In this document: positions 1-48,822 of the stretch, piece by piece
Layout of the letters: the number at the start of each line of letters is the position of its first letter
How positions within the stretch are numbered: the stretch's first letter is position 1
Source: Tunavirus T1
Length of the DNA: 48,822 nt
Strand: one strand, 5' to 3'
Sequence record: MN153797.1
The notes under the pieces: generated by a model
Told to the model about the DNA's origin: nothing
The model's database searches: none
What the model saw: the letters and a program-made list of their open reading frames with translations, nothing else
Made by a program: the position numbers and the translations under genes

Positions 1-448
1 GTTGCATGGTGTGCAACTGTTGATGTGATTGTTTCTTAGAATGCAATGATTGTGAGAGGGGGGATCTAGTGTTACCAGGTTCGCCTGGTAGTCATCTCCA
101 TTTTTAGCAAAAAGTGCTATCGATTACGATTACGCTTGATTGCGTGTTAATCATTGTATATGATTTGCCTAAATCGCAATCGTATACAAAATTACGCCAA
201 ATTACGCCTTATAATATACATATAGATATATGTATATATATAATATATAAGTGTTTTTTTTATTTATATATATAGATACTATTATTTGTAATATGGTTGT
301 ATAGCGTGTCTTTTATGTTAATCGTTGGATGCTCTGATTATGATGCTCATGTTTATATATACAGTAGTTTTATCGGCGCATATTTATTTAGGGAAATCGA
401 TTAACACGATTAACACGATTAACCACACTTAAAATCGCCCCGCAGACC
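1..448. promoter_or_regulatory. Non-coding AT-rich control region with short direct repeats; candidate pac/ori/early promoter region
   Basis: No RBS-led ORF; cgattacg x2 (121-135), aattacgcc x2 (192-209), cgattaacac x3 (399-430), 6-bp-arm palindrome gttgca..tgcaac at 1-17, GTGTAAC-type motifs at 67-73, 473-481, 493-500. Confidence 0.45.
105..119 (-). promoter_or_regulatory. TAGCA-N5-TGCTA box, minus orientation, followed by hairpin accagg-cgaa-cctggt (71-93); no -10 at the usual offset
   Basis: ttagcaaaaagtgcta read on + strand; hairpin read directly. Confidence 0.4.
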
Positions 449-538
449 TTGACACATGCGGGTCGTCGTGTAACACTACGATTAGAGACACGGTGTTACA
501 TGTTAATCATGGTGTATATTGAAACTAAGGAGAAAGCT

Positions 539-1114
539 ATGAGTTCTTACCAGTCAGACGCAGTACAGGCAGCAATCAAGGCAGCTTACGAGAAGGCCGG
601 AGTAACGGTTGAGCAGCGACCGGAGGCAAAAGTGACCGATGTTATCCGGGCCGCCTGCGATAAGCTTTATGGTGATGGCGAGAATACCGTGTTCACATTC
701 GACGCGAATAAGATGGCTGAGGCCGCAGCAAGAAAGTCGATGCCAGACGCTGACGAACATGATGTTGCCAAAGGCGCCGAGTCCTGGTTGCTCGGGAAGA
801 CGGATGAGATTAACGAGAAGTTTAAATCCTCATTCATCACCCCGATCGTTTCTCGACACTTCTCCAAGATCGGCAAGTCGGTCAAGGTGAGCGTGACCAT
901 GAACGATGAGAAGTTGCGAGTCGTTACTATCTCAGTGAGTGACGAAGAAGTTCCGGTGAAGAAGCGCCGCAGCCGGAAAAAAGTCAGCCTGGCTGATTGT
1001 CTGGATTCGTTTGTTCCTGATGTTGATGATCTTGAGAAAGGCGACGTTACTGTAAGCACCGTGCGCGACCTGGTTCGCCAGATGAAAGCGCATATCGAAA
1101 AATGTGGACTGTAA
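539..1114 (+). CDS. hypothetical protein (basic KKRRSRKK patch)
   Basis: In frame with ORF 449..1114; ATG 539 preceded by AAGGAG at 526-531. Confidence 0.5.
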   Translation: MSSYQSDAVQAAIKAAYEKAGVTVEQRPEAKVTDVIRAACDKLYGDGENTVFTFDANKMAEAAARKSMPDADEHDVAKGAESWLLGKTDEINEKFKSSFITPIVSRHFSKIGKSVKVSVTMNDEKLRVVTISVSDEEVPVKKRRSRKKVSLADCLDSFVPDVDDLEKGDVTVSTVRDLVRQMKAHIEKCGL

Positions 1115-1126
1115 GGAGAAGTAATT

Positions 1127-1453
1127 ATGTTTAATATCAAACCATTAACAGAAGCAGAGAAACAGGCTCAGGCCAAGCAAACCGAAAACATCCAAGTGAT
1201 CGCTGATGCGCTGATTGGTAAGAGGTCAATCAAAATAAACCTCGACACTGTTGGTCAGTCATTTTTTACTAAAGGTTTGGATAAGTACGTTATAAATGTG
1301 AAGGCGAGAGACCTGGTGGCGAGAATTCAAAAGCTAAACAATCAAAAGCTAAAGCTCATCAAGGTCGAAGGCAACATGTGCGAAATTGAGAACCTCAGCG
1401 CACCAGACCCGAATAAGTGGGAAATCACCGATGTCGAGTTTATCGTAGAATAG
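1127..1453 (+). CDS. hypothetical protein
   Basis: ORF track; AAGGAG RBS upstream of ATG. Confidence 0.5.
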   Translation: MFNIKPLTEAEKQAQAKQTENIQVIADALIGKRSIKINLDTVGQSFFTKGLDKYVINVKARDLVARIQKLNNQKLKLIKVEGNMCEIENLSAPDPNKWEITDVEFIVE

Positions 1454-1493
1454 CACTTTTTGTTAAAACCGGATCGGGGTATCTTGCTATAGT
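1451..1493 (+). promoter_or_regulatory. Box-dependent promoter: tagcactttttgtta box + TGc-TATAGT (1488-1493)
   Basis: Box centre to -10 start = 30 bp; box TAG is the stop codon of the upstream ORF; -10 lies in hairpin ggggta..tacccc. Confidence 0.55.
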
Positions 1494-1531
1494 TACCCCA
1501 TCAAAACGAGATACCAATCAGAGGAATCACC

Positions 1532-1762
1532 ATGTCAATCGTCAAGAACCAGCAAGCCATCGATTCAACCAATAACAACCGCTTTGCTATTTTCATCACT
1601 CGCGACAACAAGCGATTTGCAGTAAAGGCCGTACCAGGTGGATACAAAACCTACATGGAAGATAACGGAAAGTGGGTGCGGTGCGACAACCTCGCAAACT
1701 TCTTGGTCTGGAACGCAGACCTGCAGGGATTCGATGACATCAGCACTTTAATTGAGGAGTAA
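1532..1762 (+). CDS. hypothetical protein
   Basis: ORF track; RBS gaggaa. Confidence 0.5.
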   Translation: MSIVKNQQAIDSTNNNRFAIFITRDNKRFAVKAVPGGYKTYMEDNGKWVRCDNLANFLVWNADLQGFDDISTLIEE

Positions 1763-1767
1763 TAATC

Positions 1768-1995
1768 ATGCCACGTTACAGCAACCTAACTCAACTAACC
1801 CGCGTCAACGGGCACATGATCCCGGCAAAATCCACTCACTACGCAATGGGAGCAAAGCACGGATTGTATTTCAAATGGCGCGGTCAATGGAACTTCACGG
1901 TTATTCGTAATTTCTACATTAGAGTTACAGGTGATGACCCGCAATCGGTCGTAGAGAACTCAATCGGCGACAACAAGATCGAGGTGCTGAAATGA
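1768..1995 (+). CDS. hypothetical protein
   Basis: ORF track; RBS gaggag. Confidence 0.5.
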   Translation: MPRYSNLTQLTRVNGHMIPAKSTHYAMGAKHGLYFKWRGQWNFTVIRNFYIRVTGDDPQSVVENSIGDNKIEVLK

Positions 1996-2098
1996 ACTTC
2001 AACATAATTGCTTTCTGGTCTGCCGTATGGTTCTTTTGCGTAGGTCATGTTGTGGTTGGAATCGTAATCATGTTGCTACTGTGTGCGGGAGCGTTCGA

Positions 2099-2272
2099 AT
2101 GATGCGGATTCTGATTTGCATGATGGCGGCGGTCGCCATGGCTATCCTGGTAGTGTCCGGCTGCGGCGAGGCCAGGGATAGCTGTCATGAAACCGGGAGC
2201 CAGGTTACTACTTTCGTGATGGTTGGCAACGTATTGCTACCAATAACATCAAATGAAATCACTTGCGAATAG
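2099..2272 (+). CDS. small putative lipoprotein (signal peptide MMRILICMMAAVAMAILVVSGC)
   Basis: Internal ATG of ORF 2027..2272 preceded by gggag; hydrophobic N-terminus ending in lipobox-like VSGC. Confidence 0.4.
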   Translation: MMRILICMMAAVAMAILVVSGCGEARDSCHETGSQVTTFVMVGNVLLPITSNEITCE

Positions 2273-2312
2273 CACTTTTTGTTAAAACTCAACTCCGGGG
2301 TTGCGATATAGT
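2270..2312 (+). promoter_or_regulatory. Box-dependent promoter: tagcactttttgtta + TATAGT (2307-2312)
   Basis: Centre to -10 = 30 bp; -10 in hairpin ggggtt..aacccc; box TAG = upstream stop codon. Confidence 0.55.
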
Positions 2313-2343
2313 AACCCCATCGACAACGAACGAGGACGCAAAC

Positions 2344-2832
2344 ATGAAAATTAAATTACTTAGCAATGGCGGTTACAAGGGATTCACCCGCGACCTGGAA
2401 GCTGACCCTATCGTGGTTGACGCGGTTAAGTGCGACTCAAGTACTGGAGGCTACCGCGTTAAGGTTGATGACCTTGTAAAAGCTGGCGTGTACGATCTTG
2501 ATTATGGCCTGTCGGTTAGCCCGGTATTTGGCCCAGCTGACTTCAACGAGAAAGACGGAACGATGTTCTTTTTTGATTGGGAAGTGAAGGCAAACATCAA
2601 GCCGCGCAAGGTTCGTCTTCTCAGCAATGGCGGCTACCCGATGCGACCAGGTTATGAGAATCGCACGTTCCCGGTTATCGTTGACTTCATTGGGACAACT
2701 GACAACTTGGTATACGTTAGCCATGAGCAACTTAAGGCAGTTGGATTCGTTGGCGGTATGAATAAAGAAGCGCTTTGCTTCTTCCATCGATGTCCAGAGC
2801 CGATCGGTATTGAGTGCGAGTTAGTATACTAA
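2344..2832 (+). CDS. hypothetical protein with internal duplicated motif K(I/V)(K/R)LLSNGGY
   Basis: ATG 2344 in frame with ORF 2263..2832, RBS gagga; repeat seen in translation. Confidence 0.5.
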   Translation: MKIKLLSNGGYKGFTRDLEADPIVVDAVKCDSSTGGYRVKVDDLVKAGVYDLDYGLSVSPVFGPADFNEKDGTMFFFDWEVKANIKPRKVRLLSNGGYPMRPGYENRTFPVIVDFIGTTDNLVYVSHEQLKAVGFVGGMNKEALCFFHRCPEPIGIECELVY

Positions 2833-2873
2833 GCACGAATTGTTAAAAGGGGATTTGGCCTGACTGGTATAAT
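2831..2873 (+). promoter_or_regulatory. Box-dependent promoter: aagcacgaattgtta + TGg-TATAAT (2868-2873)
   Basis: Centre to -10 = 30 bp; extended -10; hairpin ggggatt..aatcccc. Confidence 0.55.
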
Positions 2874-2903
2874 CCCCACATCAACCACTAATAGGAAAGC
2901 ATC

Positions 2904-3389
2904 ATGTTAAAATTAAAAGATATTCAGTTCCCTGTAGTATTTAACACTATTAGCTGCGGTAAAATAACCTGCCACAGCAAAGATCGCGCAACAGATTCAT
3001 CATTCAATGAGTGCCACCCGTCTATTGTTGGTAATCTTATTGAGCTTCATAACAATCACAATCCTGATAACATCCCATCTCTTCCATATTATGTTGAGGG
3101 AGTCGGGCCTGGTTGGAAGGTTGGTCGCTCCATCTTCCATGCAGCAAAGCCAGAAATCAAGCCAGCGCTACAATGCACTCAGATCGAGAACATGCCATTG
3201 AGCGCGACACTAAAAGGTGTCCAACTTGATAGCGAATCCTGGATCGAGATTACCGCCACGCCTAAAACTATTGAGGTACATGATGATGTGGTGATTCTCC
3301 TGTTGCATTACGGCAGCTTTAAGCACAAGACGGTATCAGGTGAAATCAGCATTAAGCGCGGAACTCTTGTCCGCTACGAGGTGAAATAA
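2904..3389 (+). CDS. hypothetical protein
   Basis: ORF track; RBS aggaaag. Confidence 0.5.
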   Translation: MLKLKDIQFPVVFNTISCGKITCHSKDRATDSSFNECHPSIVGNLIELHNNHNPDNIPSLPYYVEGVGPGWKVGRSIFHAAKPEIKPALQCTQIENMPLSATLKGVQLDSESWIEITATPKTIEVHDDVVILLLHYGSFKHKTVSGEISIKRGTLVRYEVK

Positions 3390-3538
3390 TGACTGCATGG
3401 GTCTTGATTATCTTGATGAGCAAAGGTCCGGATCACGTATACATGGAAAGTCAACAATCATGCAACAAGGCACGGGAAGTTATCGCAGAGAACAAGCCGT
3501 TCGGATATGAAGTAAAAACTATGTGCGTTAAACGATAG
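3389..3538 (+). CDS. small hypothetical protein (49 aa)
   Basis: ATG overlaps upstream stop (taATGa); stop TAG is first triplet of the next box; below ORF-track size cutoff. Confidence 0.3.
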   Translation: MTAWVLIILMSKGPDHVYMESQQSCNKAREVIAENKPFGYEVKTMCVKR

Positions 3539-3578
3539 CACGAATTGCTAAACCTTCCGCAAGGCCATTTGATATAGT
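3536..3578 (+). promoter_or_regulatory. Box-dependent promoter: tagcacgaattgcta + TGa-TATAGT (3573-3578)
   Basis: Centre to -10 = 30 bp; hairpin aaggcca..tggcctt. Confidence 0.55.
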
Positions 3579-3618
3579 GGCCTTATTGAAGCACGACAAC
3601 CAACTGGAGGTAAAATTT

Positions 3619-3993
3619 ATGAAATTCGAATGTATCAGCGATAACACCAAAAAATTTACTGTTGGCAAAATTTACGATGTTCCGACTGAGCACGCAGAGC
3701 AAACCGTAGCTCTGACCGACGACACGGGCCGCAACCGAATTGCAACCGTAACTCACAACGGTGAAGGTCTTCGCTGGAATAGCGGCGGCACTAAGTTCGC
3801 AACGTTCGACAAGAAGCGCAAGCGCACCTTCCGCGTCAACGGCAATGTTGCAGCTAACAAGATCCATAACGTCAAGCCGTCGGAAGTTGACCGCAAGCCA
3901 GCGCTGAAGTTTAAAGAGAAGGTGGATTTATTCAATCTTGCCGCCTCGCTTGTTCTCCTGGTCGCTGCTATTTCGCTGCTTTCCATCATGTAA
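3619..3993 (+). CDS. hypothetical protein with C-terminal transmembrane anchor
   Basis: Internal ATG of ORF 3577..3993 preceded by GGAGG; hydrophobic C-terminus LAASLVLLVAAISLLSIM. Confidence 0.5.
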   Translation: MKFECISDNTKKFTVGKIYDVPTEHAEQTVALTDDTGRNRIATVTHNGEGLRWNSGGTKFATFDKKRKRTFRVNGNVAANKIHNVKPSEVDRKPALKFKEKVDLFNLAASLVLLVAAISLLSIM

Positions 3994-4141
3994 TGCTAAT
4001 GGGGAATCGACTCTGAACGGTTCCCCTATCTTTTGGAGAAAACACTATGCCAGACTTTTCTAACTGGAATAACGAGCCGCCATCATTTCAGGAGTTGCTA
4101 TTCTGCCTCCTGGTCCTGACATTATCTCTTAAGGGTGTTTT

Positions 4142-4360
4142 ATGGCTACTATCATGACAGTAGAAGATGCAGCACGCGATGCAGTGGAAGGAATGCGCCC
4201 AAATACCTCCAGAATAGCACACTACTACAAATCTGAGGTGTCGGCAGTGCAATTGGTCCACGAAATTTTAAGGCTCCCACAAGTCGATTCAGCGCGCGTT
4301 GTGACGTGCTTAAAAAATTATTTTTGCATCACTATTAAAACGAATAGCACGAATTTCTAA
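4142..4360 (+). CDS. hypothetical protein
   Basis: ORF track only; 3' end runs through the next promoter box. Confidence 0.35.
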   Translation: MATIMTVEDAARDAVEGMRPNTSRIAHYYKSEVSAVQLVHEILRLPQVDSARVVTCLKNYFCITIKTNSTNF

Positions 4361-4388
4361 AACCTATCAAGGGGAATACGCTATGATT
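4345..4388 (+). promoter_or_regulatory. Box-dependent promoter: tagcacgaatttcta + TATGAT (4383-4388)
   Basis: Centre to -10 = 31 bp. Confidence 0.45.
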
Positions 4389-4417
4389 CACCTACACCAA
4401 CAAACGAGGAAGCGATC

Positions 4418-4864
4418 ATGAAACACTTAATCTGCATTGAAGCGCCTAACGATCAATACACCCTGCATGGACTTGGTGTGTTCAAAGGTCACTACATTAC
4501 CGCAGGAACTTACGATGCTCGTCGCGGCGATGGCGACCTAATGATTACGTCAAAAGAAGTAAATCCGTACATCATGCAGAATCTTGGCAATAACGAATAT
4601 ATGGCCTATGGCTGCAACGCGGTGTACAAGCACGTTAAGATCCGCAAGCGTGTTGTGCGTGCATTCAAGAAGATTGCAATTAAATACTGGAAAATGAGCA
4701 AGAAAGATGCCGGACGTTGGGCGCGCAACGTTGCAGATTCATACTTCTATCGTAACGGCGAATCCTGCTACTTCCTGATCGATGAACTTATGGAAAACTA
4801 CGGTGGCGACTTCAGCCAGGGTAGCTTTGATGACTGGGCCAACTATGAGATCAGTTGCTGGTAA
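4418..4864 (+). CDS. hypothetical protein
   Basis: ORF track; RBS gaggaag. Confidence 0.5.
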   Translation: MKHLICIEAPNDQYTLHGLGVFKGHYITAGTYDARRGDGDLMITSKEVNPYIMQNLGNNEYMAYGCNAVYKHVKIRKRVVRAFKKIAIKYWKMSKKDAGRWARNVADSYFYRNGESCYFLIDELMENYGGDFSQGSFDDWANYEISCW

Positions 4865-4907
4865 TAGCACGAATTGCTAAAACTTGCTCAAGGGCATTTG
4901 TTAGAAT
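4865..4907 (+). promoter_or_regulatory. Box-dependent promoter: tagcacgaattgcta + TGt-TAGAAT (4902-4907)
   Basis: Centre to -10 = 30 bp; hairpin aagggcat..atgccctt. Confidence 0.55.
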
Positions 4908-4947
4908 GCCCTTCGTTGAGTTAAGCAACCAATCAGAGGAATAAATC

Positions 4948-5478
4948 ATGGATAAAATCACAATTTGGGGCCAGACAATCAACCTGTTTCTCGGCACGCG
5001 CCGAGTGGCAATCTTTGACTTTGACGGGACACTTAGCGATGGATCTGGTCGACTTCACCTGCTGCCAACAAAGGATTTGCACTTGACTGAAAGCTGGTCT
5101 GAGTTTAACCGAGCGGCAATATTTGATAACCCAATCCAGAGCACGATCGATGTGATGAACTCTATGTTTGCCGCTGGGTATCATGTGATCATTTTAACCG
5201 GGCGAAGTGATGAGGTGCGTTACGCATCTGAGTTATGGCTTAAGCATCACGGCGCTCGATATGATTACTTAGTCATGCGACCGCATACCGACAACCGCAA
5301 AGACACGGTAATGAAAGAAGAGGCAGTGCGCGCTATCGGCATTGATAACATTCTTGCGGCTTGGGATGACTCAGTGAATATAATAAAAAAATTCAGAGAT
5401 CTAGGGATAACCACATATCAGGTTTGTGAATATGCCTGTGATAGTCGAGAGGATTTAAATAGTCATGGTGTCGATTGA
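4948..5478 (+). CDS. HAD-superfamily phosphatase (possible 5'-nucleotidase / polynucleotide 3'-phosphatase)
   Basis: N-terminal motif IFDFDGTL (DxDGT signature of HAD phosphatases); RBS agaggaa. Confidence 0.6.
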   Translation: MDKITIWGQTINLFLGTRRVAIFDFDGTLSDGSGRLHLLPTKDLHLTESWSEFNRAAIFDNPIQSTIDVMNSMFAAGYHVIILTGRSDEVRYASELWLKHHGARYDYLVMRPHTDNRKDTVMKEEAVRAIGIDNILAAWDDSVNIIKKFRDLGITTYQVCEYACDSREDLNSHGVD

Positions 5479-5959
5479 TAACAAATCAATGGTAAGAGAG
5501 TTATTTACTTATTCTGACGGCGTTCTGTATTGGAAGGCCAAATCATCTAAATACAGTAGAACTAAAATAGGAGGCGCGGCAGGAAGCAAGGATAAAGACG
5601 GATACATAATAATCAGAGTAAGAAACGAAACTAGAGGCGCTCACAGGCTTGTATGGATATACCATAATGGCAAGATACCTGATGGAATGGAGGTAGACCA
5701 TATGGATGGAGACATAACAAACAATAGAATAGAAAACCTAAGATTGGTAACGAGAACCATAAATAACAGGAATCAAAAAAAGAGATCTGATAACACAACC
5801 GGAGTATCCGGTGTAACTTTCATGAAAGATAGAGGAAAGTATATGGCGCAAGTTAGAAACAAGAGACTCGGGCAGTTCGACACAATAGAAGAGGCCGCCA
5901 AAGCAGTAAAGGATGAGCGGGATAGATTAGGTTTATTCACAAAAAGACACGGGGTGTAA
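5465..5959 (+). CDS. HNH homing endonuclease
   Basis: Motifs HRLVWIYHNG..DHMDGD..NNRIENLRLV and GVSGV; start overlaps upstream stop; paralogous to 42014..42496 and 46071..46610. Confidence 0.7.
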   Translation: MVSIDNKSMVRELFTYSDGVLYWKAKSSKYSRTKIGGAAGSKDKDGYIIIRVRNETRGAHRLVWIYHNGKIPDGMEVDHMDGDITNNRIENLRLVTRTINNRNQKKRSDNTTGVSGVTFMKDRGKYMAQVRNKRLGQFDTIEEAAKAVKDERDRLGLFTKRHGV

Positions 5960-5961
5960 AC

Positions 5962-6534
5962 ATGAAAACAGCTATCATTTTAAACGGCGCACCTGGTGCG
6001 GGAAAGGACACTATCGGATGCATCCTGGCTGACACTTACGATCATGTAGCGCTACGCAGCTTCAAAGCGCCAATGTTTGAGATTGCCCGAGCAATCCTGG
6101 GTGAGACTAATTTCGAGTATTTCATGTTCTTGTATGAGGACCGTCGCTATAAAGAAGAGCCAGCGTCAATCCTGAACGGTAAAAGCCCGCGCCAGTTTAT
6201 GATCTGGATTAGCGAGGAGGTCATCAAGCCGCAGTTCGGAAATCGCTTCTTCGGTATGCGAGCGGAAAGTAAGGTGAAAGAGTCGCATTCACTTTCGGTA
6301 TTTACTGACGGTGGATTCAAAGACGAGATCTTGCAGATGATTGAAGGTGACATCCAGGTCAAGCTGTGTCGAATCCATCGCAACGGTTGCAACTTTGACA
6401 ACGACAGTCGCGACTATATCTATCTTGACGATATGATCGGGGTCAACGGTTATCAGGAGTGTGACTTCTTTTCTGTCGAAGGCCATCCAGAAATTACCGC
6501 TCAGCACATAGCCGCCACGTTCATCAATAAATAG
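5962..6534 (+). CDS. P-loop nucleotide kinase (dNMP kinase-like)
   Basis: Walker A GAPGAGKDT at N-terminus; size and layout fit small (d)NMP kinases. Confidence 0.55.
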   Translation: MKTAIILNGAPGAGKDTIGCILADTYDHVALRSFKAPMFEIARAILGETNFEYFMFLYEDRRYKEEPASILNGKSPRQFMIWISEEVIKPQFGNRFFGMRAESKVKESHSLSVFTDGGFKDEILQMIEGDIQVKLCRIHRNGCNFDNDSRDYIYLDDMIGVNGYQECDFFSVEGHPEITAQHIAATFINK

Positions 6535-6574
6535 CACGAATTGCTAAAACGTCGGTGTGGTGATTTGATATAGT
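6532..6574 (+). promoter_or_regulatory. Box-dependent promoter: tagcacgaattgcta + TGa-TATAGT (6569-6574)
   Basis: Centre to -10 = 30 bp; box TAG = stop of kinase gene. Confidence 0.55.
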
Positions 6575-6606
6575 TACCTCATCGACAACGAAGAGAGAAA
6601 ATCGAA

Positions 6607-6816
6607 ATGATGGTATCAACTGATAAGTTTTTCACTTGCACCAAAACTTCTGAGGTATTCGAGCTGGTTCATACTGACAACGGTGATTTCATGCATGACG
6701 GTTGCGACGCTTTCATTGAAGTGAAAGAAAGCGACTATGACGACGGAGTTTATTACAACCCTGCGGTTAACACGCAGTTTTTTACCCCGATCGAAGAGGA
6801 AGGAGAAGAGGCATGA
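6607..6816 (+). CDS. hypothetical protein
   Basis: ORF track. Confidence 0.45.
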   Translation: MMVSTDKFFTCTKTSEVFELVHTDNGDFMHDGCDAFIEVKESDYDDGVYYNPAVNTQFFTPIEEEGEEA

Positions 6817-7157
6817 TCACGATTAACCTGTCAGATAAACAAGCGCGTGAAATACTAGACACTATCGGAGAACAGCTTCACGTAAAAGGCGATACCGCTG
6901 AGATTCTTAACCAGATCGAAAGACAGCTAACCCCTGTGTCGACGAATCAAGCTGAGTTCGCAGCATGGAAAAGCGAACGCATCCTGCCAAATATCATCAA
7001 GGCATGGAAGCGCAAGCATAAAAAAGAAATCAACGTTGAGGATTTATTTACCGATGAATTAAGTCCTTCAAATGTTGCTCAATACCAGTTGCGATACATG
7101 GAGTCGGTTTGCAATCAGGTTTTAGGTGTAAGTTTTTCATTCAAAGGTGATAAATAA
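6813..7157 (+). CDS. hypothetical protein
   Basis: ORF track; start overlaps upstream stop. Confidence 0.45.
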   Translation: MITINLSDKQAREILDTIGEQLHVKGDTAEILNQIERQLTPVSTNQAEFAAWKSERILPNIIKAWKRKHKKEINVEDLFTDELSPSNVAQYQLRYMESVCNQVLGVSFSFKGDK

Positions 7158-7387
7158 TGTTCGGTTTAAGCGAAGCGGAGTGGAATGTTGTAAAGCGTGC
7201 CGCGAAAGAATTAAACAAATTCGTCAGCGGAATGAAGAAAGAAGATCGGAAAAACGACAAGATTATGATTGACGTAATTTCGACTCACCATAAAAAGGTC
7301 GAACTACTCATTGACCGCTACAAATTTGTCTGGACTGCCGGGTATATTGCAGGGCGCGTAGGTAACAAAGAGGGGGATTATGAATAA
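7157..7387 (+). CDS. hypothetical protein
   Basis: ORF track; start overlaps upstream stop. Confidence 0.45.
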   Translation: MFGLSEAEWNVVKRAAKELNKFVSGMKKEDRKNDKIMIDVISTHHKKVELLIDRYKFVWTAGYIAGRVGNKEGDYE

Positions 7388-7590
7388 TGGCCAATTTACC
7401 AAAGAAAGGCGATCAGGTTCGATGTGTCACTTCACGCAATGGTAATGCTTTATCGGCGGGGTGCTTGTACGACGTAGAAAAAGTCAGTAAGTCAAAGAGG
7501 CTTGTATTCGTGTACGGCGACGATGGAAATCTGCATGAGATTGATTACCCGCAGGATGTAACTAATGGTCAATTCGAAATTAATGATTGA
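7387..7590 (+). CDS. hypothetical protein
   Basis: ORF track; start overlaps upstream stop. Confidence 0.45.
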   Translation: MANLPKKGDQVRCVTSRNGNALSAGCLYDVEKVSKSKRLVFVYGDDGNLHEIDYPQDVTNGQFEIND

Positions 7591-7754
7591 CCTAAATCCC
7601 TGAGCGGTGATAGTATTAATCCCGTAGACAGACGAGGCGCAACTAAGCGCAACGCGTGAGACGATTCTCACACTTCCAGCTAACAAGCTCGGTTGCATAG
7701 TGGTTAAGCAACGCCGCAGACCCGTAAGCGGCAACAATTCAAGAGGATTGCATA

Positions 7755-7916
7755 ATGCAAAAAACTAAAGACGAATCAGTCAAAATTGAAATTAAAGTAA
7801 CTCGCAACGGTGAAACCACTCGTTATAAAAAACAATTAAATCCTGGCGATGCTGTTATTGGTCGCATTGCTGGCGTTATGATTAAGGCGCAGGAAGATGA
7901 AGCGATTCAAAGTTAA
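7755..7916 (+). CDS. small hypothetical protein (53 aa)
   Basis: ATG 7755 preceded by aagagga; not in ORF track (under 60 aa). Confidence 0.4.
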   Translation: MQKTKDESVKIEIKVTRNGETTRYKKQLNPGDAVIGRIAGVMIKAQEDEAIQS

Positions 7917-8082
7917 ATTAATTATTCGAAAGATGGGAATGTTTTGCCAGTCGTGCAAGCAATCTTTCGAAGCTGAATTATCAGCAACCAGTCAGGATGA
8001 AGCCATCACGAAAGCAAAAAAACTTTCCGGCGCTAACCTTGACACTCACAAAATAAATATTGAATTAATCAAGGAGATTTAA
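7897..8082 (+). CDS. hypothetical protein, start uncertain
   Basis: ORF track; no clear RBS. Confidence 0.3.
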   Translation: MKRFKVKLIIRKMGMFCQSCKQSFEAELSATSQDEAITKAKKLSGANLDTHKINIELIKEI

Positions 8083-8083
8083 C

Positions 8084-8311
8084 ATGACAATTTTTTTATT
8101 AATTATCGCTGGTGTCATTATTTTTGGTGCTGGTTTGTTTGCTGGCTTCGCACTTGTGGCGGCAGCAATTGCGATGGACGCGAAGGATAAAACTGGTGTA
8201 TGGCTGACCTACTCACCTAAGAAGGACCAATGGGAAATGACTGGCGACCTTGCTCACTGCTATTCTAAAGCTAAGACCCACCATAAAGGCATTAAACGAC
8301 GATTGTCGTGA
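8084..8311 (+). CDS. small membrane protein (N-terminal TM helix)
   Basis: Hydrophobic stretch FLLIIAGVIIFGAGLFAGFALVAAAIA; RBS aaggag. Confidence 0.45.
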   Translation: MTIFLLIIAGVIIFGAGLFAGFALVAAAIAMDAKDKTGVWLTYSPKKDQWEMTGDLAHCYSKAKTHHKGIKRRLS

Positions 8312-8321
8312 TGAACACTAA

Positions 8322-8342
8322 CCCGCTCCGGCGGGTTTTTTT
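8322..8342 (+). terminator. Rho-independent terminator
   Basis: Hairpin cccgc-tccg-gcggg followed by T7 run. Confidence 0.65.
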
Positions 8343-8354
8343 ATGCCTGCAATA

Positions 8355-8377
8355 TGGTAAAATAGCACTAAATGTTA
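8355..8377 (+). promoter_or_regulatory. Extended -10 promoter (TGg-TAAAAT, 8355-8363) with box tagcactaaatgtta (8363-8377) over the predicted start site
   Basis: Read directly; precedes terminase small subunit gene. Confidence 0.45.
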
Positions 8378-8395
8378 AACAAAGAGGATGTATTT

Positions 8396-8920
8396 ATGAG
8401 TGAACCTAAGAACGCTCCCGTAGTCCAGGGTGGTAATTTCAAAGAGCTATACAAGAAAAAGTTTGGCACTGTACTCGCGAAAAACCGGGCTATGACGCCA
8501 GAGCAACTATTCGATCTGTCAGTGAAGTATTTCGAATGGGCCGAGGACAATGCGATCAAGGCGTCAGAATCAGCCAGCTTTCAGGGTGGCGTTTATGAGT
8601 CGCTTGTCCATAAGCCGCGCGTCTTCACCTGGACCGGATACCGACTATTCATCGGTGCAAGCGAGGCTGCAATCATTAAGTGGAAGCGAGAGGAAGAATA
8701 CAGCGAGGTTATGGAGTTTGTGGAATCGGTAATCAACGAGCAAAAATTCCAGCTTGCCGCCAACGGTGTTATTAATGCCTCCTTTATCGGTAAGGATCTC
8801 GGAATCGATAAGCCAGCCTCAATCAATATCGAAAACTCGTCAGCTTCCGCATCGACAGTAGTCGCCACTACTGAGGATGCGATGAAAGAGGCGGTAAACA
8901 GCATTCTTGATATGCTTTAA
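8396..8920 (+). CDS. terminase small subunit (positional call)
   Basis: Immediately upstream of terminase large subunit; ATG 8396 preceded by agagga. Confidence 0.5.
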   Translation: MSEPKNAPVVQGGNFKELYKKKFGTVLAKNRAMTPEQLFDLSVKYFEWAEDNAIKASESASFQGGVYESLVHKPRVFTWTGYRLFIGASEAAIIKWKREEEYSEVMEFVESVINEQKFQLAANGVINASFIGKDLGIDKPASINIENSSASASTVVATTEDAMKEAVNSILDML

Positions 8921-8959
8921 CTTTAGGGGCGCGAGAGCGCCCACATGGGAGACTTAATC

Positions 8960-10528
8960 ATGATTCAATGGGAAGACCTTAACGCAACGCAGAAGTTAGC
9001 GATCAAGAAAATGAGCGAGGCCAATTTCGAAAAAATGATTCGGATCTGGTTCCAACTTATGCAGGCGCAGCAGTTCCAGCCTAACTGGCATCACCTTTAC
9101 CTATGTCACGAAGTGGAGGAAATTATTGCAGGGCGGCGAGGGAATACAATCTTTAACGTCACACCAGGTTCCGGTAAAACTGAAGTGTTCTCAATTCACC
9201 TTCCGGTGTACGCAATGCTTAAGTGTAAGAAGGTGCGAAACCTTAACGTGTCGTTTGCTGACAGCCTGGTTAAGCGTAACAGTAAGCGCGTATGTGAGAT
9301 TATCAGCAGCAACGAATTTCAAGAGCTATGGCCTTGCAAGTTCGGTACATCGAAAGATGAGGAGATGCAGGTTCTTAACGAAGATGGAAAGGTTTGGTTT
9401 GAGTTGATATCCGCAGCGGCTGGCGGTCGTATTACTGGTTCGCGTGGTGGCTACATGACGCCGGGATTCTCGGGGATGGTAATGCTAGACGATATCGACA
9501 AGCCTGATGATATGTTCTCAAAGGTTAAGCGTGAGCGTACGCACATGCTATTGAAAAACACCATCCGTTCCCGTCGTATGCATAACGAGACGCCTATTAT
9601 TGCAATTCAGCAGCGACTACATGCTCAGGATTCAACCTGGTTCATGATGAATGGCGGTATGGGTATTGAGTTTGACCAAATCTCAATACCGGCGCTGGTG
9701 ACGGAAGAATACGGAAAGACACTTCCTGATTGGTTGCAGCCTTACTTTGAGCGTGATGTTTTATCGTCTGAGTATGTAGAATTGGATGGCGTTAAGCATT
9801 ACTCTTTTTGGCCAAGCAAGGAAAGCGTTCACGACCTGTTGGCGTTACGAGAAGCAGATCAGTATACCTTTGATTCTCAGTATCAGCAGAAACCGATCGC
9901 GCTGGGTGGCTCCGTGTTTAACTCAGAGTGGTGGACTTATTACGGCAGCAGTCTTGACGCTGACGAGCCAGATCCGGGTAAATATGATTACCGATTCATC
10001 ACTGCCGATACCGCTCAGAAGACAGGCGAGCTAAACGACTACACGGTATTTTGTTTGTGGGGCAAGAAGAATGATAAGGTTTACTTTATCGACGGCATTC
10101 GCGGAAAGTGGGAAGCGCCGGATATGGAGAGGCAATTTACAGCTTTCGTCAATCAGGCATGGAGGCACAATAAATCAATGGGGGTACTTCGTAAAATTTA
10201 TGTGGAAGATAAGGCGAGCGGTACGGGCTTAATCCAGAACCTCAGGAAAAAGACCCCGATCTCAATCACTCCATTGCAGCGTAACAAAGACAAAGTTACC
10301 CGAGCTATGGATGCTCAGCCAGTTATTAAAGCCGGGCGCGTGGTTCTGCCAGAAGAGCACCCTATGCTTGCTGAAATTATCGCTGAACACAGTGCCTTCA
10401 CTTACGATGACACCCATCCGCATGATGATATCGTCGATAACTTCATGGATGCGGCGAACATCGAATTGCTGACCATTGATGATCCTATCGAGAGAATGAA
10501 GCGACTCGCCGGGATGGTTAAGCGGTAA
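8960..10528 (+). CDS. terminase large subunit
   Basis: 527-aa ORF with terminase-like ATPase and nuclease regions (family recognised from sequence); ATG 8960 has RBS gggaga, ORF-track start 8945 is the alternative. Confidence 0.75.
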   Translation: MIQWEDLNATQKLAIKKMSEANFEKMIRIWFQLMQAQQFQPNWHHLYLCHEVEEIIAGRRGNTIFNVTPGSGKTEVFSIHLPVYAMLKCKKVRNLNVSFADSLVKRNSKRVCEIISSNEFQELWPCKFGTSKDEEMQVLNEDGKVWFELISAAAGGRITGSRGGYMTPGFSGMVMLDDIDKPDDMFSKVKRERTHMLLKNTIRSRRMHNETPIIAIQQRLHAQDSTWFMMNGGMGIEFDQISIPALVTEEYGKTLPDWLQPYFERDVLSSEYVELDGVKHYSFWPSKESVHDLLALREADQYTFDSQYQQKPIALGGSVFNSEWWTYYGSSLDADEPDPGKYDYRFITADTAQKTGELNDYTVFCLWGKKNDKVYFIDGIRGKWEAPDMERQFTAFVNQAWRHNKSMGVLRKIYVEDKASGTGLIQNLRKKTPISITPLQRNKDKVTRAMDAQPVIKAGRVVLPEEHPMLAEIIAEHSAFTYDDTHPHDDIVDNFMDAANIELLTIDDPIERMKRLAGMVKR

Positions 10529-10544
10529 TAAATGAGATATAATT

Positions 10545-10570
10545 AGGGCTGTCAATTGACGGCCCTTTTT
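10545..10570 (+). terminator. Possible rho-independent terminator or attenuator
   Basis: Hairpin agggctgtc-aatt-gacggccct then TTTTT. Confidence 0.45.
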
Positions 10571-10582
10571 ATTGGAGGAAAC

Positions 10583-11866
10583 ATGAAAATTGTTAAGCAT
10601 GATGGATATAACGATATCTTTAACGGCGGCGCGGACGGATCGACTAAGCCATTCTTTATGTCTGATGCATCATATCACGTCGGTTCTTTCTACAACGACA
10701 ACGCAACCGCGAAGCGAATTGTGGATGTTATCCCGGAAGAGATGGTGACGGCTGGTTTTAAAATGTCAGGCGTTAAGGATGAAAAAGAGTTCAAGTCTTT
10801 ATGGGATAGCTACAAACTTGATTCAAGTCTGGTGGATCTTCTTTGTTGGGCACGACTTTACGGTGGCGCGGCGATGGTGGCAATCATCAAAGACAACCGG
10901 ATGTTAACCAGTCAGGCAAAGCCTGGAGCTAAACTTGAAGGCGTCCGAGTTTATGATCGATTTGCTATCACTGTTGAAAAGCGAGTCACCAATGCAAGAT
11001 CTCCTCGCTATGGTGAGCCTGAAATTTACAAGGTATCCCCTGGCGACAATATGCAGCCGTACCTGATTCATCACTCAAGAGTCTTTATTGCTGATGGTGA
11101 ACGAGTGGCGCAACAGGCAAGAAAGCAGAATCAAGGATGGGGAGCTTCGGTATTGAATAAGTCACTGATTGATGCAATCTGTGACTATGATTACTGTGAA
11201 TCTCTGGCTACTCAGATCTTGCGACGTAAGCAACAGGCTGTATGGAAGGTCAAAGGTCTTGCCGAAATGTGTGATGATGATGATGCTCAGTATGCCGCGC
11301 GCCTGCGACTTGCTCAGGTAGATGATAACTCCGGCGTAGGCCGTGCGATCGGTATCGATGCTGAGACTGAGGAATATGACGTTCTCAACTCTGATATCAG
11401 CGGAGTCCCTGAGTTCTTATCAAGCAAGATGGACCGCATCGTCTCCCTATCCGGGATTCATGAGATTATCATCAAGAATAAGAACGTAGGCGGCGTATCA
11501 GCGAGCCAAAACACAGCGCTTGAGACTTTCTATAAGCTAGTCGATCGCAAGCGCGAGGAAGATTACAGGCCGCTTCTTGAGTTCTTGTTGCCGTTCATTG
11601 TTGATGAGGAAGAGTGGTCGATCGAGTTTGAGCCTTTGTCTGTTCCGAGTAAGAAAGAGGAATCAGAGATCACGAAGAATAACGTTGAGTCAGTCACGAA
11701 GGCTATCACTGAGCAAATCATCGATCTGGAAGAAGCTCGCGACACGTTGCGATCCATTGCCCCTGAGTTCAAACTCAAGGATGGTAATAACATCAACATT
11801 CGCGAACCGGAAGAAACAACCGAACCGGAGCCGGGATTAGGGGAGAAGTTAGAAGATGAAAATTAA
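10583..11866 (+). CDS. portal protein
   Basis: About 430 aa directly after terminase large; RBS GGAGG before ATG 10583. Confidence 0.7.
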   Translation: MKIVKHDGYNDIFNGGADGSTKPFFMSDASYHVGSFYNDNATAKRIVDVIPEEMVTAGFKMSGVKDEKEFKSLWDSYKLDSSLVDLLCWARLYGGAAMVAIIKDNRMLTSQAKPGAKLEGVRVYDRFAITVEKRVTNARSPRYGEPEIYKVSPGDNMQPYLIHHSRVFIADGERVAQQARKQNQGWGASVLNKSLIDAICDYDYCESLATQILRRKQQAVWKVKGLAEMCDDDDAQYAARLRLAQVDDNSGVGRAIGIDAETEEYDVLNSDISGVPEFLSSKMDRIVSLSGIHEIIIKNKNVGGVSASQNTALETFYKLVDRKREEDYRPLLEFLLPFIVDEEEWSIEFEPLSVPSKKEESEITKNNVESVTKAITEQIIDLEEARDTLRSIAPEFKLKDGNNINIREPEETTEPEPGLGEKLEDEN

Positions 11867-12617
11867 TGGCGTTGCAACACAGTGGCGCTATCCTGAAATG
11901 AGCGAGCGCGCAATGTCGCGCTCCCTACAGGATGTTGCAGCCAAACTAACTGAAAAAATGCGTGACGAATTAAAGCCGATGAAATTTGACGCTACCGACG
12001 AAGAGATAGATCAGACAGAGAGGTCATTGCTTGATTACGTCGAATCACTCATCGCTCCGATTATTGGTTCTCTATCATCCGTTGCGCTCACGATCTATAA
12101 ATTCAACTCTAAGCAGTGGCTGCGCATCGCTCGCAATGCTGGAGGTAAGAAGAATCAAGCCGTGATGCTACTTGCCCTGATTGGTCCTACCGCTGCCGAA
12201 AGCTGGTACTCAGGACAATATAATCTGTGGCGATCGCAGGTTGCTACTTCTATCAGGAAATTTGCCGCCAACATGGTTACTGATTTCACTGATAAACTTC
12301 GTGCGGCATCCGGTCAGGGTAAAAGCAAGGATTTTGTTGTTGAACTTGCTAAGGAGCGATTTGGTATTTACCGGAACTGGGCCAAAAATAGAGCGTCGGG
12401 AATTGTCGGAACCTGGAACAGTAGACTGATGCGTCAGCGCATAAAAGACGCTGGTGTCTCTTACTATTTCTGGCGCGGGGTGATGGATTTACGCGAACGT
12501 GAAAAACATGTAAGATGGGAAGGTAAGCGCATAGCGGTAGATTCCGATCATGTATTCCCTGGTGAGGAATACAACTGCCGCTGTTGGGCTGTTCCAGACT
12601 TTTCTACAGGAGATTAA
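11856..12617 (+). CDS. minor head / head morphogenesis protein
   Basis: Position after portal; 253-aa ORF. Confidence 0.55.
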   Translation: MKINGVATQWRYPEMSERAMSRSLQDVAAKLTEKMRDELKPMKFDATDEEIDQTERSLLDYVESLIAPIIGSLSSVALTIYKFNSKQWLRIARNAGGKKNQAVMLLALIGPTAAESWYSGQYNLWRSQVATSIRKFAANMVTDFTDKLRAASGQGKSKDFVVELAKERFGIYRNWAKNRASGIVGTWNSRLMRQRIKDAGVSYYFWRGVMDLREREKHVRWEGKRIAVDSDHVFPGEEYNCRCWAVPDFSTGD

Positions 12618-12619
12618 AA

Positions 12620-13732
12620 ATGAAGGCAAAGCAAAGATTCGATTCAGTAAAAATCAAGGCGCACTTTGATGATAACGGTTTTTTAGTTGACCGCCCAATC
12701 GTGGCGCGAATCGGCGCTCAGGTTTACAAAACGCCGCACGGCGATCGAGTTGAGTTCCGTCCGGCGTCCGAAGTTTTCAAGCAAGACTCCTTGCAAAGTT
12801 TTGCGGGTAAGCCAATTACTGTCGGTCACGTAACGGTAACTCCGCAGAATGCTAAAGACGTTGTTGTCGGATCGTGTGCTGGCGCTGGTATTGCTTCAGG
12901 GGTTGGCGTTGAAGTTCCTTTGAGTATTTACAGCGACTACGCGATCAGCAAGGCTAAAGCAAAAGAAGCAGGTGAATTATCTGTTGGTTATACTTCGGTT
13001 GATATTGATAAGCCTGGTTGGGGTTCAAATGAGACTGGAGAATATATCTTCGAAGAGGATATGAAACAGGACGAAGCGCCGCCTGAAGGTTGGGTGAGAT
13101 TCGACGCGGTACAAACTAATATCAAGGTCAACCATATTGCCCTAGTTTTTAAAGGTCGTGCGGGAATTGCTAAATTAAATCTTGATGCCGAACAGGAGTT
13201 CCCGTATGATAATAACGTTCAATTAACTAACGAGGACAAGCAAATGAAAAAAATTAAGATCGACTCAGTTGATGTGGAAGTAACCGAAGACGTTGCGAAC
13301 CATATCGAAAAATTAACCGCGCAGATTGCCAACATTCAGGGGAAAGCTGATGGCTTCGAAGCTGAGCGCGATGCGCTGAAGGTTAAGGTTGACTCTCTGC
13401 CGGAACTTGTGAAGGCCGAGGTAGAGAAGCAAAAAGCCGATGCCGCCGCACGCGCAGAAGTTACCGCAGTAGCAGAAACCGCAGGCGTCAAACATGATGG
13501 TCTTGATATCAAAGACGTCAAGATTGCCGTAGTTAAAGCCATGCTTGATAAAGATGTTAGTGAAAAATCAGACGCATATATCGACGCTATGTTTGATGTT
13601 GCTAAAGATTCTGATATCATGGCTATTCAGCGTAAAGCAGTAAAAGGCGACTCTATCGAAGGCGGTAAGCCGGAAGAGAAAAACGACGCCGCGCCTGTTA
13701 CGCCAAATTCACGTTTAAGCAAAGTAATGTAA
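12620..13732 (+). CDS. putative scaffolding / prohead protease-like protein
   Basis: Internal ATG of ORF 12584..13732 with RBS caggag; coiled-coil, charged C-terminal half; sits between portal and capsid. Confidence 0.45.
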   Translation: MKAKQRFDSVKIKAHFDDNGFLVDRPIVARIGAQVYKTPHGDRVEFRPASEVFKQDSLQSFAGKPITVGHVTVTPQNAKDVVVGSCAGAGIASGVGVEVPLSIYSDYAISKAKAKEAGELSVGYTSVDIDKPGWGSNETGEYIFEEDMKQDEAPPEGWVRFDAVQTNIKVNHIALVFKGRAGIAKLNLDAEQEFPYDNNVQLTNEDKQMKKIKIDSVDVEVTEDVANHIEKLTAQIANIQGKADGFEAERDALKVKVDSLPELVKAEVEKQKADAAARAEVTAVAETAGVKHDGLDIKDVKIAVVKAMLDKDVSEKSDAYIDAMFDVAKDSDIMAIQRKAVKGDSIEGGKPEEKNDAAPVTPNSRLSKVM

Positions 13733-13743
13733 GGGGAAATATC

Positions 13744-14220
13744 ATGGCACAAATTAATGCATCTTATCAGCGAGATATGGCGATTGCGCTTCCGGGTATG
13801 GTTGCGGATACTTCAAAGTACAATATTGACGGCGCTTGTGTCGTTAATGAAGGTGATGTTCTTGTTGGCGCTGCCGTACAAGTTGTTCAAGCTCAGGCGG
13901 TTGATGGTCATAAGTTGGTTAAGGCTCTTACTACCGGAACCACTCCTTACGGCGTGGCAATCCGATCTCACTGGCAGACTGTTAACGCTCAAAATCAGAT
14001 GATTTACGAAGATGGCGGCGCTATCAACGTGATGACTTCAGGCCGAGTATGGATGCTTTCCAAATCCACCGAAGCGCCAACTTTCGGCTCTGCCGTTAAA
14101 CTTGATGTTGATGGTCAGGAAAAATCTGATGGCACGATCGAAACAACCTGGACCTACGCTGGCGGTTGGATTAAATACAAAGATATTCAGCTTGTTGAGG
14201 TTCAGTTGCATCAACTGTAA
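13744..14220 (+). CDS. putative head decoration protein (paralog A)
   Basis: Shares N-terminal motif (S/T)xYNIDGACV..G(A/S)AVQVV with the next ORF; sits just upstream of major capsid gene. Confidence 0.4.
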   Translation: MAQINASYQRDMAIALPGMVADTSKYNIDGACVVNEGDVLVGAAVQVVQAQAVDGHKLVKALTTGTTPYGVAIRSHWQTVNAQNQMIYEDGGAINVMTSGRVWMLSKSTEAPTFGSAVKLDVDGQEKSDGTIETTWTYAGGWIKYKDIQLVEVQLHQL

Positions 14221-14236
14221 TTAGCGTTTAATATGG

Positions 14237-14267
14237 GGACTATCCTTTTTTGGATAGTCCTTTTTTT
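14237..14267 (+). terminator. Rho-independent terminator
   Basis: Hairpin ggactatcc-tttttt-ggatagtcc then T7. Confidence 0.65.
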
Positions 14268-14281
14268 ATGGAGAAATCATT

Positions 14282-15049
14282 ATGGCTTACGAAAATTTAA
14301 TGTTGCGCCCGGCGTGTCCGGGAAATCTTTCTGATACTTCAACCTACAATATTGATGGCGCTTGCGTGGCTCAAGGTGACATTGAGTTCGGCTCAGCGGT
14401 TCAGGTTGTCGGCATCGTTGATGGTGTAAAAGTTGTTACGGCGCTTTCTGATGGTGGAACTCCTTACGGTATCGCTTTCCGTTCCCAATATGAACACCTG
14501 ATCGGTAAAATCCTCGACGGTGAAGTGTGCAACGTCGTTTCTCACGGTCGCGTGTGGGCGCTTACTTCTCTTGATGAGGCTCCCAGCTTGTTCTCAAAGT
14601 TGCAGTTTGGATCTGGTGGGGTTGTTACTGGTGGATCTGGTTACGCAGGATGGACCTTTGCTGGCGGCTTTGTTAAGCACGAAGATGGCTACATTATTGA
14701 GGTTCGGGTGAAACAAAATGCTTTCATCGTTCCACCGCCGCCGCCCCCTGTCGTTCTTGTTGAATCCGCTACAATCACCACTGACAAGGAAAGCCCTCAG
14801 CCAAACAACGTTACGATCCAGTGTGTAGCTAATGCTCTTCCGGCTAATGCAACTGATAAGACTGGCAAATGGTCAATCGACGCTACCAATATCGCCACTG
14901 TCAATCCGGACTCAGGTCTTGTAACTCCTGTTGGTGGAGAGGTAGTCGGTGATTTCAATATTACCTGGACGGCTAACGATGCCAGCAAGACGACGGCAAC
15001 CATTGCTTATCGCGTAGAAGCAGTGCCAACGCCAGAGGTTGATGTATAA
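14282..15049 (+). CDS. putative head decoration protein (paralog B) with polyproline linker and C-terminal Ig-like domain
   Basis: N-terminus paralogous to 13744..14220; PPPPPPVV linker; C-terminal region resembles bacterial Ig-like domains. Confidence 0.45.
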   Translation: MAYENLMLRPACPGNLSDTSTYNIDGACVAQGDIEFGSAVQVVGIVDGVKVVTALSDGGTPYGIAFRSQYEHLIGKILDGEVCNVVSHGRVWALTSLDEAPSLFSKLQFGSGGVVTGGSGYAGWTFAGGFVKHEDGYIIEVRVKQNAFIVPPPPPPVVLVESATITTDKESPQPNNVTIQCVANALPANATDKTGKWSIDATNIATVNPDSGLVTPVGGEVVGDFNITWTANDASKTTATIAYRVEAVPTPEVDV

Positions 15050-15060
15050 CATAAAAACAC

Positions 15061-15089
15061 TTTGACGCTTTAACAAAAAGTGCTATTAT
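15061..15089 (+). promoter_or_regulatory. Sigma70-like promoter (TTTGAC, 17 bp, TATTAT) with box taacaaaaagtgcta inside the spacer
   Basis: Read directly; box at 15071-15085. Confidence 0.45.
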
Positions 15090-15094
15090 TGAAG

Positions 15095-15119
15095 CCGTGA
15101 ACATAATCACGGTTTTTTA
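15095..15119 (+). terminator. Leader hairpin plus T-run between promoter and major capsid gene (possible attenuator)
   Basis: ccgtga-acataa-tcacgg then TTTTTT. Confidence 0.45.
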
Positions 15120-15139
15120 TTAACTATGGAGAAGTAATC

Positions 15140-16099
15140 ATGACTACTAAAAAATTTGATGAAGCAGATAAAAGCAATGTTGAAATGTATCTGATCCAGG
15201 CTGGCGTAAAACAGGATGCGGCCGCAACGATGGGTATCTGGACCGCTCAGGAACTACACCGCATCAAAAGCCAGTCCTATGAAGAAGACTACCCGGTCGG
15301 CTCAGCTTTACGCGTATTCCCGGTTACAACCGAGCTTTCTCCGACCGACAAGACGTTTGAGTATATGACCTTTGATAAGGTTGGTACGGCTCAGATTATC
15401 GCAGACTACACCGACGATCTTCCGCTGGTTGATGCCCTGGGTACTTCTGAATTTGGCAAGGTGTTCCGTCTTGGTAACGCGTACCTGATCTCAATCGACG
15501 AAATCAAAGCGGGTCAGGCAACTGGTCGCCCACTGTCAACCCGTAAGGCGAGTGCGTGCCAGTTGGCGCATGATCAGCTTGTTAACCGCCTGGTGTTCAA
15601 AGGTTCCGCGCCGCACAAGATTGTGTCCGTGTTCAACCATCCGAATATCACCAAAATTACCTCTGGTAAGTGGATTGATGTATCTACTATGAAGCCGGAA
15701 ACTGCGGAAGCTGAGCTAACTCAAGCGATCGAAACCATCGAGACGATTACTCGTGGTCAGCACCGCGCAACCAACATCCTGATCCCGCCTTCCATGCGTA
15801 AGGTTTTGGCGATTCGTATGCCTGAGACAACCATGTCTTACCTGGACTATTTTAAGTCTCAGAACTCCGGTATCGAAATCGACTCTATCGCAGAGCTTGA
15901 GGATATTGACGGCGCAGGCACCAAAGGCGTACTGGTGTACGAAAAGAATCCGATGAACATGTCCATCGAGATCCCGGAAGCATTTAACATGCTGCCAGCA
16001 CAACCGAAAGACTTGCACTTTAAAGTGCCTTGCACCTCTAAGTGTACTGGTCTTACAATTTATCGCCCGATGACTATTGTCTTAATCACTGGCGTGTAA
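15140..16099 (+). CDS. major capsid protein
   Basis: 319-aa ORF in canonical position with strong RBS ggagaag; followed by a strong terminator. Confidence 0.65.
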   Translation: MTTKKFDEADKSNVEMYLIQAGVKQDAAATMGIWTAQELHRIKSQSYEEDYPVGSALRVFPVTTELSPTDKTFEYMTFDKVGTAQIIADYTDDLPLVDALGTSEFGKVFRLGNAYLISIDEIKAGQATGRPLSTRKASACQLAHDQLVNRLVFKGSAPHKIVSVFNHPNITKITSGKWIDVSTMKPETAEAELTQAIETIETITRGQHRATNILIPPSMRKVLAIRMPETTMSYLDYFKSQNSGIEIDSIAELEDIDGAGTKGVLVYEKNPMNMSIEIPEAFNMLPAQPKDLHFKVPCTSKCTGLTIYRPMTIVLITGV

Positions 16100-16106
16100 T
16101 ATTATA

Positions 16107-16134
16107 GGGGCTAACTTAGTTAGTCCCTTTTTTT
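16107..16134 (+). terminator. Rho-independent terminator
   Basis: Hairpin ggggctaac-tta-gttagtccc then T7. Confidence 0.65.
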
Positions 16135-16149
16135 ATTGGAGAAATCAAA

Positions 16150-16437
16150 ATGGCTAAAGAAAAAACTGTTGTTATCGTAAACGTTGGTGTAGCTCTTCAG
16201 ATGTTCCGTCTTGAAGATGGTTCCTTTGCTAAAGTTCTTCCAGATGAAGAGGTCACGCTTCCGGCGTCCGTTCTTGATTTACCTGGTCTGCGTTGCTTAA
16301 TTGCTCGCGAAGAAATCGAAGTTAAAGACGACAGTGCAACCAACCGCAAAATCCGCGCTGAAATGGCAAAGATCACGAAGCCAGATCCGTGGGATAAAAT
16401 GAGCGTAAAAGAGCTTGAAGACGGCGGCGAATATTAA
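16150..16437 (+). CDS. hypothetical protein
   Basis: ORF track; RBS ggagaa. Confidence 0.45.
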   Translation: MAKEKTVVIVNVGVALQMFRLEDGSFAKVLPDEEVTLPASVLDLPGLRCLIAREEIEVKDDSATNRKIRAEMAKITKPDPWDKMSVKELEDGGEY

Positions 16438-16443
16438 TCATCA

Positions 16444-16469
16444 AGGCGCTCATGTAGCGCCTTTTTTTA
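16444..16469 (+). terminator. Rho-independent terminator
   Basis: Hairpin aggcgct-catgt-agcgcct then T7. Confidence 0.65.
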
Positions 16470-16481
16470 TGGTGGTAAATT

Positions 16482-16892
16482 ATGAATCAAGAAACTTTAA
16501 TTGCAGTTGTTGAGCAAATGCGAAAGCTGGTTCCGGCACTTCGTAAGGTTCCAGACGAAACGCTTTATGCGTGGGTAGAAATGGCTGAGCTTTTTGTATG
16601 CCAGAAGACCTTTAAAGACGCATACGTCAAAGCGCTCGCTCTTTATGCATTGCACCTTGCTTTCCTTGACGGGGCGCTAAAAGGTGAAGATGAGGATCTG
16701 GAATCGTACTCACGACGAGTTACGTCATTCTCCCTGAGCGGTGAATTTAGCCAGACTTTCGGAGAGGTTACAAAGAACCAGTCAGGAGACATGATGCTTT
16801 CGACGCCGTGGGGTAAGATGTTCGAACAGCTTAAAGCGCGACGCCGTGGTCGATTCGCATTAATGACAGGACTCCGTGGAGGATGCCACTAA
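16482..16892 (+). CDS. head-tail connector / head completion protein (positional)
   Basis: ORF track; position between capsid and tail genes. Confidence 0.4.
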   Translation: MNQETLIAVVEQMRKLVPALRKVPDETLYAWVEMAELFVCQKTFKDAYVKALALYALHLAFLDGALKGEDEDLESYSRRVTSFSLSGEFSQTFGEVTKNQSGDMMLSTPWGKMFEQLKARRRGRFALMTGLRGGCH

Positions 16893-17263
16893 TGAACTAC
16901 TCACAGATTGAAAGGATGGCTCGCAAAGGTGTGGCTTTCTTCACCGATCCGTCAAGACCTATGAACCTGATAAAGCAAGGTGAATACGGATATGATGAAA
17001 ACGGATTCGAGATCCCACCGATGGAACAGGTTATTCCAATATCCGGCGCGACGCGAAGACCGAACGCGCGTGAGATTGACGGGGAAACCATCCGCGCCTC
17101 AGATATTTTGGGGATCTTCAATAATGATCATGAAATAAACGAAGGTGACTATATAGAGATTGATGGCATTCGTCATGTTGTCGTTGATGCTCGCCCGGTT
17201 CAGGCGTCACTGGAACCAGTTGCCTATCGTCCAGTATTGCGGAGGGTATCAGTCGGTGGCTAA
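16883..17263 (+). CDS. head-tail joining protein (positional)
   Basis: ORF track; overlaps upstream stop. Confidence 0.4.
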   Translation: MPLMNYSQIERMARKGVAFFTDPSRPMNLIKQGEYGYDENGFEIPPMEQVIPISGATRRPNAREIDGETIRASDILGIFNNDHEINEGDYIEIDGIRHVVVDARPVQASLEPVAYRPVLRRVSVGG

Positions 17264-17699
17264 TTATCAGATTCGTAGATTTCAAGGCGAGATTGATGCG
17301 TGGATTAATGCCGCTGAAAGCACGTTAGAACATGCTATTGAGATATTCGTAAGGGATGTTCACGACGCTCTTGTTAGCCGCTCCCCTGTTGATACAGGTC
17401 GATTCAAGGGTAACTGGCAGATAACTTTTAACGAAATCCCTAACCACGCATTAAACCGATACGATAAAACTGGCGGTGTCGTCAGGGGTGAGGAACAGGA
17501 AAAAACTTATGGCATGTTCAGCCGTGGCGGCGCGATAACATCCGTTCACTTTTCAAACATGTTGATTTATGCAAACGCTCTTGAGTACGGTCATTCACAG
17601 CAAGCACCGAGCGGCGTTGTCGGTCTTGTGGCGTTAAGGCTTAGATCATATATGGCTGACGCAATCAAGCAGGCAAGGAGACAGCAAAATGCACTATGA
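17256..17699 (+). CDS. neck / tail completion protein, probable GTG start
   Basis: GGAGGG at 17241-17246 then GTG 17256 in frame with ORF 17160..17699; overlaps upstream stop at 17261-17263. Confidence 0.4.
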   Translation: MANYQIRRFQGEIDAWINAAESTLEHAIEIFVRDVHDALVSRSPVDTGRFKGNWQITFNEIPNHALNRYDKTGGVVRGEEQEKTYGMFSRGGAITSVHFSNMLIYANALEYGHSQQAPSGVVGLVALRLRSYMADAIKQARRQQNAL

Positions 17700-18087
17700 G
17701 TTATCAGCGGCGGCGCGAGCCGCTTTTCTATCAAATTACAGAGACTTTCCTCACTACATGGAAAACAGAAATTTCACACCGCCGAAGGATGGCGGGATGT
17801 GGCTGAGGTTCAACTACATTGAAGGGGATACGCTTTATCTATCCATTGACAGAAAGTGTAAATCTTACATCGCAATCGTTCAGATCGGCGTAGTGTTCCC
17901 TCCAGGCTCCGGCGTTGACGAAGCAAGATTGAAAGCAAAAGAGATTGCTGATTTTTTCAAAGATGGTAAAATGCTTAACGTTGGTTATATTTTCGAGGGT
18001 GCAATCGTGCATCAAATTGTTAAACATGAAAGCGGGTGGATGATTCCGGTTCGCTTTACAGTACGAGTAGACACAAAGGAGACTTAA
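17689..18087 (+). CDS. tail terminator-like protein (positional)
   Basis: ORF track; immediately upstream of major tail gene. Confidence 0.4.
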   Translation: MHYELSAAARAAFLSNYRDFPHYMENRNFTPPKDGGMWLRFNYIEGDTLYLSIDRKCKSYIAIVQIGVVFPPGSGVDEARLKAKEIADFFKDGKMLNVGYIFEGAIVHQIVKHESGWMIPVRFTVRVDTKET

Positions 18088-18089
18088 TT

Positions 18090-18758
18090 ATGCACTTACC
18101 AAATGGCGCACAAATTTTCGTGGAAACCTCTCGCGGGGTAGAGGTTGAGGCAACCGCTATCACTAACGCAGAAAATCCTGTTGCTACAGTTGCATCTAAG
18201 GGTGACTTGGCAAAAGGTGATTACGTTATTGTAACTCAGTCAACTTGGGCAAAGATGGTTAGTCGAGTGCTAATTGTTACTGACGCTCAGGAAACAAGTA
18301 TCACTCTTGCTGGAATTGACACCTCCGATACTCTTGTTTTCCCGGCTGGCGGCACGATGAGCTTTGCAAAAATTACTGGCTGGACTGAGATCCCTTGCGT
18401 ACAGGAGATTGGTCAGGACGGCGGCGAGCAGCAGTATTACACTTATCAGTGTTTGTCCGACGATAAAGAGCAGCAGATCCCAACGTTTAAATCTGCGGTC
18501 TCGCTAACTTACACCTTCGCGCACGAATTTGATAACCCGATCTACCCGATTCTGCGCAAGCTGGATTCGTCTGGTCAGGTAACAGCGGTTCGAATGTACG
18601 TTCCGAAAGCGAGCGAAATGCGCATGTGGGCTGGCATCTTGTCGTTTAACGATATCCCATCCACGCAGGTTAACGAAATGGAAACGGTGGAACTCGCCGT
18701 ATCCCTGAAAGGTGACTTTACTTTCATCTCATCCACTCTGGCATCGCCTGGTGCTTAA
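18090..18758 (+). CDS. major tail protein
   Basis: ATG 18090 with RBS aaggag; directly upstream of G/GT chaperone and tape measure genes. Confidence 0.6.
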   Translation: MHLPNGAQIFVETSRGVEVEATAITNAENPVATVASKGDLAKGDYVIVTQSTWAKMVSRVLIVTDAQETSITLAGIDTSDTLVFPAGGTMSFAKITGWTEIPCVQEIGQDGGEQQYYTYQCLSDDKEQQIPTFKSAVSLTYTFAHEFDNPIYPILRKLDSSGQVTAVRMYVPKASEMRMWAGILSFNDIPSTQVNEMETVELAVSLKGDFTFISSTLASPGA

Positions 18759-18770
18759 ATACCATCCACA

Positions 18771-18790
18771 GGGGGCTTGCACCCCCTTAT
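18771..18790 (+). terminator. Possible terminator
   Basis: Hairpin ggggg-cttgca-ccccc then T-rich tract. Confidence 0.4.
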
Positions 18791-18834
18791 TCATTTCTGT
18801 AAAATCATCTTATCAACTTTATTCGATTAACTTT

Positions 18835-18849
18835 TAACAAAAAGTGCTA
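18835..18849. promoter_or_regulatory. TAGCA-N5-TGCTA box (taacaaaaagtgcta) about 22 bp upstream of the chaperone gene start
   Basis: Read directly; too close to ATG for the standard promoter geometry. Confidence 0.4.
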
Positions 18850-18871
18850 TCAACCAATCAGGAGAAACATC

Positions 18872-19189
18872 ATGGCTAAATTCAATTTCGTGTTGGGCCA
18901 GCTTCCAGACTTCAAACTTCCGGTGACGTTCACCATGCCAAACGGCGAGGATGCGACTATTATTTTTACAGCACGCCACCTTTCCAGTAAAGAAGTGCAA
19001 GATATGTATGCGAAGCAGGGCGAAATGAATGATAGCGATTTCATCACTAAGATAGCATCAGGATGGAATCTGGAAGAAGAATTTAACGAAGAGAATACGC
19101 GTAAGCTGGTACAGTATTATCCTTCCGCAGCGTACAATCTGACGGCAACTTACATCAAGGCGCTCGCCGGACACCGCGCAAAAAACTAA
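18872..19189 (+). CDS. tail assembly chaperone (G-like)
   Basis: Position between major tail and tape measure genes; ends at slippery site. Confidence 0.6.
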   Translation: MAKFNFVLGQLPDFKLPVTFTMPNGEDATIIFTARHLSSKEVQDMYAKQGEMNDSDFITKIASGWNLEEEFNEENTRKLVQYYPSAAYNLTATYIKALAGHRAKN

Positions 19190-19506
19190 AAAGGGCGGTT
19201 TATCTGTTATATCAGAAACCGCCAACAAAAGAGCAATTAAGATCGGTTGGCCTCAGTCTTTCTGACTATGAAGACGAGGAACCGGAAACGATAATCGGCG
19301 ATGCTGAAATGGTGAAGGCGTGGAATGTTTTTACGTCAATGCTCACTCAGTGGAGAAGTTCAGGCGCTGGAGCTTATGGTCTTGACTATAATGTTTTGCC
19401 TATGTTGTTCAAAATCTATAAAATAGAAGATGAAGAACTGGCATTGCAGGACGTTAGGATCATGGAAGCGAAAGCGCTTGAAATGATTGCTAAGCAAAAC
19501 AACTAA
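18872..19506 (+). CDS. tail assembly chaperone frameshift product (GT-like), -1 shift at A_AAA_AAC 19180-19186
   Basis: Hand translation shows the -1 frame open from 19171 to 19506 with no stop; canonical X_XXY_YYZ heptamer 1 bp before the G stop codon. Confidence 0.55.
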
Positions 19507-19528
19507 GCCGCCGTTTGGCGGTTTTTTC
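19507..19528 (+). terminator. Rho-independent terminator
   Basis: Hairpin ccgcc-gttt-ggcgg then T6. Confidence 0.55.
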
Positions 19529-19547
19529 GTATATAGGGGGGGGTTAT

Positions 19548-22421
19548 ATGGTTGATAAGGTAGCAGGTCTATCTCTTGACGTTGACGTGTCAACAGTTCA
19601 GCGCGCTGTCAAGTCACTGAAAGAGTTTTCAAAGGCCAACGATCAGGCCGCTGATTCTATGGGTTCTTTAATCAATGAGTCAGAGGTTGCAAAACAGAAG
19701 GCCAAAGAACACGCCGAACAACTCAGGCGCCAGAGAAAAGAGTATGAGGCCGTGGAGAAGGCAATCGATCCTACAGTATCAAAAATGGAAAGGTTGAAGA
19801 TTGCATCTCAGCAGCTTGATAAACTCTGGCAGCAGGGAGTCGTTCCAGATGAGACTTTTTTCCGTTTGGGTGAAATGCTGGATCTGCAAAACGCAAAACT
19901 TGCTCGCAGCCGGGCCATGCTGACAGAAGAAGGGCAGGCAGCATTGCAAGAGGCGAAAGCAAAAGAGCAGGCGGCAGTGCGTAGCAAGGCGTTCATGGAT
20001 GCCCTGAATGGTCAAGTTAACGCGATCGGTAAGACTCATGCTGAATTGATGGAACTGAAAGCGGCTGAGCTTGGTTTATCGAAAGAAGCAGAACCACTAA
20101 TCGCAAAACTTAAAGATCAAGGCCGGGCTATGAATGCAGCAGGTATTAGCGCCGGGGAATACAGACAGGCAATGCGAATGCTTCCTGCGCAGATCACAGA
20201 TGTCGTAACATCTCTTGCATCCGGTATGCCAGTATGGATGGTTGCTATCCAACAGGGCGGTCAGATTAAGGATTCGTTCGGCGGGATCGGTAACACGTTT
20301 AAAGTGTTGCTGAGTTATATTAATCCGGTCACGGCAGGTGTTGGCGTTCTTGTTGGTTCGTTAGGTATTCTAGCGAAAGCTGGTTATGACTCTTACAAAT
20401 CAATAACTGATATTCAGAATGCGCTTATTGAGACTGGAGGTTATGCAGGTGTTACGGCTGAAGAGCTTGATTCAGTGTCTAAAAAGATCGCGCAGACAAG
20501 CAACTCAACCATTGGGAGTATTCGCGAGATTGTAACGGAGTTGGCGAGTTCTGGTAAGTACACCCGCGAGCAGATCCAGAACATCACTAAGGCTACCGCA
20601 GAGTGGTCAGCGTCAACAGGAAAATCAGCAAGTCAAATTATTTCTGAGTTCGAAAAAATAGCAAGCGATCCGGTAAAAGGACTGAAGAAGTTAAACGAGC
20701 AATATAATTTCCTTGAAAAAGGGCAGCTTACCTATATCGATACATTAAGCCGGACGAAAGGAGAAACTGAGGCTGTATCAGAGGCTACAAAACTATTCGC
20801 AGACGTAATGGAAAAGCGAATGAAGTCGATCGCGGATAACGCTACTCCTCTGGAAAAGATGTGGAGCGATATTAAACAATGGGCTTCGGACGCGTGGGGA
20901 TGGGTTGGTGATCATACACTCGGGGCACTAAACCTGATTATCGACGTTGTTCAGGGTACAGTGATTCAGGTTAAAATGATTCTTGCGAAGGGTGATGAAT
21001 ACATCTCAAACTTTATCGCCTCAGCCATAAAGGCAACTCAGTCACTGCCTGGAATGAGTGACTTCGGCGCTGATGTACTGAAGGAGCAGGAGAATATTGT
21101 AAAAAGTTCTCGCGACAACTACGATCAGTTAGCTTCAGATCTTGACGCTATTAACGCTCGTGTAGAAAAAAGCGAGATGGGATACATTGAAGCAATGAGG
21201 CAGCGCCGCACCCTTGAAAAGCAGTACAGTGAGGAAACTAAGGAGGCAATAAGGAAAGAAGCAGAAGAGATCGAGAAGCGAAACCGAGAACGAAATAAGC
21301 AGTCGAAAATTGTACGATCACCGACAGAGCAATTCGACAAGGAGTTAATTTCACTCAGGGCTCAACTTAAGGTATTGCAGGAGCATAAGGAGATCGGTCA
21401 AAAACTATCAGCACAGAGAAAGGCGCTGTTTACAACTGAGGCTACGATCGCTGTTCTTCGCGAAGCTAGTTCTAAGCGCCAGTTGTCTGCGGAAGAAAAA
21501 GCGTTGCTGGCAAGTCAGGAGAGAGTTATTGAGCTTGCGAAACAGAAGGCCGAGATTGGCGATCAGATTGTTAAGCAACAGCAGTTGAATGATCTTACCG
21601 ATAAATCTCTGAAGTTTGTCAATGAGATGACGGCGGCGACGGAACAGTTTAACGCGTCACGCGGTCTTAGTACTCGCGACATGGAACGACAAGCTGAACT
21701 AGCTAAAATCACCACTGATTACATCAACTCCGGCGGCAGCGAAGGAGACGAGAAACTTCAGAACATGATTAAGGCGCAAAATGATTACTACGCTGCGGAA
21801 GATGCCAAGCGAGCTGACTGGTTGGCAGGTGCTGAAAGTGCTTTTGCTGATTACGGTGATGCAGCAATGGATATGTACGGCAATGTTAACGAGATCGCGT
21901 CAAGTGCCCTTAACGGAATGTCAGATATGATGGTTCAATTTCTGACCACAGGAAAAGCGAACTTTGAGGACTTTGCGAAAAATATCATCGGCATGATTAT
22001 AAAGATGATTGCTCAGATGGTAATCTTCAATACGATCTCAGGCATGATGGGCGGTAAGACGTGGAGCTTTGCTGGAGGGGCGTCGTCTGGTGCTTCTGCG
22101 GCATCACAGGCAACCACTACACCTGCTGCTTCTGTTTTTAGATCTGTATCTTCCGGCGGGGCCGCTGTATCACTTGCTGCCGCAGCGGGTAGCGTGGCAA
22201 CCTCTGGATTCAACGCATCAAACTCGGCGCCAAAGGTGGTAAACCATTCAGGAGGTGGAACGGTCGTTGACGTTAGCGGAATGGAGGTGAAAGTTGACAA
22301 CGGTTCAGATCCGAGGGGGATTTCTCAGGGCGTGGAAATGATGTTCAAAAAAATGATTCGTGAGTCTTGTTCGCAGGGCGGCGAGGTTTATAATTACATT
22401 CAGGAAAAAACAGGAGGCTAA
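19548..22421 (+). CDS. tail tape measure protein
   Basis: About 958 aa, coiled-coil rich, Gly/Ala/Ser-rich C-terminal region; G8 tract at 19536-19543 directly upstream of ATG. Confidence 0.8.
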
Positions 22422-22423
22422 TA

Positions 22424-22777
22424 ATGGCGACACTTGACACTTTTGGTTGGTGTACGCAGGTTCAAGGGGGCGGTGGCTCCCTTACCACTACCAACAGCGA
22501 CCGCTCTATTCAGTTCGGTAACGGGTACATGCAACTTGCATCATCTGGATTTAACACCACGCGGCGTGAATATTCAGTCGTCTATGCCGGGGAAGATTTC
22601 ATGGCTGTTTACGACTTCTGCAACTCTCACCGCATTAAGCCGTTCGCATGGACGCCGCCGGACGGTAAGATCGGGATATGGGTAGTAAAGCCTAACAGTT
22701 TGGGAGCGAAGCCAGTATCGCGCGACGTGATGGAGATTAACGTCACGTTTATGGAGCAATTTACATCTATGGAGTAA
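22424..22777 (+). CDS. minor tail protein (lambda M-like)
   Basis: 117 aa directly after tape measure; conserved gene order. Confidence 0.65.
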   Translation: MATLDTFGWCTQVQGGGGSLTTTNSDRSIQFGNGYMQLASSGFNTTRREYSVVYAGEDFMAVYDFCNSHRIKPFAWTPPDGKIGIWVVKPNSLGAKPVSRDVMEINVTFMEQFTSME

Positions 22778-22792
22778 CGCCATATAACAAAA

Positions 22793-22815
22793 GCCCGCCT
22801 TGCGCGGGTTTTTTT
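22793..22815 (+). terminator. Rho-independent terminator (copy 1 of duplicated cassette)
   Basis: gcccgc-cttgc-gcggg then T7. Confidence 0.65.
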
Positions 22816-22828
22816 GTAGCTGTAGAAT
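22800..22828 (+). promoter_or_regulatory. Sigma70-like promoter overlapping the terminator (TTGCGC, 17 bp, TAGAAT)
   Basis: -35 sits in terminator loop; -10 at 22823-22828. Confidence 0.45.
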
Positions 22829-22856
22829 GGTTGCAGGTAAACAAGAGGAAAAATCA

Positions 22857-23639
22857 ATGAGCGAAAACAAAAAACTTTATGATGAAGAAAGCGGAAAGAG
22901 CCTGTTTCACAACTGCCTTCAATCACTATATCCGGGAGAGATAATCACTCTCATCGAAGTTGATGGTAGTAAGTTCGGCGCTCAGGTGTACCGATTCCAC
23001 GGTGAGAATATCCAGTACACTCCAGAAGAAATCATGCAGGCCCAGCAAACTGGAACGCTACCGCCGAAGGAAATTACATTCCGTGGCGAGAAATACGGGG
23101 CGCGACCGTTCGGTATATCCGGGATCTCGTTTGACAGTTCCGGGAAGGCAACAAAACCACAATTAACGGTGGCAAACATTGATAGTCGCGTATCTGCGAT
23201 GATTCGTGCATATAACGGACTAATGCAAGCTAAGGTGACTATCTGGATAACTCAGCGTGAGCTTATTAACTCCGATGGCTCAATCGCTGATGGAGCTTAC
23301 CGTAAACTGGTATACTATATCGAGCGTCCGAACTATGTTGATAAAAGCGTTGCGCGGTTCGATCTCACATCACCTTACGATATGGACGGCATAATGATCC
23401 CGTCTCGACTCACGCAAAGCGTATGCTATTTTGCACAACGAGGGTGGTATAAAACAGGGAAAGGCTGCGGATACAACGGGCAAAATGGTTACTTCGATAA
23501 AGACAATAATCCTGTAGACGATCCGTCGCTGGATTTTTGCCCGGGAACGGTAACGGCCTGCCGCCTGAGATTCGGCGCAAACAATGAATTGGATTTTGGC
23601 GGTTGCGCTGTCGCTTCATTACAGAGGAAAAATCAATGA
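22857..23639 (+). CDS. minor tail protein (lambda L-like) with C-terminal Cys cluster
   Basis: ATG 22857 with RBS agaggaa; four spaced cysteines in C-terminal region. Confidence 0.7.
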   Translation: MSENKKLYDEESGKSLFHNCLQSLYPGEIITLIEVDGSKFGAQVYRFHGENIQYTPEEIMQAQQTGTLPPKEITFRGEKYGARPFGISGISFDSSGKATKPQLTVANIDSRVSAMIRAYNGLMQAKVTIWITQRELINSDGSIADGAYRKLVYYIERPNYVDKSVARFDLTSPYDMDGIMIPSRLTQSVCYFAQRGWYKTGKGCGYNGQNGYFDKDNNPVDDPSLDFCPGTVTACRLRFGANNELDFGGCAVASLQRKNQ

Positions 23640-24370
23640 TTAGTGCAAAAATTAAACTTGAAATTATGACTCACGCTCAGGAAGAATACCCCCGCGAATG
23701 CTGCGGGGTAGTCACCCAAAAGGGCCGCGTGCAAAAATACCATCGCATTGATAATGTGCATCGTGATCCCGAGAATCATTTCATGATGGATGCTGTACAA
23801 TACGCTTGCATTGAGGACGATGCGGAATCAACAACAATAGCAATTGTTCACAGCCACACAGGAGACGGGGCTACAACTCTACCAAGCGCTCACGATACGT
23901 GCATGTGCAACGAGATGGAAGTTACCTGGATTATTGTTAGCGTGCCGGAAGGGGATATGCGATTTGTGAAGCCGGAGAAATTGCCTCTGATTGGTCGTCC
24001 GTGGTCATTAGGATCATTCGACTGTTACGGTCTTGTTATGGCGTGGCACAAAGAGCACGGCGTAGAATTGCGCGATCGCCGATTGAATTTTGAATGGTGG
24101 AAACCTGAGTACGGAATTAATCTCTATCAGGATTATTACAAGCAGGATGGCTTCGTTGAGATTCCAGATCAGAATAATCCGTCATTCGGTGATATGGTAA
24201 TCATGCAGATAGGGCAAAACGTTCCGGTATGGAACCATGCAGGGATTTACCTGGGAGATAATCAGATCTTGCATCATGCCTTCGGCAAGCTATCTCGTCG
24301 TGATATTTATTCCGGATGGTATCAGGATCATACTGTTTTAATCGTTCGCCATAAGGATCTTAAATTATGA
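23636..24370 (+). CDS. tail assembly protein (lambda K-like; MPN/JAMM plus NlpC/P60-like)
   Basis: Motifs IVHSHTGDGA and FDCYGLVMAWH; start overlaps L stop (ATGA). Confidence 0.7.
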   Translation: MISAKIKLEIMTHAQEEYPRECCGVVTQKGRVQKYHRIDNVHRDPENHFMMDAVQYACIEDDAESTTIAIVHSHTGDGATTLPSAHDTCMCNEMEVTWIIVSVPEGDMRFVKPEKLPLIGRPWSLGSFDCYGLVMAWHKEHGVELRDRRLNFEWWKPEYGINLYQDYYKQDGFVEIPDQNNPSFGDMVIMQIGQNVPVWNHAGIYLGDNQILHHAFGKLSRRDIYSGWYQDHTVLIVRHKDLKL

Positions 24371-24966
24371 ATGATGTAAAAGTAATTAAATTGTCAGGTT
24401 CACTTGGGAGACGCTTCGGCGTCTTTCACCGTTACGCTGTTGACTCTTACCCGGAAGCCATACGGGCGCTATCCAGTCAGGTTGACGGATTTAAAGAATA
24501 CATGCAAAGCGAGGTAGGATCTCGTAGCAAGTTTGCAATATTTGTGGATGGCGTTAACGTGGGACACCATGAAGAGGAAAAATTCAAGTGCGCGAAAGAG
24601 ATAAGAATCGTACCGATCCCTACTGGCTCTAAGACAGGAGGTCTATTTCAGGTTGTATTGGGCGCGGCAATAATGGTTGCAGCATTCTATACTGGCGGCG
24701 CGTCTCTGGCTTTAATGGGCACAATGTCCTCGTCTCTGTTTATGATGGGCGGCGCTATGGTGCTGGGCGGCGTGATGCAGATGATTTCACCGCAGCCGGG
24801 TGGCGCAAACTTTGAAGTTCAATCAAGCAAGAATAAACCTTCGTACGCGTTCGGCGGTGCTGTCAATACGACGGCGGCGGGATACCCTCTCCCGGTCCCG
24901 TATGGATATCGCGCCGGAGGTGGGGCAACTTTCTCAGCAGGTTCTTATGCCGAGGATATGAGTTAA
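24367..24966 (+). CDS. tail assembly protein (lambda I-like)
   Basis: Gly/Ala-rich hydrophobic C-terminal half; gene order. Confidence 0.6.
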   Translation: MNDVKVIKLSGSLGRRFGVFHRYAVDSYPEAIRALSSQVDGFKEYMQSEVGSRSKFAIFVDGVNVGHHEEEKFKCAKEIRIVPIPTGSKTGGLFQVVLGAAIMVAAFYTGGASLALMGTMSSSLFMMGGAMVLGGVMQMISPQPGGANFEVQSSKNKPSYAFGGAVNTTAAGYPLPVPYGYRAGGGATFSAGSYAEDMS

Positions 24967-24972
24967 AATTAA

Positions 24973-24995
24973 CCCGCCTTGCGCGGGTTTTTTTT
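24973..24995 (+). terminator. Rho-independent terminator (copy 2 of duplicated cassette)
   Basis: cccgc-cttgc-gcggg then T8. Confidence 0.65.
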
Positions 24996-25007
24996 CGCCT
25001 GTATAAT
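24979..25007 (+). promoter_or_regulatory. Sigma70-like promoter overlapping the terminator (TTGCGC, 17 bp, TATAAT)
   Basis: -10 TATAAT at 25002-25007. Confidence 0.5.
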
Positions 25008-25043
25008 GAGTCCACCGATAAATAGCACAAAAAGGTAAACATC

Positions 25044-28000
25044 ATGATTCAAAAAGTGATAAGCGGATCTAAAGGTGGGTCACAGAAGCCTCATAACCCA
25101 GTTGAGATGGAGGACAATCTAATCTCAATCAACAAAATCAAGATCCTGTTAGCTGTATCTGATGGTGAAATTGACGAAACATTCAGCCTGAAGCAGTTGA
25201 TGTTTAACTCAGTCCCGGTGCAAAACGAGGATGGCTCATTTAACTTCGAGGGAGTAAAGGCAGAGTTCAGACCTGGGACGCAGACTCAGGAATATATCAA
25301 GGGAATGGAAGATAGCTCTAGTGAGGTAACTGTAAATCGTGAGGTTACTACCGATAACCCATACACAATCTCAGTAACCAACAAAACGCTGTCGGCAATC
25401 CGTATCAAAATGTTCATGCCTCGCGGCGTACGAATTGAAAGTAACGGTGATAAAAATGGCGTAAGAGTTGAGTATGAGGTGCAACAAGCTGTTGATGGCG
25501 GCTCGTTTGAGACGGTGCTCACCGATGTAATCGAAGGCAAAACAATGTCAGGTTACGATCGGAGCAGACGTGTAAACCTACCTAACTTCAACAATCAGGT
25601 GATATTCAGAGTGGTTCGGAAAACTCCAGACTCTAACGACTCGAACGTTGTTGACGCGATTCAGGTAAAGAGCTATGCCGAGGTGATTGATGCCAAATTC
25701 CGTTATCCGCTGACTGGTCTTCTTTTTGTCGAGTTTGATTCGAAGATGTTCCCAAACCAGTTACCTACGATCTCAATTCGTAAGCGCTGGAAGATTGTAA
25801 ACGTTCCGTCAAACTATGATCCAGAATCACGAACTTATAACGGAAATTGGGATGGAACTTTTAAGAAGGCATGGACGAATAATCCGGCCTGGGTGCTTTA
25901 TGACCTGATGATTAATCAGCGTTATGGCTTGGATCAGAAAGAGCTTGGTATCGCTGTAGATAAATGGGCGCTCTACGAGGCTGCGCAATATTGCGATCAG
26001 ATGGTTCCTGATGGGAAGGGCGGGACGGAACCTCGATACCTTTGCGACGTGATAATCCAGTCTCAGACTGACGCTTACAAGGTTATCCGAGATATTTGCT
26101 CAATCTTTCGTGGTATGAGCTTTTGGAATGGTGAGAGCATTTCGGTAATCATCGACAGGCCGCGTGAACCTGCGTACATCTTCACTAACGACAACGTTGT
26201 TAATGGTGACTTCTCCTACACGTTCGCAAGCGAAAAGAGCATGTACACGACGTGTAATGTGATGTTTGATGATGAACAAAACATGTATCAGCAGGACGTT
26301 GAGCCAGTATTCGATCGTGAGGCTACTCTACGGTTTGGGAACAACGTTACGAGCATTACAGCGATCGGTTGCACACGTCGAAGCGAGGCCAACCGACGCG
26401 GGAGATGGATTCTGAAAACTAACCTCCGCAGCACTACGGTAAACTTCGCTACCGGGCTTGAGGGCATGATCCCGACAATCGGAGATGTTGTGGCAATAGC
26501 TGATAACTTCTGGTCAAGTAACTTGACAATGAACCTGTCAGGGCGTTTGCTCGAAGTGTCTGGAAGTCAGATTTTCTTGCCGTTCCGGGTGGATGCACGC
26601 GCTGGTGACTTTATTATCGTAAATAAGCCAGATGGCAAGCCTGTGAAGCGCACAATCTCAAGTGTTAGTGCGGATGGTAAGACTATAGAGGTTAACATTG
26701 GCTTTGGCTTTCCTGTGAAGCCTAACACGGTATTCGCTATCGACCGCACCGACATTGCGTTACAGCAGTACGTCGTGACAAAAATCGATAAGGGCGATGA
26801 TGATGAGGAATTTACCTACAAAATAACGGCGGTGGAGTACGATCCTAACAAGTATGATGAGATTGATTACGGAGTTAACATCGACGACCGACCGACGAGC
26901 ATCGTTGAACCAGATCAGATCCCTAGACCGAAAAATGTGCAAGTATCCTCAGAGTCGAGAATCGTCCAGGGGATGAGCGTAGAAACGATGATTGTTAGCT
27001 GGGATAAAGTTCCGTACGCTGTTTTCTATGACGTCCAGTGGCGAAAGGATAACGGCAACTGGCAAAATGTACCGCAGACAGCAAACAAAGAGGTATACGT
27101 TGAAGGTATTTACGCTGGCAACTATCAGGTTCGCGTTCGCTCAGTCGCTGGTTCGGGCACGACTTCAGGCTGGTCAAATATCGTCGCGGCAACGTTGACG
27201 GGTAAACAGGGTGAACCGGGCCGACCGATTAACCTCACAGCTACGGATGATGTTGTTTTTGGTATCCGTACAAAATGGGGGTTCTCTGATGGTTCTGGAG
27301 ATACAGCCTATACAGAGTTGCAACAGTCACCGGATGGAACAGTGGATAACGCAAGTTTGCTTTCTTTGATTCCGTATCCGCAGCATGAGTATTATCACTC
27401 ACCAATGCCTGGAGGGAATATTGTTTGGTATCGGGTAAGGATGGTTGACAGGATCGGTAACGTGTCTCAGTGGACTGATTTTGTCAGAGGTATGGCATCA
27501 ACAAACGTTGACGATATCATTGGGGAGATTTCTGTTGATATCGAAAACTCACCTGGTTACGAGTGGCTTGTTGATAACGCAACAGACAACGCGGCGCAGA
27601 ACTCAGCTAACGCAGAGGCAGCAATAGAAAACGCGCTCGCCAATGACAAAGACGCGATCTACATGAAGAAGGAGAACGGAAAACGAAAAGCTGAGTACAC
27701 GAAATCACTGAAACTTATTGCTGATGAGACGCAGGCACGAGTGACGGCGATCGAGCAATTGAAGGCAAGTTTTGGCGATCAGATTAGCGCTAGCAACAGC
27801 GAGCTGCGTGAGGTTATCGCAACCGAGACTGAAGCACTATCGCGTGAGATTGACCAGCTTAAGGCTCAGATTGGTGACGATATTCAGGCAAGTCTGACTG
27901 ATATTCGGGAGGTTATCGCAACCGAGACTGAAGCACTATCGCGTGAGATTGACCAGCTTAAGGCTCAGATTGGTGACGATATTCAGGCAAGTCTGACTGA

Positions 28001-28562
28001 TATTCGGGAGGCTATCGCGAACGAGACTGAGGCTAGAACGCAAGCTGACTTAACACTTAGCGCGCGGCTTGGAAATAACGAGGCGGCACTTGCTCAAAAA
28101 CTAGACTCGTGGAGTAACGCGGATTCTACTGGTGCAATGTACGGTGTCAAGTTGGGTCTGAAATACAACGGCCAGGAATACAGTGCAGGCATGGCTATGT
28201 CTCTAGTTGGTTCCGGAGCTGCGGTTAAGGCGCAGATTTTGTTTGAGGCGTCACGATTTGCCATCATGACTGGAATGAATGGTCAGACTCAGTACCCCTT
28301 CGTTGTTGAGAATGGTCAGGTTATTTTAAGTAGCGCGATTATCAAGAACGGATTCATCACCAACGCAATGATTGGAAACTTCATCCAGTCGAATAACTAT
28401 GTATTTAACCAGTCCGGATGGAGGCTTGACAAGGGTGGAACATTCGAAAATTGCGGAAGTGACGGTGAGGGTGCAATGAAGCAAACTAATACCACAATAT
28501 CTGTTAGGGATGCGAGTGGTCGCCTGAGGGTTCAGATTGGCAGGTTGACTGGCTCATGGTAA
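25044..28562 (+). CDS. central tail fiber / host specificity protein (lambda J-like)
   Basis: 1172-aa ORF after M-L-K-I block; contains in-frame 99-bp tandem repeat. Confidence 0.8.
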   Translation: MIQKVISGSKGGSQKPHNPVEMEDNLISINKIKILLAVSDGEIDETFSLKQLMFNSVPVQNEDGSFNFEGVKAEFRPGTQTQEYIKGMEDSSSEVTVNREVTTDNPYTISVTNKTLSAIRIKMFMPRGVRIESNGDKNGVRVEYEVQQAVDGGSFETVLTDVIEGKTMSGYDRSRRVNLPNFNNQVIFRVVRKTPDSNDSNVVDAIQVKSYAEVIDAKFRYPLTGLLFVEFDSKMFPNQLPTISIRKRWKIVNVPSNYDPESRTYNGNWDGTFKKAWTNNPAWVLYDLMINQRYGLDQKELGIAVDKWALYEAAQYCDQMVPDGKGGTEPRYLCDVIIQSQTDAYKVIRDICSIFRGMSFWNGESISVIIDRPREPAYIFTNDNVVNGDFSYTFASEKSMYTTCNVMFDDEQNMYQQDVEPVFDREATLRFGNNVTSITAIGCTRRSEANRRGRWILKTNLRSTTVNFATGLEGMIPTIGDVVAIADNFWSSNLTMNLSGRLLEVSGSQIFLPFRVDARAGDFIIVNKPDGKPVKRTISSVSADGKTIEVNIGFGFPVKPNTVFAIDRTDIALQQYVVTKIDKGDDDEEFTYKITAVEYDPNKYDEIDYGVNIDDRPTSIVEPDQIPRPKNVQVSSESRIVQGMSVETMIVSWDKVPYAVFYDVQWRKDNGNWQNVPQTANKEVYVEGIYAGNYQVRVRSVAGSGTTSGWSNIVAATLTGKQGEPGRPINLTATDDVVFGIRTKWGFSDGSGDTAYTELQQSPDGTVDNASLLSLIPYPQHEYYHSPMPGGNIVWYRVRMVDRIGNVSQWTDFVRGMASTNVDDIIGEISVDIENSPGYEWLVDNATDNAAQNSANAEAAIENALANDKDAIYMKKENGKRKAEYTKSLKLIADETQARVTAIEQLKASFGDQISASNSELREVIATETEALSREIDQLKAQIGDDIQASLTDIREVIATETEALSREIDQLKAQIGDDIQASLTDIREAIANETEARTQADLTLSARLGNNEAALAQKLDSWSNADSTGAMYGVKLGLKYNGQEYSAGMAMSLVGSGAAVKAQILFEASRFAIMTGMNGQTQYPFVVENGQVILSSAIIKNGFITNAMIGNFIQSNNYVFNQSGWRLDKGGTFENCGSDGEGAMKQTNTTISVRDASGRLRVQIGRLTGSW
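27811..28008 (+). repeat. Perfect 99-bp tandem duplication (2 copies plus a diverged partial third) inside the J-like gene
   Basis: Unit aggttatcgcaaccgagactgaagcactatcgcgtgagattgaccagcttaaggctcagattggtgacgatattcaggcaagtctgactgatattcggg repeats at 27811 and 27910; encodes the same 33-aa segment twice. Confidence 0.85.
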
Positions 28563-28568
28563 TATCAA

Positions 28569-28596
28569 GGGCATCGAGAGATGCCCTTTTCTTTTG
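28569..28596 (+). terminator. Rho-independent terminator
   Basis: gggcatc-gaga-gatgccc then TTTTCTTTT. Confidence 0.55.
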
Positions 28597-28607
28597 GAGG
28601 ATTTATT

Positions 28608-28913
28608 ATGGCGTACGGTATATCAACTTGGGACGCAAATGGCGTTTATAATAACTATGGAATTAAGCCTATTACGGTTGTTGGTTGGAACTTTTTGTCA
28701 GCAGGCCAGAATTCAGCATCGTTCAGCTATCAAGTGCCTCCTGGTATGCATGTGAACTACGTTATAAGCCTTGACGATGGCGCCATTAGTGGGCCTAGCA
28801 GGAAAATTATTGCTAGCGGTAATACGATAACAGTAACGCCAACAAACTCACCTGGGCCAAACGTGTACCCATCATCAAACTGTTACTTAATAGCATATCT
28901 GGAGAATGATTAA
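28608..28913 (+). CDS. tail-associated hypothetical protein (paralogous N-terminus with next ORF)
   Basis: ATG 28608 with RBS ggagga; N-terminus M(A/S)YG..(D/V)ANG shared with 28913..29602. Confidence 0.45.
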   Translation: MAYGISTWDANGVYNNYGIKPITVVGWNFLSAGQNSASFSYQVPPGMHVNYVISLDDGAISGPSRKIIASGNTITVTPTNSPGPNVYPSSNCYLIAYLEND

Positions 28914-29602
28914 TGTCATACGGTGCTTTTATAGATGTAAACGGAAACCCATTCATAACCCCGTTATCCACGCCATTCGCTTTATATGCGAGAGGGGAAA
29001 TTCAATCAGTAAATGTTAGTGGTTCACAGGTTGCGGAGAGATACGTTCGGATACCTACAGGTGTTCCGGTTATAGCTTTTTGCAAAACAACAAACACGCA
29101 GCAGGGGACCGCGCTTTCAGCCTTTACTTTCAGAAGCGGACCCAATGTTGGAACTGTTTATATAAGGGGGACAAATCCAGCAAAACAATCATACACGCTA
29201 ACATACTACATATTTGCCATATTTGAGCAGTCACTACCGAGATGGGGTATGGCAATATGGGATGCGACAGGAAAGCTAGTGCTGACAAATGAGACAAAAG
29301 TCCTTAGTGATTTGGTTACAATCGGCACTCCTGGATACGCTGGCGGTGGATTAAACATAGACACAACACTCAGCGGAAGCTACGCGGTTGTTCCAACTAT
29401 ACTTGGCAACTATCAAATTGTTATTGGAAGGTTGCCAACTGGGCAACCAATAATAGGAAACTCAACAGCAGGCAGTTCATGCAGGTACAACGGGAGCACA
29501 ACGAGAATAAATGCAGCAGCAACCACTGCGGCAGGTCAGATAATGAACACAGCGAATAATGGAAATATTATAACAGCAATCAAAACGGCAGCATACGACT
29601 AA
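28913..29602 (+). CDS. tail-associated hypothetical protein (possible fiber or receptor-binding accessory)
   Basis: ORF track; Gly/Thr/Asn-rich; paralogous N-terminus. Confidence 0.45.
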   Translation: MSYGAFIDVNGNPFITPLSTPFALYARGEIQSVNVSGSQVAERYVRIPTGVPVIAFCKTTNTQQGTALSAFTFRSGPNVGTVYIRGTNPAKQSYTLTYYIFAIFEQSLPRWGMAIWDATGKLVLTNETKVLSDLVTIGTPGYAGGGLNIDTTLSGSYAVVPTILGNYQIVIGRLPTGQPIIGNSTAGSSCRYNGSTTRINAAATTAAGQIMNTANNGNIITAIKTAAYD

Positions 29603-29625
29603 GCCCCTTGCGGGGCTTTTATTTT
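29603..29625. terminator. Bidirectional terminator between convergent genes
   Basis: gcccc-ttgc-ggggc with T-runs on both strands. Confidence 0.6.
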
Positions 29626-29851
29626 ATATCGAGCAATCGTGAGATTTGAAGTTTTTCTCTGATACATAGTTGAAGGAGAATGGGTATCCAGCACGCAATA
29701 CCATCTCCTTTCCGCGCATCTTAGATCCAAAAACGTAAACCGAGTACTCCGCGCCGCCTGATTCATAAATTGCCGTGCAAGTGCGCTCAGGCATCGATGA
29801 GCAACCAGTCAGGATGAATGCCGCAGCGATAACGGTGATTAACTTTTTCAT
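29624..29851 (-). CDS. cor: Cor-like small lipoprotein (candidate superinfection exclusion / receptor blocking)
   Basis: 75 aa; signal peptide MKKLITVIAAAFILTGC with lipobox LTGC; convergent with tail genes. Confidence 0.5.
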   Translation of the reverse strand: MKKLITVIAAAFILTGCSSMPERTCTAIYESGGAEYSVYVFGSKMRGKEMVLRAGYPFSFNYVSEKNFKSHDCSI

Positions 29852-30378
29852 TTGTATGTCCTCGTCGTTAGTGTGATTGCATTGTATGTCGCATTTACTT
29901 TTATTGCAATAGAGCGATTACAATTTTTTTCGTGTAACAGGCGTATATTTTTGTAACCGGAATGGGTGTTACAAAATCGCCTCCATCCGACCGCAGGGAG
30001 ATATGATAAAAACTCTATATAATATATATAGATAGATAATATTTAATTTTAGCTTTATATATATAATTATTGTTGTGTAACAGTTGTATATCGTGTAACA
30101 GGTGATTTGATTGATTCGTCAAATTTCTATCATGTATGTTCAAAATTTAATCAATCTGGATTCTATTTGTAGGTATCTCTGTATTTCTAATAAAAAGCGG
30201 TTACAAGTGTTACGCAATAGACAGCGCATAAAAATCTACTTAAGCCATTGATTCTGTTGATGCTGGTTGTAACTTGAGCAATATAGACACGCAATTACAC
30301 ACTGATTACATGTATTCGATTGACTAAACGCTGTTAATGGCTATAATGGATTCATCGTAAACGAAGGAGATAAACGCA
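29852..30378. promoter_or_regulatory. AT-rich divergent control region with repeated GTGTAACA-type motifs
   Basis: cgtgtaacag at about 29931, 30078, 30098; ggtgttaca at about 29955; gtgttacg at about 30210; poly-AT tracts 30010-30060. Confidence 0.45.
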
Positions 30379-31443
30379 ATGTTCCATGTATTCACATCAA
30401 GCCAGCTTTCTAACGACGAGTATCATAGAAACGAAGGTTGGGCGTCAGAGTATGTAAGCGGATCGAGTCTTGCAGAAATTTATCAGACCTGCCCTGCTAA
30501 CTGGAGATTCAAGAAGAACGAGACAACGAAAACTCTGGAGTTCGGTACTCAGTCGCACACCAACTTTGAGAGTCGAGATCTGTTTACTGCAACGTATGCT
30601 AGATGCCCTGCTCCGTCAGAGTTTAAGGATCTGATTACTTCGCAGGCGGCGCTGGCAGCAAAATTAAAATCATTCGGCCTGAAAGGTACATCCGGTAAGC
30701 AGTACCCGGACCTCATCAAAATGATGGTTGATTGTGGTGAAGAACTCAACGTTCAATACCTGATTGAACTGATCGCAGAAGCTGAGGCCCGTGCTGAAGG
30801 AAAACAACTTGTTGACGCGGACAAATACGACGCTTGCATGAAGATGAGAGTCATCCTTGAGCAGAATCCCGATCATGAAGCGTGCATCAACAGTGAAACG
30901 GCGCAGCGTGAGATTTCAATCTTCGGTGAGATATCCGGCGTAAAAGTTAAGGTTCGACTTGACCATCTGGACTACAAAGAGAATGTTCCAGGTCGTGTCC
31001 TGACTGGTTATGATGAGAATGGCGATCCGGTATTTGAAGACGTAATTTTCCCGGAAGCACTGATTATCACAGATTTCAAAACTACGATGAGCGCCAACCC
31101 GTTAGAGTTCCCGAGACTGGCATACAATCACGGCTATTACCTGAAGATGGCATTGCAGCATGACCTGCTACGACGCGCAATCCAGGCTGGAGCTTTTGAA
31201 GGTAACTTCCCGGAAGACATTCCGATCGTGGTTCGATTGCTTGCGCAGGAGAAAAAAGAGCCTTATATCGCACTGGCTTACCGTATGACTATGGAGCAAA
31301 TCAGGATAGGTCGTAACCAGTACATTAGCGTAGTCCACACTTACAAGGCTTGCTCTGAAATGGATGTTTGGCCTGGGTACGCTGGCGACGCAAGCGAGAT
31401 CGAACTTGAAACGCCATCATGGGTGCGTTACCAAAATAAGTAA
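30379..31443 (+). CDS. recombination exonuclease (PD-(D/E)XK, RecB/RecE-like)
   Basis: Motif IITDFKTT resembles RecB-family (I/V)xDYKT; sits upstream of Erf and SSB. Confidence 0.5.
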   Translation: MFHVFTSSQLSNDEYHRNEGWASEYVSGSSLAEIYQTCPANWRFKKNETTKTLEFGTQSHTNFESRDLFTATYARCPAPSEFKDLITSQAALAAKLKSFGLKGTSGKQYPDLIKMMVDCGEELNVQYLIELIAEAEARAEGKQLVDADKYDACMKMRVILEQNPDHEACINSETAQREISIFGEISGVKVKVRLDHLDYKENVPGRVLTGYDENGDPVFEDVIFPEALIITDFKTTMSANPLEFPRLAYNHGYYLKMALQHDLLRRAIQAGAFEGNFPEDIPIVVRLLAQEKKEPYIALAYRMTMEQIRIGRNQYISVVHTYKACSEMDVWPGYAGDASEIELETPSWVRYQNK

Positions 31444-31517
31444 ACGGCATAAATAGCTAAACAAATAATTAATGAGGTGTTATAATGCACCTCATACACC
31501 AATCAGGAGAAGTTAAG

Positions 31518-32165
31518 ATGCAATTATCACCAGAAACAAACGAAATCCTTCCCGCACTGTTCAATGCTCGCAATAAATTTGCTAAAGCAAAGAAGGACGC
31601 AAAAAACAATCACCTGAAAAATTCATACGCAACTCTTGATGCAATGATGGCTGCGGTTAGTCCGGCGCTAACCGACAACGATATTATGATCCTGCAATCA
31701 ATGCTGGACACCAGCACTGAAACAACCTTCCATCTTGAAACGATGCTGATTCACAAATCCGGGCAGTGGGCCAAATTCTTCATGATGATGCCGATTGCAA
31801 AGCGCGATCCGCAAGGCGTAGGTTCTGCAATGACGTATGCTCGACGTTACTCATTAGCCGCAGCGCTGGGGATTAGCCAGAGTGATGACGATGCTCAGCT
31901 TGCAGTGAAATCCGTCAAGGACTGGAAAAAAGAACTTGATGCGTGTGAAGACATCGAGTCACTGAAAGATGTATGGGCCAACGCTTACCGCCAGACTGAC
32001 ACGGCGAGCAAGTCAATCATTCAGGATCACTACAACGCATTGAAGGCTAAATTTGAGATCGGTAAAGCTCGCGGCATTCGCCCGGCGCAACCGGAACAGA
32101 AAAAACAGGTTGAAGCAACAAGCGCGAAGCCTGTACAATCCCAATCAATCACCAACTTCGAATAA
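31518..32165 (+). CDS. erf: single-strand annealing protein (Erf-like)
   Basis: ATG 31518 with RBS caggagaag; motif GSAMTYARRYSL; sits between exonuclease and SSB. Confidence 0.5.
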   Translation: MQLSPETNEILPALFNARNKFAKAKKDAKNNHLKNSYATLDAMMAAVSPALTDNDIMILQSMLDTSTETTFHLETMLIHKSGQWAKFFMMMPIAKRDPQGVGSAMTYARRYSLAAALGISQSDDDAQLAVKSVKDWKKELDACEDIESLKDVWANAYRQTDTASKSIIQDHYNALKAKFEIGKARGIRPAQPEQKKQVEATSAKPVQSQSITNFE

Positions 32166-32211
32166 TCATCAGGGAGGCTTAGGTCGCCCATAAAATTTAG
32201 GAGAGAAAAAC

Positions 32212-32634
32212 ATGCATATTATCACTGGCGAGATCCGCAAAGAACCAAAGATTCTTGAACGTAACGGCGGCAATACTTATATTATCGAACTGGCAGAAAG
32301 CTATAAGCCTCGTGATGGCGATCGCGAATACACCAACTACACGTTCTTTTTTAGCGACGGTGGGAAGCCAGGCCTTGCTGACTGGTATCGTGAAGCGTTC
32401 CAAGTTGGTCGAGTTATCTCAGTATCGTGCGAGACGTTGAAGATCTCATCACGCGAACACAACGGAATGATTTACAATTCATTGCAGGCGGCTGACTTCC
32501 CTAAACTAGTATTTAGTCAACGAGGTCAAAGCAACCAGCAACAACGAGCGCCTCAGCAACAACAGCGTTCTCAGCAGCAATCACAACCAAAACCAAATCA
32601 ACAATCAACATTTGACGACGATATTCCATTCTAA
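32212..32634 (+). CDS. ssb: single-stranded DNA-binding protein
   Basis: OB-fold-sized N-terminus, Gln-rich linker, C-terminus DDDIPF (canonical SSB tail). Confidence 0.75.
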   Translation: MHIITGEIRKEPKILERNGGNTYIIELAESYKPRDGDREYTNYTFFFSDGGKPGLADWYREAFQVGRVISVSCETLKISSREHNGMIYNSLQAADFPKLVFSQRGQSNQQQRAPQQQQRSQQQSQPKPNQQSTFDDDIPF

Positions 32635-32640
32635 AGAGAA

Positions 32641-32662
32641 GCCCCGCATTGCGGGGCTTTTT
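32641..32662. terminator. Bidirectional terminator between convergent ssb and tail fiber
   Basis: gccccgc-att-gcggggc then TTTTT. Confidence 0.6.
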
Positions 32663-32695
32663 ATTACTTCATCTCAATTGCCTTCGGAAATGAGT

Positions 32696-34312
32696 CTACG
32701 TATTTTTTAAGCTTTCAACAAACTCTCCAGATACCATTCTTTCATGATTTCTTTTGCACTCTTCAACCTTCTTGTTGTAAATCGAGTCATTAGGCATCTC
32801 AACTCGAACGCTAACAAAAACATCACTCGGAATGTCAATAGGATCTCCGTCGCTATACCCATCCTTATGATTTCTTGCGAATGAAGGCGCGTTATCATGA
32901 GTTCTATGATAAGTCTTGATAACCAAAGACCCATCAGGGTTAACATCATAATCTACCCACAATATAGGCTGTCCGTTAATGTCTTTTGGTATCTCTATGC
33001 CACCATTAACACCACCCCACGCTAGATCAGAATTTAGTGATAAACACCCCCTTATCAAATACTCGCCAGTAGAAATCCTCTCAACTGTACAACCTTCGCT
33101 CTCGTCGTTTGTTCTATGGCTCCCGTTGCCAAAAATATCAACGATGGGCGAGGCTCTTTTTATAAATCCGTTAGAGTCAACGGTTGTATTGCCTGTATTC
33201 CATATAACCTGGGTAGATTGCCATTGCCCCGCTCCTGTCTGTTTTCTGAGCCTCACATCCTTATAGTGTGGAGAGGTCATTGATGCGTCTTCAATAACAA
33301 AACCGAAAGCACTACCATCTCCTTGACCGTTTCTATGACGAACAGATATAGCTGTGACCCATCCAACAGAATTAACATTGTAACTTGCAAGGCTGCTAGG
33401 CTGAGATGATAAGGCGTTAACATAATCTACCCAGCTTGATTTCTCGTTAGATGCCGGACTTGATACAACGTTACCGGAAGAACTTGCCTGAAACGGTATC
33501 CACGGAGAAAACTTTGCATTATTGCCGTTTTTCATCCTTATGTAAAAAGTGCCGCGACCCGCTCTTGCGTATTCGTTTTGAGAATTTCCAGATTCTGGGT
33601 CAGTACCCAAATAAGTAAAAGGCGTAAATCTCTGAATGCAAGCGCTTGCACCGTTAGCTCCATTAGGAAGAACCTCAAGCATACCTGCCGTAGCCTCAGG
33701 ATAGCCCCTACTAGCGGTAGCTAAAGCACTTGATGATTGCATATATATTCCAGGGCCATCACCTTCACCAGTTATTGAATCAAGATGTTTTTCCCCTAAG
33801 TTAGTTCTATCAAGTTTGTAAACCTTTAGGCTTGTCCTTGCCTGCTCCTCGGTAGTTCCACCAGTGCCACCAAAATTAACCCCTAGAGCCTTGTTTTCAC
33901 TTCCATCATGAGTCATGGCGCCCCAGTCGCCGCTATCCTTGACGATCAGCTTAAATCCGGTCCTATCGTCATTTGAATAGATTTCCGTTAAATCTCCGCG
34001 AGGTTGATTTAATCTATTTACTGCTAGATTTTTCTTTGATTGCTCCTTGTCAGCAAGGCCAGAAAGATTTCCGTCCTTAGTTAAAAGATTGTCAGCATTA
34101 ACGCTATTTGCTGCGTCCTGAGCTTCCTGAGCACTTACCGCTGCCGCGTCTTTAGCGCTAACCGCCGCATCGCGTGCTGCCTGGGCATCGTTTTTTGCTG
34201 AGGTTGCAGTTTGCGCCGCAGTCTGAGCATCATTAACATAGCCAGATAGATCGCCTTTAGCGTCATTAATTTCTTGAACGATATTGTTCAGTGTCCATAT
34301 CAAGATCGGCAA
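32696..34312 (-). CDS. tail fiber protein, C-terminal fragment (no ATG, no RBS; TTG is the first in-frame start)
   Basis: 538-aa ORF; N-terminus repeats the C-terminus of 34412..34867; Ala/Gln-rich coiled region then Gly/Ser/Asn-rich distal domain. Confidence 0.6.
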   Translation of the reverse strand: MPILIWTLNNIVQEINDAKGDLSGYVNDAQTAAQTATSAKNDAQAARDAAVSAKDAAAVSAQEAQDAANSVNADNLLTKDGNLSGLADKEQSKKNLAVNRLNQPRGDLTEIYSNDDRTGFKLIVKDSGDWGAMTHDGSENKALGVNFGGTGGTTEEQARTSLKVYKLDRTNLGEKHLDSITGEGDGPGIYMQSSSALATASRGYPEATAGMLEVLPNGANGASACIQRFTPFTYLGTDPESGNSQNEYARAGRGTFYIRMKNGNNAKFSPWIPFQASSSGNVVSSPASNEKSSWVDYVNALSSQPSSLASYNVNSVGWVTAISVRHRNGQGDGSAFGFVIEDASMTSPHYKDVRLRKQTGAGQWQSTQVIWNTGNTTVDSNGFIKRASPIVDIFGNGSHRTNDESEGCTVERISTGEYLIRGCLSLNSDLAWGGVNGGIEIPKDINGQPILWVDYDVNPDGSLVIKTYHRTHDNAPSFARNHKDGYSDGDPIDIPSDVFVSVRVEMPNDSIYNKKVEECKRNHERMVSGEFVESLKNT

Positions 34313-34330
34313 TAATATCCATGCCGATGC
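34197..34330. repeat. Direct repeat copy A (134 bp) of tail fiber coding sequence
   Basis: Matches 34418-34555 except three small indels (agt/tgag, gtg/gttg, cca/ccaa). Confidence 0.8.
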
Positions 34331-34355
34331 AGATTAGTGATAGCCTTGTCGGTTG

Positions 34356-34402
34356 CTGAATAAATAAAAAAAATAGGGGCCCCCCCCCCCTTTTTTATTC
34401 AG
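34356..34402. other. Palindromic element ctgaataaa-taaaaaaaa-tagggg-C11-ttt-tttattcag between the two repeat copies
   Basis: Inverted arms 34356-34364 and 34394-34402; homopolymers A8, G4, C11, T6 read directly. Confidence 0.8.
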
Positions 34403-34411
34403 ATAGACACG

Positions 34412-34867
34412 TCACGTGCTGAGGTTGCTGAGTTGCGCCGCAGTCTGAGCATCATTAACATAGCCAGATAGATCGCCTTTAGCGTCATTAATTTCTTGAA
34501 CGATATTGTTCAGGTTGTCCATATCAAGATCGGCAATAATATCCAATGCCGATGCGATCTCAGTCTCTTTGCTCTGGTAGTACCGAAGCGTCTCAGCGAC
34601 GTTTTGCGCAAGACCGTTAACGGTCAATGAATCGTTAAGCAAGATCACATACTTACCGTCAGCGGCAGTCTGACCATCCGTAGAGATAGCCTTTAGCTCT
34701 GTGTCGCTCACAATGTCGCTGATTACCGCCAGTTTAATTGGTTGCTCCAGGAATACGATAGTTGCACCGACTCGAATCAGAGCAAGCTGATCTTTCCATT
34801 TTGTATCGGTTCCGTGAACCGTACCGTCTGCATCCATTGATGCAGTACCGCGTCTATATAAAGCCAT
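34412..34867 (-). CDS. tail fiber protein, N-terminal fragment (151 aa) ending just after repeat copy B
   Basis: ATG 34867 with RBS aaggag; C-terminal ..LNNIVQEINDAKGDLSGYVNDAQTAAQ duplicated at start of 32696..34312. Confidence 0.55.
   Translation of the reverse strand: MALYRRGTASMDADGTVHGTDTKWKDQLALIRVGATIVFLEQPIKLAVISDIVSDTELKAISTDGQTAADGKYVILLNDSLTVNGLAQNVAETLRYYQSKETEIASALDIIADLDMDNLNNIVQEINDAKGDLSGYVNDAQTAAQLSNLST
34418..34555. repeat. Direct repeat copy B (138 bp) of tail fiber coding sequence
   Basis: See copy A. Confidence 0.8.
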
Positions 34868-34888
34868 AGTATAAACTCCTTAAGTAAA

Positions 34889-34935
34889 TAGCACGAATTG
34901 CTAAGCAATGATTTTATCATTGTGATACCTGCCTT
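34889..34935 (-). promoter_or_regulatory. Sigma70-like promoter for tail fiber (minus: TTGCAA, 17 bp, TAAAAT) with box tagcacgaattgcta over the predicted start site
   Basis: Read on minus strand: cattgcaaggcaggtatcacaatgataaaat then box at 34889-34903. Confidence 0.45.
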
Positions 34936-34944
34936 GCAATGGGC

Positions 34945-34968
34945 AATAAAAAACCGCCCGAAGGCGGT
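34945..34968 (-). terminator. Rho-independent terminator after primase gene
   Basis: Minus strand: accgcc-ttcg-ggcggt then TTTTTTATT. Confidence 0.65.
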
Positions 34969-35903
34969 TAGAGTAGGTCACTTGCTGAGAATAATTTGGC
35001 TTGCATTCCTGAGCGGTATCCTCCGGGATTCGGTATGATTATTTTTAATTGTCTGTCGTCTGCCATGTACAAGGTATCCTTGTCTGAAGGTTCACACGCC
35101 ATCCTTACCTCTCGATCACCTTTATACCTGTATGCAACCATTTCGAGGTTTTCAGGGGTGAAGCAGGCCCATACCTCTTGCTTTGTGTGAAATGCAATAT
35201 GCTGAGCATCAATCCAGTTAAGGCATAAGTAGATCGCCTTTTCAGTTTTACCAGTCACGGCAACCGAGCAACTCGTGTATTTCTTCGCATAAAATGACTC
35301 TCTTCCTTCTTCATCAATAATCAAAATATTGCAAAACTCATCATCAAGCCCATCCTCGTGCACAAGTTGACACGGTATAGTGTGAAATACGCTCTCTCTT
35401 CCATCCTCGCTACGCTTTATACCGACATCGAATGATTCGGTGGGTAGTGACTCAAACACGCTCAACGGCGTATTTACACGTTTCTCTGTGCGCTCCATAA
35501 CCTTCATCACCGCCTCATGTTCAGCCATCATGACATTGACACCTGACACCGGAGTCCGGCGCGCTTTCTTGTTTGCCTTGACGATGTATTCCTGCGGAAC
35601 CTTTCCGAGAAATCTTCCCAGGATGTTTACGCATTCGCTGTACGGCATACCAGTCAACTTCATCAGCCAGCCAATACCAGAGTCGTTACCGCATGAGTTG
35701 CAGATCGCACCGCCGTCGCCCGGGGTGTTCAGGTTATCAGTCCAGCGAAATCGGTCTTTACCGCCGCAGTTGGGGCAGGGTTGGTGCTTCTTATTAAAAA
35801 CATTATTCGGCAATCCGCAGATTGATTGGAAAGCCTCGCGCCATAACCCCTTCATGTACGGTAAAACGTCCTCTTTCTGAAACATCATAAATTCTTCGTT
35901 CAC
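34968..35903 (-). CDS. DNA primase-like protein (zinc-ribbon)
   Basis: CPNCGGKDRF..CNSC zinc-binding motif near N-terminus. Confidence 0.5.
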   Translation of the reverse strand: MNEEFMMFQKEDVLPYMKGLWREAFQSICGLPNNVFNKKHQPCPNCGGKDRFRWTDNLNTPGDGGAICNSCGNDSGIGWLMKLTGMPYSECVNILGRFLGKVPQEYIVKANKKARRTPVSGVNVMMAEHEAVMKVMERTEKRVNTPLSVFESLPTESFDVGIKRSEDGRESVFHTIPCQLVHEDGLDDEFCNILIIDEEGRESFYAKKYTSCSVAVTGKTEKAIYLCLNWIDAQHIAFHTKQEVWACFTPENLEMVAYRYKGDREVRMACEPSDKDTLYMADDRQLKIIIPNPGGYRSGMQAKLFSASDLL

Positions 35904-35964
35904 TTCCAGATCTCCAAAATAAAAAACGCGTAGAAGGATGTTAACCCGCTACGCGTCGTTTGTT

Positions 35965-36417
35965 TTAACTAAAAATGCTATTGGTCGTTCCGATATCTTC
36001 CCTCTTCACGACGCGCATAAATTTCTTGTTCTTGCATCGCTTCTCAAGGCACTTGCCGTTACCGTCAAACTTCAGGTCGAATCGCAACCATGCGGCCCTA
36101 AACCCTTTGCACCCCTGTCGGCGGTAAGCACGATGCGCAGCTTCAGCGCCTTGCCATGAAATCATATTGCGTTCTTTCCAGCCTTGCACCGTCTGATTGC
36201 TAACCTTCAGAGCCTTTGCGCAGGCCGCCGGGCCGCCGTAATATTCGATAAGGGCATCAAGTCGCGCTCGCAGTCCGGCGCGCGTTTCTTCTTTATGAAT
36301 ATAGAACCCGCAACGCTGGCGAGGCTTTTTATCTTTACCGCGCCGTGTTCCGTTGTTACCATTGATGTGACGTTTATCGATTTCACCAGTTGACTCTGCG
36401 ATACGTTGAATACTCAT
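35965..36417 (-). CDS. helix-turn-helix DNA-binding protein (candidate transcription regulator)
   Basis: HTH-like segment GGPAACAKALKVSNQTVQGWKERN; divergent from helicase promoter. Confidence 0.45.
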   Translation of the reverse strand: MSIQRIAESTGEIDKRHINGNNGTRRGKDKKPRQRCGFYIHKEETRAGLRARLDALIEYYGGPAACAKALKVSNQTVQGWKERNMISWQGAEAAHRAYRRQGCKGFRAAWLRFDLKFDGNGKCLEKRCKNKKFMRVVKREDIGTTNSIFS

Positions 36418-36430
36418 CTTGATTCCCCTA

Positions 36431-36473
36431 TAGCACTTTTTGCTAAAAACGTTTACTTTATGCCGTGTATTAT
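36431..36473 (+). promoter_or_regulatory. Box-dependent promoter: tagcactttttgcta + TATTAT (36468-36473)
   Basis: Centre to -10 = 30 bp; -10 in hairpin aacgtttac..gtaaacgtt. Confidence 0.55.
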
Positions 36474-36510
36474 AGCGTAAACGTTACAACGATTCAAAGG
36501 ATTAATAGCC

Positions 36511-38529
36511 GTGACAATGAACATTAAAAAACAGATTGCATTACTTGGCGATGACTATATAAAGAGAACTCAGGAGCGATTTACTGTTGGTGAGGTTGTT
36601 CCTTATCCGTACCAGGTTGTTGCTTATGCCGAGATCGCGAAACGCCTATCAAATTACGAGCATCCATTCTTCGTTAAAGCGTCTGTATCCGCAGGTAAGA
36701 CAATCATCTTCGCTATGGTGGCAAAGCAGTGTCAGAAAATGGGCTTAAAAATGCTTGTCCTGGCTCGTCAGGGTGAGATTGTCGATCAGGATAGCGAAGA
36801 GATCGACAACTTCGGGGTAACGAACTCCATCTTCTCAGCGTCACTTGGAATCAAGTCCTGCTACTTCCCGATCGTGGTTGGCTCAGAGGGTACTGTTGCA
36901 AATGGCCTCGACAATGAGTTAGCTGATTTCGTCCCGCATGTAATTGGGATCGACGAATGTCACCAGGTGGATTGGGAAGACCTTGCGCAAGCCATCGAGG
37001 GTAAGGAAACAATGGAACAAATGAGGGGCGAGAAAGGGAAAATTATCATGGACGGAGATATTCCCCTGATTGGTAATGATGGAAAGCCTTTGCTTGGAAC
37101 TAAGCGCAGTCAGTACACGATCGTAATCATGGAAATGATGCGGCGCTGTAAAAAGGTTCACGGTCACGATCTCAGAATATTTGGTATGACTGGATCTGAA
37201 TTTCGTGGCGTAGTTCCTATTCTGGTAGAGAATCCGAAAGCATTGGGATTCTGGCGTGAGCGAGTAACTGATATCGACACAAACTATCTGATTGAGTTCG
37301 GCTCTGTCGTTCCGACTATATTCGGATCAACAGACGGAGTTCATTACGATCTTGATAAGTTCAAGGCGTCTAGCGAGGACGGAGTGCAGGACTTTACAGA
37401 GAAAGACATGAAGGCTATGGAAGATGAGATCCTTCATGATAAATCTCTGACTCAGCGAATCATGCAAATGGTCGCCAAAAAGGCAGAAGAACGCAATGCG
37501 GTCCTGATTACATGTGCTGGTGTGCGCCACTGCAAAGATGCAGCGGCAGCACTTCCTCCGGGAAGCACCTATGCAATTATTACTGGCGACACAGACAACA
37601 AAGCGCGCAAGAAGATTCTTGACGATGTAAGGGCCGGAAAAATTAAATACACCTTTCAGGTAATGGCGCTCACTACTGGCGTTAACGTTCCAAATTGGGA
37701 TTTCAGTGTCATACTCCGCAAGATAGGATCGCTCACTCTGTTGATTCAACTTTTGGGTAGGGGTATGCGACTGCTTAAATACTGGCAGGTTGCTGAAGGA
37801 ATGGTTAAGCAGGACCATCTGGTATGGGATTTTGCAGGTACGATGGATGAGCTGGGTCAGCTTTATTTCGATCCGATACTTGAGCAGGCGCAATTCCAGA
37901 AGCGTTTTGAAAACGGCAAAGATCCGAAAACATGTCCGAAATGCGGTTGCGTAAATAGCTTCTATGCTCGACGATGCGTTAATGTCATTGATGGTGAGCG
38001 TTGCGATCATTTCTGGACTTCTCAGATTTGTGAGGACCAGGTTGACGAGCGAACCGGGAAAATCCTTGTTAAAGGATGCGGTGCAGAGAATGACGTTGTT
38101 GCGCGAGTCTGTCGTTGTTGTGATGCTTCTCTTGTCGATCCTAACCTGAAGTTATCCGGTAAGGCGTACACCAAGAATGACTGGTATGAAGTAAAGAATT
38201 TTGAGGTTACGCTAACCAAAAACCAGAAAGGCATAATATACAAATACACTCTGATTAACGACGATGGTGATGAGTTCAAGGCGTATGAAAAATTCTTCCC
38301 CGAGTCTGACTCTAAGATTTGCGGTACGCTATGGAAAACTAAAGGTGTACTTCCTCATGTGTCAGATCCTAAAATGCGCCGCTACTTTATCGGAATGAAG
38401 AACGCCATCAAGATTTTGCAATACTCACATCATATTGCTCACCCGGTGCGCGTAACTCATCGTCGCAACCAGAAGAAAGAAGATATCATCTCACGCAAAG
38501 ACTTCGGTATGGAGGATATCCCGGAATGA
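36511..38529 (+). CDS. SF2 DEAD/DEAH-type helicase with C-terminal Cys-rich zinc-finger region
   Basis: Walker A SVSAGKT, Walker B DECH; CPKCGC and CRCC clusters; GTG 36511 or ATG 36517 start. Confidence 0.7.
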   Translation: MTMNIKKQIALLGDDYIKRTQERFTVGEVVPYPYQVVAYAEIAKRLSNYEHPFFVKASVSAGKTIIFAMVAKQCQKMGLKMLVLARQGEIVDQDSEEIDNFGVTNSIFSASLGIKSCYFPIVVGSEGTVANGLDNELADFVPHVIGIDECHQVDWEDLAQAIEGKETMEQMRGEKGKIIMDGDIPLIGNDGKPLLGTKRSQYTIVIMEMMRRCKKVHGHDLRIFGMTGSEFRGVVPILVENPKALGFWRERVTDIDTNYLIEFGSVVPTIFGSTDGVHYDLDKFKASSEDGVQDFTEKDMKAMEDEILHDKSLTQRIMQMVAKKAEERNAVLITCAGVRHCKDAAAALPPGSTYAIITGDTDNKARKKILDDVRAGKIKYTFQVMALTTGVNVPNWDFSVILRKIGSLTLLIQLLGRGMRLLKYWQVAEGMVKQDHLVWDFAGTMDELGQLYFDPILEQAQFQKRFENGKDPKTCPKCGCVNSFYARRCVNVIDGERCDHFWTSQICEDQVDERTGKILVKGCGAENDVVARVCRCCDASLVDPNLKLSGKAYTKNDWYEVKNFEVTLTKNQKGIIYKYTLINDDGDEFKAYEKFFPESDSKICGTLWKTKGVLPHVSDPKMRRYFIGMKNAIKILQYSHHIAHPVRVTHRRNQKKEDIISRKDFGMEDIPE

Positions 38530-38942
38530 TTACAGACAAAGGTGATTATTTAGAATTTTACGAGAGAGACACAAGCGACACTCGAAAGGAGGATGCTCAT
38601 CAGGTGGATTGTGTATCTTGGCTGAAATACAATTTCCCTCACCTTCTATTTTGGCACACTGTCAATGAAGGTGAAAAAACAATCACATCGGCGCTCAGGG
38701 ATGAGCAGGCAGGATTACTTAAAGGCGTGTCAGACTTCGTTATCCTGATTGGTGTTAACTCACGATACCCGTTTGCAGCAATCGAACTTAAGCGGGTTAA
38801 TAAGTCAGGCAAAGGAAAGGCGTCACCAGTCAGCGACAAGCAAAGGGAATTTCTCCAAAAGGTCAGGGAGCGTGGCGGCTTCTCTGCCGTCGCATACGGA
38901 TTCGGGCAATTCAAGATCGCAATTTACGAAATGATGAAATAG
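38526..38942 (+). CDS. VRR-NUC-like nuclease domain protein
   Basis: PD-(D/E)XK-like core VSDFVIL..AAIELKR; overlaps helicase stop. Confidence 0.45.
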   Translation: MITDKGDYLEFYERDTSDTRKEDAHQVDCVSWLKYNFPHLLFWHTVNEGEKTITSALRDEQAGLLKGVSDFVILIGVNSRYPFAAIELKRVNKSGKGKASPVSDKQREFLQKVRERGGFSAVAYGFGQFKIAIYEMMK

Positions 38943-38982
38943 CACTTTTTGTTAAAACTGCCGGGATGGAATCTGGCATTAT
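38940..38982 (+). promoter_or_regulatory. Box-dependent promoter: tagcactttttgtta + TGg-CATTAT (38977-38982)
   Basis: Centre to -10 = 30 bp; box TAG = upstream stop. Confidence 0.5.
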
Positions 38983-39009
38983 TATCTCACCAAAACGAGA
39001 GGAATAAAA

Positions 39010-39723
39010 ATGAAAGACTTTAATGATATCGAAACTATCGACTTTGCAGAAACTGGTTGCTCATTCACTCGCGAAGCAATAGCATCAGGCGGTTATTATC
39101 AGGCATTGAAAACGCCAACCTGTAAAGAGATTTCAGGGCGTCGATACAAGGGGACAAATACCCCTGACGCTGTTCGTGATTTATGGTCAACTCCGCGAGA
39201 GGTTATTGCATACCTTGAGGGTCGTTATGGGAAATATGATCTCGACGCTGCGGCAAGCGAAGAAAATAAAGTTTGCGAGAAGTTTTACTCTCAGGAAACA
39301 AACTGCTTAAAACGTTGGTGGGGAAAGAATAAGCACGTTTGGTTAAATCCTCCTTATAGCCGACCTGATATATTTGTCAAGAAGGCCATTGAGCAAATGG
39401 AGCACAACAATCAGATCGATATGCTTTTACCTGCAGATAACTCTACTGCGTGGTTTACTGAAGCGCGGCAGAACGCAGCTGAAATAATCTGGATTGAAGC
39501 GGACTTGACTGAGGATATTGACGGCAATGAATACGCACGATCCGGTCGCCTGGCTTTCATATCCGGTGAAACTGGAAAGGCCGTATACGGTAATAACAAA
39601 GGTTCGGTAATTTTTATTATGCGCGAACTTAAAGAAGGTGAGGTGCAACAGACTCACTACATCCCAATCACAAGCATTTGCCCTTCGGTGAAAAACAAAC
39701 GAGCAAAGGTGAGGAAAGTATGA
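39010..39723 (+). CDS. dam: DNA N6-adenine methyltransferase (Dam-like)
   Basis: Catalytic motif NPPY in WLNPPYSRP; RBS gagagga. Confidence 0.65.
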   Translation: MKDFNDIETIDFAETGCSFTREAIASGGYYQALKTPTCKEISGRRYKGTNTPDAVRDLWSTPREVIAYLEGRYGKYDLDAAASEENKVCEKFYSQETNCLKRWWGKNKHVWLNPPYSRPDIFVKKAIEQMEHNNQIDMLLPADNSTAWFTEARQNAAEIIWIEADLTEDIDGNEYARSGRLAFISGETGKAVYGNNKGSVIFIMRELKEGEVQQTHYIPITSICPSVKNKRAKVRKV

Positions 39724-39971
39724 TGAGCGAAAAAATGGTTCCTGTTAAATTAACTGAGCAAGGTTTATGGCTACTTTATCGAGCTACGTGCTGCGAAATT
39801 ATGGAGCGAAACGGATTGACTCAGGATGTTATTGGTTGCGATCTGTGGGAGTTCACTAGTTCTCTTGATATGTCTTTCGATGAGATAAAAAATGAATACA
39901 TAGAGAACTGGCCTTCAATCATACAGAAAGACGTGGAAGAACTTAAAGCTGATACAATCGTACAGCACTAA
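39720..39971 (+). CDS. hypothetical protein
   Basis: ATG overlaps dam stop; RBS ggtgagga. Confidence 0.45.
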   Translation: MMSEKMVPVKLTEQGLWLLYRATCCEIMERNGLTQDVIGCDLWEFTSSLDMSFDEIKNEYIENWPSIIQKDVEELKADTIVQH

Positions 39972-40005
39972 TTGCTAAAACTACCCGGCGAAAGTCGGGT
40001 ATAGT
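39963..40005 (+). promoter_or_regulatory. Box-dependent promoter: cagcactaattgcta + TATAGT (40000-40005)
   Basis: Centre to -10 = 30 bp; hairpin acccgg-cgaaagt-cgggt just upstream of -10. Confidence 0.5.
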
Positions 40006-40037
40006 TATTTCATAGAAACGAAATGAGGAATCAGAAG

Positions 40038-40247
40038 ATGGCACGCATTAACGCAAACTTTTTCAATATCGCTCAGCAGTCCGCAAAAATGGCTGTTCAT
40101 ATTACGAACAAGCAAGGCGGCAACTTCGATTGGGATATTGCTATGAACTTCCTTAAAATGTCTTATTACCGTTGCTCAGTTGAAGAAGTCGAAGGCTTCA
40201 TCTCTGACGTGGAGAAATTAACTAATGCTGATAAAAAAGCAAGGTAA
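40038..40247 (+). CDS. hypothetical protein
   Basis: ATG 40038 with RBS tgagga. Confidence 0.45.
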   Translation: MARINANFFNIAQQSAKMAVHITNKQGGNFDWDIAMNFLKMSYYRCSVEEVEGFISDVEKLTNADKKAR

Positions 40248-40497
40248 GCGCGAAGTGTGGGAGCACGCAAAGGAATGCGGCATCTCAGACGATATAGCAT
40301 TAATTGCTAAATACTTTGATATAAAGGATGTTAGCATTATATCAAACGGCAAGATTTCATTTATGGAAGGTATGCCGAGAAAAATGCAAAGAGTTCCAGC
40401 CACTCCATCACTTGAGTTTTACCGCGAAGAGGGAAAGAGAATTGAGCGAGAAAGAAAATCCACAAAAAACGGCAAGTCTTCCAGGCTTAAATATTAA
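40225..40497 (+). CDS. hypothetical protein
   Basis: ORF track only. Confidence 0.35.
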   Translation: MLIKKQGKREVWEHAKECGISDDIALIAKYFDIKDVSIISNGKISFMEGMPRKMQRVPATPSLEFYREEGKRIERERKSTKNGKSSRLKY

Positions 40498-40729
40498 TGC
40501 GGACGAATACCAGGCAATATGGATCGGGAAAAAGCAGGTTAAGCAAATCCCTTTCTCTGACTGGTTGCCACCTGACTTTGTTAATGTGCTTTGCACTATC
40601 GGTATTGAGCAGGAGTTGCATATAGGTTACTACTCACCTGGCCGAAACAGTATGATGCTTGAGGTTGACGGAAAGCTCGTTGAGTTTAAATCTTCAGATC
40701 TAGGATTCTGGTTAAAGGCTGTGGCATGA
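40328..40729 (+). CDS. hypothetical protein, start unresolved (overlaps previous ORF in another frame)
   Basis: ORF track only. Confidence 0.3.
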   Translation: MLALYQTARFHLWKVCREKCKEFQPLHHLSFTAKRERELSEKENPQKTASLPGLNINADEYQAIWIGKKQVKQIPFSDWLPPDFVNVLCTIGIEQELHIGYYSPGRNSMMLEVDGKLVEFKSSDLGFWLKAVA

Positions 40730-40807
40730 AACTTTATTTTGCTGTAGTATTAACACCGCTAATTTCATTTTCAGTAATGTATTTCATTATCATGTAAGGA
40801 TTAAAAT

Positions 40808-41941
40808 ATGTCACAAGCTAAAATCACTACCGAGCAACTTATCGAAGAGCGCATGAGCGGCCTGACACTTCGCGAGATCGCGGAAAAGTACGGTATGCAC
40901 ATTCGCACTGTCGAGGCGCGTCACGCAAAACTTGCAAAAGAAGGCCACTTCCACGGCAACGAGCATGTTGCTAAGATGGTTCCGGAAGGCTTCATGGTAA
41001 AAGGCACGTCAACCATGATTGACGCGGAAGGTAACGAGAAGATTCGTTGGGTTAAGACATCAGTTGATAATGAGCGCCTTGAGGTTCTAATGGAAAAAGC
41101 GCGTGAAGCATTCTGTTCAGAGTTGCCTAAGGCTATTCCATCTGAATCACCTGACGTTAGTTTTGATGAAGACACGCTTGCGATGTATCCAGTTTTTGAT
41201 TTGCACATTGGTGCTCTTGCTCACAAACATGAGTGCGGCGAAAACTACGACACAGCGACAGCAGAGAAGGTTATGAATGGGTTCTTTGACTACGCTGTAG
41301 ATAAGGCGCCAAACTCAAAGAATGCCGTATTGGTATTGGGTGGCGATTTCCTACATTACGACTCTTTGGAGTCTAAGACTCCAGCGTCAGGCCATTACTT
41401 AGATTCTGACAGTCGTTACGCTAAGCTTGTTTATGTCGCAATCCGATCAGTACGACGCGCAGTCTCTCGAATGCTGGAGAAGCACCAAGTTATTGATATT
41501 AAAGCAATAAGTGGGAATCACGACGAATCAGGGATGGTTTGGTTGCGCGCTGCGCTTGCTGCATTTTATGAAGATGAGCCGCGCGTAAATGTTGATGTTA
41601 GCCCTGCCGCAATGATGATGACCAGCTTTGGTAAGACCCTTATTGGATACACTCACGGGCATCAAATGCGAAAAGCAGATACTCGACTAAGTGTTATGGC
41701 AACTGATTTTCGTAAGTTGTTTGGTCAAAGTGATTACGTTTACACGCATAGCGGTCACTGGCACAGTCAAAAGATTACAGAAACAAACTTGGGTATTGAT
41801 GAGGTTCATGGTCAGCTTGGAAGTCCTGACGCATACTCTGCCAATGGCGGTTGGAGGTCTCAGCGTCAAGCTGCTGTGATTGTCTATCACAAGGAATTTG
41901 GTGAGGTTGGACGATTCATTTGTCGACCTGAAATGTTCTAA
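40808..41941 (+). CDS. calcineurin-like metallophosphoesterase with N-terminal HTH-like segment
   Basis: Motifs LVLGGDFLHYD and ISGNHDESG; N-terminal LTLREIAEKYGMHIRTV. Confidence 0.55.
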   Translation: MSQAKITTEQLIEERMSGLTLREIAEKYGMHIRTVEARHAKLAKEGHFHGNEHVAKMVPEGFMVKGTSTMIDAEGNEKIRWVKTSVDNERLEVLMEKAREAFCSELPKAIPSESPDVSFDEDTLAMYPVFDLHIGALAHKHECGENYDTATAEKVMNGFFDYAVDKAPNSKNAVLVLGGDFLHYDSLESKTPASGHYLDSDSRYAKLVYVAIRSVRRAVSRMLEKHQVIDIKAISGNHDESGMVWLRAALAAFYEDEPRVNVDVSPAAMMMTSFGKTLIGYTHGHQMRKADTRLSVMATDFRKLFGQSDYVYTHSGHWHSQKITETNLGIDEVHGQLGSPDAYSANGGWRSQRQAAVIVYHKEFGEVGRFICRPEMF

Positions 41942-41942
41942 A

Positions 41943-41985
41943 TAGCACCTTTTGTTAAAACAGTACCCGCGAAAGCGGGTATTAT
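41943..41985 (+). promoter_or_regulatory. Box-dependent promoter: tagcaccttttgtta + TATTAT (41980-41985)
   Basis: Centre to -10 = 30 bp; hairpin acccgc-gaaa-gcgggt. Confidence 0.5.
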
Positions 41986-42013
41986 TGTTTTATAGAAACA
42001 AGAGGAGATTGCA

Positions 42014-42496
42014 ATGAACTGGCACGAGCATTACGAATATAGGGATGGTGTTCTATATCACAAGGTAAAGCCATGCAGAAGGCATGATGTAAATATTGGG
42101 GATGTTGCTGGAAGGGTTGCCAAAAACGGCTATCACTATGTTGTTCACAAGAACAGGCCGTATAAGAGATCTCGAGTTATATGGGAGATGTTTAATGGTG
42201 AGATACCAGATGGTTTTGTTATAGATCATCTGAATCACAATGCCACCGATGATAGGATCGATAACCTTGAGTGTAAGCCAAGAAGAGAGAATATGGTTAA
42301 TGTTAAGTTAAGGATTGATAGCACGACCGGAGTAACTGGCGTATCAAGAAAGAGGGATAACAAGTGGAGGGCGTACATAACAATTATGGGTAAGCAGAAG
42401 TGCAAGAGCTTTGACACGTTTGAGGAAGCTTGCGCGCAGAGGATTGAATGGTCAGTAACTCATGATTTTCACCCAAATCACGGTGGAACATACTAA
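42014..42496 (+). CDS. HNH homing endonuclease
   Basis: GVLYHK..DHLNHNATDDRIDNL..GVTGVS motifs; paralog of 5465..5959. Confidence 0.7.
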   Translation: MNWHEHYEYRDGVLYHKVKPCRRHDVNIGDVAGRVAKNGYHYVVHKNRPYKRSRVIWEMFNGEIPDGFVIDHLNHNATDDRIDNLECKPRRENMVNVKLRIDSTTGVTGVSRKRDNKWRAYITIMGKQKCKSFDTFEEACAQRIEWSVTHDFHPNHGGTY

Positions 42497-42539
42497 TAGC
42501 ACCTTTTACCTAACCCGCGCCACAGAAGTGCGGCATAGT
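42497..42539 (+). promoter_or_regulatory. Box-dependent promoter (degenerate box tagcaccttttacct) + CATAGT (42534-42539)
   Basis: Centre to -10 = 30 bp. Confidence 0.4.
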
Positions 42540-42568
42540 AACCACATCGAAAACAGAGATGCTATATC

Positions 42569-42745
42569 ATGAAGATAGTCAAGTGCATCCGAAATGACTC
42601 CAAAACACTTCCATTCCGTGTAAATCAGATCTATAGTGTTGGTTATGATTTCGGTGGGGGATTATTTGAGATTTACGACGGGCGAGGTTCAGCAATCCAG
42701 ACTCCTCTGAACGGTCACTACCTGGAATTTATTGAGATAGATTAA
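42569..42745 (+). CDS. small hypothetical protein (58 aa)
   Basis: ATG after promoter; not in ORF track (under 60 aa); weak RBS. Confidence 0.3.
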   Translation: MKIVKCIRNDSKTLPFRVNQIYSVGYDFGGGLFEIYDGRGSAIQTPLNGHYLEFIEID

Positions 42746-42863
42746 CAATAGCATTCATCACCTTACAGGCTGGCATGATTTACATGCTGGCCTTTTTGCG
42801 TTGTGTCAAATAAATTTGAAGGTTAAAATCTACTCACTTGTTCAAAAAATATATGGTGAGATT

Positions 42864-43079
42864 ATGAAAGAGTTTTTAACGGCTGCTACGTCAAGCACTG
42901 GCGGTGCTTCGTTGGTAGGGGCGGCGACAGGGCAACTTTATATTGCTGGCGCTACATTCATTTGCTTTCTGCTTTTTGGTGCCTGGGGAGCGTACTGGAA
43001 GTATCGTGATAGCAAGGCAATTCAGGAAGCGTTAAACGATGGCGATCTAAATAAGGCGCTTAAGATCAGGGGGAGATAA
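42864..43079 (+). CDS. holin (small TM protein upstream of endolysin)
   Basis: Internal ATG of ORF 42801..43079; hydrophobic core [21 protein letters not shown], charged C-terminus. Confidence 0.5.
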
Positions 43080-43567
43080 TGAGTTTAAAAAATAACGTTA
43101 TAGGCGCATCAATCGGGGCCGCTTTGACGTTGACACCTACCCTACTGGAACGGATCGAAGGTATAGAATACGAGGTTTATTACGATATCGCCGGAGTCCC
43201 TACCGTATGCAGCGGAATAACCGGGCCTGACGTCATACCTGGTAAGAAATACACTAAGCGAGAATGCGATGCATTGCTGATAAAACATATCGGCGTCGCT
43301 CAGCGATACGTTGACAAGAAGGTTAAGGTTGACATTCCGGTAACTATGCGCGCATCACTGTATAGCTTCACTTTCAACGTTGGGACTGGCGCTTTCGGAT
43401 CGTCTACAATGCTTAAGCTAATCAATCAGAGCAAGCACAAAGAAGCGTGTAATCAGTTATGGCGATGGGTATACTACTACAACCCAAAAACCAAAAAGCG
43501 CGAAGTGTCGAGAGGGATCAAGAATCGGCGCGCTGAAGAATACGCATATTGCGTTAAGGAACTATAA
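43079..43567 (+). CDS. endolysin (lysozyme-like, probable N-terminal signal-anchor-release segment)
   Basis: N-terminal weakly hydrophobic [17 protein letters not shown] then [21 protein letters not shown] lysozyme-like region. Confidence 0.7.
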
Positions 43568-43968
43568 TGAAACTTAAGAAAACGTGCATTGCAATTACGG
43601 TTGCTGTTGGTGTGATTTCTCTATCCGGTTGTTCGACGGCATCTGCTCTGAGTGGTTTACTTTCTGACTCCCAGGATGTTACGGCGCAGGTTGGCGCTGA
43701 GAACACAAAACAACTAGCAGGAGTAACAGCAAAGGCGGATGATAAGCGAGAAGTGAAGGTGAGTGATTCAAATATTGGCAAGATTGACTCATCCGTCAAG
43801 AAGTCCGTGGAGGTGTCAACCATTCAGGCCAACACGGTTAACGCTGAAAGCATCACAGTAACCAAATCTGGAAGCTGGTACGATCCTGTGGTTTGCTGGA
43901 TTCTCGTTTTTATTGTCCTGTTGCTGTTTTATTTTTTAATTCGTAAGCACGAAAAAAAGGAGGCGTAA
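43567..43968 (+). CDS. unimolecular spanin (lipoprotein signal plus C-terminal TM helix)
   Basis: N-terminal lipobox LSGC, C-terminal TM WILVFIVLLLFYFLI; directly after endolysin. Confidence 0.6.
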   Translation: MKLKKTCIAITVAVGVISLSGCSTASALSGLLSDSQDVTAQVGAENTKQLAGVTAKADDKREVKVSDSNIGKIDSSVKKSVEVSTIQANTVNAESITVTKSGSWYDPVVCWILVFIVLLLFYFLIRKHEKKEA

Positions 43969-43980
43969 GCCTCCTTTCTT
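43951..43980. terminator. Bidirectional terminator
   Basis: aggaggc-gtaa-gcctcct with A/T runs on both sides. Confidence 0.55.
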
Positions 43981-44182
43981 ATTTGTACCTTTTGACGTGA
44001 AGTAGCAACTCCCCATCCTGATCGCAAAGATTGTGCTCACCGTCGTTATTGGCCCTCATCGAAGTGAGCAGTAGGCTAAGTAATCCTTGCTCAAATTCTT
44101 CTTTCGTAAGCTGGAGCCTTGCGCACAATTCGACGTTCCGATCTATCAATGTTTCTACGTTCGCCAAACAAGTCTTCATCAC
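43979..44182 (-). CDS. hypothetical protein
   Basis: ORF track. Confidence 0.4.
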   Translation of the reverse strand: MMKTCLANVETLIDRNVELCARLQLTKEEFEQGLLSLLLTSMRANNDGEHNLCDQDGELLLHVKRYK

Positions 44183-44498
44183 TCATTTCTCCAATGTGCA
44201 TCATTTCCCACGTATATCGATTGTTGTAGCCATCAATACACATCAGCTTCATCATTACCGGGCGCTTGATCTTTCCCTTGCACCAGTAAAATCCACCCTT
44301 GCAATCAAGATAACCCTCAGTCACGCAGCGTGCGCAAAACTCCTTAGACAGCGCGCTTGTAAATTCACGGCGAGTCATTCCGGCGGCCTTAGCAAATCGC
44401 TCACTTTCCTTGTGGGCGTATATAAATTTCGCTATGTGCTGTCGAGTGTATTTGTCGTAACCTTCGCAGAACCTGAACAGATCTAAAAGAAGAAGCAT
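44091..44498 (-). CDS. hypothetical Cys-rich protein
   Basis: ORF track; 92-nt out-of-frame overlap with downstream ORF. Confidence 0.4.
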   Translation of the reverse strand: MLLLLDLFRFCEGYDKYTRQHIAKFIYAHKESERFAKAAGMTRREFTSALSKEFCARCVTEGYLDCKGGFYWCKGKIKRPVMMKLMCIDGYNNRYTWEMMHIGEMSDEDLFGERRNIDRSERRIVRKAPAYERRI

Positions 44499-44502
44499 AT
44501 TA

Positions 44503-46071
44503 TTAACCCATCAGTCGAGGATTGATGAAAACAATATCATCAATCCGGCAAGTGTAGTTCATCTCTTCGAGCGTGATCAGCAGGCTGTCGATTCGCTCAG
44601 CTACTTTTTGTTGACCGTTGAACGGCGTAACGTTACGGCACTTTGCAACAATGCTATGAATAGGTGCGCGACCTTTGTTCTTCTTTGCGATCTCAGTGAT
44701 AACATCAATCAGCTTACGAGATTCAGCCTCATCACCAGCATACCCGGCGGCGCTGGCAGACGACAGATAGGTTCTGGAAAGCTCATTGAAAATCATGATC
44801 GCTTCCTGCATTGTTTCAAGGTCAATCTCACGGTTGGAACGGTTCGGTGATTCACCCTCCCAGTTCTTGATTGTGTGAAGAACTGAAGCAATGCGCAAAG
44901 CGTGCTTATCGAACTTGCCGAGATGACCGCGTAGCATTGAGTGAGAGTATTTGCCCCCGGCTGCGAAATCCGGCTCCATAGCCTGGCGAGCAAGGTTTAA
45001 TTCACGCATAGCATTACGGCTTACAGAGAGAACAACGTTGTCCTCCTTCATAATGTTGTGCACAAGTCGATAATATTTACTCACCAATCCTCGATCGACT
45101 TCCTTATACAGTGCATCACCATTTTCATCGCAAAGAATACGAGTGCCTAAAAGAGGTTCCTCGCGAACCAATAGGAAACGCTCAGATACACCGATACCGC
45201 GCTGGCCTGCGTCCATGATACCCTTGATTGTTTCATCCTGCGCAATGACGCAGATCGAACCGACCGGGCAAAGAGATAAGTTATTGTCCTGATTTGAACG
45301 CGCAACCTCCATATGGTTTTTATCCCACGCCTTGAGGATAAGCTCGCTGTTTGATTTCTTATCAGAACCGCCATAAGTCAGGCCAAGCAATGTATTTATT
45401 GCCGTTGCCTCATCAGAGATTACGGAAAAGTGGCCTTGAACAGCAGCTACTTTCGCAAGACCTTCCGGTGTAGGATCTGATACCGCGAAAACAATATCAG
45501 CCATCTTCTTGATCTTCTCTTCCAGTTTTTCCTTGTCCTCGTACAGCGCCGCCGTCGTGTTACCCTTCGGATCGTTTTTGATTTCCTTCTCGATCTGACG
45601 TAGCTGACTGGTTAAACGGATACGTTCCTTTTTGCGCTCTTCATTCAGTCTCTGAATCTCTGCGCGCATAGGTGTAATCGCCGCTGAGTTAATCGCGGAT
45701 TTACCTGTTGATGGTGGCTGGCTAATCACCATATAAAGAGCGGTCGGTTGTTCTTCTCCGTGATATTGCACCCAAAACTTCCCTAGCATCGCGGCTGAGA
45801 TGCACCCAATGAAATGAGCGTACGCAGACGAAACAGGAAACTGTACAGACTCAGCTTTTGCTTTTGCATATTCGAATACCAGGTTATCGCCACCTAACGA
45901 AATCAGCGGGAACTTATCGTTTCCACTGTTGATATCGATCGGGTCTTGCCAAAACGAAACTGAATCCCCGTAGCTGTTTTCACGAATTGCGATCGCCACC
46001 GGATTAACTCCAGTGCTATTTGCGATCTCAATAATCTGTTGGTAATTCAGTTTTGGCTTAATATTAAACAT
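44503..46071 (-). CDS. P-loop ATPase, putative replication protein
   Basis: Walker A-like PPSTGKS; probable start MFNIKP with RBS aaggag, overlapping HNH stop (TGATG); ORF-track 5' extension covers the promoter. Confidence 0.5.
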   Translation of the reverse strand: MFNIKPKLNYQQIIEIANSTGVNPVAIAIRENSYGDSVSFWQDPIDINSGNDKFPLISLGGDNLVFEYAKAKAESVQFPVSSAYAHFIGCISAAMLGKFWVQYHGEEQPTALYMVISQPPSTGKSAINSAAITPMRAEIQRLNEERKKERIRLTSQLRQIEKEIKNDPKGNTTAALYEDKEKLEEKIKKMADIVFAVSDPTPEGLAKVAAVQGHFSVISDEATAINTLLGLTYGGSDKKSNSELILKAWDKNHMEVARSNQDNNLSLCPVGSICVIAQDETIKGIMDAGQRGIGVSERFLLVREEPLLGTRILCDENGDALYKEVDRGLVSKYYRLVHNIMKEDNVVLSVSRNAMRELNLARQAMEPDFAAGGKYSHSMLRGHLGKFDKHALRIASVLHTIKNWEGESPNRSNREIDLETMQEAIMIFNELSRTYLSSASAAGYAGDEAESRKLIDVITEIAKKNKGRAPIHSIVAKCRNVTPFNGQQKVAERIDSLLITLEEMNYTCRIDDIVFINPRLMG

Positions 46072-46610
46072 CACAATAAACTCCTTAGTTGACGGCGTGA
46101 ATGATACACCGTCAATGGTACACGCGTTTTGCAAAAAGTGCTATTCGATCCGTGATTCTCATGAAAACCGTATAGCCTTTCCGCTTCCTTACTTGCTTTA
46201 GCCGCTGCATCCAGCGTCATGAAGGTCCCTAAGTGTTTTGTCTTTTTATTTATGGTTATGTTTGCCGTGTATCTATTTGTTTTTTTATTCCAATACACTC
46301 CCATAACTCCTGTGTTTGATGACACTACTCCCTTGTTTCTTAGGTTGTCTTGCCTAGTTACTAGCCTGAGATTCTCAATTCTGTTATCGTCTCTTTCATG
46401 GTTTATGTGGTCTACATCCATTCCTTCTGGTATGTTTCCGTAGTGTATTTTCCATACTATTCGATGGGCGTATTCAAATACACCTCCTGGAAAACATATT
46501 GACCGATAACCTTTTTTATTAACAGTTCCGGCAAGTAGATTTCGTCTTCTTCCGATTCTCCACTCTTTCCAGTACAGTCTCCCGCTAACGTATTTCAGTT
46601 CATCTTTCAT
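46071..46610 (-). CDS. HNH homing endonuclease
   Basis: AHRIVWKIHYGNIPEGMDVDHINHERDDNRIENLRLV, GVMGVY; 3' end reads through promoter box 46129-46143. Confidence 0.7.
   Translation of the reverse strand: MKDELKYVSGRLYWKEWRIGRRRNLLAGTVNKKGYRSICFPGGVFEYAHRIVWKIHYGNIPEGMDVDHINHERDDNRIENLRLVTRQDNLRNKGVVSSNTGVMGVYWNKKTNRYTANITINKKTKHLGTFMTLDAAAKASKEAERLYGFHENHGSNSTFCKTRVPLTVYHSRRQLRSLL
46101..46143 (-). promoter_or_regulatory. Box-dependent promoter (minus): tagcactttttgcaa + TATCAT (46106-46101)
   Basis: Centre to -10 = 30 bp; lies inside the 3' end of the HNH ORF. Confidence 0.5.
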
Positions 46611-47023
46611 AAGTATTTACTCTCAAAGGTTGTGCCGTCTGCGATACTAAAACCAACCTCTTCGCGGAATAAGGTCCAGCGGCAACCGTCCTCATCAAAG
46701 ATGTAACCAGCCACGCCTCCAAGAGCGCGACCGCTTTCTACCTGGTAACGCTTTCCAACCTTGAATGATTTTTTCATTGGGTTGCGATGGTCAAGTCCGG
46801 TGCACTTGAGCGTCTTTGTTTTCAACTCGGTGAACTTCGCGAAGAAGATTTCATCAGATCCGTGAATATGTAATTCATCATGCTTTTCAAGTTTTAAATA
46901 CTTCCCGCATTTTAACTTTACTTCACGAGTATCATCATAGCGCTCACGACCTTTGTACAGATTGTTTACTTCGAATCCTGTGATTTTGTCTGCGGAAGTG
47001 CATTTAAGTTTGATTGATTTCAT
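46607..47023 (-). CDS. hypothetical protein
   Basis: ORF track; RBS caggag. Confidence 0.45.
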   Translation of the reverse strand: MKSIKLKCTSADKITGFEVNNLYKGRERYDDTREVKLKCGKYLKLEKHDELHIHGSDEIFFAKFTELKTKTLKCTGLDHRNPMKKSFKVGKRYQVESGRALGGVAGYIFDEDGCRWTLFREEVGFSIADGTTFESKYL

Positions 47024-47059
47024 TGTGTTCGCTCCTGATTGGTTATCTTGAATAAGGCC

Positions 47060-47102
47060 ACTTTATCAAATGACCTTACGGCAATATTAACAAATCGTGC
47101 TA
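47060..47102 (-). promoter_or_regulatory. Box-dependent promoter (minus): tagcacgatttgtta + TGa-TAAAGT (47065-47060)
   Basis: Centre to -10 = 30 bp. Confidence 0.5.
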
Positions 47103-47103
47103 T

Positions 47104-47313
47104 TTACCAGGGAATATAATCGTCAACGTCCTCATTAATATCATCACCGGGTAACTCAAAGTTAGGATCGTATTCGCTTTCAGCATCCATATCCATATCA
47201 CCAAGAGCCTCGTCAAGTGTGATTTCTTTATATGCTACCTTGATGCACCATTCGGAACTAAGTCCGGCATCAAGCGCTGCAAAATAACGAGTCCAGAAAT
47301 TATCTTGTTCCAT
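47104..47313 (-). CDS. small acidic protein with C-terminus ..DDYIPW
   Basis: 69 aa; C-terminal third is mostly Asp/Glu and ends in an aromatic residue. Confidence 0.45.
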   Translation of the reverse strand: MEQDNFWTRYFAALDAGLSSEWCIKVAYKEITLDEALGDMDMDAESEYDPNFELPGDDINEDVDDYIPW

Positions 47314-47316
47314 TAA

Positions 47317-47541
47317 TTAGCCCCACGAATTAATGTAAATCGAGTTAGCCTCAAGCGTTGCACGAACATCCGCATCTGTTGCATTTATCAGTCGAGAGCC
47401 TGGCACGCTTCCGATAACACTATTTCCGTTACGCGTCTTAGTTACCGTCATTGAAATAAAGCCTGAAGACTTATCCATCTTGATAAATACACGGCCTTTT
47501 GCGTTCAGGTGCTTGATGATATTCTCAACTTTAATGCTCAT
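47317..47541 (-). CDS. hypothetical protein
   Basis: Internal ATG of ORF 47317..47625 with RBS aaagga. Confidence 0.4.
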   Translation of the reverse strand: MSIKVENIIKHLNAKGRVFIKMDKSSGFISMTVTKTRNGNSVIGSVPGSRLINATDADVRATLEANSIYINSWG

Positions 47542-47574
47542 TTTTGATTCCTTTGTTTTGTTTGGTATGGGAGT

Positions 47575-47618
47575 AATATACCTTACTCCCCGATGTGTGT
47601 CTTTAGCAATTTGTGCTA
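47575..47618 (-). promoter_or_regulatory. Box-dependent promoter (minus): tagcacaaattgcta + TATATT (47580-47575)
   Basis: Centre to -10 = 31 bp; hairpin gggagta..tactccc. Confidence 0.5.
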
Positions 47619-47758
47619 TCAGCACTCAGAAATTACTTTACACTCTTTGATCGTGCCGCCGAGAACTACCTTTTGCATCATTGCTTTTTGGCGACTATCG
47701 TAAACGCGAACATTTTTTACGCTGTTAAACTTTCCTGTATAGAAAGTGTGAACATAAA

Positions 47759-48079
47759 TCATTTTTTACCGTCCCATGTTTGATATGCCGTAACCAGGTT
47801 AATGCTATGGTCGAACTCGTCAACGCTAAGCGATCCGATTCTAACAAGCTCTTTGTTGTGCTTAATGTCAACCATCCGGCTATATGGATGACCTGGCGCG
47901 TATTTAAATAGACGCTTGCTGTCGGCAATGTCTGCGTTAATTCCGTAGAATCGGCCTACTGCCGCCTTAACGCGCTCCATGATGTTTTTTTCGTGGATTG
48001 CCGCCGCGTTATTTAGTGACGCAACCGTACTTCCGTTAATCTTCGGTGACTTCGTTGTGATTTTGTAAGTGTGGTTCAT
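47759..48079 (-). CDS. hypothetical protein
   Basis: Internal ATG (MNHTYK) of ORF 47759..48145 with RBS gggggaa. Confidence 0.4.
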   Translation of the reverse strand: MNHTYKITTKSPKINGSTVASLNNAAAIHEKNIMERVKAAVGRFYGINADIADSKRLFKYAPGHPYSRMVDIKHNKELVRIGSLSVDEFDHSINLVTAYQTWDGKK

Positions 48080-48095
48080 TATTCCCCCTAACCAG

Positions 48096-48296
48096 TCAGG
48101 ATAGCTTTCTAGCTTCATCAATGATAACAGGTTCGAGACGCTCAAGTCGAACGCGGAACGTGTTCATAAATCCCTCGTTATTCTTCAATAACTCGAAGGC
48201 GTCCGTAGCTTCAATGGCGCTACTACCCATGTAAGCGATTACGCGCTTCTGTGTTTTTCGTGAGATCGCCACTACACGGTAAATATTATCACTCAT
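48096..48296 (-). CDS. hypothetical protein
   Basis: Internal ATG (MSDNIY) with RBS AAGGAGG. Confidence 0.4.
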   Translation of the reverse strand: MSDNIYRVVAISRKTQKRVIAYMGSSAIEATDAFELLKNNEGFMNTFRVRLERLEPVIIDEARKLS

Positions 48297-48660
48297 ACAA
48301 TGCCTCCTTAACACGATCCGCTACGAATGAGTTAACGGTGATTGAATAGTCAGCCACGAAGCAAGGAGCAACACTGCCTGGCTCAGTGCGCATGAATGGT
48401 TTATTGAACTGAGTGATTACCTCGCCAGTATCGTTATCAATTAAGCGAGACGCGCCTAAGCGGTCCACCACGCGCGTTACGCGGTCCGCGCACTCCATTA
48501 CATCACTTACGTCATAATAGGCGGTTAGAGCGGCTATCATTGCCTTCTCTTGCTTGTTGTGAATCTTACGCGCAATGTTCTCTATCGCAACGTGCACTTT
48601 CTCGTCAGTCTGGATTACCGAGCTGGCTGAGAAGTCCAGATCTGTGAACTGCTTAAACAT
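48289..48660 (-). CDS. hypothetical protein
   Basis: ORF track; RBS gaggaaag. Confidence 0.45.
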   Translation of the reverse strand: MFKQFTDLDFSASSVIQTDEKVHVAIENIARKIHNKQEKAMIAALTAYYDVSDVMECADRVTRVVDRLGASRLIDNDTGEVITQFNKPFMRTEPGSVAPCFVADYSITVNSFVADRVKEALYE

Positions 48661-48693
48661 AATACTTTCCTCGTTTACTGTTGATGTGATGAA

Positions 48694-48736
48694 TCATACC
48701 CAGTAGACATGGATAAGTCGTTAGCAAAAAATGCTA
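48694..48736 (-). promoter_or_regulatory. Box-dependent promoter (minus): tagcattttttgcta + TATGAT (48699-48694)
   Basis: Centre to -10 = 30 bp. Confidence 0.5.
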
Positions 48737-48822
48737 TTCCAATAATTGCTCATTATTCCATCAATACTGGAATATCTGGAATAATCACGATCATGATTGA
48801 TCTCTAATGATGAGATGTGATT

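Follow-up and report, generated by a model that had tools for sequence, protein, structure and literature searches.

The non-coding gap between the divergent early operons of coliphage T1: a conserved block and an exchangeable, possibly origin-like cassette

Coliphage T1 is a classic T phage with many small genes at its left end, and recent papers on its relatives report that neither an origin nor iterons could be found (PMC7718038, PMC11447400). What, then, is the function of the repeat-rich DNA at the left end of the genome? The window, that is, the whole stretch of 48,822 nucleotides analysed here, is 99.8% identical to T1, and its first base is the same as that of NC_005833, AY216660 and MK213796, in agreement with the suggestion of an earlier note that it represents a full genome. 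No terminal duplication was found in the window, and in the circular record of Lg3 position 48822 runs straight into base 1. The window is the complete non-redundant unit genome of T1, opened at reference base 1.

The repeat-rich feature had been bounded at 1-448, which proved too narrow: the non-coding gap goes on through 48661-48822. It spans about 700 bp (48661..48822 plus 1..538) between divergent early operons, and its size is kept at 665-702 bp in at least 10 relatives, regardless of the gene on its left. It holds no credible open reading frame, just non-ATG, AT-rich reading frames; no tRNA or tmRNA genes were found, and positions 1-1200 gave no Rfam match at E ≤ 1. GC skew follows the direction of transcription only. 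All repeats described in the earlier note could be recovered at, or within 1-2 bases of, the places where it had put them, although the supposed cgattacg doublet, the copies of which overlap by 2 nt, is actually a tandem CGATTA x2 at 121-134. The gap is best explained as a combination of two functionally separate modules, a conserved block A (about 48690 to 120) and a cassette B, which extends from about 125 to 1114.

Block A is 95-100% identical in all Tunavirus relatives; in comparisons between alleles, identity of 95-100% was found over 48721-118 and over 219-278. Block A contains leftward promoter(s), two Drexlerviridae 21-nt boxes, a TGGAATA array, a terminal palindrome and phased TGATTGT repeats:

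48693..48736, minus strand: putative leftward promoter P_L1, composed of a box, a spacer and a -10
48735..48783, no strand: heptamer array of inverted pairs, TATTCCA x2 and then TGGAATA x2, invariant in all orf77 alleles
48818..48822, plus strand: TGATTGT copy 1, which wraps into bases 1-2
1..17, no strand: palindrome GTTGCA-N5-TGCAAC, at the conventional T1 base 1
26-32 and 47-53, plus strand: TGATTGT copies 2 and 3, conserved
53..66, no strand: conserved purine and G run GAGAGGGGGGATC, which holds the sole GATC of 1-538 (63-66)
67..122, minus strand: module of a box and a hairpin, perhaps a weak promoter (P_L2), with 95-100% conservation across all alleles

Genes do diverge from this region, as had been proposed. 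A conserved rightward promoter lies at 449-477, and a leftward promoter of the box type at 48736-48693. In the latter, P_L1, a degenerate 21-nt box TAGCATTTTTTGCTA (48736→48722) is followed by a 23-nt spacer and a -10 TATGAT (48698→48693); the start codon of orf1, at 48660, comes about 76 nt downstream. This layout of a box, a spacer of about 22 nt and a -10 matches that of the other approximately 19 boxes of the genome, P_L1 is conserved in all relatives, and its position agrees with the box-to-start-codon distance of about 76 nt described for TLS (PMC11447400). The boxes correspond to the 21-nt intergenic repeat of Drexlerviridae, with the consensus aaATAGCACnnnTTGnTAAAA (German et al. 2024, PMC11447400). 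The pattern TAGCA-N5-TGCTA, with at most one mismatch, occurs 21 times in the genome versus 1.4 expected, and nearly all copies are intergenic.

The minus-oriented box with a hairpin that had been noticed at 71-119 is also there, as a hairpin at 72-89 and a palindromic box TAGCAAAAAGTGCTA at 105-119. The 21-nt repeat at this place (122→102) reads cgATAGCACTTTTTGCTAAAA, with the core TAGCACTTTTTGCTA at 119→105, and matches the Drexlerviridae consensus; it is intergenic and oriented with transcription. It differs from the typical repeat in that its spacer before the -10-like element is 30 nt instead of about 22 nt, and in that there is no gene within 260 nt. As the spacer is 8 nt longer than that of the canonical boxes, the promoter activity of P_L2 is uncertain. 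The hairpin TACCAGG-TTCG-CCTGGTA (on the minus strand TACCAGG-CGAA-CCTGGTA, 89→72) lies inside the spacer and is followed by TAACAC; the single-strand DNA fold of the hairpin and box region gave z = -3.6. The 9-mer GTAACACTA (75→67) is an inverted copy of the -10 region of the rightward promoter (67-75 and 470-478), and GTGTTAC/GTGTAAC is present at 69, 468 and 493.

Could pac take in all of the repeat-rich region, the CGATTAACA-type words of cassette B as well, with TerS binding repeats around the cleavage zone? In P1 pac and in SPP1 pacL/pacC/pacR, repeats flank the cleavage zone, and the repeats around a central zone resemble them; in block A, repeat arrays occur on both sides of the conventional start (TGGAATA x4, TGATTGT x3), and packaging is likewise headful, with limited permutation. 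The reference is opened here, its positions 1..2800 are annotated in RefSeq as the terminal repeat, and T1 pac was placed in this left-end non-coding region (PMC7718038). The TLS pac, mapped by restriction digests, lies at an equivalent place; the TLS record opens at this pac, within the corresponding gap, and the gene in the equivalent position begins 588 nt further on. However, TerS is 98-100% identical across alleles that carry three different sets of words, including SH6, the TerS of which is 99.4% identical and the cassette B of which is wholly different. The repeats in question (CGATTACG, AATTACGCC and CGATTAACAC) cannot be a small-terminase site, because they are swapped for other words in relatives with this nearly invariant TerS. 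Conservation matched to that of TerS breaks down in cassette B (125-448). Only block A (48690-120) is conserved along with TerS, trivially so because both are conserved, which makes the match permissive and not probative. Moreover, terS (8396-8920) is 8.4 kb away from the gap, neither containing nor adjoining it, unlike in P22, SPP1, Sf6 and P1, where pac is in or adjoins the small-terminase gene, a feature that is typical of the pac family but not obligatory. We consider a pac that spans the whole region to be quite unlikely. The earlier proposal of a packaging or early control function thus suits the part to the left of about 120 only, and the repeat-rich part needs another explanation.

If pac lies in the gap, then, by elimination among the aligned relatives, block A must be the sole part of it that a conserved TerS could recognise; block A is probably the packaging-start and leftward-promoter side. 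This narrows the range for pac to the conserved block around base 1. Within it, 4 of the 12 genome copies of TGGAATA/TATTCCA fall in the array at 48735..48783, versus 0.17 expected, and the array is 97-100% identical between alleles. We infer that some conserved protein may bind this array, candidates being TerS (pac recognition) or a regulator of P_L. The palindrome at 1..17, flanked by an 11-nt direct repeat ATGTGATTGTT (48815-3 and 23-33), has a core, TTGCATGGTGTGCAAC, that is essentially invariant in 10 relatives, and is a candidate for a cleavage or recognition zone on the pac side; taken alone, a hairpin with 6-bp arms is no more than chance would give, about one in 448 bp of the T1 genome. 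The three TGATTGT repeats (ACAATCA on the other strand, at -4, 26 and 47) are direct and 30 and 21 bp apart, which places them on the same helical face. A run of TGATT x5 is present in TLS at its restriction-mapped pac start. The starts of relatives' records at positions 55, 58 and 69 were rejected as physical ends: that of S2_02 reflects an assembler overlap of 127 bp, and in SH2 and Shfl1 the sequence simply continues over the start.

Cassette B is built of asymmetric words of 8-9 bp (the T1 word is CGATTAACA), 5-6 copies of which occur in 400 bp around an AT-rich core. Two or three inverted copies lie to the left of the core and just past it, a tandem trio lies to the right, and one copy is in the leader of orf77 (GATTAAC at 146(-), 317(-), 399/408/417(+) and 502(-)):

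121..208, no strand: left arm, allele-specific, with CGATTA x2 (121-134), TGTTAATCA (145-153), which is the minus-strand copy of GATTAACA, and AAATTACGCC x2 in tandem (189-208)
209..290, no strand: AT-rich core, 88-93% AT
296..309, plus strand: GTTGTATAGCGTGT, common to a second AT-core element (30082-30095) and TLS (GTATAGCGTGT)
316..324, minus strand: inverted word CGATTAACA, at the same offset as inverted copies in other alleles
349..366, no strand: conserved block ATGTTTATATATACAGTA, common to T1-type and pSf-2-type alleles
398..424, plus strand: tandem array CGATTAACA, CGATTAACA, CGATTAACC with a 9-bp period, the main iteron-like array
449..477, plus strand: predicted rightward early promoter P_R, TTGACA (449-454), 14 nt, and an extended -10 TGtAACACT (469-477)
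501..509, minus strand: inverted word TGATTAACA, located in the leader of orf77, downstream of P_R and ahead of the ribosome-binding site; candidate autoregulatory site
539..1114, plus strand: orf77 (T1p77, 191 aa; phrog_11083), first gene of the rightward operon

The words are confined to this single locus. Five of the six T1 genome copies of GATTAACA are in the 700-bp gap, versus 0.09 expected from the genome density, and both copies of ATTACGCC as well as both copies of TGATGTGAT are in the gap, with none elsewhere in the genome. No duplex of the genome is less stable than the AT core at 209-290, which ranks first at windows of 40 to 100 bp (z = 5.3-6.2) and is a candidate DNA-unwinding element. 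The tandem array ends 25 bp upstream of the -35 of P_R. The ATTGACA of P_R is kept in every allele, and the records of SA32RD and SA30RD carry a promoter annotation at the homologous site; a strict consensus promoter scan missed P_R because of its weak -10.

One could argue that the repeats arose by chance or slippage in an AT-rich promoter spacer, and that the allele differences are only the neutral divergence of a recombination mosaic. Short repeats are indeed common in AT-rich DNA, the hairpin is of a kind expected about once per 448 bp, and generic promoter and terminator scans showed no enrichment in the region. However, the T1 word is about 50-fold above the prediction from the genome density, the same positions and orientations recur in four to five alleles whose words differ, the words are perfectly kept where their flanks diverge, and the non-coding blocks are conserved as much as, or more than, the neighbouring genes. 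It is hardly conceivable in the light of these features that the region has no dedicated function.

Identity between alleles falls to 25-45% precisely at the words (139-178, 319-338, 399-418 and 499-518), as opposed to 83-100% within alleles; at 139-178, it is 40-45% between alleles and 83-99% within an allele, and the array at 398..424 is 100% conserved within the T1 type and 30% identical between alleles. In the pSf-2 type, CTAGACA occurs at about 169(-), 319(-), 404/412(+) and 520(+): TGTCTAG takes the place matching the T1 left arm, CTAGACAG-CTAGACAA replaces the T1 array 398..424, and TAGACAA at about 520 overlaps the ribosome-binding site. In SH6, block A is kept and everything from about 125 on is replaced. 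The SH6 type carries CGGTTGCA at 306(-), 410(+) and 419(+), with CGGTTGCAT-CGGTTGCAC-TGGTTACAA in place of the T1 array, and in a 69%-diverged SH6-type locus the words are exactly retained while their flanks drift. The AT core is 100% identical between the T1 type and the pSf-2 type; it is of another sequence, yet AT-rich, in SH6 and TLS. Accordingly to type, the gap holds 5 of the 6 copies of GATTAACA in T1, 5 of the 8 in Lg3, and none in SA32RD and BIFF, whereas all three copies of CTAGACAA are in the gap in SA32RD and BIFF, and this word is absent throughout T1 and Lg3.

The allele of the word follows the allele of the adjacent orf77, and GATTAACA, CTAGACA and CGGTTGCA make three clean sets. 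A less clean fourth set is that of IME347, with GTGTACAC/CTGTATA at equivalent offsets and an inverted GGTGTACAC at the offset of T1 316..324. In TLS, two tandem copies of CGTGAACA and an inverted copy represent a positional analogue. As judged from these alignments, cassette B is exchanged as a unit and inherited together with orf77. The co-variation of the words and orf77 is confounded by their physical linkage, as they are adjacent and form one recombination block. The cassette pattern explains the locus as a recombination hotspot with discrete alleles, which is of relevance to the engineering or rebooting of T1-like phages and to incompatibility or exclusion between co-infecting relatives.

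Which protein could read the words? In a genome-wide comparison, orf77 was the only gene that split along the allele line. Across alleles, identity is 95-100% for TerL, primase and helicase, which together with TerS were ruled out as word readers on this ground. orf70 was rejected as a second co-varying gene, as ISF002 has T1-type words and just 58% orf70 identity. The N-terminal approximately 135 residues of the orf77 protein are allele-specific, and a KKRRSRKK patch and the C-terminus are conserved; homology between the T1-type and SH6-type proteins extends over the full length (hhalign probability 97.5%). Searches of Pfam, PHROGs, PDB sequence profiles and, with a merged profile, 5.8 billion proteins gave neither a functional label nor any relative outside T1-like phages. 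No helix-turn-helix or other regulator family and no Rep_3-type sequence signature were detected in the protein. Its AF2 model (pLDDT 76) has a weak similarity to the RepE/Rep winged helix, and its best structural matches, all weak, are RepE, RepA, pi and RctB. TLS gp01 was rejected as a homologue, as hhalign gave no sequence homology and there was a weak fold match alone. The orf77 protein is a candidate word-binding and origin-binding protein.

The reading that we favour, while placing it slightly short of an even chance, is that cassette B may be an origin-like element with its own binding protein. As at iteron origins, a specific word is clustered at one locus, although it is shorter than classical iterons; an AT-rich element suited to unwinding (209-290) is adjacent; and an apparently co-evolving gene in the position of an initiator gene, orf77, adjoins them, this last likeness being confounded by linkage. 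In such a scheme, transcription from P_R would cause the orf77 protein to be made first, and its allele-specific N-terminal domain would bind the words. The bound protein would loop or wrap the AT core, the opening of which could be assisted by negative supercoiling from the back-to-back promoters. The conserved C-terminal part would then recruit the conserved T1 helicase and primase, and the word copy in the leader would serve the autoregulation of orf77. Cassette B would in this way combine a phage origin of replication and the initiator for it, adjoining pac. What the analysis shows directly is the anatomy of the gap, its conservation, the co-variation, the restriction of the words to one locus and the instability of the duplex; word binding, firing of an origin and cleavage at pac are inferred. 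The comparative pattern offers a concrete candidate pair, namely the words with the AT core at 125-430, and orf77.

Comparison with known systems shows both likenesses and differences. The T1 element resembles the iteron origins with Rep proteins (F ori2/RepE, pPS10 RepA, R6K pi) in having repeated specific words beside an AT-rich unwinding element, an adjacent putative initiator gene, a word near the promoter of this gene that could serve autoregulation, and a protein-repeat specificity that appears to co-evolve. Unlike in those origins, the T1 words are of 8-9 bp at a 9-bp period, not of 17-22 bp at about 22 bp, and the arrays are divided into parts that face one another from either side of the AT core. 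The element lacks DnaA and IHF sites, orf77 lacks a Rep_3-type signature, and the whole is located in a virulent phage, beside pac. As to the former, no DnaA-box or IHF consensus was found; one DnaA-like site, at 419-427, agreed at 8 of 9 positions, and nothing matched the IHF core, such sites not being obligatory for phage origins.

In λ, the O protein combines a DNA-binding N-terminal part that is type-specific with a conserved C-terminal part that contacts the replication machinery; the iterons of λ ori lie beside an AT-rich tract, nearby transcription aids activation, and ori-initiator pairs are exchangeable among lambdoid phages. The type-specific N-terminus and conserved C-terminus of orf77, the words beside an AT tract, the nearby transcription and the exchangeable pair are all reminiscent of this arrangement. 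However, the λ iterons are within the O gene, 18-19 bp long and internally symmetric, whereas the T1 words are upstream of orf77 and asymmetric; no sequence homology of orf77 to λ O was detected. The 8-bp repeats of P4 ori/crr are bound by the α protein, a primase-helicase fusion with its own origin-binding domain. The T1 words are similar to them in being short, asymmetric and present in several copies in both orientations, but neither the primase nor the helicase of T1 varies along with the words.

Several observations weaken the origin reading. The words, at 8-9 bp and 5-6 copies, fall short of classical iterons (17-22 bp) in both length and number, they come without a DnaA or IHF consensus, and TLS gp01 has no sequence homology to orf77. 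Moreover, three words just upstream of P_R and one in the leader would fit a pure transcriptional autoregulator equally well. A further point is a second, related AT-core element at 29852-30378, which is invariant, contains the second least stable duplex and is located beside recombination/replication genes, between divergent promoters; this element could be the real origin.

The same arrangement can be interpreted as an early-operator cassette with no role in replication, in which orf77 would be an allele-specific transcription regulator and the words its operators. By binding upstream and in the leader and drawing the bendable AT core into a loop, it would control P_R and perhaps the leftward promoters as well, much as in the immunity regions of lambdoid phages. 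The words at about -50 to -85 from P_R and in the leader, the position of orf77 as the first gene of its operon, the swapping of the cassette as a unit, as immunity regions are swapped, and the location of the gap between divergent early promoters all fit with this. So does the second AT core, which is also between divergent promoters, so that AT cores may be promoter-associated UP or curved DNA. On the other hand, the palindromic operators over a core promoter and the recognisable DNA-binding domain expected of a repressor-operator pair were not found here: the words lack symmetry and follow one another as direct tandem repeats, the -35 and -10 of P_R are both free of them, and no HTH or regulator family is detectable in orf77, the best structural matches of which, though weak, are replication initiators and not repressors. 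Additionally, the words are missing from all other promoters of the genome, and the most meltable segment of the genome has a copy on either side, at -165 and -340 from P_R. We regard the operator interpretation, the main rival of the origin reading, as rather unlikely, but as one to be taken seriously; the leader copy at 501-509 keeps autoregulation possible. If it were true, the same data would identify the regulator of an early switch and its operators.

Returning to the origin-like reading, one can go a step further, although we are doubtful about this extension. The orf77 family (phrog_11083), found in T1-like phages only, might be an unrecognised class of origin-binding initiators, encoded in exchangeable origin-initiator cassettes beside pac. 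The start of replication, divergent early transcription and the start of packaging would then be brought together in one 700-bp hub, and the invariant AT core at 30.0 kb would be a second origin, for the conserved machinery.

The first 1200 and the last 1023 bases of the window were 99.7–99.8% identical to NC_005833, AY216660 and MK213796, and base 1 was the start base of all three. The RefSeq and MK213796 records of T1 annotate 1..2800 as a 'repeat region', i.e., terminal redundancy; a terminal duplication is absent from the window. Moreover, in the circular record of phage Lg3 the equivalent of base 48822 joins base 1 without interruption. Thus, judged by these comparisons, the window is one genome unit of coliphage T1 and begins at the conventional start, in agreement with the proposal of the earlier note that a whole genome had been opened near a terminus. 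Only one base within 1-538 differed from the reference. The last 127 bp of the Shigella phage S2_02 record (L007/L016) copy its first 127 bp, which looks like an untrimmed assembler k-mer overlap instead of a terminal repeat.

The non-coding gap between the divergent early operons crosses the window edge (48661..48822 and 1..538, 700 bp). It is 665–702 bp long in every relative examined, irrespective of the left-hand gene (cytosine methylase, NinC or small ORFs). Because these genes vary between relatives, the left border of the gap is, on sequence grounds, an insertion hotspot beside a gap of constant length. A Dcm-like cytosine methylase gene lies directly left of the gap in most relatives (L005, L006, L011, L013, L019-L021, L023 and L028 were inspected), small ORFs do so in T1 and Lg3, and a NinC-like gene in ULIM2; an HNH endonuclease is encoded nearby in S2_02.

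All repeats, the palindrome and the box with a hairpin that had been listed for the left end (1-448) were found in the sequence. We aligned the gaps of 15 Tunavirus genomes and compared identity between and within allele groups. Between groups it was 95–100% at 48721-118 (block A) and in the AT core (219-278), but only 25–45% at 139-178, 319-338, 399-418 and 499-518, which are 83–100% conserved inside each group. The low-identity segments coincide exactly with short repeats, hereafter words. In phage SH6, block A is retained and everything from about 125 to the end of the first gene is replaced. These patterns indicate two modules: block A, common to the family, and cassette B (about 125-1114), an exchangeable unit that includes the first gene, orf77. 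The features of cassette B and the terminase genes are:

145-153, minus: word (C)GATTAAC(A), T1 type
209-290: AT core
316-324, minus: word, T1 type
398-424, plus: three tandem words, T1 type, 9-bp period
449-454 and 469-477, plus: P_R, the rightward early promoter (TTGACA and extended -10 TGtAACACT)
501-509, minus: word, T1 type
539-1114: orf77, first gene of T1
8396-10528: terS and terL, small and large terminase

The words are single-locus arrays. Five of the six genomic copies of GATTAACA are inside the T1 gap, and ATTACGCC and TGATGTGAT are confined to it, in each case above chance. The distribution of CTAGACAA is the opposite of that of GATTAACA: SA32RD and BIFF have all three copies inside the gap, and T1 and Lg3 have none anywhere. 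Phages of the pSf-2/Shfl1 type carry CTAGACA(A) in the positions and orientations of the T1 word, and the SH6-type word CGGTTGCA forms three tandem copies of 9-bp period plus one inverted. In IME347, GTGTACAC/CTGTATA occur at equivalent offsets in a less clean layout, and in TLS, of another subfamily, the order is kept by tandem CGTGAACA with one inverted copy, followed by AT core and sigma-70 promoter. A diverged SH6-type locus (protein 69% identical) keeps its three words exact while the flanks drift, and the mosaic phage SsoS_008, with a pSf-2-type protein, has CTAGACA words, as predicted. We rejected chance or a neutral mosaic as most improbable: the words are enriched, keep their positions across alleles and persist inside each allele. 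Of all duplexes in the genome the AT core (209-290), between the words, was the least stable at all window sizes tested (z up to 6.2). P_R is conserved in all alleles, and two relatives carry a promoter annotation at the homologous site. In SsoS_008 (Shigella phage vB_SsoS_008, L040), the sequence about 90 nt upstream of the orf77 homologue changes from a T1-type leader, TGTTAATCATGGTGTATATTGAAACTAAGGAGAAAGCT, to a leader and ribosome-binding site of the pSf-2 type. The junction resembles a scar left by recombination at the right end of the array.

Since the word differs between phages of the same hosts, its reader is expected to be a phage protein specific to the allele. TerS is 98–100% identical across the three clean alleles (T1, pSf-2 and SH6 types). 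As the words differ among them, the repeats of cassette B are rejected as pac, the packaging start site, and the view that all repeats of the region are pac is improbable. The reference layout and the literature point to pac in this gap; if it lies there, it must, by this comparison, be in block A, because no other part of the gap is conserved together with TerS. Of the earlier suggestion of a packaging or early control region, the packaging part would thus be left to block A. Across the genome, we compared the ORFs of T1 with those of Lg3, which shares its allele, and of SA32RD and BIFF, which carry the other. TerL, primase and helicase were 95–100% identical in both comparisons; the only genes to divide by allele were orf77 and orf70. 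As orf70 fails in ISF002, where it is only 58% identical despite T1-type words, orf77 is left as the candidate reader.

The family of orf77, phrog_11083, is restricted to T1-like phages and has a sub-threshold DUF7174 match; we found no named relatives. Conserved parts of the protein are a KKRRSRKK patch and the C-terminus, and the ~135 N-terminal residues are specific to the allele. By hhalign (probability 97.5%, E 8e-12), the protein of SH6-type phages is a genuine homologue. Two C-terminal sub-types, PDIDDLEKGDVTVSTVRDLV and VDVSKLGDSELMVRDVNEIV, occur at residues ~158-178 (window ~1010-1075); their distribution is independent of the N-terminal allele, which points to recombination inside orf77.

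Cassette B combines a word array in conserved layout, an extremely unstable AT core, a co-varying neighbour gene and back-to-back promoters. The best-supported reading, wholly comparative and structural in its basis and held tentatively, is that it may be an origin-like element that comes with a binding protein of its own. The orf77 protein would be the first product of P_R and bind the words via its variable N-terminal domain, and the facing arrays would loop or wrap the AT core, whose melting would be favoured by negative supercoiling from divergent transcription. The conserved C-terminal part would recruit helicase and primase, both conserved, and the leader copy of the word would mediate autoregulation. 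The word positions near P_R would equally suit operators of an early transcription regulator encoded by orf77. However, the words are asymmetric and tandem, further copies lie at a distance around the AT core, no regulator domain is detectable in orf77 and the word is absent elsewhere in the genome, which makes operators rather unlikely.

As an origin-like element, the T1 arrangement would function in the manner of iteron origins paired with a cognate Rep and of the ori/O specificity modules of lambda, but word length and period differ, the arrays are split and facing, and host-factor sites and a Rep sequence signature are lacking. No origin has been found in T1-like phages according to the literature (PMC7718038, PMC11447400). 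Prior knowledge covers the sequence, its 'repeat region' label and the 21-nt box. In the accessible literature we found neither the two-module structure nor the co-variation of word and orf77, nor the origin-like reading.

An important caveat on this reading of cassette B is a second AT-core element:

29852-30378: 527-bp divergent intergenic gap between a minus-strand gene (29624-29851) and a recE-like gene (30379-31443)
30319-30347: strong promoter TTGACT-N17-TATAAT

In duplex instability its segment 30000-30080 comes second in the genome (z 5.5). The element is flanked by three copies of GTGTAACAG and two of GTGTTAC, shares GTTGTATAnCGTGT with the left-end element, adjoins recombination and replication genes, and is nearly invariant in Lg3, SA32RD and BIFF, i.e., in both allele groups. 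Possibly paralogous to the left-end element, it may itself be the origin, or a second one.

Block A contains the following features:

48736->48722, minus: box TAGCATTTTTTGCTA, then a 23-nt spacer
48698->48693, minus: -10 TATGAT of this putative box-type promoter, 76 nt upstream of the orf1 start codon
48735-48783: heptamers TATTCCA (two) and TGGAATA (two)
1-17: palindrome flanked by an 11-nt direct repeat
67-122, minus: second, well-matching box copy with hairpin
block A: three TGATTGT, spacings 30 and 21 bp

The genome would by chance hold about one 6-bp-arm hairpin per 448 bp, so that the one at 1-17 is notable only for its invariance in relatives. The module at 67-122, the 'minus-oriented box with hairpin' of the earlier note, folds better than shuffled sequences (z = -3.6). 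Its spacer, of 30 nt, is longer and encloses the hairpin at 72-89; a weak -10-like TAACAC follows. The 9-mer GTAACACTA of this module is an inverted copy of the P_R -10 region. Three GATC sites are grouped in block A (48789, 48799 and 63), and none occurs in 67-538 (~470 bp; ~2.3 expected, 237 sites in T1), numbers too small for significance.

By sequence, the T1 boxes are the 21-nt Drexlerviridae repeat aaATAGCACnnnTTGnTAAAA; PMC11447400 describes it for TLS, mentions it in T1 and poses its function as an open question. Allowing at most one mismatch, TAGCA-N5-TGCTA occurs 21 times in the genome against 1.4 expected, nearly always in intergenic regions and in the orientation of transcription; examples are 1451, 2270, 3536, 4865, 6532, 36431, 38940, 41943 and 47604. 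A TATAGT-like -10 follows each box at ~22 nt, often inside or next to a dyad. This constant distance puts the palindrome TAGCA-N5-TGCTA at about -42, where a class-II activator site would be expected. Accessible published descriptions make no mention of the fixed spacing or the dyads. The arms of the dyads vary between sites, as if by compensatory change.

Follow-up and report, generated by a model that had tools for sequence, protein, structure and literature searches.

The repeated intergenic box of phage T1 is probably the asymmetric 20-bp binding site (marbox) of MarA, SoxS and Rob, and it would make class II promoters at which the host proteins Rob, MarA or SoxS would act, or RamA in Klebsiella. 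In this way about 18 early promoters of T1-like phages seem to be coupled to host stress-response activators, because a near-perfect marbox copy sits exactly at its activating position. We found the marbox sequence in a consistent orientation, with base-pair-exact geometry and conserved across the family, and no MarA homologue was detectable in the phage proteins searched. The repeat itself is known: a 21-nt direct repeat without assigned function has been published for TLS, T1, Rtp and Rogue1 (German, Kropinski et al. 2024), which answers a point that the earlier note on this DNA had left undecided, but its reading as a marbox is a new interpretation.

Sequence and spacing of the box

The window (the whole 48,822-nucleotide stretch of T1 record MN153797.1 that was analysed) contained nine exact copies of the inverted repeat TAGCA-N5-TGCTA, compared with 0.09 in shuffles, and 21 copies at no more than one mismatch, compared with 1.36, so the recurrence of about 21 copies described earlier was reproduced. 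The directional form TAGCACnnnTTGnTAAAA, allowing up to two mismatches, also gave 21 T1 copies (0.6 in shuffles), and the full conserved form was aATAGCACwwwTTGyTAAAAC. Annotation and sequences agreed that the box adjoins the upstream gene's stop codon or shares bases with it, the TAG of the box being that codon or directly following it as had been proposed, and in all promoter-type T1 copies the downstream gene runs in the direction of the box.

Two logos were used. The first, in which the marbox played no part, was made from 73 copies of T1, Rtp, a Webervirus and a Hanrivervirus; the second was made from 380 distinct contexts of a wider set adding the phage record Motto and IMG/VR contigs, and because these contexts were picked using the marbox consensus, independent evidence comes solely from the columns that this consensus leaves unspecified or degenerate. 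In the 73-copy logo, A at position 0, T at 10-11 and AAA at 15-17 each reached at least 90% and C at 6 reached 85%, and none of them has a dyad partner. The partner of the invariant G3 was C or T (238 G:C, 135 G:T and 1 A:T among the 380 contexts), without compensating change. The unpartnered positions speak against a symmetric dimer site, and the dimeric protein on a 15-bp palindrome that had been proposed is not supported by this asymmetric conservation; the profile is that of a two-HTH monomer site, as for MarA, SoxS and Rob. Motto, whose record is labelled Pseudomonas phage, has 15 such box promoters, which counts against the host-activator reading; this host label is doubtful because its G+C content is 45%.

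All 16 copies listed in the earlier note have a -10-like hexamer. Fourteen of them have 18 nt between the 20-bp motif and the hexamer, so that the box centre lies 30 bp from the first base of the hexamer, while copies 47618 and 48736 have a 19-nt gap and a distance of 31 bp, exactly the fixed spacing claimed. Two promoter-type copies, 31445(+) and 35980(-), were added to the list. Among the 73 copies, TAnnnT begins at box position 38 in 46 (background 1.0-1.6% per position) and the best -10 match lies at positions 37-39 in 60; TAnnnT follows after exactly 18 nt in 215 of the 380 contexts, including Motto and the IMG/VR contigs. Absence of this spacing from related genomes had been named beforehand as evidence against the promoter family, and the spacing is kept in four other Drexlerviridae lineages. 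The G of the extended -10 (TGn) occurs at -14 in 77-81% of copies in both logos, and C and A at the predicted -1 and +1 in 62% and 75% of the 73 copies. A CATCGAaACGA leader is conserved in both logos and corresponds to the recurrent segment noticed earlier 3' of the -10. With the start site placed from the -10 plus the conserved CA, the proposed promoter geometry stood: a box centre near -42, no -35 at sigma70 spacing, a common extended -10 and a class II layout.

Watson-Crick stems of at least 6 bp around or just 5' of the -10 were found in 49% of copies but in 8% of shuffles, in agreement with the hairpin reported in the earlier note. These hairpins, enclosing or preceding the -10, form a separate layer and are probably RNA structures in which transcripts reading through from the upstream gene have their 3' end. 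It is very improbable that the box itself acts in RNA as a hairpin of the lambda boxB kind (stem 5 bp, loop 5 nt), with the -10-like hexamer as a loop motif and the box plus the second hairpin as a processing, stabilising or antitermination signal. A small hairpin can indeed be drawn from the box, and the second hairpin is real and RNA-like, with G:T pairs enriched, A:C pairs not, and GNRA-type loops occurring. However, the pair counts at G3 given above show no covariation of the box arms, conservation is equal at positions outside the arms, the distance from box to -10 is constant whether the hairpin encloses the -10 or precedes it, and an Rfam search returned no family match.

The marbox and its proposed host activators

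The marbox consensus GCAHWWWWTGYYAAA (PMC6900184) has 11 exact matches in T1, compared with 0.08 expected, and the consensus AYNGCACNNWNNRYYAAAYN (PMC2064960) has 20 matches at no more than one mismatch, compared with 0.87 expected. The logo profile is also marbox-like, with invariant GCAC, a W-rich middle, T-G, Y (C 63%, T 36%), T and AAA; consensus position 19 (Y) is A in 64% of box copies, which counts against the marbox reading. A start at the conserved CA puts the G and A of GCAC at -47 and -45, the bases contacted by Rob in a cryo-EM class II complex (PMC9178005), and the micF soxbox has been described with its centre at -41.5 (PMC9638938). In E. coli micF, inaA and sodA we measured a 20-bp marbox, then exactly 18 nt, then TAGAAT, TATAGT or TATAAT, and this 18-nt gap is common to them and the phage consensus. 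These host promoters have the same asymmetric site as T1, facing forward over the -35 position, with GCAC at about -47 to -44 and no usable -35 hexamer, and the AAAAC tail of the phage box is also found in the micF marbox ACAGCACTGAATGTCAAAAC. Compared with the E. coli regulon, the predicted phage sites are much nearer to consensus than most host sites, most of them add the extended -10 TGn, phage genomes of about 50 kb have 15-20 each, and they are fused to the upstream stop codon with an RNA-type hairpin around the -10.

A phmmer search with MarA and the Rob N-terminal domain against the six-frame ORFs of four genomes gave a best E-value of 0.44, and when 58 conserved T1 protein families were compared by hhalign with an alignment of MarA, SoxS and Rob, the probability was at most 1.5%. 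Since no MarA-like phage protein was found, the best explanation appears to be an activator of the host: Rob, MarA or SoxS, or RamA in Klebsiella. A monomer of the host AraC-family MarA, SoxS or Rob (RamA in Klebsiella and others) would bind the marbox, which in about 18 T1 copies faces along transcription and would cover about -50 to -31 in place of the -35, with the extended -10 and then the CA start site predicted 18 bp (17-19) past it. At class II promoters of this kind, the bound activator touches region 4 of sigma70 as well as the alpha C-terminal domain and recruits host RNA polymerase. Binding, activation and the degree of phage dependence are what we infer from the sequence and geometry. 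Cells make Rob constitutively and in large amounts, so in the absence of stress Rob is the likely factor, while MarA and SoxS would bring antibiotic and oxidative stress input.

For the T1-like phage LL5, the main text of a Keio-collection screen names eight genes as required and leaves rob, marA and soxS unmentioned (PMC7229145), so, going by that main text, no single one of them appears essential for plating. This could be explained by redundancy among Rob, MarA and SoxS, or by basal extended -10 activity. The LL5 genes, naming no host activator in that text, would also suit self-sufficient extended -10 sigma70 promoters at which the box is a roadblock ('stoperator'), a UP-like enhancer or a MarA/SoxS/Rob decoy; we consider this quite unlikely. 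The roadblock and UP-like enhancer ideas come from the TLS paper (German, Kropinski et al. 2024), whose 21-nt repeat aaATAGCACnnnTTGnTAAAA is the T1 box, intergenic, oriented along transcription and about 76 nt 5' of start codons; the paper suggests a stoperator, an enhancer-binding site or a UP element and mentions neither the fixed -10 nor the marbox. The intergenic position and orientation stressed by the TLS authors, the frequent G at -14 with good -10 hexamers, and the copies at 8363, 25023, 34889, 15085 and 18849, which cannot be class II and overlap putative late promoters, all agree with this explanation. But one-base precision of the box-to--10 distance over hundreds of copies is needless for a roadblock or decoy, UP elements are A/T-rich whereas the invariant box positions include G and C, and the box geometry is that of proven class II promoters. 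Stoperators of mycobacteriophage L5 are likewise many, asymmetric, intergenic and in one orientation relative to transcription, but they are bound by a phage repressor, block elongation and have no -10 at a fixed distance.

Pir, Orf65 and the box promoters

A phage-encoded binder (Pir, Orf65 or an unrecognised protein) could instead activate from about -42, with the marbox likeness due to coincidence or convergence, and we regard this as rather unlikely. Pir (35965..36417), a Cro/CI-type HTH protein with homologues family-wide (824 phage records), would then act like lambda cI or P22 C2, and the arms TAGCA and TGCTA, 10 bp apart from centre to centre, fit an HTH dimer. The earlier suggestion of Pir as the box binder was right in that Pir is a real regulator: published reporters show that it activates Pdam, a box promoter, and represses the box-containing Ppir. 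The putative class II promoter of dam (38939..38989, +) has its marbox at 38939-38958 and CATTAT or TATTAT within 38977-38985, and falls inside 38810-39027, the fragment used for the published Pdam reporter. Between pir and the helicase gene, the box and overlapping -10s are the only strongly conserved elements in five lineages. The helicase gene has a putative class II marbox promoter there (36430..36480, +; marbox 36430-36449, TATTAT 36468-36473), and its -10 is overlapped on the opposite strand by that of the canonical sigma70-type pir promoter (36469..36497, -; TTGAAT, 17 nt, TATAAT). In the pir transcript this marbox occupies about +15 to +35.

Against the suggestion stands the putative class II promoter of orf65 (4344..4394, +; marbox 4344-4363, TATGAT 4382-4387), reported to be independent of Pir; its box carries a perfect TTGCTA in reference T1, where the window shows G->T at 4356. 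The orf65 reporter was a 101-bp fragment (4335-4435) starting 10 bp 5' of the box and assayed in phage-free E. coli (PMC6737242), and its independence of Pir there favours the host-activator reading. Two Pir-regulated fragments, Phol and PrecE, have no box; Phol has a GCAT half-site only and PrecE a canonical TTGACT-16-TATAAT. In favour of a phage binder, Orf65 activates its own 101-bp box-only fragment and also represses Ppir; against it, Orf65 homologues are limited to 68 phage records, in contrast to the family-wide box. The asymmetry of the box and the uncompensated partner of G3 also argue against a phage-encoded binder, and a chance match at 12 of 13 specified marbox positions plus the 18-bp spacing is very unlikely. 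For the HTH proposed in the N-terminus of 40808..41941, only sub-threshold HTH hits were obtained.

The proposed host-activator promoters of T1 resemble lambda cI at OR2 and P22 C2 on PRM in having an activator site near -42 with sigma region 4 contact, and a Cro/CI-type phage protein (Pir) regulates some of them; the lambda and P22 operators are symmetric, for dimers, whereas the T1 box is asymmetric and fits a monomeric two-HTH site. T4 middle promoters (MotA box plus AsiA) are also a phage class without a -35, in which a conserved box lies upstream of a good -10. The centre of the MotA box is at about -30 and two phage proteins are required, in contrast to the T1 box, which is centred at about -41 and matches the site of a host factor.

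Marbox copies along the T1 window

Rightward, the first putative class II marbox promoter (1450..1500, +) has its marbox ATAGCACTTTTTGTTAAAAC at 1450-1469, the TAG of which is the upstream gene's stop codon, followed by TGn and TATAGT (1488-1493) and a predicted start at about 1500. The next (2269..2319, +; marbox 2269-2288, TATAGT 2307-2312, start predicted at about 2319) holds its -10 in the loop of hairpin GGGGTTGC/GTAACCCC. A degenerate marbox with three mismatches follows at 2830..2880 (+; marbox 2830-2849, TGn plus TATAAT 2868-2873, predicted start about 2880), and then a putative class II promoter whose marbox has no mismatch to the 20-bp consensus at 3535..3585 (+; marbox 3535-3554, TGn plus TATAGT 3573-3578). 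Class II marbox promoters are also predicted 5' of the polynucleotide kinase gene (4864..4914, +; marbox 4864-4883, TGn plus TAGAAT 4902-4907) and at 6531..6581 (+; marbox 6531-6550, TGn plus TATAGT 6569-6574). The added copy at 31444..31493 (+), upstream of the recombinase (erf) gene, consists of ACGGCATAAATAGCTAAACA (31444-31463), 17 nt and TGnTATAAT, with the hexamer (31481-31486) within hairpin ATGAGGTG/CACCTCAT. Two further putative class II promoters carry a GAAA-loop hairpin in the spacer, 39962..40012 (+; marbox 39962-39981, TATAGT 40000-40005) and 41942..41992 (+; marbox 41942-41961, TATTAT 41980-41985). The copy at 42496..42546 (+; box 42496-42515, CATAGT 42534-42539) has a weak RE2, ATAGCACCTTTTACCTAACC.

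Leftward, the other added copy (35931..35981, -) has its marbox (35981-35962) over the pir stop codon; a genuine intrinsic terminator holds the -10-like TAACAT (35943-35938) in its loop, and the primase gene lies downstream. This layout is also found in three other genera. Putative class II promoters lie at 46094..46144 (-; marbox 46144-46125 inside the HNH gene end, TATCAT 46106-46101, ATPase gene downstream), 47053..47103 (-; marbox 47103-47084, TGn plus TAAAGT 47065-47060) and 47568..47619 (-; marbox 47619-47600, 19-nt spacer, TATATT 47580-47575). In the leftward early arm, the first predicted promoter is a degenerate copy with three mismatches (48686..48737, -; marbox 48737-48718, 19-nt spacer, TATGAT 48698-48693).

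Other copies lie outside the class II layout. At 101..164 (+), a backward marbox without its own -10 (101-120, forward on the - strand) stands beside a canonical TTGATT-17-TATGAT (136-164), with its centre about 60.5 bp 5' of the predicted start, a class I-like geometry. Copy ATAGCATTAATTGCTAAATA (40294..40313, +) is marbox-like, lies in a coding region and has a weak -10 (TAGCAT) only. The marbox at 8362-8381 (8358..8381, +) has no -10 downstream and comes after a terminator and an extended -10, TGgTAAAAT (hexamer 8358-8363); it adjoins the small terminase RBS and would span the start site of a putative late promoter. The sigma70-type promoter of the major capsid gene (15062..15089, +; TTGACG, 16 nt, TGcTATTAT) has its spacer filled by a backward marbox (15067-15086), the reversed GCAC of which supplies the TGn. 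Just 5' of the tape-measure chaperone gene, the reversed GCAC of a backward marbox (18831..18850, -) likewise gives TGcTATCAA on the + strand. Marbox ATAGCACAAAAAGGTAAACA (25022..25041, +), the equivalent of TLS copy DR8, has a terminator plus TATAAT on one side and the tail-tip (J-like) gene's start codon on the other. At about +7 to +24 from the tail-fibre operon promoter TTGCAA-17-TAAAAT (34888..34939, -) lies a marbox in backward orientation (34888-34907, so that it faces forward on the + strand), and the same layout is found in Rtp.

Repeat family and its distance to the -10 hexamer

The window shared 99.9% identity with AY216660 (the reference T1), NC_005833 and MK213796, which identified it as coliphage T1. 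This is one of the original T phages, and to our knowledge there is no account of how its transcription is organized. Only about three canonical promoters were found in the latest annotation papers, which listed the repeat as unexplained, and the deposited record annotates RBSs, terminators and a few software-predicted promoters but not the box family. The box described in the earlier note proved to be real: TAGCA-N5-TGCTA had nine exact copies (0.09 expected) and 21 at ≤1 mismatch (1.36 expected), and the longer directional motif aATAGCACwwwTTGyTAAAAC had 21 copies at ≤2 mismatches compared with 0.6 in shuffles. As also noted before, most boxes abutted or overlapped the upstream gene's stop codon.

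For phage TLS, re-annotated in 2024, a direct repeat of 21 nt, aaATAGCACnnnTTGnTAAAA, was reported from 21 places, co-oriented with transcription and about 76 nt upstream of start codons, in a genome where only three canonical sigma70 promoters were found; similar repeats were stated for T1, Rtp and Rogue1, and the functions offered were stoperators, enhancer-binding sites or UP elements (PMC11447400). The T1 box was identical to this Drexlerviridae repeat in consensus and in placement (intergenic, co-oriented), so the repeat family is not new. Full-text literature searches returned no paper tying the repeat to a -10 at fixed distance or to any named factor, and the novelty appears to lie in recognizing it as a host marbox at the class II position.

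To describe the surroundings of the box, 73 copies from T1, Rtp (Braunvirinae), Klebsiella Webervirus and Hanrivervirus were aligned without gaps, anchored on the box and numbered from 0. A second conserved block, T35, G36 (81%), n, T38 A39 T40 a a T43, corresponded to an extended -10, and it was followed by conserved C49 A50 and then by an A/C-rich leader, CATCGAAACGA. TAnnnT started at position 38 in 46 of the 73 copies, against a background of 1.0–1.6% per position, and the best -10 match fell within positions 37–39 in 60/73. When the set was extended with the phage record Motto (ON843697) and IMG/VR contigs to 380 distinct contexts, TAnnnT followed the box after exactly 18 nt in 215 of them, which meant that the fixed spacing was present in relatives. 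All 16 copies listed in the earlier note fitted this spacing (18 nt in 14 and 19 nt in two), and two further promoter-type copies were found at 31445(+) and 35980(-), so that 15/18 T1 promoter-type copies had the 18-nt spacer. The predicted starts lay near 1500, 2319, 2880, 3585, 4394, 4914, 6581, 31493, 36480, 38989, 40012, 41992 and 42546 on the plus strand, and near 35931, 46094, 47053, 47568 and 48686 on the minus strand.

Two other readings of this region were rejected. TTGCTA as a displaced -35 would be 22 bp from the -10, which is beyond sigma70 tolerance, and by inspection a sigma32-like reading of the CCCCAT after some -10s had the wrong spacing to any TTGAAA-like element; the C-run of CCCCAT was the 3' arm of a hairpin. 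The leader CATCG(a/t)AAACGA...GGAG occurred at 30320–30378 and at all box promoters, and was therefore common to the box promoters and the canonical, box-free recE promoter. It is thus an element in its own right, independent of the box, and its role might be that of an initial transcribed sequence or of a translation leader.

Likeness of the box to class II marboxes

The earlier note read the box as a palindrome bound by a dimer, and this reading was not supported, because conservation was not two-fold symmetric. A0, C6, T10, T11 and A15–17 were conserved like the 5-bp arms and had no dyad partners, and among the 380 contexts the partner of the invariant G3 gave 238 G:C, 135 G:T and 1 A:T pairs with no compensating change. 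A palindromic operator of the lambda cI or P22 C2 type was rejected for the same asymmetry. A UP element, whose A/T-rich sequence from -59 to -38 lacks invariant G/C, was rejected since G3, C4, C6 and G12 were conserved at 85–98%, and a boxB-like RNA hairpin was rejected because the arms of the box did not covary; there was also no Rfam family match.

The marbox (also called soxbox or robbox) is the site to which MarA, SoxS or Rob binds as a monomer, through two helix-turn-helix motifs, with GCAC as RE1 and YAAA as RE2. Judged from the alignment, the conservation profile of the box is the marbox profile. The published 15-mer consensus GCAHWWWWTGYYAAA (PMC6900184) had 11 exact matches in T1 (0.08 expected), and the published 20-mer consensus AYNGCACNNWNNRYYAAAYN (PMC2064960) had 20 matches at ≤1 mismatch (0.87 expected); the matches in both searches were the boxes of the earlier note plus the additional copies 25022 and 31444. 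The marboxes of marRAB (ATGCCACGTTTTGCTAAATC) and micF (ACAGCACTGAATGTCAAAAC) were near-copies of the phage box, and the AAAAC tail was also common to micF and the phage. Up to 34260 the window carried 46 substitutions relative to AY216660, of which 36 replaced a G/C of the reference with A/T and 22 were G:C to T:A transversions; the substitution at 4356 damages the orf65 marbox. The two sequences diverged from about 34268, within the tail-fibre gene, and the window was finally 14 nt shorter.

The class II geometry proposed in the earlier note was right, with the marbox lying forward over the -35 position, followed by an 18-nt spacer. Class II promoters of the mar/sox/rob regulon have a forward marbox overlapping the -35 element (PMC6900184), the centre of the micF soxbox was reported at -41.5 (PMC9638938), and the bases of GCAC that Rob contacts in the cryo-EM structure of a class II complex are -47G and -45A (PMC9178005). 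When we measured the E. coli K-12 promoters micF, inaA and sodA, each had the 20-bp marbox, exactly 18 nt, and then TAGAAT, TATAGT or TATAAT, so the phage consensus spacer was equal to theirs. With the start set at the conserved CA, the G and A of the phage GCAC fell at -47 and -45 from the predicted start, and all 18 promoter-type copies were oriented toward the downstream gene. The E. coli and phage promoters therefore had the same site, orientation and spacing, whereas the phages added an extended -10. On these three features the match of the boxes to class II marbox promoters is secure; that they are functional promoters of the MarA/SoxS/Rob type is, from the sequence, rather probable. The T1 boxes would represent a well-known promoter class in an unexpected place.

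The hairpins noticed earlier at the -10 were also borne out, with Watson–Crick stems of ≥6 bp in 49% of promoter-type copies and in 8% of shuffles. When G:T pairs were allowed, the gain in stem length was larger for the real copies than for shuffles; A:C pairs gave no such excess. The -10 was in the hairpin loop in 27 copies, and in 16 the hairpin preceded the -10 within the spacer, often with a GAAA-type tetraloop; in T1, hairpins enclosing or preceding the -10 lay at 1470–1500, 2288–2319, 3554–3585, 4883–4914, 39981–40001 and 41961–41982 and in other spacers. Because the distance from box to -10 was constant for either hairpin type, the -10 is part of the promoter rather than of the hairpin. 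The stem sequences varied while the structure was kept, which points to a sense-strand RNA structure in read-through transcripts of the upstream gene, for example a 3' stabilizer, a pause site or a processing site. Most of these hairpins had no U-tract and so were not classical terminators; the one at 35980(-) was a full intrinsic terminator with a -10-like hexamer in its loop.

The class II marbox reading gives a testable promoter map of about 18 predicted start sites together with candidate host factors. If confirmed, it would mean a virulent phage family that wires its early genes to host antibiotic and oxidative-stress regulators. Antibiotics, bile and salicylate induce or activate regulators of the MarA/SoxS/Rob type, and confirmation would matter for phage therapy combined with any of these three, for the control of T1 contamination and for the use of the compact 50-bp promoters as parts.

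Candidate binding factors

No MarA-like protein was detectable in the phages by homology: a phmmer search of four genomes, in which all six-frame ORFs were compared with MarA and with the N-terminal domain of Rob, had a best E-value of 0.44, and in profile–profile comparisons with the MarA/SoxS/Rob alignment none of 58 conserved T1 protein families exceeded a probability of 1.5%. Among host factors, Rob is constitutively abundant and RamA has the same binding site in other Enterobacteriaceae, which fits an unchanged box in phages of Escherichia, Shigella, Klebsiella and others. For the TLS-like phage LL5, the main text of a Keio screen names eight required genes, with rob, marA and soxS unmentioned (PMC7229145), so no single activator appears essential for plating.

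It is unlikely that a phage-encoded protein instead binds the box and activates from about -42. Between pir and the helicase gene, five lineages had strong conservation only at the box and at the overlapping -10s, and Orf65 raises the activity of its own promoter, Porf65, on a 101-bp reporter fragment beginning 10 bp upstream of the box in phage-free E. coli (PMC6737242); both would suit a phage binder. These reporter data also mean that host polymerase and any host factors suffice for a box promoter. The earlier note had proposed the phage HTH proteins, among them Pir (35965..36417), but Porf65 activity is independent of Pir, and Pir activates Pdam and Phol and represses its own promoter and PrecE (PMC6737242). 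The box was present in Pdam and absent from Phol and PrecE, the latter being a canonical TTGACT-16-TATAAT promoter, so Pir also regulates box-free promoters. The proposal thus went unsupported, and the data argue against Pir as a general box-binding activator. As a box binder Orf65 could not be advanced: searches of Pfam, PHROGs and PDB sequences gave no informative hit, and its AlphaFold model reached a pLDDT of 51 with a shallow alignment of 14 sequences (74–100% identical). Homologues of Orf65 were found in only 68 phage records and those of Pir in 824. The annotated weak HTH proteins gp70 and gp73 were dropped as binders with no PDB or Pfam hits, and a Pir operator was rejected because the four Pir-regulated reporter fragments had no common 9-mer (≤1 mismatch). 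A half-marbox with RE1 only, ATAGCATTCATCACC, lay at about 42745–42765, after the orf14 stop codon and before the terminator upstream of the holin gene, within the Phol fragment that Pir activates.

Host range could not serve as a test of host-factor dependence. The sole record with a non-enterobacterial label, Motto, is labelled with Pseudomonas aeruginosa as host and has 45% G+C and 15 class II marbox promoters as in the coliphages. The label looks doubtful; if correct, it would be a counter-example to dependence on an enterobacterial factor.

Copies at other promoter positions

A class I-like layout was defined as a backward marbox centred about 50–70 bp upstream of the start of a promoter with its own -35. 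T1 had a single candidate, the backward marbox 101–120, whose centre lies about 60.5 bp upstream of where the canonical promoter TTGATT-17-TATGAT (136–164) is predicted to start; Motto had a similar one at -55.5, and the other genomes compared had none. At 36430–36497, the consensus-like pir promoter TTGAAT-17-TATAAT (-) and the helicase marbox promoter (+) had overlapping -10 hexamers (TATAAT and TATTAT), so the two should exclude each other, and the overlap could act as a competition switch. This layout was conserved in five lineages.

Five marbox copies adjoined late genes and overlapped putative late promoters. For the small terminase (8362–8381), the tail-tip gene (25022–25041) and the tail-fibre operon (34888–34907), the order was terminator, -10, marbox across or just past the start site, and RBS. 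For the major capsid gene (15067–15086) and the tape-measure chaperone gene (18831–18850), a backward marbox filled the promoter spacer, and an extended -10 took its TGn from the reversed GCAC. Repression would be the expected effect of a factor bound at any of these five sites, and their placement hints at a single-factor early/late switch.

Taken further, the host activator family might be a master switch of T1-like phages, though we regard this as quite improbable. Bound at class II positions, Rob, MarA, SoxS and RamA would activate about 18 early promoters, and the factor lying across the core or start of the putative small terminase, capsid, chaperone, tail-tip and tail-fibre promoters would keep these off. 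Phage DNA replication would then produce thousands of consensus marboxes that titrate the factor and flip the programme from early to late, and the titration would also disarm the multidrug and oxidative-stress response of the host. If this were true, phage development would be tuned by bile salts, antibiotics and oxidants.

Several smaller observations concern promoter surroundings. A terminator lay immediately before the -10 at 8322–8395 and 24972–25045, and at 15062–15121, 16077–16137 and 35931–35981 the -10 was placed so that the new transcript would start inside the terminator hairpin and escape it; this adjacency fits the 'transcripton' idea quoted for T1. In the late region of Rtp, marbox promoters at 6317, 8426, 16304 and 21394 were directly upstream of inserted HNH endonuclease genes and small extra genes, as if each cassette had brought its own promoter. 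Within 31444–31520, the erf recombinase start annotated or called at 31485 falls inside the -10 of a marbox-type promoter, and the ATG at 31518, which has caggag and the usual ccaatcag leader ahead of it, seems to be the true erf start.

What the first reader, a model, noticed from the sequence alone, without database searches (positions are those of the whole stretch)
2099..2272. Second small putative lipoprotein in the early region
Inside ORF 2027..2272 an ATG with RBS gggag starts a 57-aa product with N-terminus MMRILICMMAAVAMAILVVSGC, that is, a signal peptide ending in a lipobox-like cysteine. An early-expressed lipoprotein could be another envelope-targeted exclusion or anti-defence factor.
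Basis: inference. Interest (0 to 1): 0.35.

Follow-up and report, generated by a model that had tools for sequence, protein, structure and literature searches.

The report
Small phage T1 hairpin lipoprotein
This is a real, conserved but dispensable gene of coliphage T1 that very probably makes a tiny lipid-anchored protein facing the space between the two bacterial membranes. Its job is untested; it is a modest, plausible candidate for a new kind of phage factor that alters the bacterial cell envelope.

Summary
The window is coliphage T1. The finding is its annotated CDS Orf 72 (CPTT1_006, AAP49928.1, 2099..2272, "hypothetical protein").

**Observation confirmed.**
- GGGAG lies 7 nt upstream of ATG 2099.
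- The 57-aa product has Arg3, an uncharged hydrophobic core and the lipobox VSGC, with Cys22.
- The rival upstream start at 2027 is refuted. It is CTG in 11 of 11 relatives, two relatives carry in-frame stops, and codon-position variation there follows the overlapping Orf 73 frame.

**The gene is real.** pN/pS is 0.15. The lipobox is kept in 34 of 40 distinct family sequences, including ~35%-identical relatives from unrelated phage-like contigs.

**Predicted product.** The mature 36-aa product is modelled as a β-hairpin (AF2 pLDDT 78) with invariant Gly43 and Pro48. Near-invariant Cys29 and Cys56 probably form a disulfide.

**Context.** The gene abuts a 36-aa transmembrane peptide gene (Orf 73, ATGA overlap) in 54 of 55 phage records. 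It closes a four-gene module bounded by T1's ATAGCAC…TTGnTAAA repeats.

**No known relatives.** I found no homology to Cor, Llp or Rtp45, to Pfam, NCBIfam or PADLOC, or to any PDB or BFVD fold. It is absent from cellular genomes and plasmids.

**Function.** Function is untested. It most likely binds an envelope protein from the periplasm, as an exclusion-type factor. Natural deletions and frameshifts show it is dispensable.

The parts
2087..2091 (+). Shine-Dalgarno GGGAG, 7 nt upstream of the start; lies inside the 3' end of Orf 73
   Evidence: Sequence. GenBank RBS feature at 2088..2091. Position 2090 is A or G in relatives, which is synonymous in the Orf 73 frame.
2099..2272 (+). Orf 72 CDS (CPTT1_006 / AAP49928.1), 57 aa, member of phrog_8628
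   Evidence: Purifying selection: pN/pS 0.15, variable sites 9/9/36 by codon position. Found in 54 phage records.
2099..2161 (+). Predicted SPase II signal peptide, residues 1-21 (MMR n-region, hydrophobic core ILICMMAAVAMAILVV)
   Evidence: Rule-based scan. AF2 helix at residues 2-20. pN/pS 0.14.
2153..2164 (+). Lipobox V19-S20-G21-C22; Cys22 is the predicted lipidated first residue of the mature protein. Gly at +2 and Glu at +3 follow it (2165-2170, in the hairpin-domain row)
   Evidence: VSGC in nearly all Tunavirus copies, and VTGC, LAAC or LAGC in distant relatives.
2183..2266 (+). Predicted disulfide-closed β-hairpin domain, Cys29 to Cys56. Strands 31-42 and 45-56, turn Gly43-Asn44, Pro48. 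Tip VTTFVMVGNVLLPIT is hydrophobic on both faces
   Evidence: AF2 pLDDT 83-90 over residues 31-50 with alignment A4. G43 and P48 are invariant, and C56, T37 and I49 are at least 90% conserved, over 27 sequences. C29 is at least 90% conserved in the closer set.
1992..2102 (+). Orf 73, a 36-aa very hydrophobic peptide with no basic residue. Its stop TGA overlaps the Orf 72 start (ATGA), making it the likely translationally coupled partner
   Evidence: annotated single TM. phrog_25570. pN/pS 0.11. Abuts Orf 72 in 54 of 55 phage records.
2027..2029 (+). T1-only ATG that creates the misleading 81-aa ORF; not a start codon
   Evidence: CTG in 11 of 11 relatives; in-frame stops in L009 and L014. Variation over 2027-2098 is 16/6/3 in this frame against 6/3/16 in the Orf 73 frame.
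2270..2286 (+). Copy of the T1/TLS direct repeat TAGCACnnnTTGnTAAA. Its TAG is the Orf 72 stop codon. It marks the 3' boundary of the module and is followed by a hairpin-flanked TATAGT
   Evidence: The repeat is described for TLS and T1 in PMC11447400.
1451..1467 (+). Upstream copy of the same repeat; 5' boundary of the module Orf 75-74-73-72
1532..1995 (+). Orf 75 (1532..1762) and Orf 74 (1768..1995, DUF7274), co-module genes upstream of Orf 73/72
   Evidence: The same order is seen in the distant T1-like contig L015.

Best explanation
Orf 72 is a genuine accessory gene of T1-like (Tunavirus) phages.

Shown or strongly supported by sequence:
- Translation starts at ATG 2099 and is coupled through an ATGA overlap to the 36-aa membrane peptide Orf 73.
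- The precursor carries a Sec-type signal peptide ending in the lipobox VSGC.

Inferred from the established lipoprotein pathway:
- Cys22 is diacylglycerol-modified by Lgt, the signal peptide is cut by signal peptidase II, and the new N-terminus is acylated by Lnt.
- This leaves a 36-residue lipopeptide in the periplasm.

Inferred from conservation and the AF2 model:
- Residues 29-56 form one long β-hairpin.
- It is closed at its base by a Cys29-Cys56 disulfide.
- Its tip (VTTFVMV-GN-VLLPIT) is hydrophobic on both faces, so it should not be stable alone in water.

My best mechanistic guess, which is untested:
- The tethered hairpin docks onto a periplasm-exposed part of a host envelope protein, probably by adding strands to an existing β-sheet.
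- This changes or blocks that protein from the start of infection.
- It would be an exclusion or entry-blocking function, additional to Cor and aimed at a different target or step.
- Orf 73 possibly acts as its inner-membrane partner.

The confidence of 0.4 is for the functional claim. I put the anatomy (real gene, start at 2099, lipoprotein, hairpin) at about 0.85.
For: Identity and annotation.

Start codon.

Coding and purifying selection.

Lipobox rule and its conservation, including relatives at about 35% identity with unrelated signal sequences. UniRef names the Shfl1 homologue 'Lipoprotein'.

Hairpin:
- AF2 gives the same topology with two alignments (pLDDT 69, then 78).
- G43 and P48 are invariant, and the Cys pair is conserved.

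Pairing with Orf 73:
- The two genes abut in 54 of 55 phage records.
- A non-homologous 41-aa TM peptide overlaps the start of the distant relative P0025.

Phage context:
- Relatives sit in arrays of small unidirectional genes on phage-like contigs.
- The family is absent from 5,426 complete E. coli genomes, from plasmids and from GTDB representative genomes.

Precedent for the mechanism:
- T5 Llp is a 61-aa periplasmic lipoprotein whose Cys11-Cys58 disulfide ties its termini; it jams FhuA (PMC9586334).
- Rtp45 is a ~6-kDa lipoprotein with a disulfide that forms a β-sheet with LptD strand β6 (PMC12685063).
Against: - There is no experimental datum on this protein or any homologue.
- There is no sequence or fold similarity to Cor, Llp, Rtp45 or anything else of known function.
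- Known Drexlerviridae exclusion lipoproteins are encoded next to the receptor-binding locus (PMC8594841). T1's Cor is there, about 27 kb from Orf 72.
- The lipid anchor is not universal. P0019 and P0027 have Tyr in place of Cys22, P0032 has a TM anchor, DELF2 has C22F, and SH6 has G21V.
- IME18 has Asp at +2, the inner-membrane retention signal (rule cited in PMC5727369). The outer membrane may therefore not be the site of action.
- The AF2 model has only moderate confidence, and a 35-residue hairpin cannot be matched meaningfully against fold libraries.
- Early timing is inferred from gene position only.
Confidence: 0.4

Rival explanations
1. Entry block at the inner membrane or in the periplasm. 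The hairpin acts at the periplasmic face of the inner membrane, together with the Orf 73 membrane peptide, or acts on the incoming tail tip or tape-measure protein of a second phage. It would stop DNA injection rather than mask an outer-membrane receptor. It would work like T4 Imm/Sp, HK97 gp15 or the TP-J34 Ltp lipoprotein (comparison from my own knowledge).
For: - Translational coupling and near-perfect co-occurrence with a 36-aa TM peptide.
- Variants without a lipidated Cys (P0019, P0027) or with a TM anchor (P0032) keep the hairpin.
- IME18 carries the Asp+2 retention signal.
- From memory (Seydel et al. 1999), Gly at +2 has been reported to retain a reporter lipoprotein in the inner membrane. 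I could not check this here.
- Cor already covers FhuA masking in T1.
Against: - Most copies have Gly, Ser or Val at +2, which by the standard rule means Lol export to the outer membrane.
- There is no similarity to Imm, Sp, SieA, gp15 or Ltp models in PHROGs, Pfam or PADLOC.
- There are no experimental data.
Confidence: 0.2
2. Host-envelope takeover unrelated to exclusion. The lipopeptide inhibits or re-tunes a host envelope process to favour T1 growth, or to evade an envelope-linked defence. Candidate processes are cell-wall or outer-membrane assembly, an envelope stress sensor, vesiculation, or lysis timing.
For: - Position among small accessory genes of unknown function in the presumed early array.
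- A hydrophobic hairpin suits insertion into a membrane or into a lateral gate of a β-barrel. A β-strand peptide was seen occupying the LptD gate in PMC12685063.
- The gene is dispensable and frequently lost, as is typical of conditionally useful host-interaction genes.
Against: - There is no hit to any anti-defence or defence model.
- The gene is not near the lysis cassette, and T1's spanin is elsewhere.
- Nothing in the data points to a specific process.
Confidence: 0.15
3. Not a lipoprotein in vivo. The N-terminus serves only as an ordinary signal peptide or an uncleaved membrane anchor, and the lipobox match is incidental.
For: - The rule gives 7 spurious hits in six-frame ORFs of this genome.
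- Six of 40 family sequences lack a rule-conforming lipobox.
- Pfam LPAM_1 does not hit Orf 72, although it just reaches threshold on Cor.
Against: - The lipobox Cys is preserved in 34 of 40 sequences.
- It is recreated on quite different signal peptides in relatives at about 35% identity (VTGC, LAAC, LAGC), which argues for selection on lipidation.
- Some exceptions come from error-prone records (ISF001, vB_SsoS_008).
Confidence: 0.1
4. The real product is the 81-aa protein from ATG 2027, or the ORF is not expressed at all.
For: An ATG at 2027 opens the frame in T1.
Against: - That ATG is CTG in all 11 relatives.
- Two relatives have stops in the extension.
- Substitutions there are phased to Orf 73, not to this frame.
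- Downstream of 2099 the phase switches to Orf 72, with pN/pS 0.15.
Confidence: 0.02

Closest known systems
T5 Llp and the T1/phi80/N15 Cor superinfection-exclusion lipoproteins (FhuA blockers)
   Same: - A small phage-encoded lipoprotein facing the periplasm.
- A short linker after the lipidated Cys, then a domain whose ends are tied by one intramolecular disulfide. In Llp this is Cys11-Cys58 (PMC9586334); in Orf 72 it is predicted as mature Cys8-Cys35.
- Made by a virulent siphophage of E. coli.
   Different: - No sequence similarity: BLASTP against T1 Cor finds nothing, a profile search of PDB does not find Llp, and there is no PF24052 hit.
- The mature part is about half the size (36 aa against 61).
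- Predicted to be a single hairpin, not a small globular fold.
- Encoded in the left-end small-gene array, not beside the receptor-binding or tail-fibre locus, where T1's Cor sits.
- Target unknown.
Rtp45 (phage Rtp, Drexlerviridae), the LptDE-binding exclusion lipoprotein
   Same: - Same phage family.
- A ~6-kDa periplasmic lipoprotein with a disulfide that binds its target partly by β-sheet formation with LptD (PMC12685063). This is the binding mode I propose for the Orf 72 hairpin.
   Different: - No detectable homology.
- Rtp45 is encoded with its cognate receptor-binding protein, and Orf 72 is not.
- T1 uses FhuA, not LptD.
o-spanins (Rz1) and the T1 unimolecular spanin gp11
   Same: - Small phage outer-membrane lipoproteins with functionally important cysteines.
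- A membrane-protein gene partner that overlaps or abuts it.
   Different: - Not in the lysis cassette; T1's u-spanin is at 43567..43968.
- Orf 73 has no periplasmic domain to bridge the envelope.
- The PHROG 'Rz-like spanin' hit has E = 0.12 and covers the signal peptide only.
phrog_8628 (PHROGs family of unknown function)
   Same: Orf 72 matches it end to end, E = 7e-29.
   Different: The family carries no functional annotation. The wider lipobox/hairpin relatives found here (P0024-P0026, P0030-P0032) extend beyond it.

Membership tests
Bacterial lipoprotein precursors (signal peptidase II substrates; PROSITE PS51257-type rule) | Positively charged n-region (K/R within the first 7 residues) | tested here: met
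   Arg3.
Bacterial lipoprotein precursors (signal peptidase II substrates; PROSITE PS51257-type rule) | Uncharged hydrophobic core followed by the lipobox [LVI][ASTVI][GAS]C, with Cys at position 15-35 | tested here: met
   ILICMMAAVAMAILV-VSGC, Cys22. Kept in 34 of 40 distinct family sequences.
Bacterial lipoprotein precursors (signal peptidase II substrates; PROSITE PS51257-type rule) | Prediction by dedicated tools (LipoP, SignalP 6 Sec/SPII) | not tested
   No such tool was available. The only third-party call is UniRef's 'Lipoprotein' name for the Shfl1 homologue.
Bacterial lipoprotein precursors (signal peptidase II substrates; PROSITE PS51257-type rule) | Lipid modification and globomycin-sensitive cleavage shown experimentally | not testable with these tools
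   Wet-lab assay required.
Outer-membrane (Lol-exported) lipoproteins of Enterobacteria | No Asp at +2 (no Lol-avoidance signal) | tested here: inconclusive
   T1 has Gly+2/Glu+3, and most copies have G, S or V at +2. IME18 has Asp+2, and some relatives lack the lipid anchor altogether. Rule as cited in PMC5727369.
Cor / Llp / Rtp45-type superinfection-exclusion lipoproteins | Sequence or profile homology to Cor, Llp or Rtp45 (e.g. Pfam PF24052, Phage_lipoprotein) | tested here: not met
   No BLASTP alignment to T1 Cor; no Pfam hit at E <= 1; the profile against all PDB chains returns only a chance NusG hit at E = 1.5. Weak control: T1 Cor's own PF24052 match is sub-threshold (16.4 bits against a 27-bit cutoff, E = 0.009), so absence of a PF24052 hit is weak evidence by itself.
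Cor / Llp / Rtp45-type superinfection-exclusion lipoproteins | Gene located next to the receptor-binding protein or gpJ locus | tested here: not met
   Orf 72 is at 2.1 kb. The tail-fibre J gene ends at 28.56 kb, and cor lies at 29.6 kb. Rule stated in PMC8594841.
Cor / Llp / Rtp45-type superinfection-exclusion lipoproteins | Small periplasmic lipoprotein with an intramolecular disulfide | tested here: met
   Predicted only: a 36-aa mature product with a conserved Cys29/Cys56 pair at the base of the modelled hairpin.
Cor / Llp / Rtp45-type superinfection-exclusion lipoproteins | Binds the phage's own receptor and abolishes adsorption | not testable with these tools
   Needs plating or adsorption assays, or a complex structure. 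No multimer prediction tool was available.
o-spanin (Rz1-like) | Encoded in or next to the lysis cassette, paired with an i-spanin that has a long periplasmic domain | tested here: not met
   The gene lies far from the u-spanin ORF at 43567..43968, which belongs to T1's lysis module (PMC13164509). Orf 73 is 36 aa and almost entirely hydrophobic. PHROG Rz-like hit E = 0.12.
phrog_8628 | Significant full-length HMM match | tested here: met
   E = 7e-29, residues 1-57 on profile positions 6-65 of 66.

The most novel reading that the evidence does not exclude
Orf 72 founds a previously unrecognised, phage-only family of periplasmic mini-binders.

- Each member is a ~28-residue disulfide-stapled β-hairpin, with the motif T-T-[FY]-V-M-x-G-x-V-[LM]-x-P-I.
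- The hairpin is delivered on interchangeable tethers: a lipid, a TM helix or a cleavable signal.
- In T1-like phages it is co-translated with a 36-aa membrane peptide.
- It would jam a host envelope machine by β-strand augmentation. Candidates are a β-barrel lateral gate (Bam or Lpt), a TonB-dependent transporter or the TonB system, or an inner-membrane DNA-entry factor.
- That would give T1 a second exclusion or takeover function independent of Cor.
- It would also offer a natural peptide template for envelope inhibitors.
Probability: 0.2. Interest if true: 0.6.

Novelty: new variant of a known kind. Interest (0 to 1): 0.3.

Why it matters
About half of T1's genes, mostly small ORFs like this one, have no known function (PMC13164509).

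Small phage lipoproteins such as Llp, Cor and Rtp45 have recently been shown to jam essential or important outer-membrane machines from the periplasm. They are of interest as templates for envelope-targeting inhibitors (PMC9586334, PMC12685063).

Orf 72 is shorter than any of these, unrelated in sequence, and has recognisable relatives in unrelated phage-like contigs. If it binds a defined envelope target, it would be:
- one of the smallest natural protein binders of that kind;
- an easy object for peptide mimicry;
- a second, Cor-independent layer of T1's control of the infected cell surface.

If it has no phenotype, it remains one more dispensable accessory ORF. As it stands, the result is a clean re-annotation (lipoprotein, correct start, gene pair) rather than a discovery.

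Tried and rejected
**Upstream start at 2027.** Rejected on comparative grounds.

**Homology to known families.**
- Pfam gave nothing for Orf 72.
- NCBIfam gave only sub-threshold signal-peptide matches such as LptM and LppK.
- PADLOC gave nothing.
- PHROGs gave only phrog_8628, of unknown function.

**Solved structures.** The profile against all PDB chains gave one chance hit, NusG, E = 1.5. Foldseek of the AF2 model had a best E of 0.2 against BFVD and 4.0 against PDB. This is expected for a 35-residue hairpin, so the negative result is weak evidence.

**Direct comparison with T1 Cor.** No alignment.

**Presence in cellular DNA.** No match in 5,426 complete E. coli genomes or in PLSDB plasmids. 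Two scans of GTDB representative genomes found no confirmed relatives. One attempted alignment was too diverse for the scan.

**Idea rejected.** I considered that loss of the lipobox Cys goes with loss of Orf 73, as in contig L015. It does not: P0027 also lacks the Cys but keeps Orf 73 upstream.

**Literature.**
- Nothing was found under the accession, locus tag, PHROG number or Shfl1p08.
- Nothing about an early T1 lipoprotein was found.
- The T1 genome paper (PMID 14972552, cited in the GenBank record) was not looked up.
- The Rtp genome paper (PMC1367250) and Lewenza et al. 2006 are not held.

**Other.** Rfam found no RNA family anywhere in the window. The generic sigma-70/terminator scan did not pick up the repeat-associated promoter-like sites.

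Full report
**What the window is.** A 1.2-kb stretch around the finding is 100% identical to Escherichia phage T1 (AY216660, NC_005833, MK213796). In GenBank, 2099..2272 is already a CDS: CPTT1_006, AAP49928.1, "Orf no. 72", hypothetical protein, with an annotated RBS at 2088..2091. It lies inside the 2.8-kb region that MK213796 marks as the terminal repeat. It belongs to a run of small rightward genes at the left end of the genome.

**Checking the observation.**
- GGGAG at 2087-2091 lies 7 nt before ATGATG at 2099.
- The product is 57 aa: MMRILICMMAAVAMAILVVSGC|GEARDSCHETGSQVTTFVMVGNVLLPITSNEITCE.
- A script applying the PROSITE PS51257-type rule finds it satisfied, with Cys22.
- Among real T1 genes, only two others pass: Cor (29624..29851, minus strand; confirmed as Cor) and the unimolecular spanin ORF (43567..43968).
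- I found no other lipobox ORF in the early region.
- The same scan gives 7 spurious hits among six-frame ORFs, so the motif alone is not beyond chance.

**Start codon and reality of the gene.** I aligned T1 with 11 related genomes from IMG/VR.
- The upstream ATG at 2027 is CTG in all 11. In the Orf 73 frame the change is synonymous (GTA to GTC).
- Two relatives have stop codons in the 2027-2098 extension.
- Variable sites in that stretch fall 16/6/3 by codon position in the Orf 72 frame, and 6/3/16 in the Orf 73 frame.
- From 2099 onward the phase is that of Orf 72 (9/9/36), with pN/pS 0.15: 0.14 for the signal peptide and 0.16 for the mature part.
- ATG 2099 is invariant and overlaps the TGA of Orf 73 (ATGA).

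**Family and conservation.**
- Orf 72 matches phrog_8628, of unknown function, at E = 7e-29. It matches nothing in Pfam, NCBIfam or PADLOC.
- tblastn finds it in 54 of 50,697 phage records. All are T1-like Escherichia or Shigella phages, at 75-100% identity.
- A 5.8-billion-protein search adds metagenomic copies. UniRef names the Shfl1 copy "Lipoprotein".
- A profile search of 1.84 billion cluster representatives found three marginal hits (E about 5e-4). These rose to 1e-15 to 1e-18 once they were included in the profile.
- These hits (P0024, P0025, P0026), plus P0030 and P0031 from the profile search, share only about 35% identity and have unrelated signal peptides. Each nevertheless has its own lipobox (VTGC, LAAC, LAGC) and the core T-[TY]-[FY]-[VI]-M-x-G-x-V-[LM]-x-P-I; all but P0031 also have the flanking Cys pair.
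- They sit in arrays of small unidirectional genes on phage-like contigs. One contig is 91 kb with a D5-type primase, and two have 64-69% G+C.
- Overall, 34 of 40 distinct sequences keep a rule-conforming lipobox.

The exceptions are informative.
- P0019 and P0027 have Tyr in place of Cys22. By my reading of the sequences, they have plausible signal-peptidase-I sites.
- P0032 has a longer TM anchor.
- DELF2 has C22F, and SH6 has G21V.
- IME18 keeps the Cys but has Asp at +2.

The invariant element is therefore the exported hairpin. The lipid tether is the usual but not the only way of delivering it.

**Predicted structure.** AF2 gives the same topology with two alignments.
- With 20 close sequences: helix 2-19 and strands 29-42 / 45-56, pLDDT 69.
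- With 27 sequences including the distant ones: helix 2-20 and strands 31-42 / 45-56, pLDDT 78, reaching 83-90 over residues 31-50.
- Gly43 (turn) and Pro48 are invariant over all 27 sequences. Cys56 is at least 90% conserved in all 27, and Cys29 in the closer set of 20.
- Cys29 and Cys56 lie at the base of the hairpin. In the oxidising periplasm they are the obvious disulfide pair (inference).
- Read directly from the sequence, the outer half of the hairpin (V36-T50) is hydrophobic on both faces. It should therefore need a partner, a membrane or self-association.
- Foldseek against BFVD and PDB, and a profile search of all PDB sequences, found nothing.

**Genomic context.**
- Orf 73 is a 36-aa peptide with no basic residue. 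It is annotated as single-pass, belongs to phrog_25570, has pN/pS 0.11, and ends on the ATGA that starts Orf 72.
- tblastn finds Orf 73 in 55 phage records. In 54 of them Orf 72 starts where Orf 73 ends.
- The P0027 variant also keeps Orf 73. The more distant contig L015 lacks it.
- The distant relative P0025 is preceded by an overlapping, non-homologous 41-aa TM peptide.
- Orf 75-74-73-72 is bounded by two copies of the repeat TAGCACnnnTTGnTAAA, at 1451 and 2270. There are 24 copies in the window against 1.55 expected.
- The TAG of the 2270 copy is the Orf 72 stop codon. This repeat is known from phage TLS and is noted for T1. Its authors suggested it could be a stoperator, an enhancer site or an UP-element (PMC11447400).

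**Dispensability and distribution.**
- P0029 comes from a ~50-kb contig. It fuses Orf 72 residues 1-37 to the C-terminus of an Orf 68 homologue, which amounts to a natural deletion.
- EF3-1, vB_SsoS_008 and P0020-P0022 carry frameshifts. Some may be sequencing errors.
- The gene is absent from 5,426 complete E. coli genomes, from PLSDB plasmids and from GTDB representative genomes.
- It is thus an accessory gene of virulent phages, not a prophage moron.

**How it most likely works.**

*Shown:* Orf 72 is a conserved coding gene whose product has an export signal ending in a conserved lipobox and a conserved Cys-flanked hairpin motif. It is paired with a membrane peptide gene.

*Inferred from the established Lgt/LspA/Lnt/Lol pathway:* lipidation at Cys22 and cleavage follow. 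[quoted passage not shown]

*Hypothesis:* the tethered, disulfide-stapled hairpin binds a periplasm-exposed part of an envelope protein by β-strand addition and blocks or alters it.

Close mechanistic precedents exist.
- T5 Llp is 61 aa with a Cys11-Cys58 disulfide. [quoted passage not shown]
- Rtp45 comes from a phage of T1's own family. It is ~6 kDa with a disulfide and forms a β-sheet with LptD (PMC12685063).

Orf 72 works like these at the level of architecture, but it is not a member of their family.
- There is no homology.
- It is not encoded next to the receptor-binding locus, where Drexlerviridae exclusion genes lie (PMC8594841) and where T1's Cor sits.

Because Cor already covers FhuA, Orf 72 would have to act on another target or step. 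The non-lipidated variants, the Asp+2 variant and the coupling to a TM peptide keep open an inner-membrane or periplasmic site of action, meaning an injection block rather than receptor masking.

I put the anatomy (real gene, start at 2099, lipoprotein, hairpin) at about 0.85, and an exclusion or entry-blocking role at about 0.4 overall.

**Novelty and score.**
- The ORF is annotated, and an automated 'Lipoprotein' label exists for one homologue.
- No paper I could search discusses it.
- What is new here is the validated start, the conservation of the lipobox and hairpin, the wider phage-only family, the tight pairing with Orf 73, and the evidence that the gene is dispensable.
- I call it a new variant of a known kind (small phage periplasmic lipoproteins), with no functional evidence.
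- Interest is modest, at 0.3. It would rise to about 0.6 if a specific envelope target were shown.

Noticed in passing
window, 24 sites, e.g. 1451-1467, 2270-2286, 2831-2847, 3536-3552, 4865-4881, 6532-6548, 39963-39979: The known T1/TLS direct repeat TAGCACnnnTTGnTAAA occurs 24 times against 1.55 expected. In at least 7 copies a TATAGT/TATAAT-like hexamer sits exactly 20 nt after the repeat. That puts TTGnTA 22 nt from the -10, which is too far for a normal -35. In 14 of 24 copies a perfect inverted repeat of 6 bp or more brackets that hexamer (10 copies have 7 bp or more). The arm sequences differ between copies (GGGGTA/TACCCC, GGGGATT/AATCCCC, AAGGCCA/TGGCCTT, AAGGGCATT/AATGCCCTT), so the structure rather than the sequence seems conserved. 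The repeat's TAG/TAA often doubles as the stop codon of the upstream gene. Function is unknown: promoter with UP-like element, operator, terminator or RNA-processing site (PMC11447400).
   Followed up: partly
window 1992-2102 (+): Orf 73 is a 36-aa peptide with no Lys or Arg (MNFNIIAFWSAVWFFCVGHVVVGIVIMLLLCAGAFE). It is under strong purifying selection (pN/pS 0.11) and always abuts Orf 72 through an ATGA overlap (54 of 55 phage records). Some records leave it unannotated, e.g. Chapo, SH2, EF3-1 and vB_SsoS_008.
   Followed up: partly
window 2265-2290 versus L027 (phage Chapo) 1660-1900: Relatives carry an extra acidic 63-aa gene between Orf 72 and the repeat. T1 lacks it. The T1 junction (GCGAATAG|CACTTTTTG) looks like a clean deletion between two GAATAG motifs.
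   Followed up: partly
P0029 (103 aa; contig of 49,985 nt, not fetched): A natural fusion of Orf 72 residues 1-37 to the C-terminal half of an Orf 68 homologue (T1 3619..3993, a C-terminally TM-anchored protein). It implies deletion of the hairpin's second strand and of the Orf 71-69 homologues in a near-full-length T1-like genome.
   Followed up: no
L029 (EF3-1) 624-869; L028 (vB_SsoS_008) 483-886; P0020-P0022: Several independent frameshifts within Orf 72, just after the CHxTG motif. They are either recurrent inactivation or sequencing errors. The vB_SsoS_008 record also has a disrupted Orf 74 and so looks error-prone.
   Followed up: partly
L015 (Logan DRR001793 contig, 17.9 kb) 1838-2014: A more distant T1-like phage, not in INPHARED. 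Its Orf 72 homologue (57% identity) has Tyr instead of the lipobox Cys and follows Orf 74 directly with no Orf 73. The same ATAGCAC repeat with hairpin follows its stop codon.
   Followed up: partly
window 1-2800: Orf 77 to Orf 72, and part of Orf 71, lie in the 2.8-kb region annotated as T1's terminal repeat in MK213796. These genes may therefore be present twice in the first-packaged genomes, at a DNA end. I did not examine whether this affects dosage or timing.
   Followed up: no
window 1768-1995 (+): Orf 74, just upstream in the same module, is a full-length match to Pfam DUF7274 (E = 7e-41). It is conserved even in the distant contig L015.
   Followed up: no
window 29624-29851 (-) versus AY216660 29623-29850: Window coordinates are shifted by +1 relative to AY216660 at the cor gene, and the window is 14 nt shorter than the record (48,822 against 48,836). 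The window is therefore not base-for-base the GenBank record over its whole length.
   Followed up: no

Follow-up and report, generated by a model that had tools for sequence, protein, structure and literature searches.

Genes for a phosphatase, an HNH endonuclease and a nucleotide kinase lie side by side in coliphage T1, in a locus that has been known and annotated since 2004. GenBank AY216660 lists the same three CDS as 'polynucleotide kinase', 'HNH endonuclease' and 'deoxynucleotide kinase', the first on the basis of an HHpred match to T4 Pnk (5UJ0) and the third on that of an HHpred match to T4 DNK, and a map of T1 published in 2026 labels them PNK, HNH and dNMP kinase (PMC13164509). Phage TLS carries the same phosphatase and kinase pair as Gp09 and Gp14, and T1, like TLS, breaks down the chromosome of its host and recycles the nucleotides by means of enzymes not yet identified (PMC11447400). 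In other Drexlerviridae the pair directly follows a 'DNA repair exonuclease' gene, and HNH genes shift position among T1-like phages (PMC13164509). For T1 itself the trio therefore matters little, since the genes have been re-annotated with unchanged functions and mobile HNH genes in T1-like phages had already been noted; the strict linkage of phosphatase and kinase and the existence of fused proteins, described below, constitute a small new lead.

The DNA analysed, referred to as the window, is the 48,822 nt stretch of sequence record MN153797.1. A 2.8-kb segment around the locus was 99.9% identical to three GenBank records of Escherichia phage T1, and the window as a whole corresponds essentially to the genome of T1. 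Comparison of the whole window with MK213796, the T1 reference, revealed 60 substitutions outside a single strongly divergent block at approximately 34268-34490 in the tail-fibre region, together with a 1-nt indel at 19536. The window base was A or T at 51 of the 60 substitutions, and 32 were C>A or G>T. Two changes within the HNH gene, at 5561 and 5844, form part of this genome-wide scatter. A tandem repeat was also observed in the 1172-aa tail-fibre gene at 27807-28030, where a 125-bp stretch matches itself at an offset of approximately 100 bp with 96.8% identity.

We judge it reasonably probable that the trio is an early unit in which a Pnkp-type phosphatase and a dNMP kinase form a module for nucleotide salvage, with a homing HNH endonuclease gene in the junction between them. 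Confidence in this explanation is high for the anatomy and about even for the substrates.

Gene layout and transcription unit

The three ORFs occupy positions 4948-5478 (176 aa), 5465-5959 (164 aa) and 5962-6534 (190 aa) of the plus strand. The first 14 nt of the HNH ORF are shared with the end of the phosphatase ORF. At the other side, the TAA stop codon of the HNH ORF lies 2 nt before the ATG of the kinase gene. A first-pass annotation of the window had described these positions, the overlap and the 2-nt gap correctly, and had further held that no promoter box lies between the genes.

An 18-nt box, AGCACGAATTGCTAAAAC, was found in eight copies in the window against an expectation of 0.1, at 2832, 3537, 4346, 4866, 6533, 34890 and 39964 on the plus strand and at 47600-47617 on the minus strand. 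Nearly all copies stand directly after stop codons in early regions, and some are followed by a hairpin. Alignment of seven copies showed a conserved TATAGT-like hexamer after the box; a -10-like TATAGT or TATAAT follows each copy at a distance of approximately 22 nt, and the hexamer is often preceded by TG. The copy upstream of the three genes (4866-4883, plus strand) lies approximately 22 nt before a -10-like TAGAAT and presumably belongs to an early promoter of T1. The next copy (6533-6550, plus strand) overlaps the kinase stop codon and marks the start of the following transcription unit.

No copy of AGCACGAATTGCTAAAAC lies inside the trio, which is flanked by the two copies just described. 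A scan for sigma-70 promoters inside the trio returned a single weak 9/12 match, located in the HNH gene and fewer than shuffled sequences give, and generic promoter and terminator scans of the same interval yielded nothing notable. The absence of an internal promoter box was thus borne out, and we infer that the trio is co-transcribed from the box at 4866. One early transcription unit between two box copies would then hold a conserved two-gene module and a selfish gene in its junction. The possibility that the box acts as a standard sigma-70 -35 element was considered and rejected, since the distance from its TTGCTA to the -10-like hexamer, approximately 22 nt, is not canonical sigma-70 spacing. 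Given this unusual spacing, the box resembles an early promoter or regulatory element specific to T1.

Phages Eco_BIFF and phiL possess an extra ORF of 67 codons between the promoter box and the phosphatase start (corresponding to 4944/4945 of the window; positions 1548-1751 in locus L003 and 1048-1251 in locus L004). This is a second variable site of the operon.

The phosphatase and kinase pair

The first gene (4948-5478, plus strand), labelled 'polynucleotide kinase' in GenBank, encodes a stand-alone Pnkp-type HAD phosphatase of 176 aa. The protein matched HAD_PNKP (PF25109) with E=7e-17 and 62 bits against a cutoff of 27.6, and it possesses a HAD domain of the Pnkp clade with the DxDxT nucleophile motif. 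The motifs D24-x-D26-G-T, T-G-R86, D115-N-R-K-D119 and D140-D141 are invariant across the family. Its closest solved relatives are T4 Pnkp and the Pnkp1 of the Pnkp1-Rnl-Hen1 complex, both RNA-repair enzymes. By sequence the protein is predicted to belong to the Pnkp phosphatase family and not to an ordinary nucleotidase family. No kinase domain was found on it, so that the GenBank label is a transfer error; the label has spread through hundreds of Drexlerviridae records and is wrong in one respect, the protein being a phosphatase only. In phiL, a TGA replaces the Gly codon of the DxDGT motif (FD*T; L003 approximately 1625-1640, window approximately 5020), which represents either a pseudogene or a sequencing error in the record. 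If the TGA is real, the phosphatase would be dispensable for growth in culture.

The third gene (5962-6534, plus strand) encodes a predicted gp1-like P-loop (deoxy)nucleoside monophosphate kinase of 190 aa with the Walker A motif GAPGAGKD; residues R77, E85, K89, D116, E122 and D148-S-R150 are invariant across its family. It matched the P-loop protein family phrog_139 with E=1e-46, and the first-pass assignment of the three products as a HAD phosphatase, an HNH protein and a P-loop kinase was upheld by the respective profiles. NCBIfam returned nothing for the kinase, Pfam nothing above threshold, and phmmer and a 30-sequence profile searched against the PDB gave generic P-loop matches only; its placement consequently rests on fold and PHROG evidence. 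The best fold match was the dNMP kinase gp1 of T4, and the Walker A motif ends in G-K-D as it does in gp1. In comparison with T4 Pnkp, hhalign aligned only 23 columns of the P-loop, and fold and profile comparison found no 5'-OH polynucleotide kinase domain of the Pnk type in the T1 kinase. A distant homolog, P0359, is encoded directly after genes for dCMP deaminase, a ThyX-like protein and ribonucleotide reductase. The gp1 alignment, the G-K-D Walker A motif and the neighbourhood of P0359 group the kinase with gp1-type nucleotide kinases and not with Pnk, and gene context suggests activity on dNMPs. Identity to gp1 is only 12% and profiles barely link the two proteins (hhalign probability 81%, E=1.2e-5, over the N-terminal 74 columns only; two collinear blocks of weak matches with a broader kinase profile), and the substrate could therefore differ.

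The flanking genes had been proposed at first pass to encode either a 5'-nucleotidase and a dNMP kinase or the two halves of a polynucleotide kinase-phosphatase. Neither proposal stands as worded: the phosphatase is of the Pnkp type, in keeping with the second, and the kinase is of the dNMP-kinase type, in keeping with the first. The comparison with T4 Pnk and dNMP kinases thus ties the phosphatase to Pnkp and separates the gp1-like kinase, of which only the P-loop aligns, from it.

Two structural relatives of the kinase in BFVD, A0A7S6HV70 (phage JEP1, 518 aa) and A0A6J5RPH7 (297 aa), carry further annotations, in one case a DOD-type (LAGLIDADG) homing endonuclease domain and in the other nucleoside 2-deoxyribosyltransferase. 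These annotations suggest that the kinase family may also host endonuclease insertions and other fusions related to nucleotide metabolism.

The kinase gene was located downstream of the phosphatase gene on the same strand in all 80 IMG/VR loci with phosphatase relatives (56-100% identity). The most frequent arrangement was an overlap of 4 nt (33 loci), which makes translational coupling of the two genes probable where it occurs; spacings of 111-189 nt were found in 13 loci and of 0.28-2.2 kb, filled with small ORFs, in 30. An HNH gene occupied the junction in four of the 80. Among loci found through kinase relatives, the phosphatase gene was upstream in 45 of 80, the more distant kinases occurring without it. 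No fusion of the two genes was present in the 80 phosphatase-relative loci, and the ORFs were likewise separate in the 80 kinase-relative loci.

Fused proteins were found further afield. A search of 1.84 billion representative proteins with the kinase profile yielded 5336 relatives, and among the best 150 of these, P0217 (403 aa) and P0231 (461 aa) consist of an N-terminal HAD_PNKP domain and a C-terminal kinase; a third, P0350 (413 aa), was recovered with P0217 as the query. The fused genes are ORFs in independent assemblies, P0217 being present on three contigs and P0350 on two, and their products share 40-47% identity with the T1 phosphatase, 42-48% with the T1 kinase and a common conserved linker motif. 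P0217, P0350 and P0231 are real phosphatase-kinase fusions from rare, uncultured relatives, in the same order as the T1 genes, and represent a new lead. An apparent fusion in SH6 was discounted, as the one-piece tblastn match of the fused protein corresponded to two genes in the same frame with four in-frame stops between them. In loci L087, L093 and L094, the gene immediately downstream of the fusion belongs to the 'DNA repair exonuclease' family phrog_704. The same family is represented in T1 by the ORF at 40808-41941 (377 aa, annotated as hypothetical), which matched phrog_704 with E=7e-155 and Metallophos below threshold.

The rare fusions in T1 gene order indicate that the two T1 proteins probably work together; functional coupling is very probable. 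The earlier view of the flanking genes as a functional pair is accordingly supported by synteny in 80 of 80 loci and by the fused relatives. Relatives of the two genes are separate at the locus itself, and fused only elsewhere, in P0217, P0350 and P0231. As fused relatives exist, a kinship with end-healing enzymes is not simply overturned in favour of nucleotide metabolism.

The job of the module is most likely nucleotide salvage or the processing of DNA ends during host-DNA recycling, as far as sequence comparison indicates. For salvage, the module would supply the synthesis of phage DNA with material from broken-down host DNA. Conversion of dNMPs to dNDPs would fall to the kinase, a broad dNMP kinase raising flux as in T4 and T5, and the phosphatase would clear 3'-phosphates from DNA ends or 3'-nucleotides and so render the breakdown products usable. 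The T1 annotation lists no DNA polymerase and no genes of dNTP synthesis. Against salvage, no part in the recycling of dNMPs is, to our knowledge, established for a 3'-phosphatase, and the closest characterised relatives of the phosphatase act on nucleic-acid ends in repair pathways. A phosphatase-then-kinase fusion beside a 'DNA repair exonuclease' fits the healing of DNA ends equally well. A module that is strictly linked, often coupled and occasionally fused offers a lead on how T1-like phages recycle host DNA into precursors.

Healing of DNA ends as the dedicated function is unlikely, although it is the main rival explanation. The pair would act as a non-canonical PNKP with mammalian-like order and a gp1-like kinase, converting breaks with 3'-phosphate and 5'-OH ends to 3'-OH and 5'-phosphate ends for recombination, replication or exonuclease entry. 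The true Pnkp type of the phosphatase and the phosphatase-then-kinase order of the fusions agree with such a role, as does the company that the genes keep: the fused genes lie directly upstream of phrog_704, the family of T1 ORF 40808-41941, and in other Drexlerviridae the pair directly follows that exonuclease gene (PMC13164509). The properties of the kinase, however, argue against it. By fold and by family it is matched best by dNMP kinases and not by 5'-OH polynucleotide kinases, its alignment to T4 Pnk is limited to the P-loop, and its distant homologs are found in dNTP-synthesis clusters. The alignment further suggests that the Pnk general base has no Asp counterpart in the T1 family, in which a conserved F-K occupies that place just behind strand 2. 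Similarly unlikely is the broader proposal that the pair and the fusions P0217, P0350 and P0231 constitute an unrecognised class of end-healing enzyme, in which a Pnkp-type 3'-phosphatase and a gp1-like 5'-OH kinase are combined in mammalian-PNKP order. If this were true, the class would work with the Mre11/SbcD-like 'DNA repair exonuclease', for example on damage inflicted on phage DNA by host or defence nucleases.

The first-pass annotation had also raised the repair of tRNAs cut by host anticodon nucleases, the role played by T4 Pnkp. The closest solved relatives of the phosphatase, T4 Pnkp and Pnkp1, are indeed RNA-repair enzymes and the fusions link the two proteins functionally, but this role is very unlikely given that the kinase is not of the Pnk type and that no ligase was found. 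The T1 annotation lists neither an RNA ligase nor a DNA ligase, and none was detected when ten T1 ORFs with lengths of 179-672 aa, the majority described merely as hypothetical proteins, were scanned with Pfam; nor was a ligase seen in the 8 kb to either side of the fused genes. The 377-aa ORF at 40808-41941, which is of fitting size for an RNA ligase, was rejected as a candidate on account of its phrog_704 and weak Metallophos exonuclease matches. The host ligase RtcB, moreover, joins 3'-phosphate to 5'-OH ends directly, so that end-healing would work against it.

The HNH gene and its cassette

The middle gene (5465-5959, plus strand) encodes a putative free-standing HNH homing endonuclease of 164 aa, composed of an HNH_3 nuclease and an AP2-like DNA-binding region. 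The protein matched HNH_3 (PF13392) with E=2e-22 and 78.9 bits (cutoff 24.8) over positions 2-46 of the 46 in the profile, as well as phrog_99 (E=4e-60) and, weakly, AP2. Three matches to the HNH protein are present in the T1 genome, the other two at other variable sites. These lie at 42014-42496 and 46071-46610 (minus strand); the latter was confirmed as HNH_3 plus AP2, and the former, annotated as 'putative endonuclease', is presumably the third HNH copy.

The HNH segment was covered in eight of 119 related phage records and is absent from approximately 93%, copies of greater than 90% identity being confined to T1, JMPW2 and Eco_BIFF. When T1, JMPW2, SH6 and phiL were aligned, homology to SH6 broke at 5373, within the phosphatase gene and 92 nt before the HNH ATG, and resumed at the ACATG of the kinase start. 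In phages that lack the HNH gene, the phosphatase gene ends in its native 35 codons and is followed by a hydrophobic ORF of 36 codons, MNLYEFIAAHPVLTVIILLIINHTIINVAKLFLGRY, which overlaps the phosphatase stop codon and ends 3 nt before the kinase ATG. The carrier allele comprises a low-GC cassette (5373-5959, plus strand) made up of an alternative set of the last 35 phosphatase codons and the HNH gene. The G+C content of this interval is 38.7%, against 48.5% and 47.6% for the flanking coding sequence, and the T1-type 3' end of the phosphatase gene occurs at an identity of at least 95% only in phages that carry the HNH gene.

A tract of 764 bp (5281-6044), centred on the HNH gene and bordered by diverged flanks, is nearly identical between T1 and JMPW2. 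It contains two mismatches, both specific to this window, in contrast to 30 in 130 positions at 5151-5280 and 10 in approximately 70 at 6045-6117. TH21, which belongs to a different genus, possesses an HNH gene of 65.6% identity at the same phosphatase/kinase junction, with the overlap geometry seen in T1 and a T1-type phosphatase C-terminus.

Taken together, the distribution, borders, GC content, linkage, transfer tract and TH21 copy point to a selfish, free-standing homing endonuclease gene that invaded the junction recently and whose flanks were co-converted. The near-identical tract could also stem from ordinary recombination. The suggestion that the HNH gene is a mobile insertion was in this respect well founded, whereas the conditional proposal that a mobile endonuclease had separated an end-healing enzyme was contradicted. 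No HNH-less relative is fused at the locus; the close ones all have two separate genes, which overlap by 4 nt or are set apart by a spacer of roughly 110 nt or by 0.6-2.2 kb of further small ORFs, and this indicates that the HNH gene invaded an intergenic junction and broke no fused gene.

The HNH gene would have arrived as a low-GC cassette with its own last 35 phosphatase codons, probably from a donor resembling TH21/Nouzillyvirus. The cassette would have replaced the 36-codon ORF with retention of the overlap and ribosome-binding geometry, leaving both neighbours expressed; a ribosome-binding site in the last phosphatase codons and a GGGG before the kinase ATG would keep the neighbours translated. 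Recent movement between T1, JMPW2 and Eco_BIFF may have occurred by cleavage-stimulated recombination. Its mapped cassette borders and co-conversion-like tract make the locus a clean natural case of a putative free-standing homing endonuclease.

A vB_SsoS_008-like locus (L037/L109; IMG/VR UViG 2974611450, 50,414 bp) has at 3780-4004 a patchwork spacer in which stretches of the small-ORF allele are interleaved with stretches of the HNH allele, and its kinase gene is frameshifted and spread over three frames. It was not retained as a decaying HNH remnant, as the interleaved alleles and frameshifted kinase could also be an artefact of assembly from a mixed population.

HNH proteins are needed for terminase function in some phages, and this one, whose gene is tightly packed and seemingly co-transcribed with its neighbours, might similarly be a domesticated phage function such as a packaging or replication nuclease. 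We regard this as scarcely credible in view of its absence from approximately 93% of close relatives sharing the locus, its mobile-cassette features (foreign GC content, a replaced flank and a nearly identical tract left by transfer), the two further HNH_3 paralogs at variable sites of T1 and the changing position of HNH genes among T1-like phages (PMC13164509).

Comparison with known systems

The HNH gene resembles T4 SegF, SegB and MobE, known for 'intronless homing', in being an intergenic endonuclease gene of variable presence among close relatives (PMC2790892, PMC2988022, PMC10448857), and, as in such systems, the carrier allele shows diverged flanking sequence and a tract in which the flanks were co-converted. 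It differs in combining HNH_3 with an AP2-like region, and its homing, with the target site and the cleavage step, is predicted from sequence comparison only.

The T1 phosphatase is alike to T4 Pnkp (pseT; PDB 1ltq/5uj0) and bacterial Pnkp1 (PDB 4xrp) in its Pnkp-clade HAD phosphatase domain. It differs from both in the lack of a kinase domain on the same chain, in a family-specific insertion of approximately 20 residues after motif I (RLHLLPTKDLHLTESWSEFN) and in the failure of the T1 annotation and the ten-ORF Pfam scan to reveal a ligase partner. The neighbouring kinase is of a different P-loop kinase family from that of T4 Pnkp, and the phosphatase-kinase order of T1 is the reverse of that in T4 Pnkp. 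Like mammalian PNKP, the rare fused relatives have the HAD phosphatase first and the P-loop kinase second, but they have no FHA domain and a gp1-like instead of a Pnk-like kinase; in T1 the two are separate proteins.

The T1 kinase shares the P-loop NMP-kinase fold of T4 gp1 (PDB 1dek) and T5-type Dnk, and the G-K-D Walker A motif of gp1. Besides its low identity to gp1, it has no counterpart of the gp1 insertion and, at 190 aa against 241 aa, is the shorter protein. In contrast to gp1 and Dnk, the T1-type kinase is always linked in Drexlerviridae to a Pnkp-type phosphatase, to which it is occasionally fused.

Follow-up and report, generated by a model that had tools for sequence, protein, structure and literature searches.

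The seven classic T phages include T1. Position-dependent activation and repression by a single helix-turn-helix protein is a textbook mechanism: in phage lambda, CI at OR activates PRM from OR2, centred near -42, and the same operators let it repress PR. The T1 elements described here resemble this system in a candidate regulator, Pir, of putative Cro/CI helix-turn-helix type, in a dyad site, in activation from about -42 and, as we propose for T1, in repression by overlap with the promoter core; the divergent gene pair with autoregulation has its counterpart in the layout of pir and the helicase gene. Unlike lambda, T1 is virulent, its sites stand singly at about 22 places in the genome rather than in cooperative triplets, most of its targets are without any -35 element, and the conserved N- and C-terminal segments of Pir are unrelated to CI. 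A dyad at about -42/-43, combined with a -10 without usable -35 and the host sigma70 polymerase, is also the arrangement used by Mu Mor and C and by CRP and FNR at class II promoters, from which T1 differs in site sequence, protein family and half-site spacing (5-5-5 in the T1 box, 5-6-5 for CRP, 5-4-5 for FNR). We know of no operator role of Mu Mor or C at late promoters as well.

The site itself is already published as a 21-nt repeat of T1-like phages. This intergenic direct repeat (aaATAGCACnnnTTGnTAAAA) was described for phage TLS, and its presence in T1, Rtp and Rogue1 was pointed out too (PMC11447400). Its consensus is identical to the T1 box, its three central-base classes (A, T, G) occur in T1 too, and the TLS repeat table contains sequences identical to late T1 copies, DR7 being the MCP-promoter copy and DR8 the J-gene copy. 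The TLS study of 2024 left the function of the repeat open and suggested stoperator, enhancer or UP-like roles (PMC11447400). The early T1 copies fit the published placement of the TLS repeat, whereas the four late copies, 18-55 nt from their start codons and three of them (MCP, G, gp53) reversed relative to the gene, do not. Neither the fixed 22-nt spacing to a -10 hexamer nor the antisense promoter at G, both detailed below, is reported in that paper (PMC11447400). Our literature search found no usable transcriptome or mapped start sites for T1 or the Drexlerviridae.

Like the stoperators of mycobacteriophage L5, the T1 box is a short site that recurs in many copies in short intergenic spaces, some of them within leaders (G, pir). 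L5 stoperators, however, are asymmetric sites of a lysogenic repressor that lie in one orientation and act on elongation. An L5-type stoperator was rejected for the T1 box, which is a near-palindrome found in mixed orientations and is a promoter element in most of its copies.

The box and its standard promoter module

The window analysed here is the whole 48,822-nt stretch of record MN153797.1, which is 99.9% identical to Escherichia phage T1. We found 15 exact matches to the box, TAGCAC-N4-TG(T/C)TA (TAGCACNNNNTGYTA), in the window, against 0.05 expected from shuffles; with up to two mismatches, 36 matches stand against 11.9 expected. A weight-matrix scan of the T1 genome separated 22 sites scoring at least 19 from all others (next scores at most 13.8), and the matrix is most informative at the G and C positions within TAGCAC and TGYTA, which together form a dyad. 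The orientation of the box relative to transcription varies between sites, being forward at terS and J and the reverse at MCP, G, gp53 and pir, and is constant at gp53 (31/31 cases), G (30/30) and terS (15/15).

Most copies share one layout, exemplified by the dam promoter:

38940-38954, plus strand: dam promoter box, an example of the standard module, with the top matrix score (33.5) and CATTAT at +22

Among the T1 boxes with at most one mismatch, 15 of 21 are followed by TAnnnT 22-23 nt downstream, 14 of them at exactly 22 nt and one (47604) at 23, which bears out the -42 placement that the earlier note had claimed for early genes. The same spacing holds in the Drexlerviridae, where TAnnnT stands at +22 of 249 among 429 distinct boxes, compared with 3 for the control orientation. 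On the assumption of a start 7 nt past the hexamer, a distance of 22 nt between box end and TAnnnT puts the box centre at -42. About 16 T1 promoters have the box in this position; inspection of their sequences revealed no -35-like hexamer at 16-18 nt from the -10, and the box looks like a replacement for the -35 at these early promoters. The number of helices spanning the -10 was dropped as a discriminating feature (64% of real modules, 58% of shuffles); folding energy alone separated the two.

Several known promoter types were considered for the module and rejected. A sigma54 promoter (TGGCAC-N5-TTGCW), in which GG and GC are spaced by 10 nt and a -10 hexamer is absent, does not fit, as the box has AG in place of GG and halves that lie 2 nt closer together, and it is also ruled out by the sigma70 -10 at a fixed 22 nt after the box. 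In a T4 middle promoter, the MotA box (TGCTT at -30) lies 11-13 nt from the -10, and the T1 spacing is 22 nt, not about 12. UP elements are A/T-rich, occupy -40 to -60 and have no dyad, whereas the informative positions of the box are G/C and dyad-arranged.

Box copies at the late genes

The late copies and the promoters associated with them are the following:

8320-8344, plus strand: intrinsic terminator closing the left-arm early genes (terminator scan; annotated in AY216660)
8355-8363, plus strand: terS promoter, extended -10 TGgTAAAAT without usable -35 (sequence)
8363-8377, plus strand: terS box, TAGCACTAAATGTTA, covering about -7 to +8, 18 nt before the ATG at 8396
15062-15067, plus strand: MCP promoter -35, TTGACG, part of the best sigma70-like match in 8200-19000 (10/12 plus TG)
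15071-15085, minus strand: MCP box, TAACAAAAAGTGCTA as read on the plus strand, filling the promoter spacer
15084-15089, plus strand: MCP promoter -10, TATTAT (promoter scan and sequence)
15091-15121, plus strand: MCP leader hairpin with T-run, an annotated terminator, beginning 2 nt past the -10
18777-18805, plus strand: rightward promoter of the G operon, TTGCAC (18777-18782), 17 nt, TAAAAT (18800-18805) (sequence)
18807-18812, minus strand: antisense -10, TAAGAT, at a distance of exactly 22 nt to the G box, with the rightward -10 only 1 nt away
18835-18849, minus strand: G chaperone box, identical in sequence to the MCP copy and separated by 22 nt from the ATG at 18872
25023-25037, plus strand: degenerate fifth late box, TAGCACAAAAAGGTA, at the J-like gp45 (matrix score 9.7)
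34889-34903, palindromic: gp53 (tail fibre) box, TAGCACGAATTGCTA, at about +1 to +15, 21 nt before the ATG at 34867
34911-34939, minus strand: gp53 promoter, TTGCAA-17-TGaTAAAAT (promoter scan, 9/12 matches plus TG)

The four late boxes of the earlier note were all found, at 8363-8377, 15071-15085, 18835-18849 and 34889-34903. With T1 matrix scores of 26.8-30.8, the terS, MCP, G and gp53 copies fall within the main group of 22 sites, and they retain the full 21-nt consensus including the flanks. At terS, MCP and gp53 the repressor-like positions proposed earlier were confirmed, the boxes overlapping the core of promoters conserved in the family or lying immediately downstream of their start. 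This overlap is operator-like in its position (MCP -25 to -11, terS -7 to +8, gp53 +1 to +15), and the class II geometry (about -41.5), which fits the early modules and the antisense module at G, does not fit these three sites. The late promoters are kept where the box is missing, so the box appears as an addition to promoters that work without it.

At terS, the terminator at 8320-8344 lies directly upstream of the promoter and is kept in all lineages, and TGnTATAAT follows it throughout the lineages examined, irrespective of the box. The box overlaps the extended -10, with one T in common, and the start site, as the earlier note described. It is present in 15 of 51 distinct upstream regions, only in close relatives (terS identity at least 70%), and none of these 15 boxes has a -10 at +22.

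The capsid copy is the most widely conserved. The promoter around it, named in the earlier note, is a strong sigma70-type promoter and reads TTGACG-16-TATTAT with TG (15062-15089); the GTGC of the box supplies the TG of the extended -10, and its terminal TA begins the -10 itself. The leader hairpin with T-run is likewise present and conserved (hairpin at 15091-15116, -12.6 kcal/mol, z -3.0), with compensatory changes in 5 of 9 pairs. We found the box in 57 of 59 distinct MCP upstream regions, from MCP identities of 57-100%, and in 56 of them in the same orientation; in the lineage with 57% identity, a palindrome with a GAAT spacer takes its place, with changed central bases at the same position. 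The -35, TTGACg or TTGCAC, is kept family-wide, and antisense TAnnnT at +22 occurs at only 2 of the 57 boxes.

At the tail fibre gene, the claimed TTGCAA-17-TAAAAT promoter on the minus strand, with the box just downstream, was recovered; the upper bound of 34935 was not, since the promoter spans 34939-34911 and its -35 thus extends 4 nt past that position. The box begins 7 nt past the -10. Of 62 distinct upstream regions, 31 contain it, invariably with the GTGCTA half proximal to the gene and in 0 of 31 cases with a -10 at +22, and the promoter is kept as TTGC..-17-TGcTATAAT in lineages with and without it. The fifth, degenerate copy lies between a conserved TATAAT and the ATG of gp45, its right half merged with the ribosome-binding site, and is kept in T1 relatives and in TLS. 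No box was found at the late promoters of gene 42 and hol.

Among the late sites examined (MCP, terS, gp53 and G), an antisense -10 is characteristic of G only. The earlier note had correctly placed this copy 22 bp upstream of the ATG; its reading as a simple operator does not stand, as the box has the standard layout in antisense in 30/30 lineages. The box is present in 30 of 50 distinct G upstream regions, with a leader about 35 nt shorter in lineages without it, and wherever it is present TAnnnT is kept on the antisense side at 22 nt, the middle bases varying. The G box is therefore a standard box promoter in antisense, predicted from its sequence to be box-dependent and pointed into the conserved G promoter: its position is -42 relative to the leftward promoter and about +23 to +37 relative to the rightward one. 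Box or no box, the major tail protein terminator is followed in all lineages by the rightward -10 (TAAAAT, TAGAAT or TAATAT), and the TTGCAC -35 lies within the loop of that terminator. A 21-codon minus-strand reading frame past the antisense start (18794-18729) was discounted, as it is not conserved in relatives.

The geometry of the G site is similar to that of phi29 p4, where a bound regulator switches polymerase between neighbouring promoters, and of lambda CII/paQ, where an activator-dependent antisense promoter damps late expression. In T1 the sense and antisense -10 hexamers are 1 nt apart, which predicts direct promoter competition rather than antisense RNA pairing.

The pir locus and the candidate binding protein

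One box is shared by two divergent genes, one of which encodes the candidate regulator:

35965-36417, minus strand: pir (Orf23, CPTT1_056), open reading frame of the candidate box-binding helix-turn-helix regulator
36431-36445, plus strand: box within the pir leader and at -42 of the helicase gene, common to both, a layout kept family-wide
36468-36497, divergent: overlapping pir and helicase promoters (promoter scan)

The pir promoter reads TTGAAT-17-TATAAT on the minus strand (36497-36469, 10/12 matches), and the helicase -10 is TATTAT on the plus strand (36468-36473), conserved as gTATTATAc. The box at 36431-36445 is the reference case of a single site with two effects. In phage-free E. coli reporters, T1 Pir alone activated Pdam and repressed its own promoter, Ppir (PMC6737242). 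The box lies at -42 in Pdam and in the leader in Ppir, and is the sole element common to both fragments.

These results uphold in part the earlier suggestion that one factor could activate one class of promoters and repress another. Other reporters do not follow the box: Pir also activates Phol and represses PrecE, and Porf65 was reported to be Pir-independent (PMC6737242). The Phol and PrecE fragments contain no box (best matrix scores -11.8 and -5.0, respectively), whereas Porf65 has one at -42 with a score of 28.8, in which a T replaces a near-invariant G. The four Pir-responsive fragments share no exact 8-mer, nor any 9- to 12-mer at one or two mismatches.

Pir matches the family phrog_2856 'transcriptional regulator' at 2e-76. 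Its Pfam scores stay below the cut-offs for P22_Cro (23.6 bits; cut-off 30.2) and YdaS (19.5; cut-off 30), its best solved structure, P22 Cro, is a weak match (E = 0.84), and a GenBank note on Pir gives HHpred 97% to P22 C2. Helicase-related contigs without Pir also lack genuine boxes. Co-distribution was nevertheless rejected as a means of singling out Pir, as gp70 and gp73 are distributed in the same way and the distant helicase lineage is without them as well. Orf65, a second T1 regulator known from the literature, was rejected as a general binder: it has no domain match and occurs in 66 phage records versus 824 for Pir, and so cannot be the family-wide binder. Pir is most likely the protein that binds the box.

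Proposed regulation, alternatives and significance

On balance we lean towards a reading in which the box is the site of a phage regulator, probably a Pir dimer, that activates from -42, occludes late promoters and sets an antisense promoter against that of G. Pir, probably a protein of the Cro/CI helix-turn-helix type, would be made immediately from its own sigma70 promoter. At about 16 promoters the bound protein would substitute for -35 recognition in the manner of a class II activator. The structural operons have conserved promoters of the host type, mostly with an extended -10 and adjoining terminators, and the bound protein would occlude RNA polymerase there at the spacer and -10 of MCP, the start site of terS and +1 to +15 of gp53. 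The box in the pir leader is at the same time the -42 site of the divergent helicase promoter, and an occupied G box would, through promoter competition or transcriptional interference, send polymerase against the G promoter. The motif, its fixed geometry and its conservation at the individual sites are results of this analysis; Pir binding to the box, repression at the late sites and a later release of the late genes are what we infer.

The same site logic might be served by a binder other than Pir, with the Pir effects arising by other routes, which we consider unlikely. The candidates are gp70 (possibly a winged-helix protein), gp73 and a host factor. Both phage proteins are as widespread as Pir (830 and 823 records), and they, Pir and the boxes are jointly missing from the distant helicase lineage; a helix that could read DNA (R.FAS..SKEF..R) is invariant in gp70, whereas the predicted recognition helix of Pir differs by lineage (SNQTVQGW, SNSLLTIW, SHATLYEW) over a constant box. 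The action of Pir on the boxless Phol and PrecE, and its failure to act on Porf65, would also be easier to place. Pir alone, however, suffices to repress Ppir and to activate Pdam, which has no -35 and in which the box is the only notable upstream element. Pfam and phrog searches gave no family annotation for gp70 or gp73, which also have no experimental record, and a host binder is disfavoured, as no E. coli factor that recognises TAGCA-N5-TGCTA is known to us.

Two further readings concern the late copies alone. That these boxes do not repress, being relics of copied promoter modules or elements that tune, insulate or assist late transcription, seems to us quite improbable. Late timing could then stem from genome copy number or terminator read-through, for example. 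The terS, G and gp53 boxes do resemble lineage-specific insertions between promoter and ribosome-binding site that many lineages are without, the promoters of gene 42 and hol lack a box, and an early protein that represses the most abundant virion protein has no obvious release mechanism. Such a reading is hard to reconcile with the MCP box, kept in 57/59 regions at a single position and orientation over 57-100% identity despite the central-base change, or with the constant orientation at gp53, G and terS (31/31, 30/30, 15/15) and the full 21-nt consensus with flanks at the late sites; moreover, a site that occupies -25 to -11 in a promoter with optimal spacing is difficult to square with activation. 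Action through the mRNA leader, with the box as a translational operator or an RNA structure, is suggested by the terS, G, gp53 and J boxes, which lie 6-22 nt from the start codon beside the ribosome-binding site, and we regard it as very improbable: at MCP the box precedes the start site and at terS it extends across it, the leader RNAs are predicted to lack structure (0 and -1.2 kcal/mol, no more stable than shuffled sequences), the same sequence is used elsewhere at -42, where it is untranscribed, and the dyad symmetry fits a protein dimer on DNA.

An early-made, autoregulated repressor such as we favour does not by itself account for the switching on of late promoters. The whole timing of T1-like phages might rest on a single small regulator and a 15-bp site, with release by replication titration, a possibility that we regard as distinctly doubtful. 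The regulator would shift host polymerase from -35-dependent promoters to the roughly 16 box promoters without -35, many of which carry their -10 within a hairpin loop; it would occlude its own and the structural promoters and give the tail operon a head-on promoter, and late genes would be released once replicated sites outnumber the autoregulated supply of the protein. If true, this would be a replication-counting switch that works without a sigma factor, antiterminator or new polymerase.

Our analysis turns the question of what the repeat does into specific tests, by naming a promoter class, operator-like copies, an antisense promoter at G and a candidate protein. If confirmed, these elements would provide compact promoter parts under phage control, and the first regulatory map for the Drexlerviridae, a large family in therapy use against E. 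coli and Klebsiella.

The box element and its placement at standard promoters

The window derives from Escherichia phage T1, as its positions 8000-20000 match three T1 GenBank records at 99.9% identity over their full length; gene names were taken from the annotated record AY216660 (48,836 bp), which is 14 bp longer. It carries a 15-bp box, TAGCAC-N4-TG(T/C)TA, a near-palindrome of TAGCA-N5-TGCTA, in 15 exact copies against 0.05 expected from dinucleotide-preserving shuffles, and in 36 copies at no more than two mismatches against 11.9 expected. A weight matrix made from the T1 box copies and their flanks (consensus aAATAGCACnnnTTGyTAAAAc) found 22 sites at a score of at least 19, with a steep fall below. 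An earlier note had placed this box at four morphogenesis promoters, and sequence inspection located all four copies at the sites it gave:

8363-8377, box at the promoter of terS (terminase small subunit)
15071-15085, box at the promoter of the major capsid protein gene (MCP)
18835-18849, box upstream of the G chaperone gene
34889-34903, box at the minus-strand promoter of the tail fibre gene (gp53)

These copies score 26.8-30.8 on the T1 matrix and are thus full members of the set; the observation of the box is correct and goes far beyond chance expectation.

The placement at -42 that the earlier note had described for early genes is right, and it extends beyond T1. In loci sampled from IMG/VR that surround homologues of MCP (63 loci, 57-100% identity) or of the helicase (79 loci, 42-100%), a TAnnnT hexamer starts exactly 22 nt past the box in one orientation at 249 of 429 distinct exact boxes, and in the opposite orientation at 3. 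With this gap, the box spans -49 to -35 and is centred at -42; inspection revealed no -35-like hexamer at a usable distance in the box promoters. Fifteen of the 21 T1 boxes with at most one mismatch obey the spacing rule (14 at exactly 22 nt, one at 23), CATTAT stands at +22 from the dam box, and weaker boxes 5' of primase and gene 66 also obey the rule. Since the placement is seen across the sampled loci, it represents a family-wide rule.

Stable hairpins (-11 to -19 kcal/mol, z -3 to -5) carry the -10 in or at their loop at 12 of the 15 T1 box promoters of standard layout, for example in the modules at 1466-1513, 2285-2332, 3551-3598, 4880-4927, 6547-6594 and, on the minus strand, 47040-47087 and 47556-47603, among others. 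The arms around the -10 are not the same in sequence from copy to copy, and 200 distinct family modules have a mean folding z of -2.9. Such a hairpin could arise only in read-through RNA or single-stranded DNA. At several early modules the preceding gene abuts the promoter module with zero spacer, its stop codon being the initial TAG of the box (1451-1453, 2270-2272, 3536-3538, 6532-6534). The promoters of primase, gene 61 and HNH (gene 65) have an annotated intrinsic terminator nested between box and -10, or around the -10, and overlaps of a terminator with the next promoter lie at 35908-35980 (minus strand), 39978-40020 and 41958-42000. The high-scoring left-end box at 105-119 departs from the 22-nt spacing: a TTGATT-17-TATGAT promoter has its start about 60 nt 3' of this box, which is thereby in a class I-like position.

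Box copies at late and divergent promoters

The MCP box occupies the spacer of TTGACG-16-TATTAT, the top sigma70-like match within 8200-19000, where its GTGC provides the TG of an extended -10 and its last TA begins the -10. The succession of A-tract, TTGACg or TTGCAC, 3 nt, box and TAtcaT is found in 57 of 59 distinct MCP upstream regions, and 56 of these agree in orientation. A lineage at 57% identity has the GAAT-spacer palindrome TAGCAATTCGTGCTA in the same place; conservation therefore concerns a box at this position and not a given spacer sequence. The leader hairpin with T-run that the earlier note had described here is genuine by folding and is kept, with compensatory changes in five of nine pairs. 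This conserved leader terminator (within 15084-15121) starts just 2-5 nt past the -10, so that transcripts from the MCP promoter would miss part of its 5' arm and might evade a terminator that halts upstream read-through. In a close T1 relative (L051 9930-10001, IMGVR_UViG_2974611450; MCP 84-87% identical) the MCP box is broken, with GTGCTA changed to GTGTGGA, and Pir (Orf23; 35965-36417, minus strand), a candidate helix-turn-helix box binder, is still encoded; this natural variant could serve to probe box function.

At terS, every lineage has an extended -10, TGnTATAAT, after the upstream terminator. The box, which adjoins the -10, has the last T of TAAAAT in common with it and covers the start site, is present in 15 of 51 regions, those of T1 and close relatives (terS identity at least 70%). 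The promoter scan detected a conserved gp53 promoter, TTGCAA-17-TGaTAAAAT, and the gp53 box begins 7 nt past its -10 in 31 of 62 regions, in one orientation throughout; Klebsiella lineages have no gp53 box and a shorter leader.

In all lineages, the major tail protein terminator is followed by a -10 (TAAAAT, TAGAAT or TAATAT), and 17 nt 5' of this rightward -10 the terminator loop contains a TTGC; the two likely form the G promoter. From its start, the G box (30 of 50 regions) lies at about +23 to +37. On the opposite strand, all 30 boxes have TAnnnT at exactly 22 nt, with variable middle bases (TAAGAT, TACAGT, TAGCAT, TATCAT and others); at the other late boxes an antisense hexamer at +22 was found in 2 of 57 MCP, 0 of 15 terS and 0 of 31 gp53 cases. 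Judged by its sequence, the G box with this hexamer is a standard promoter module facing leftward, so the location given in the earlier note stands and its reading is revised. The leftward -10 (18812-18807) lies 1 nt from the rightward one (18800-18805), and sense and antisense open complexes would thus be mutually exclusive.

The pir promoter, TTGAAT-17-TATAAT (10 of 12 matches in the promoter scan), has a leader box that also stands at -42 of the divergently oriented helicase promoter; their -10 hexamers share bases (gTATTATAc), and the layout is kept family-wide. A degenerate box at 25023-25037 separates a conserved TATAAT from the start of the J-like gene (gp45). At this late promoter (25002-25043) the TATAAT comes after a terminator, and the box-like aaATAGCACAAAAAGGTAAAC next to it is fused with the gp45 ribosome-binding site, an arrangement also kept in phage TLS. 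No box stands at the late promoters of gene 42 and hol. In the large cor-recE intergenic region (29830-30380) there is a second repeat family, with three copies of TCGTGTAACAGG, inverted repeats of GTTACAA and a tract of TATATATA, 5' of a near-consensus recE promoter, TTGACT-17-TATAAT; these repeats could be a second regulator's site or a replication origin.

Candidate proteins for binding the box

Laganenka et al. expressed Pir alone in phage-free E. coli, where it activated both Pdam and Phol and repressed PrecE as well as its own promoter; they set out no Pir binding site (PMC6737242). Mapping with the T1 matrix placed the highest-scoring box at -42 in Pdam and another copy within the Ppir leader, and both agree with the model. 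Pir has been shown to act as an activator and as a repressor (PMC6737242), and at these two promoters with a box the sign is the expected one. Homologues of Pir occur in 824 phage records, genuine boxes were not found in helicase-related contigs without Pir, and no shared motif besides the box was found among the Pir-responsive fragments. Phol and PrecE, both Pir-responsive, have no box. Porf65, described as Pir-independent (PMC6737242), has a box at -42 in which T replaces the near-invariant G of TGYTA, and this change may account for the independence.

The binder could also be another conserved T1 protein such as gp70, which carries an invariant helix, while the predicted recognition helix of Pir differs among lineages having the same box; gp70 and gp73 are as widespread as Pir and missing from the same lineage. 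Orf65, the other published regulator, is limited to 66 records and thus cannot act as the general binder. We consider Pir the probable binder of the box, albeit with some reserve. Its best-conserved parts lie outside the helix-turn-helix, namely at the N terminus (a basic segment, DKRxxNGNNGTRRGKDKKxRKR) and at the C terminus (GCxGYRASFCRPDLRFDSNGK); neither segment has a family assignment.

Regulatory reading and relation to known systems

The earlier note took the late boxes to be repressor-like, with one factor acting with two signs. This reading is partly supported, by the -42 rule and by late boxes that overlap conserved promoters of host type or come after them, at positions conserved site by site, but not at the G site with its antisense module. 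We infer that Pir binds the box and that the late sites would be repressed; at the G site, sense and antisense promoters might compete. As a mechanism this is of a familiar kind. Its nearest counterparts are lambda CI at OR, which activates from -42, also represses and has a divergent promoter pair under autoregulation; Mu Mor/C and class II CRP/FNR promoters; phi29 p4; and lambda CII with paQ. Readings of the box as a sigma54 promoter, a MotA box, a UP element or a stoperator were rejected on tested features.

A re-annotation of phage TLS (2024) reported aaATAGCACnnnTTGnTAAAA in 18 intergenic copies, which lie about 76 nt 5' of start codons, named T1, Rtp and Rogue1 as having similar repeats, proposed stoperator, enhancer or UP-like roles and put the function of the repeat among the open questions; its supplementary table enters the MCP-promoter copy, on the opposite strand, as DR7 and the degenerate copy 5' of the J-like gene as DR8 (PMC11447400). 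The element itself was known before; its positional reading and the antisense promoter at the G site seem to be new. A question that was explicitly open for a classic phage is now directly testable.
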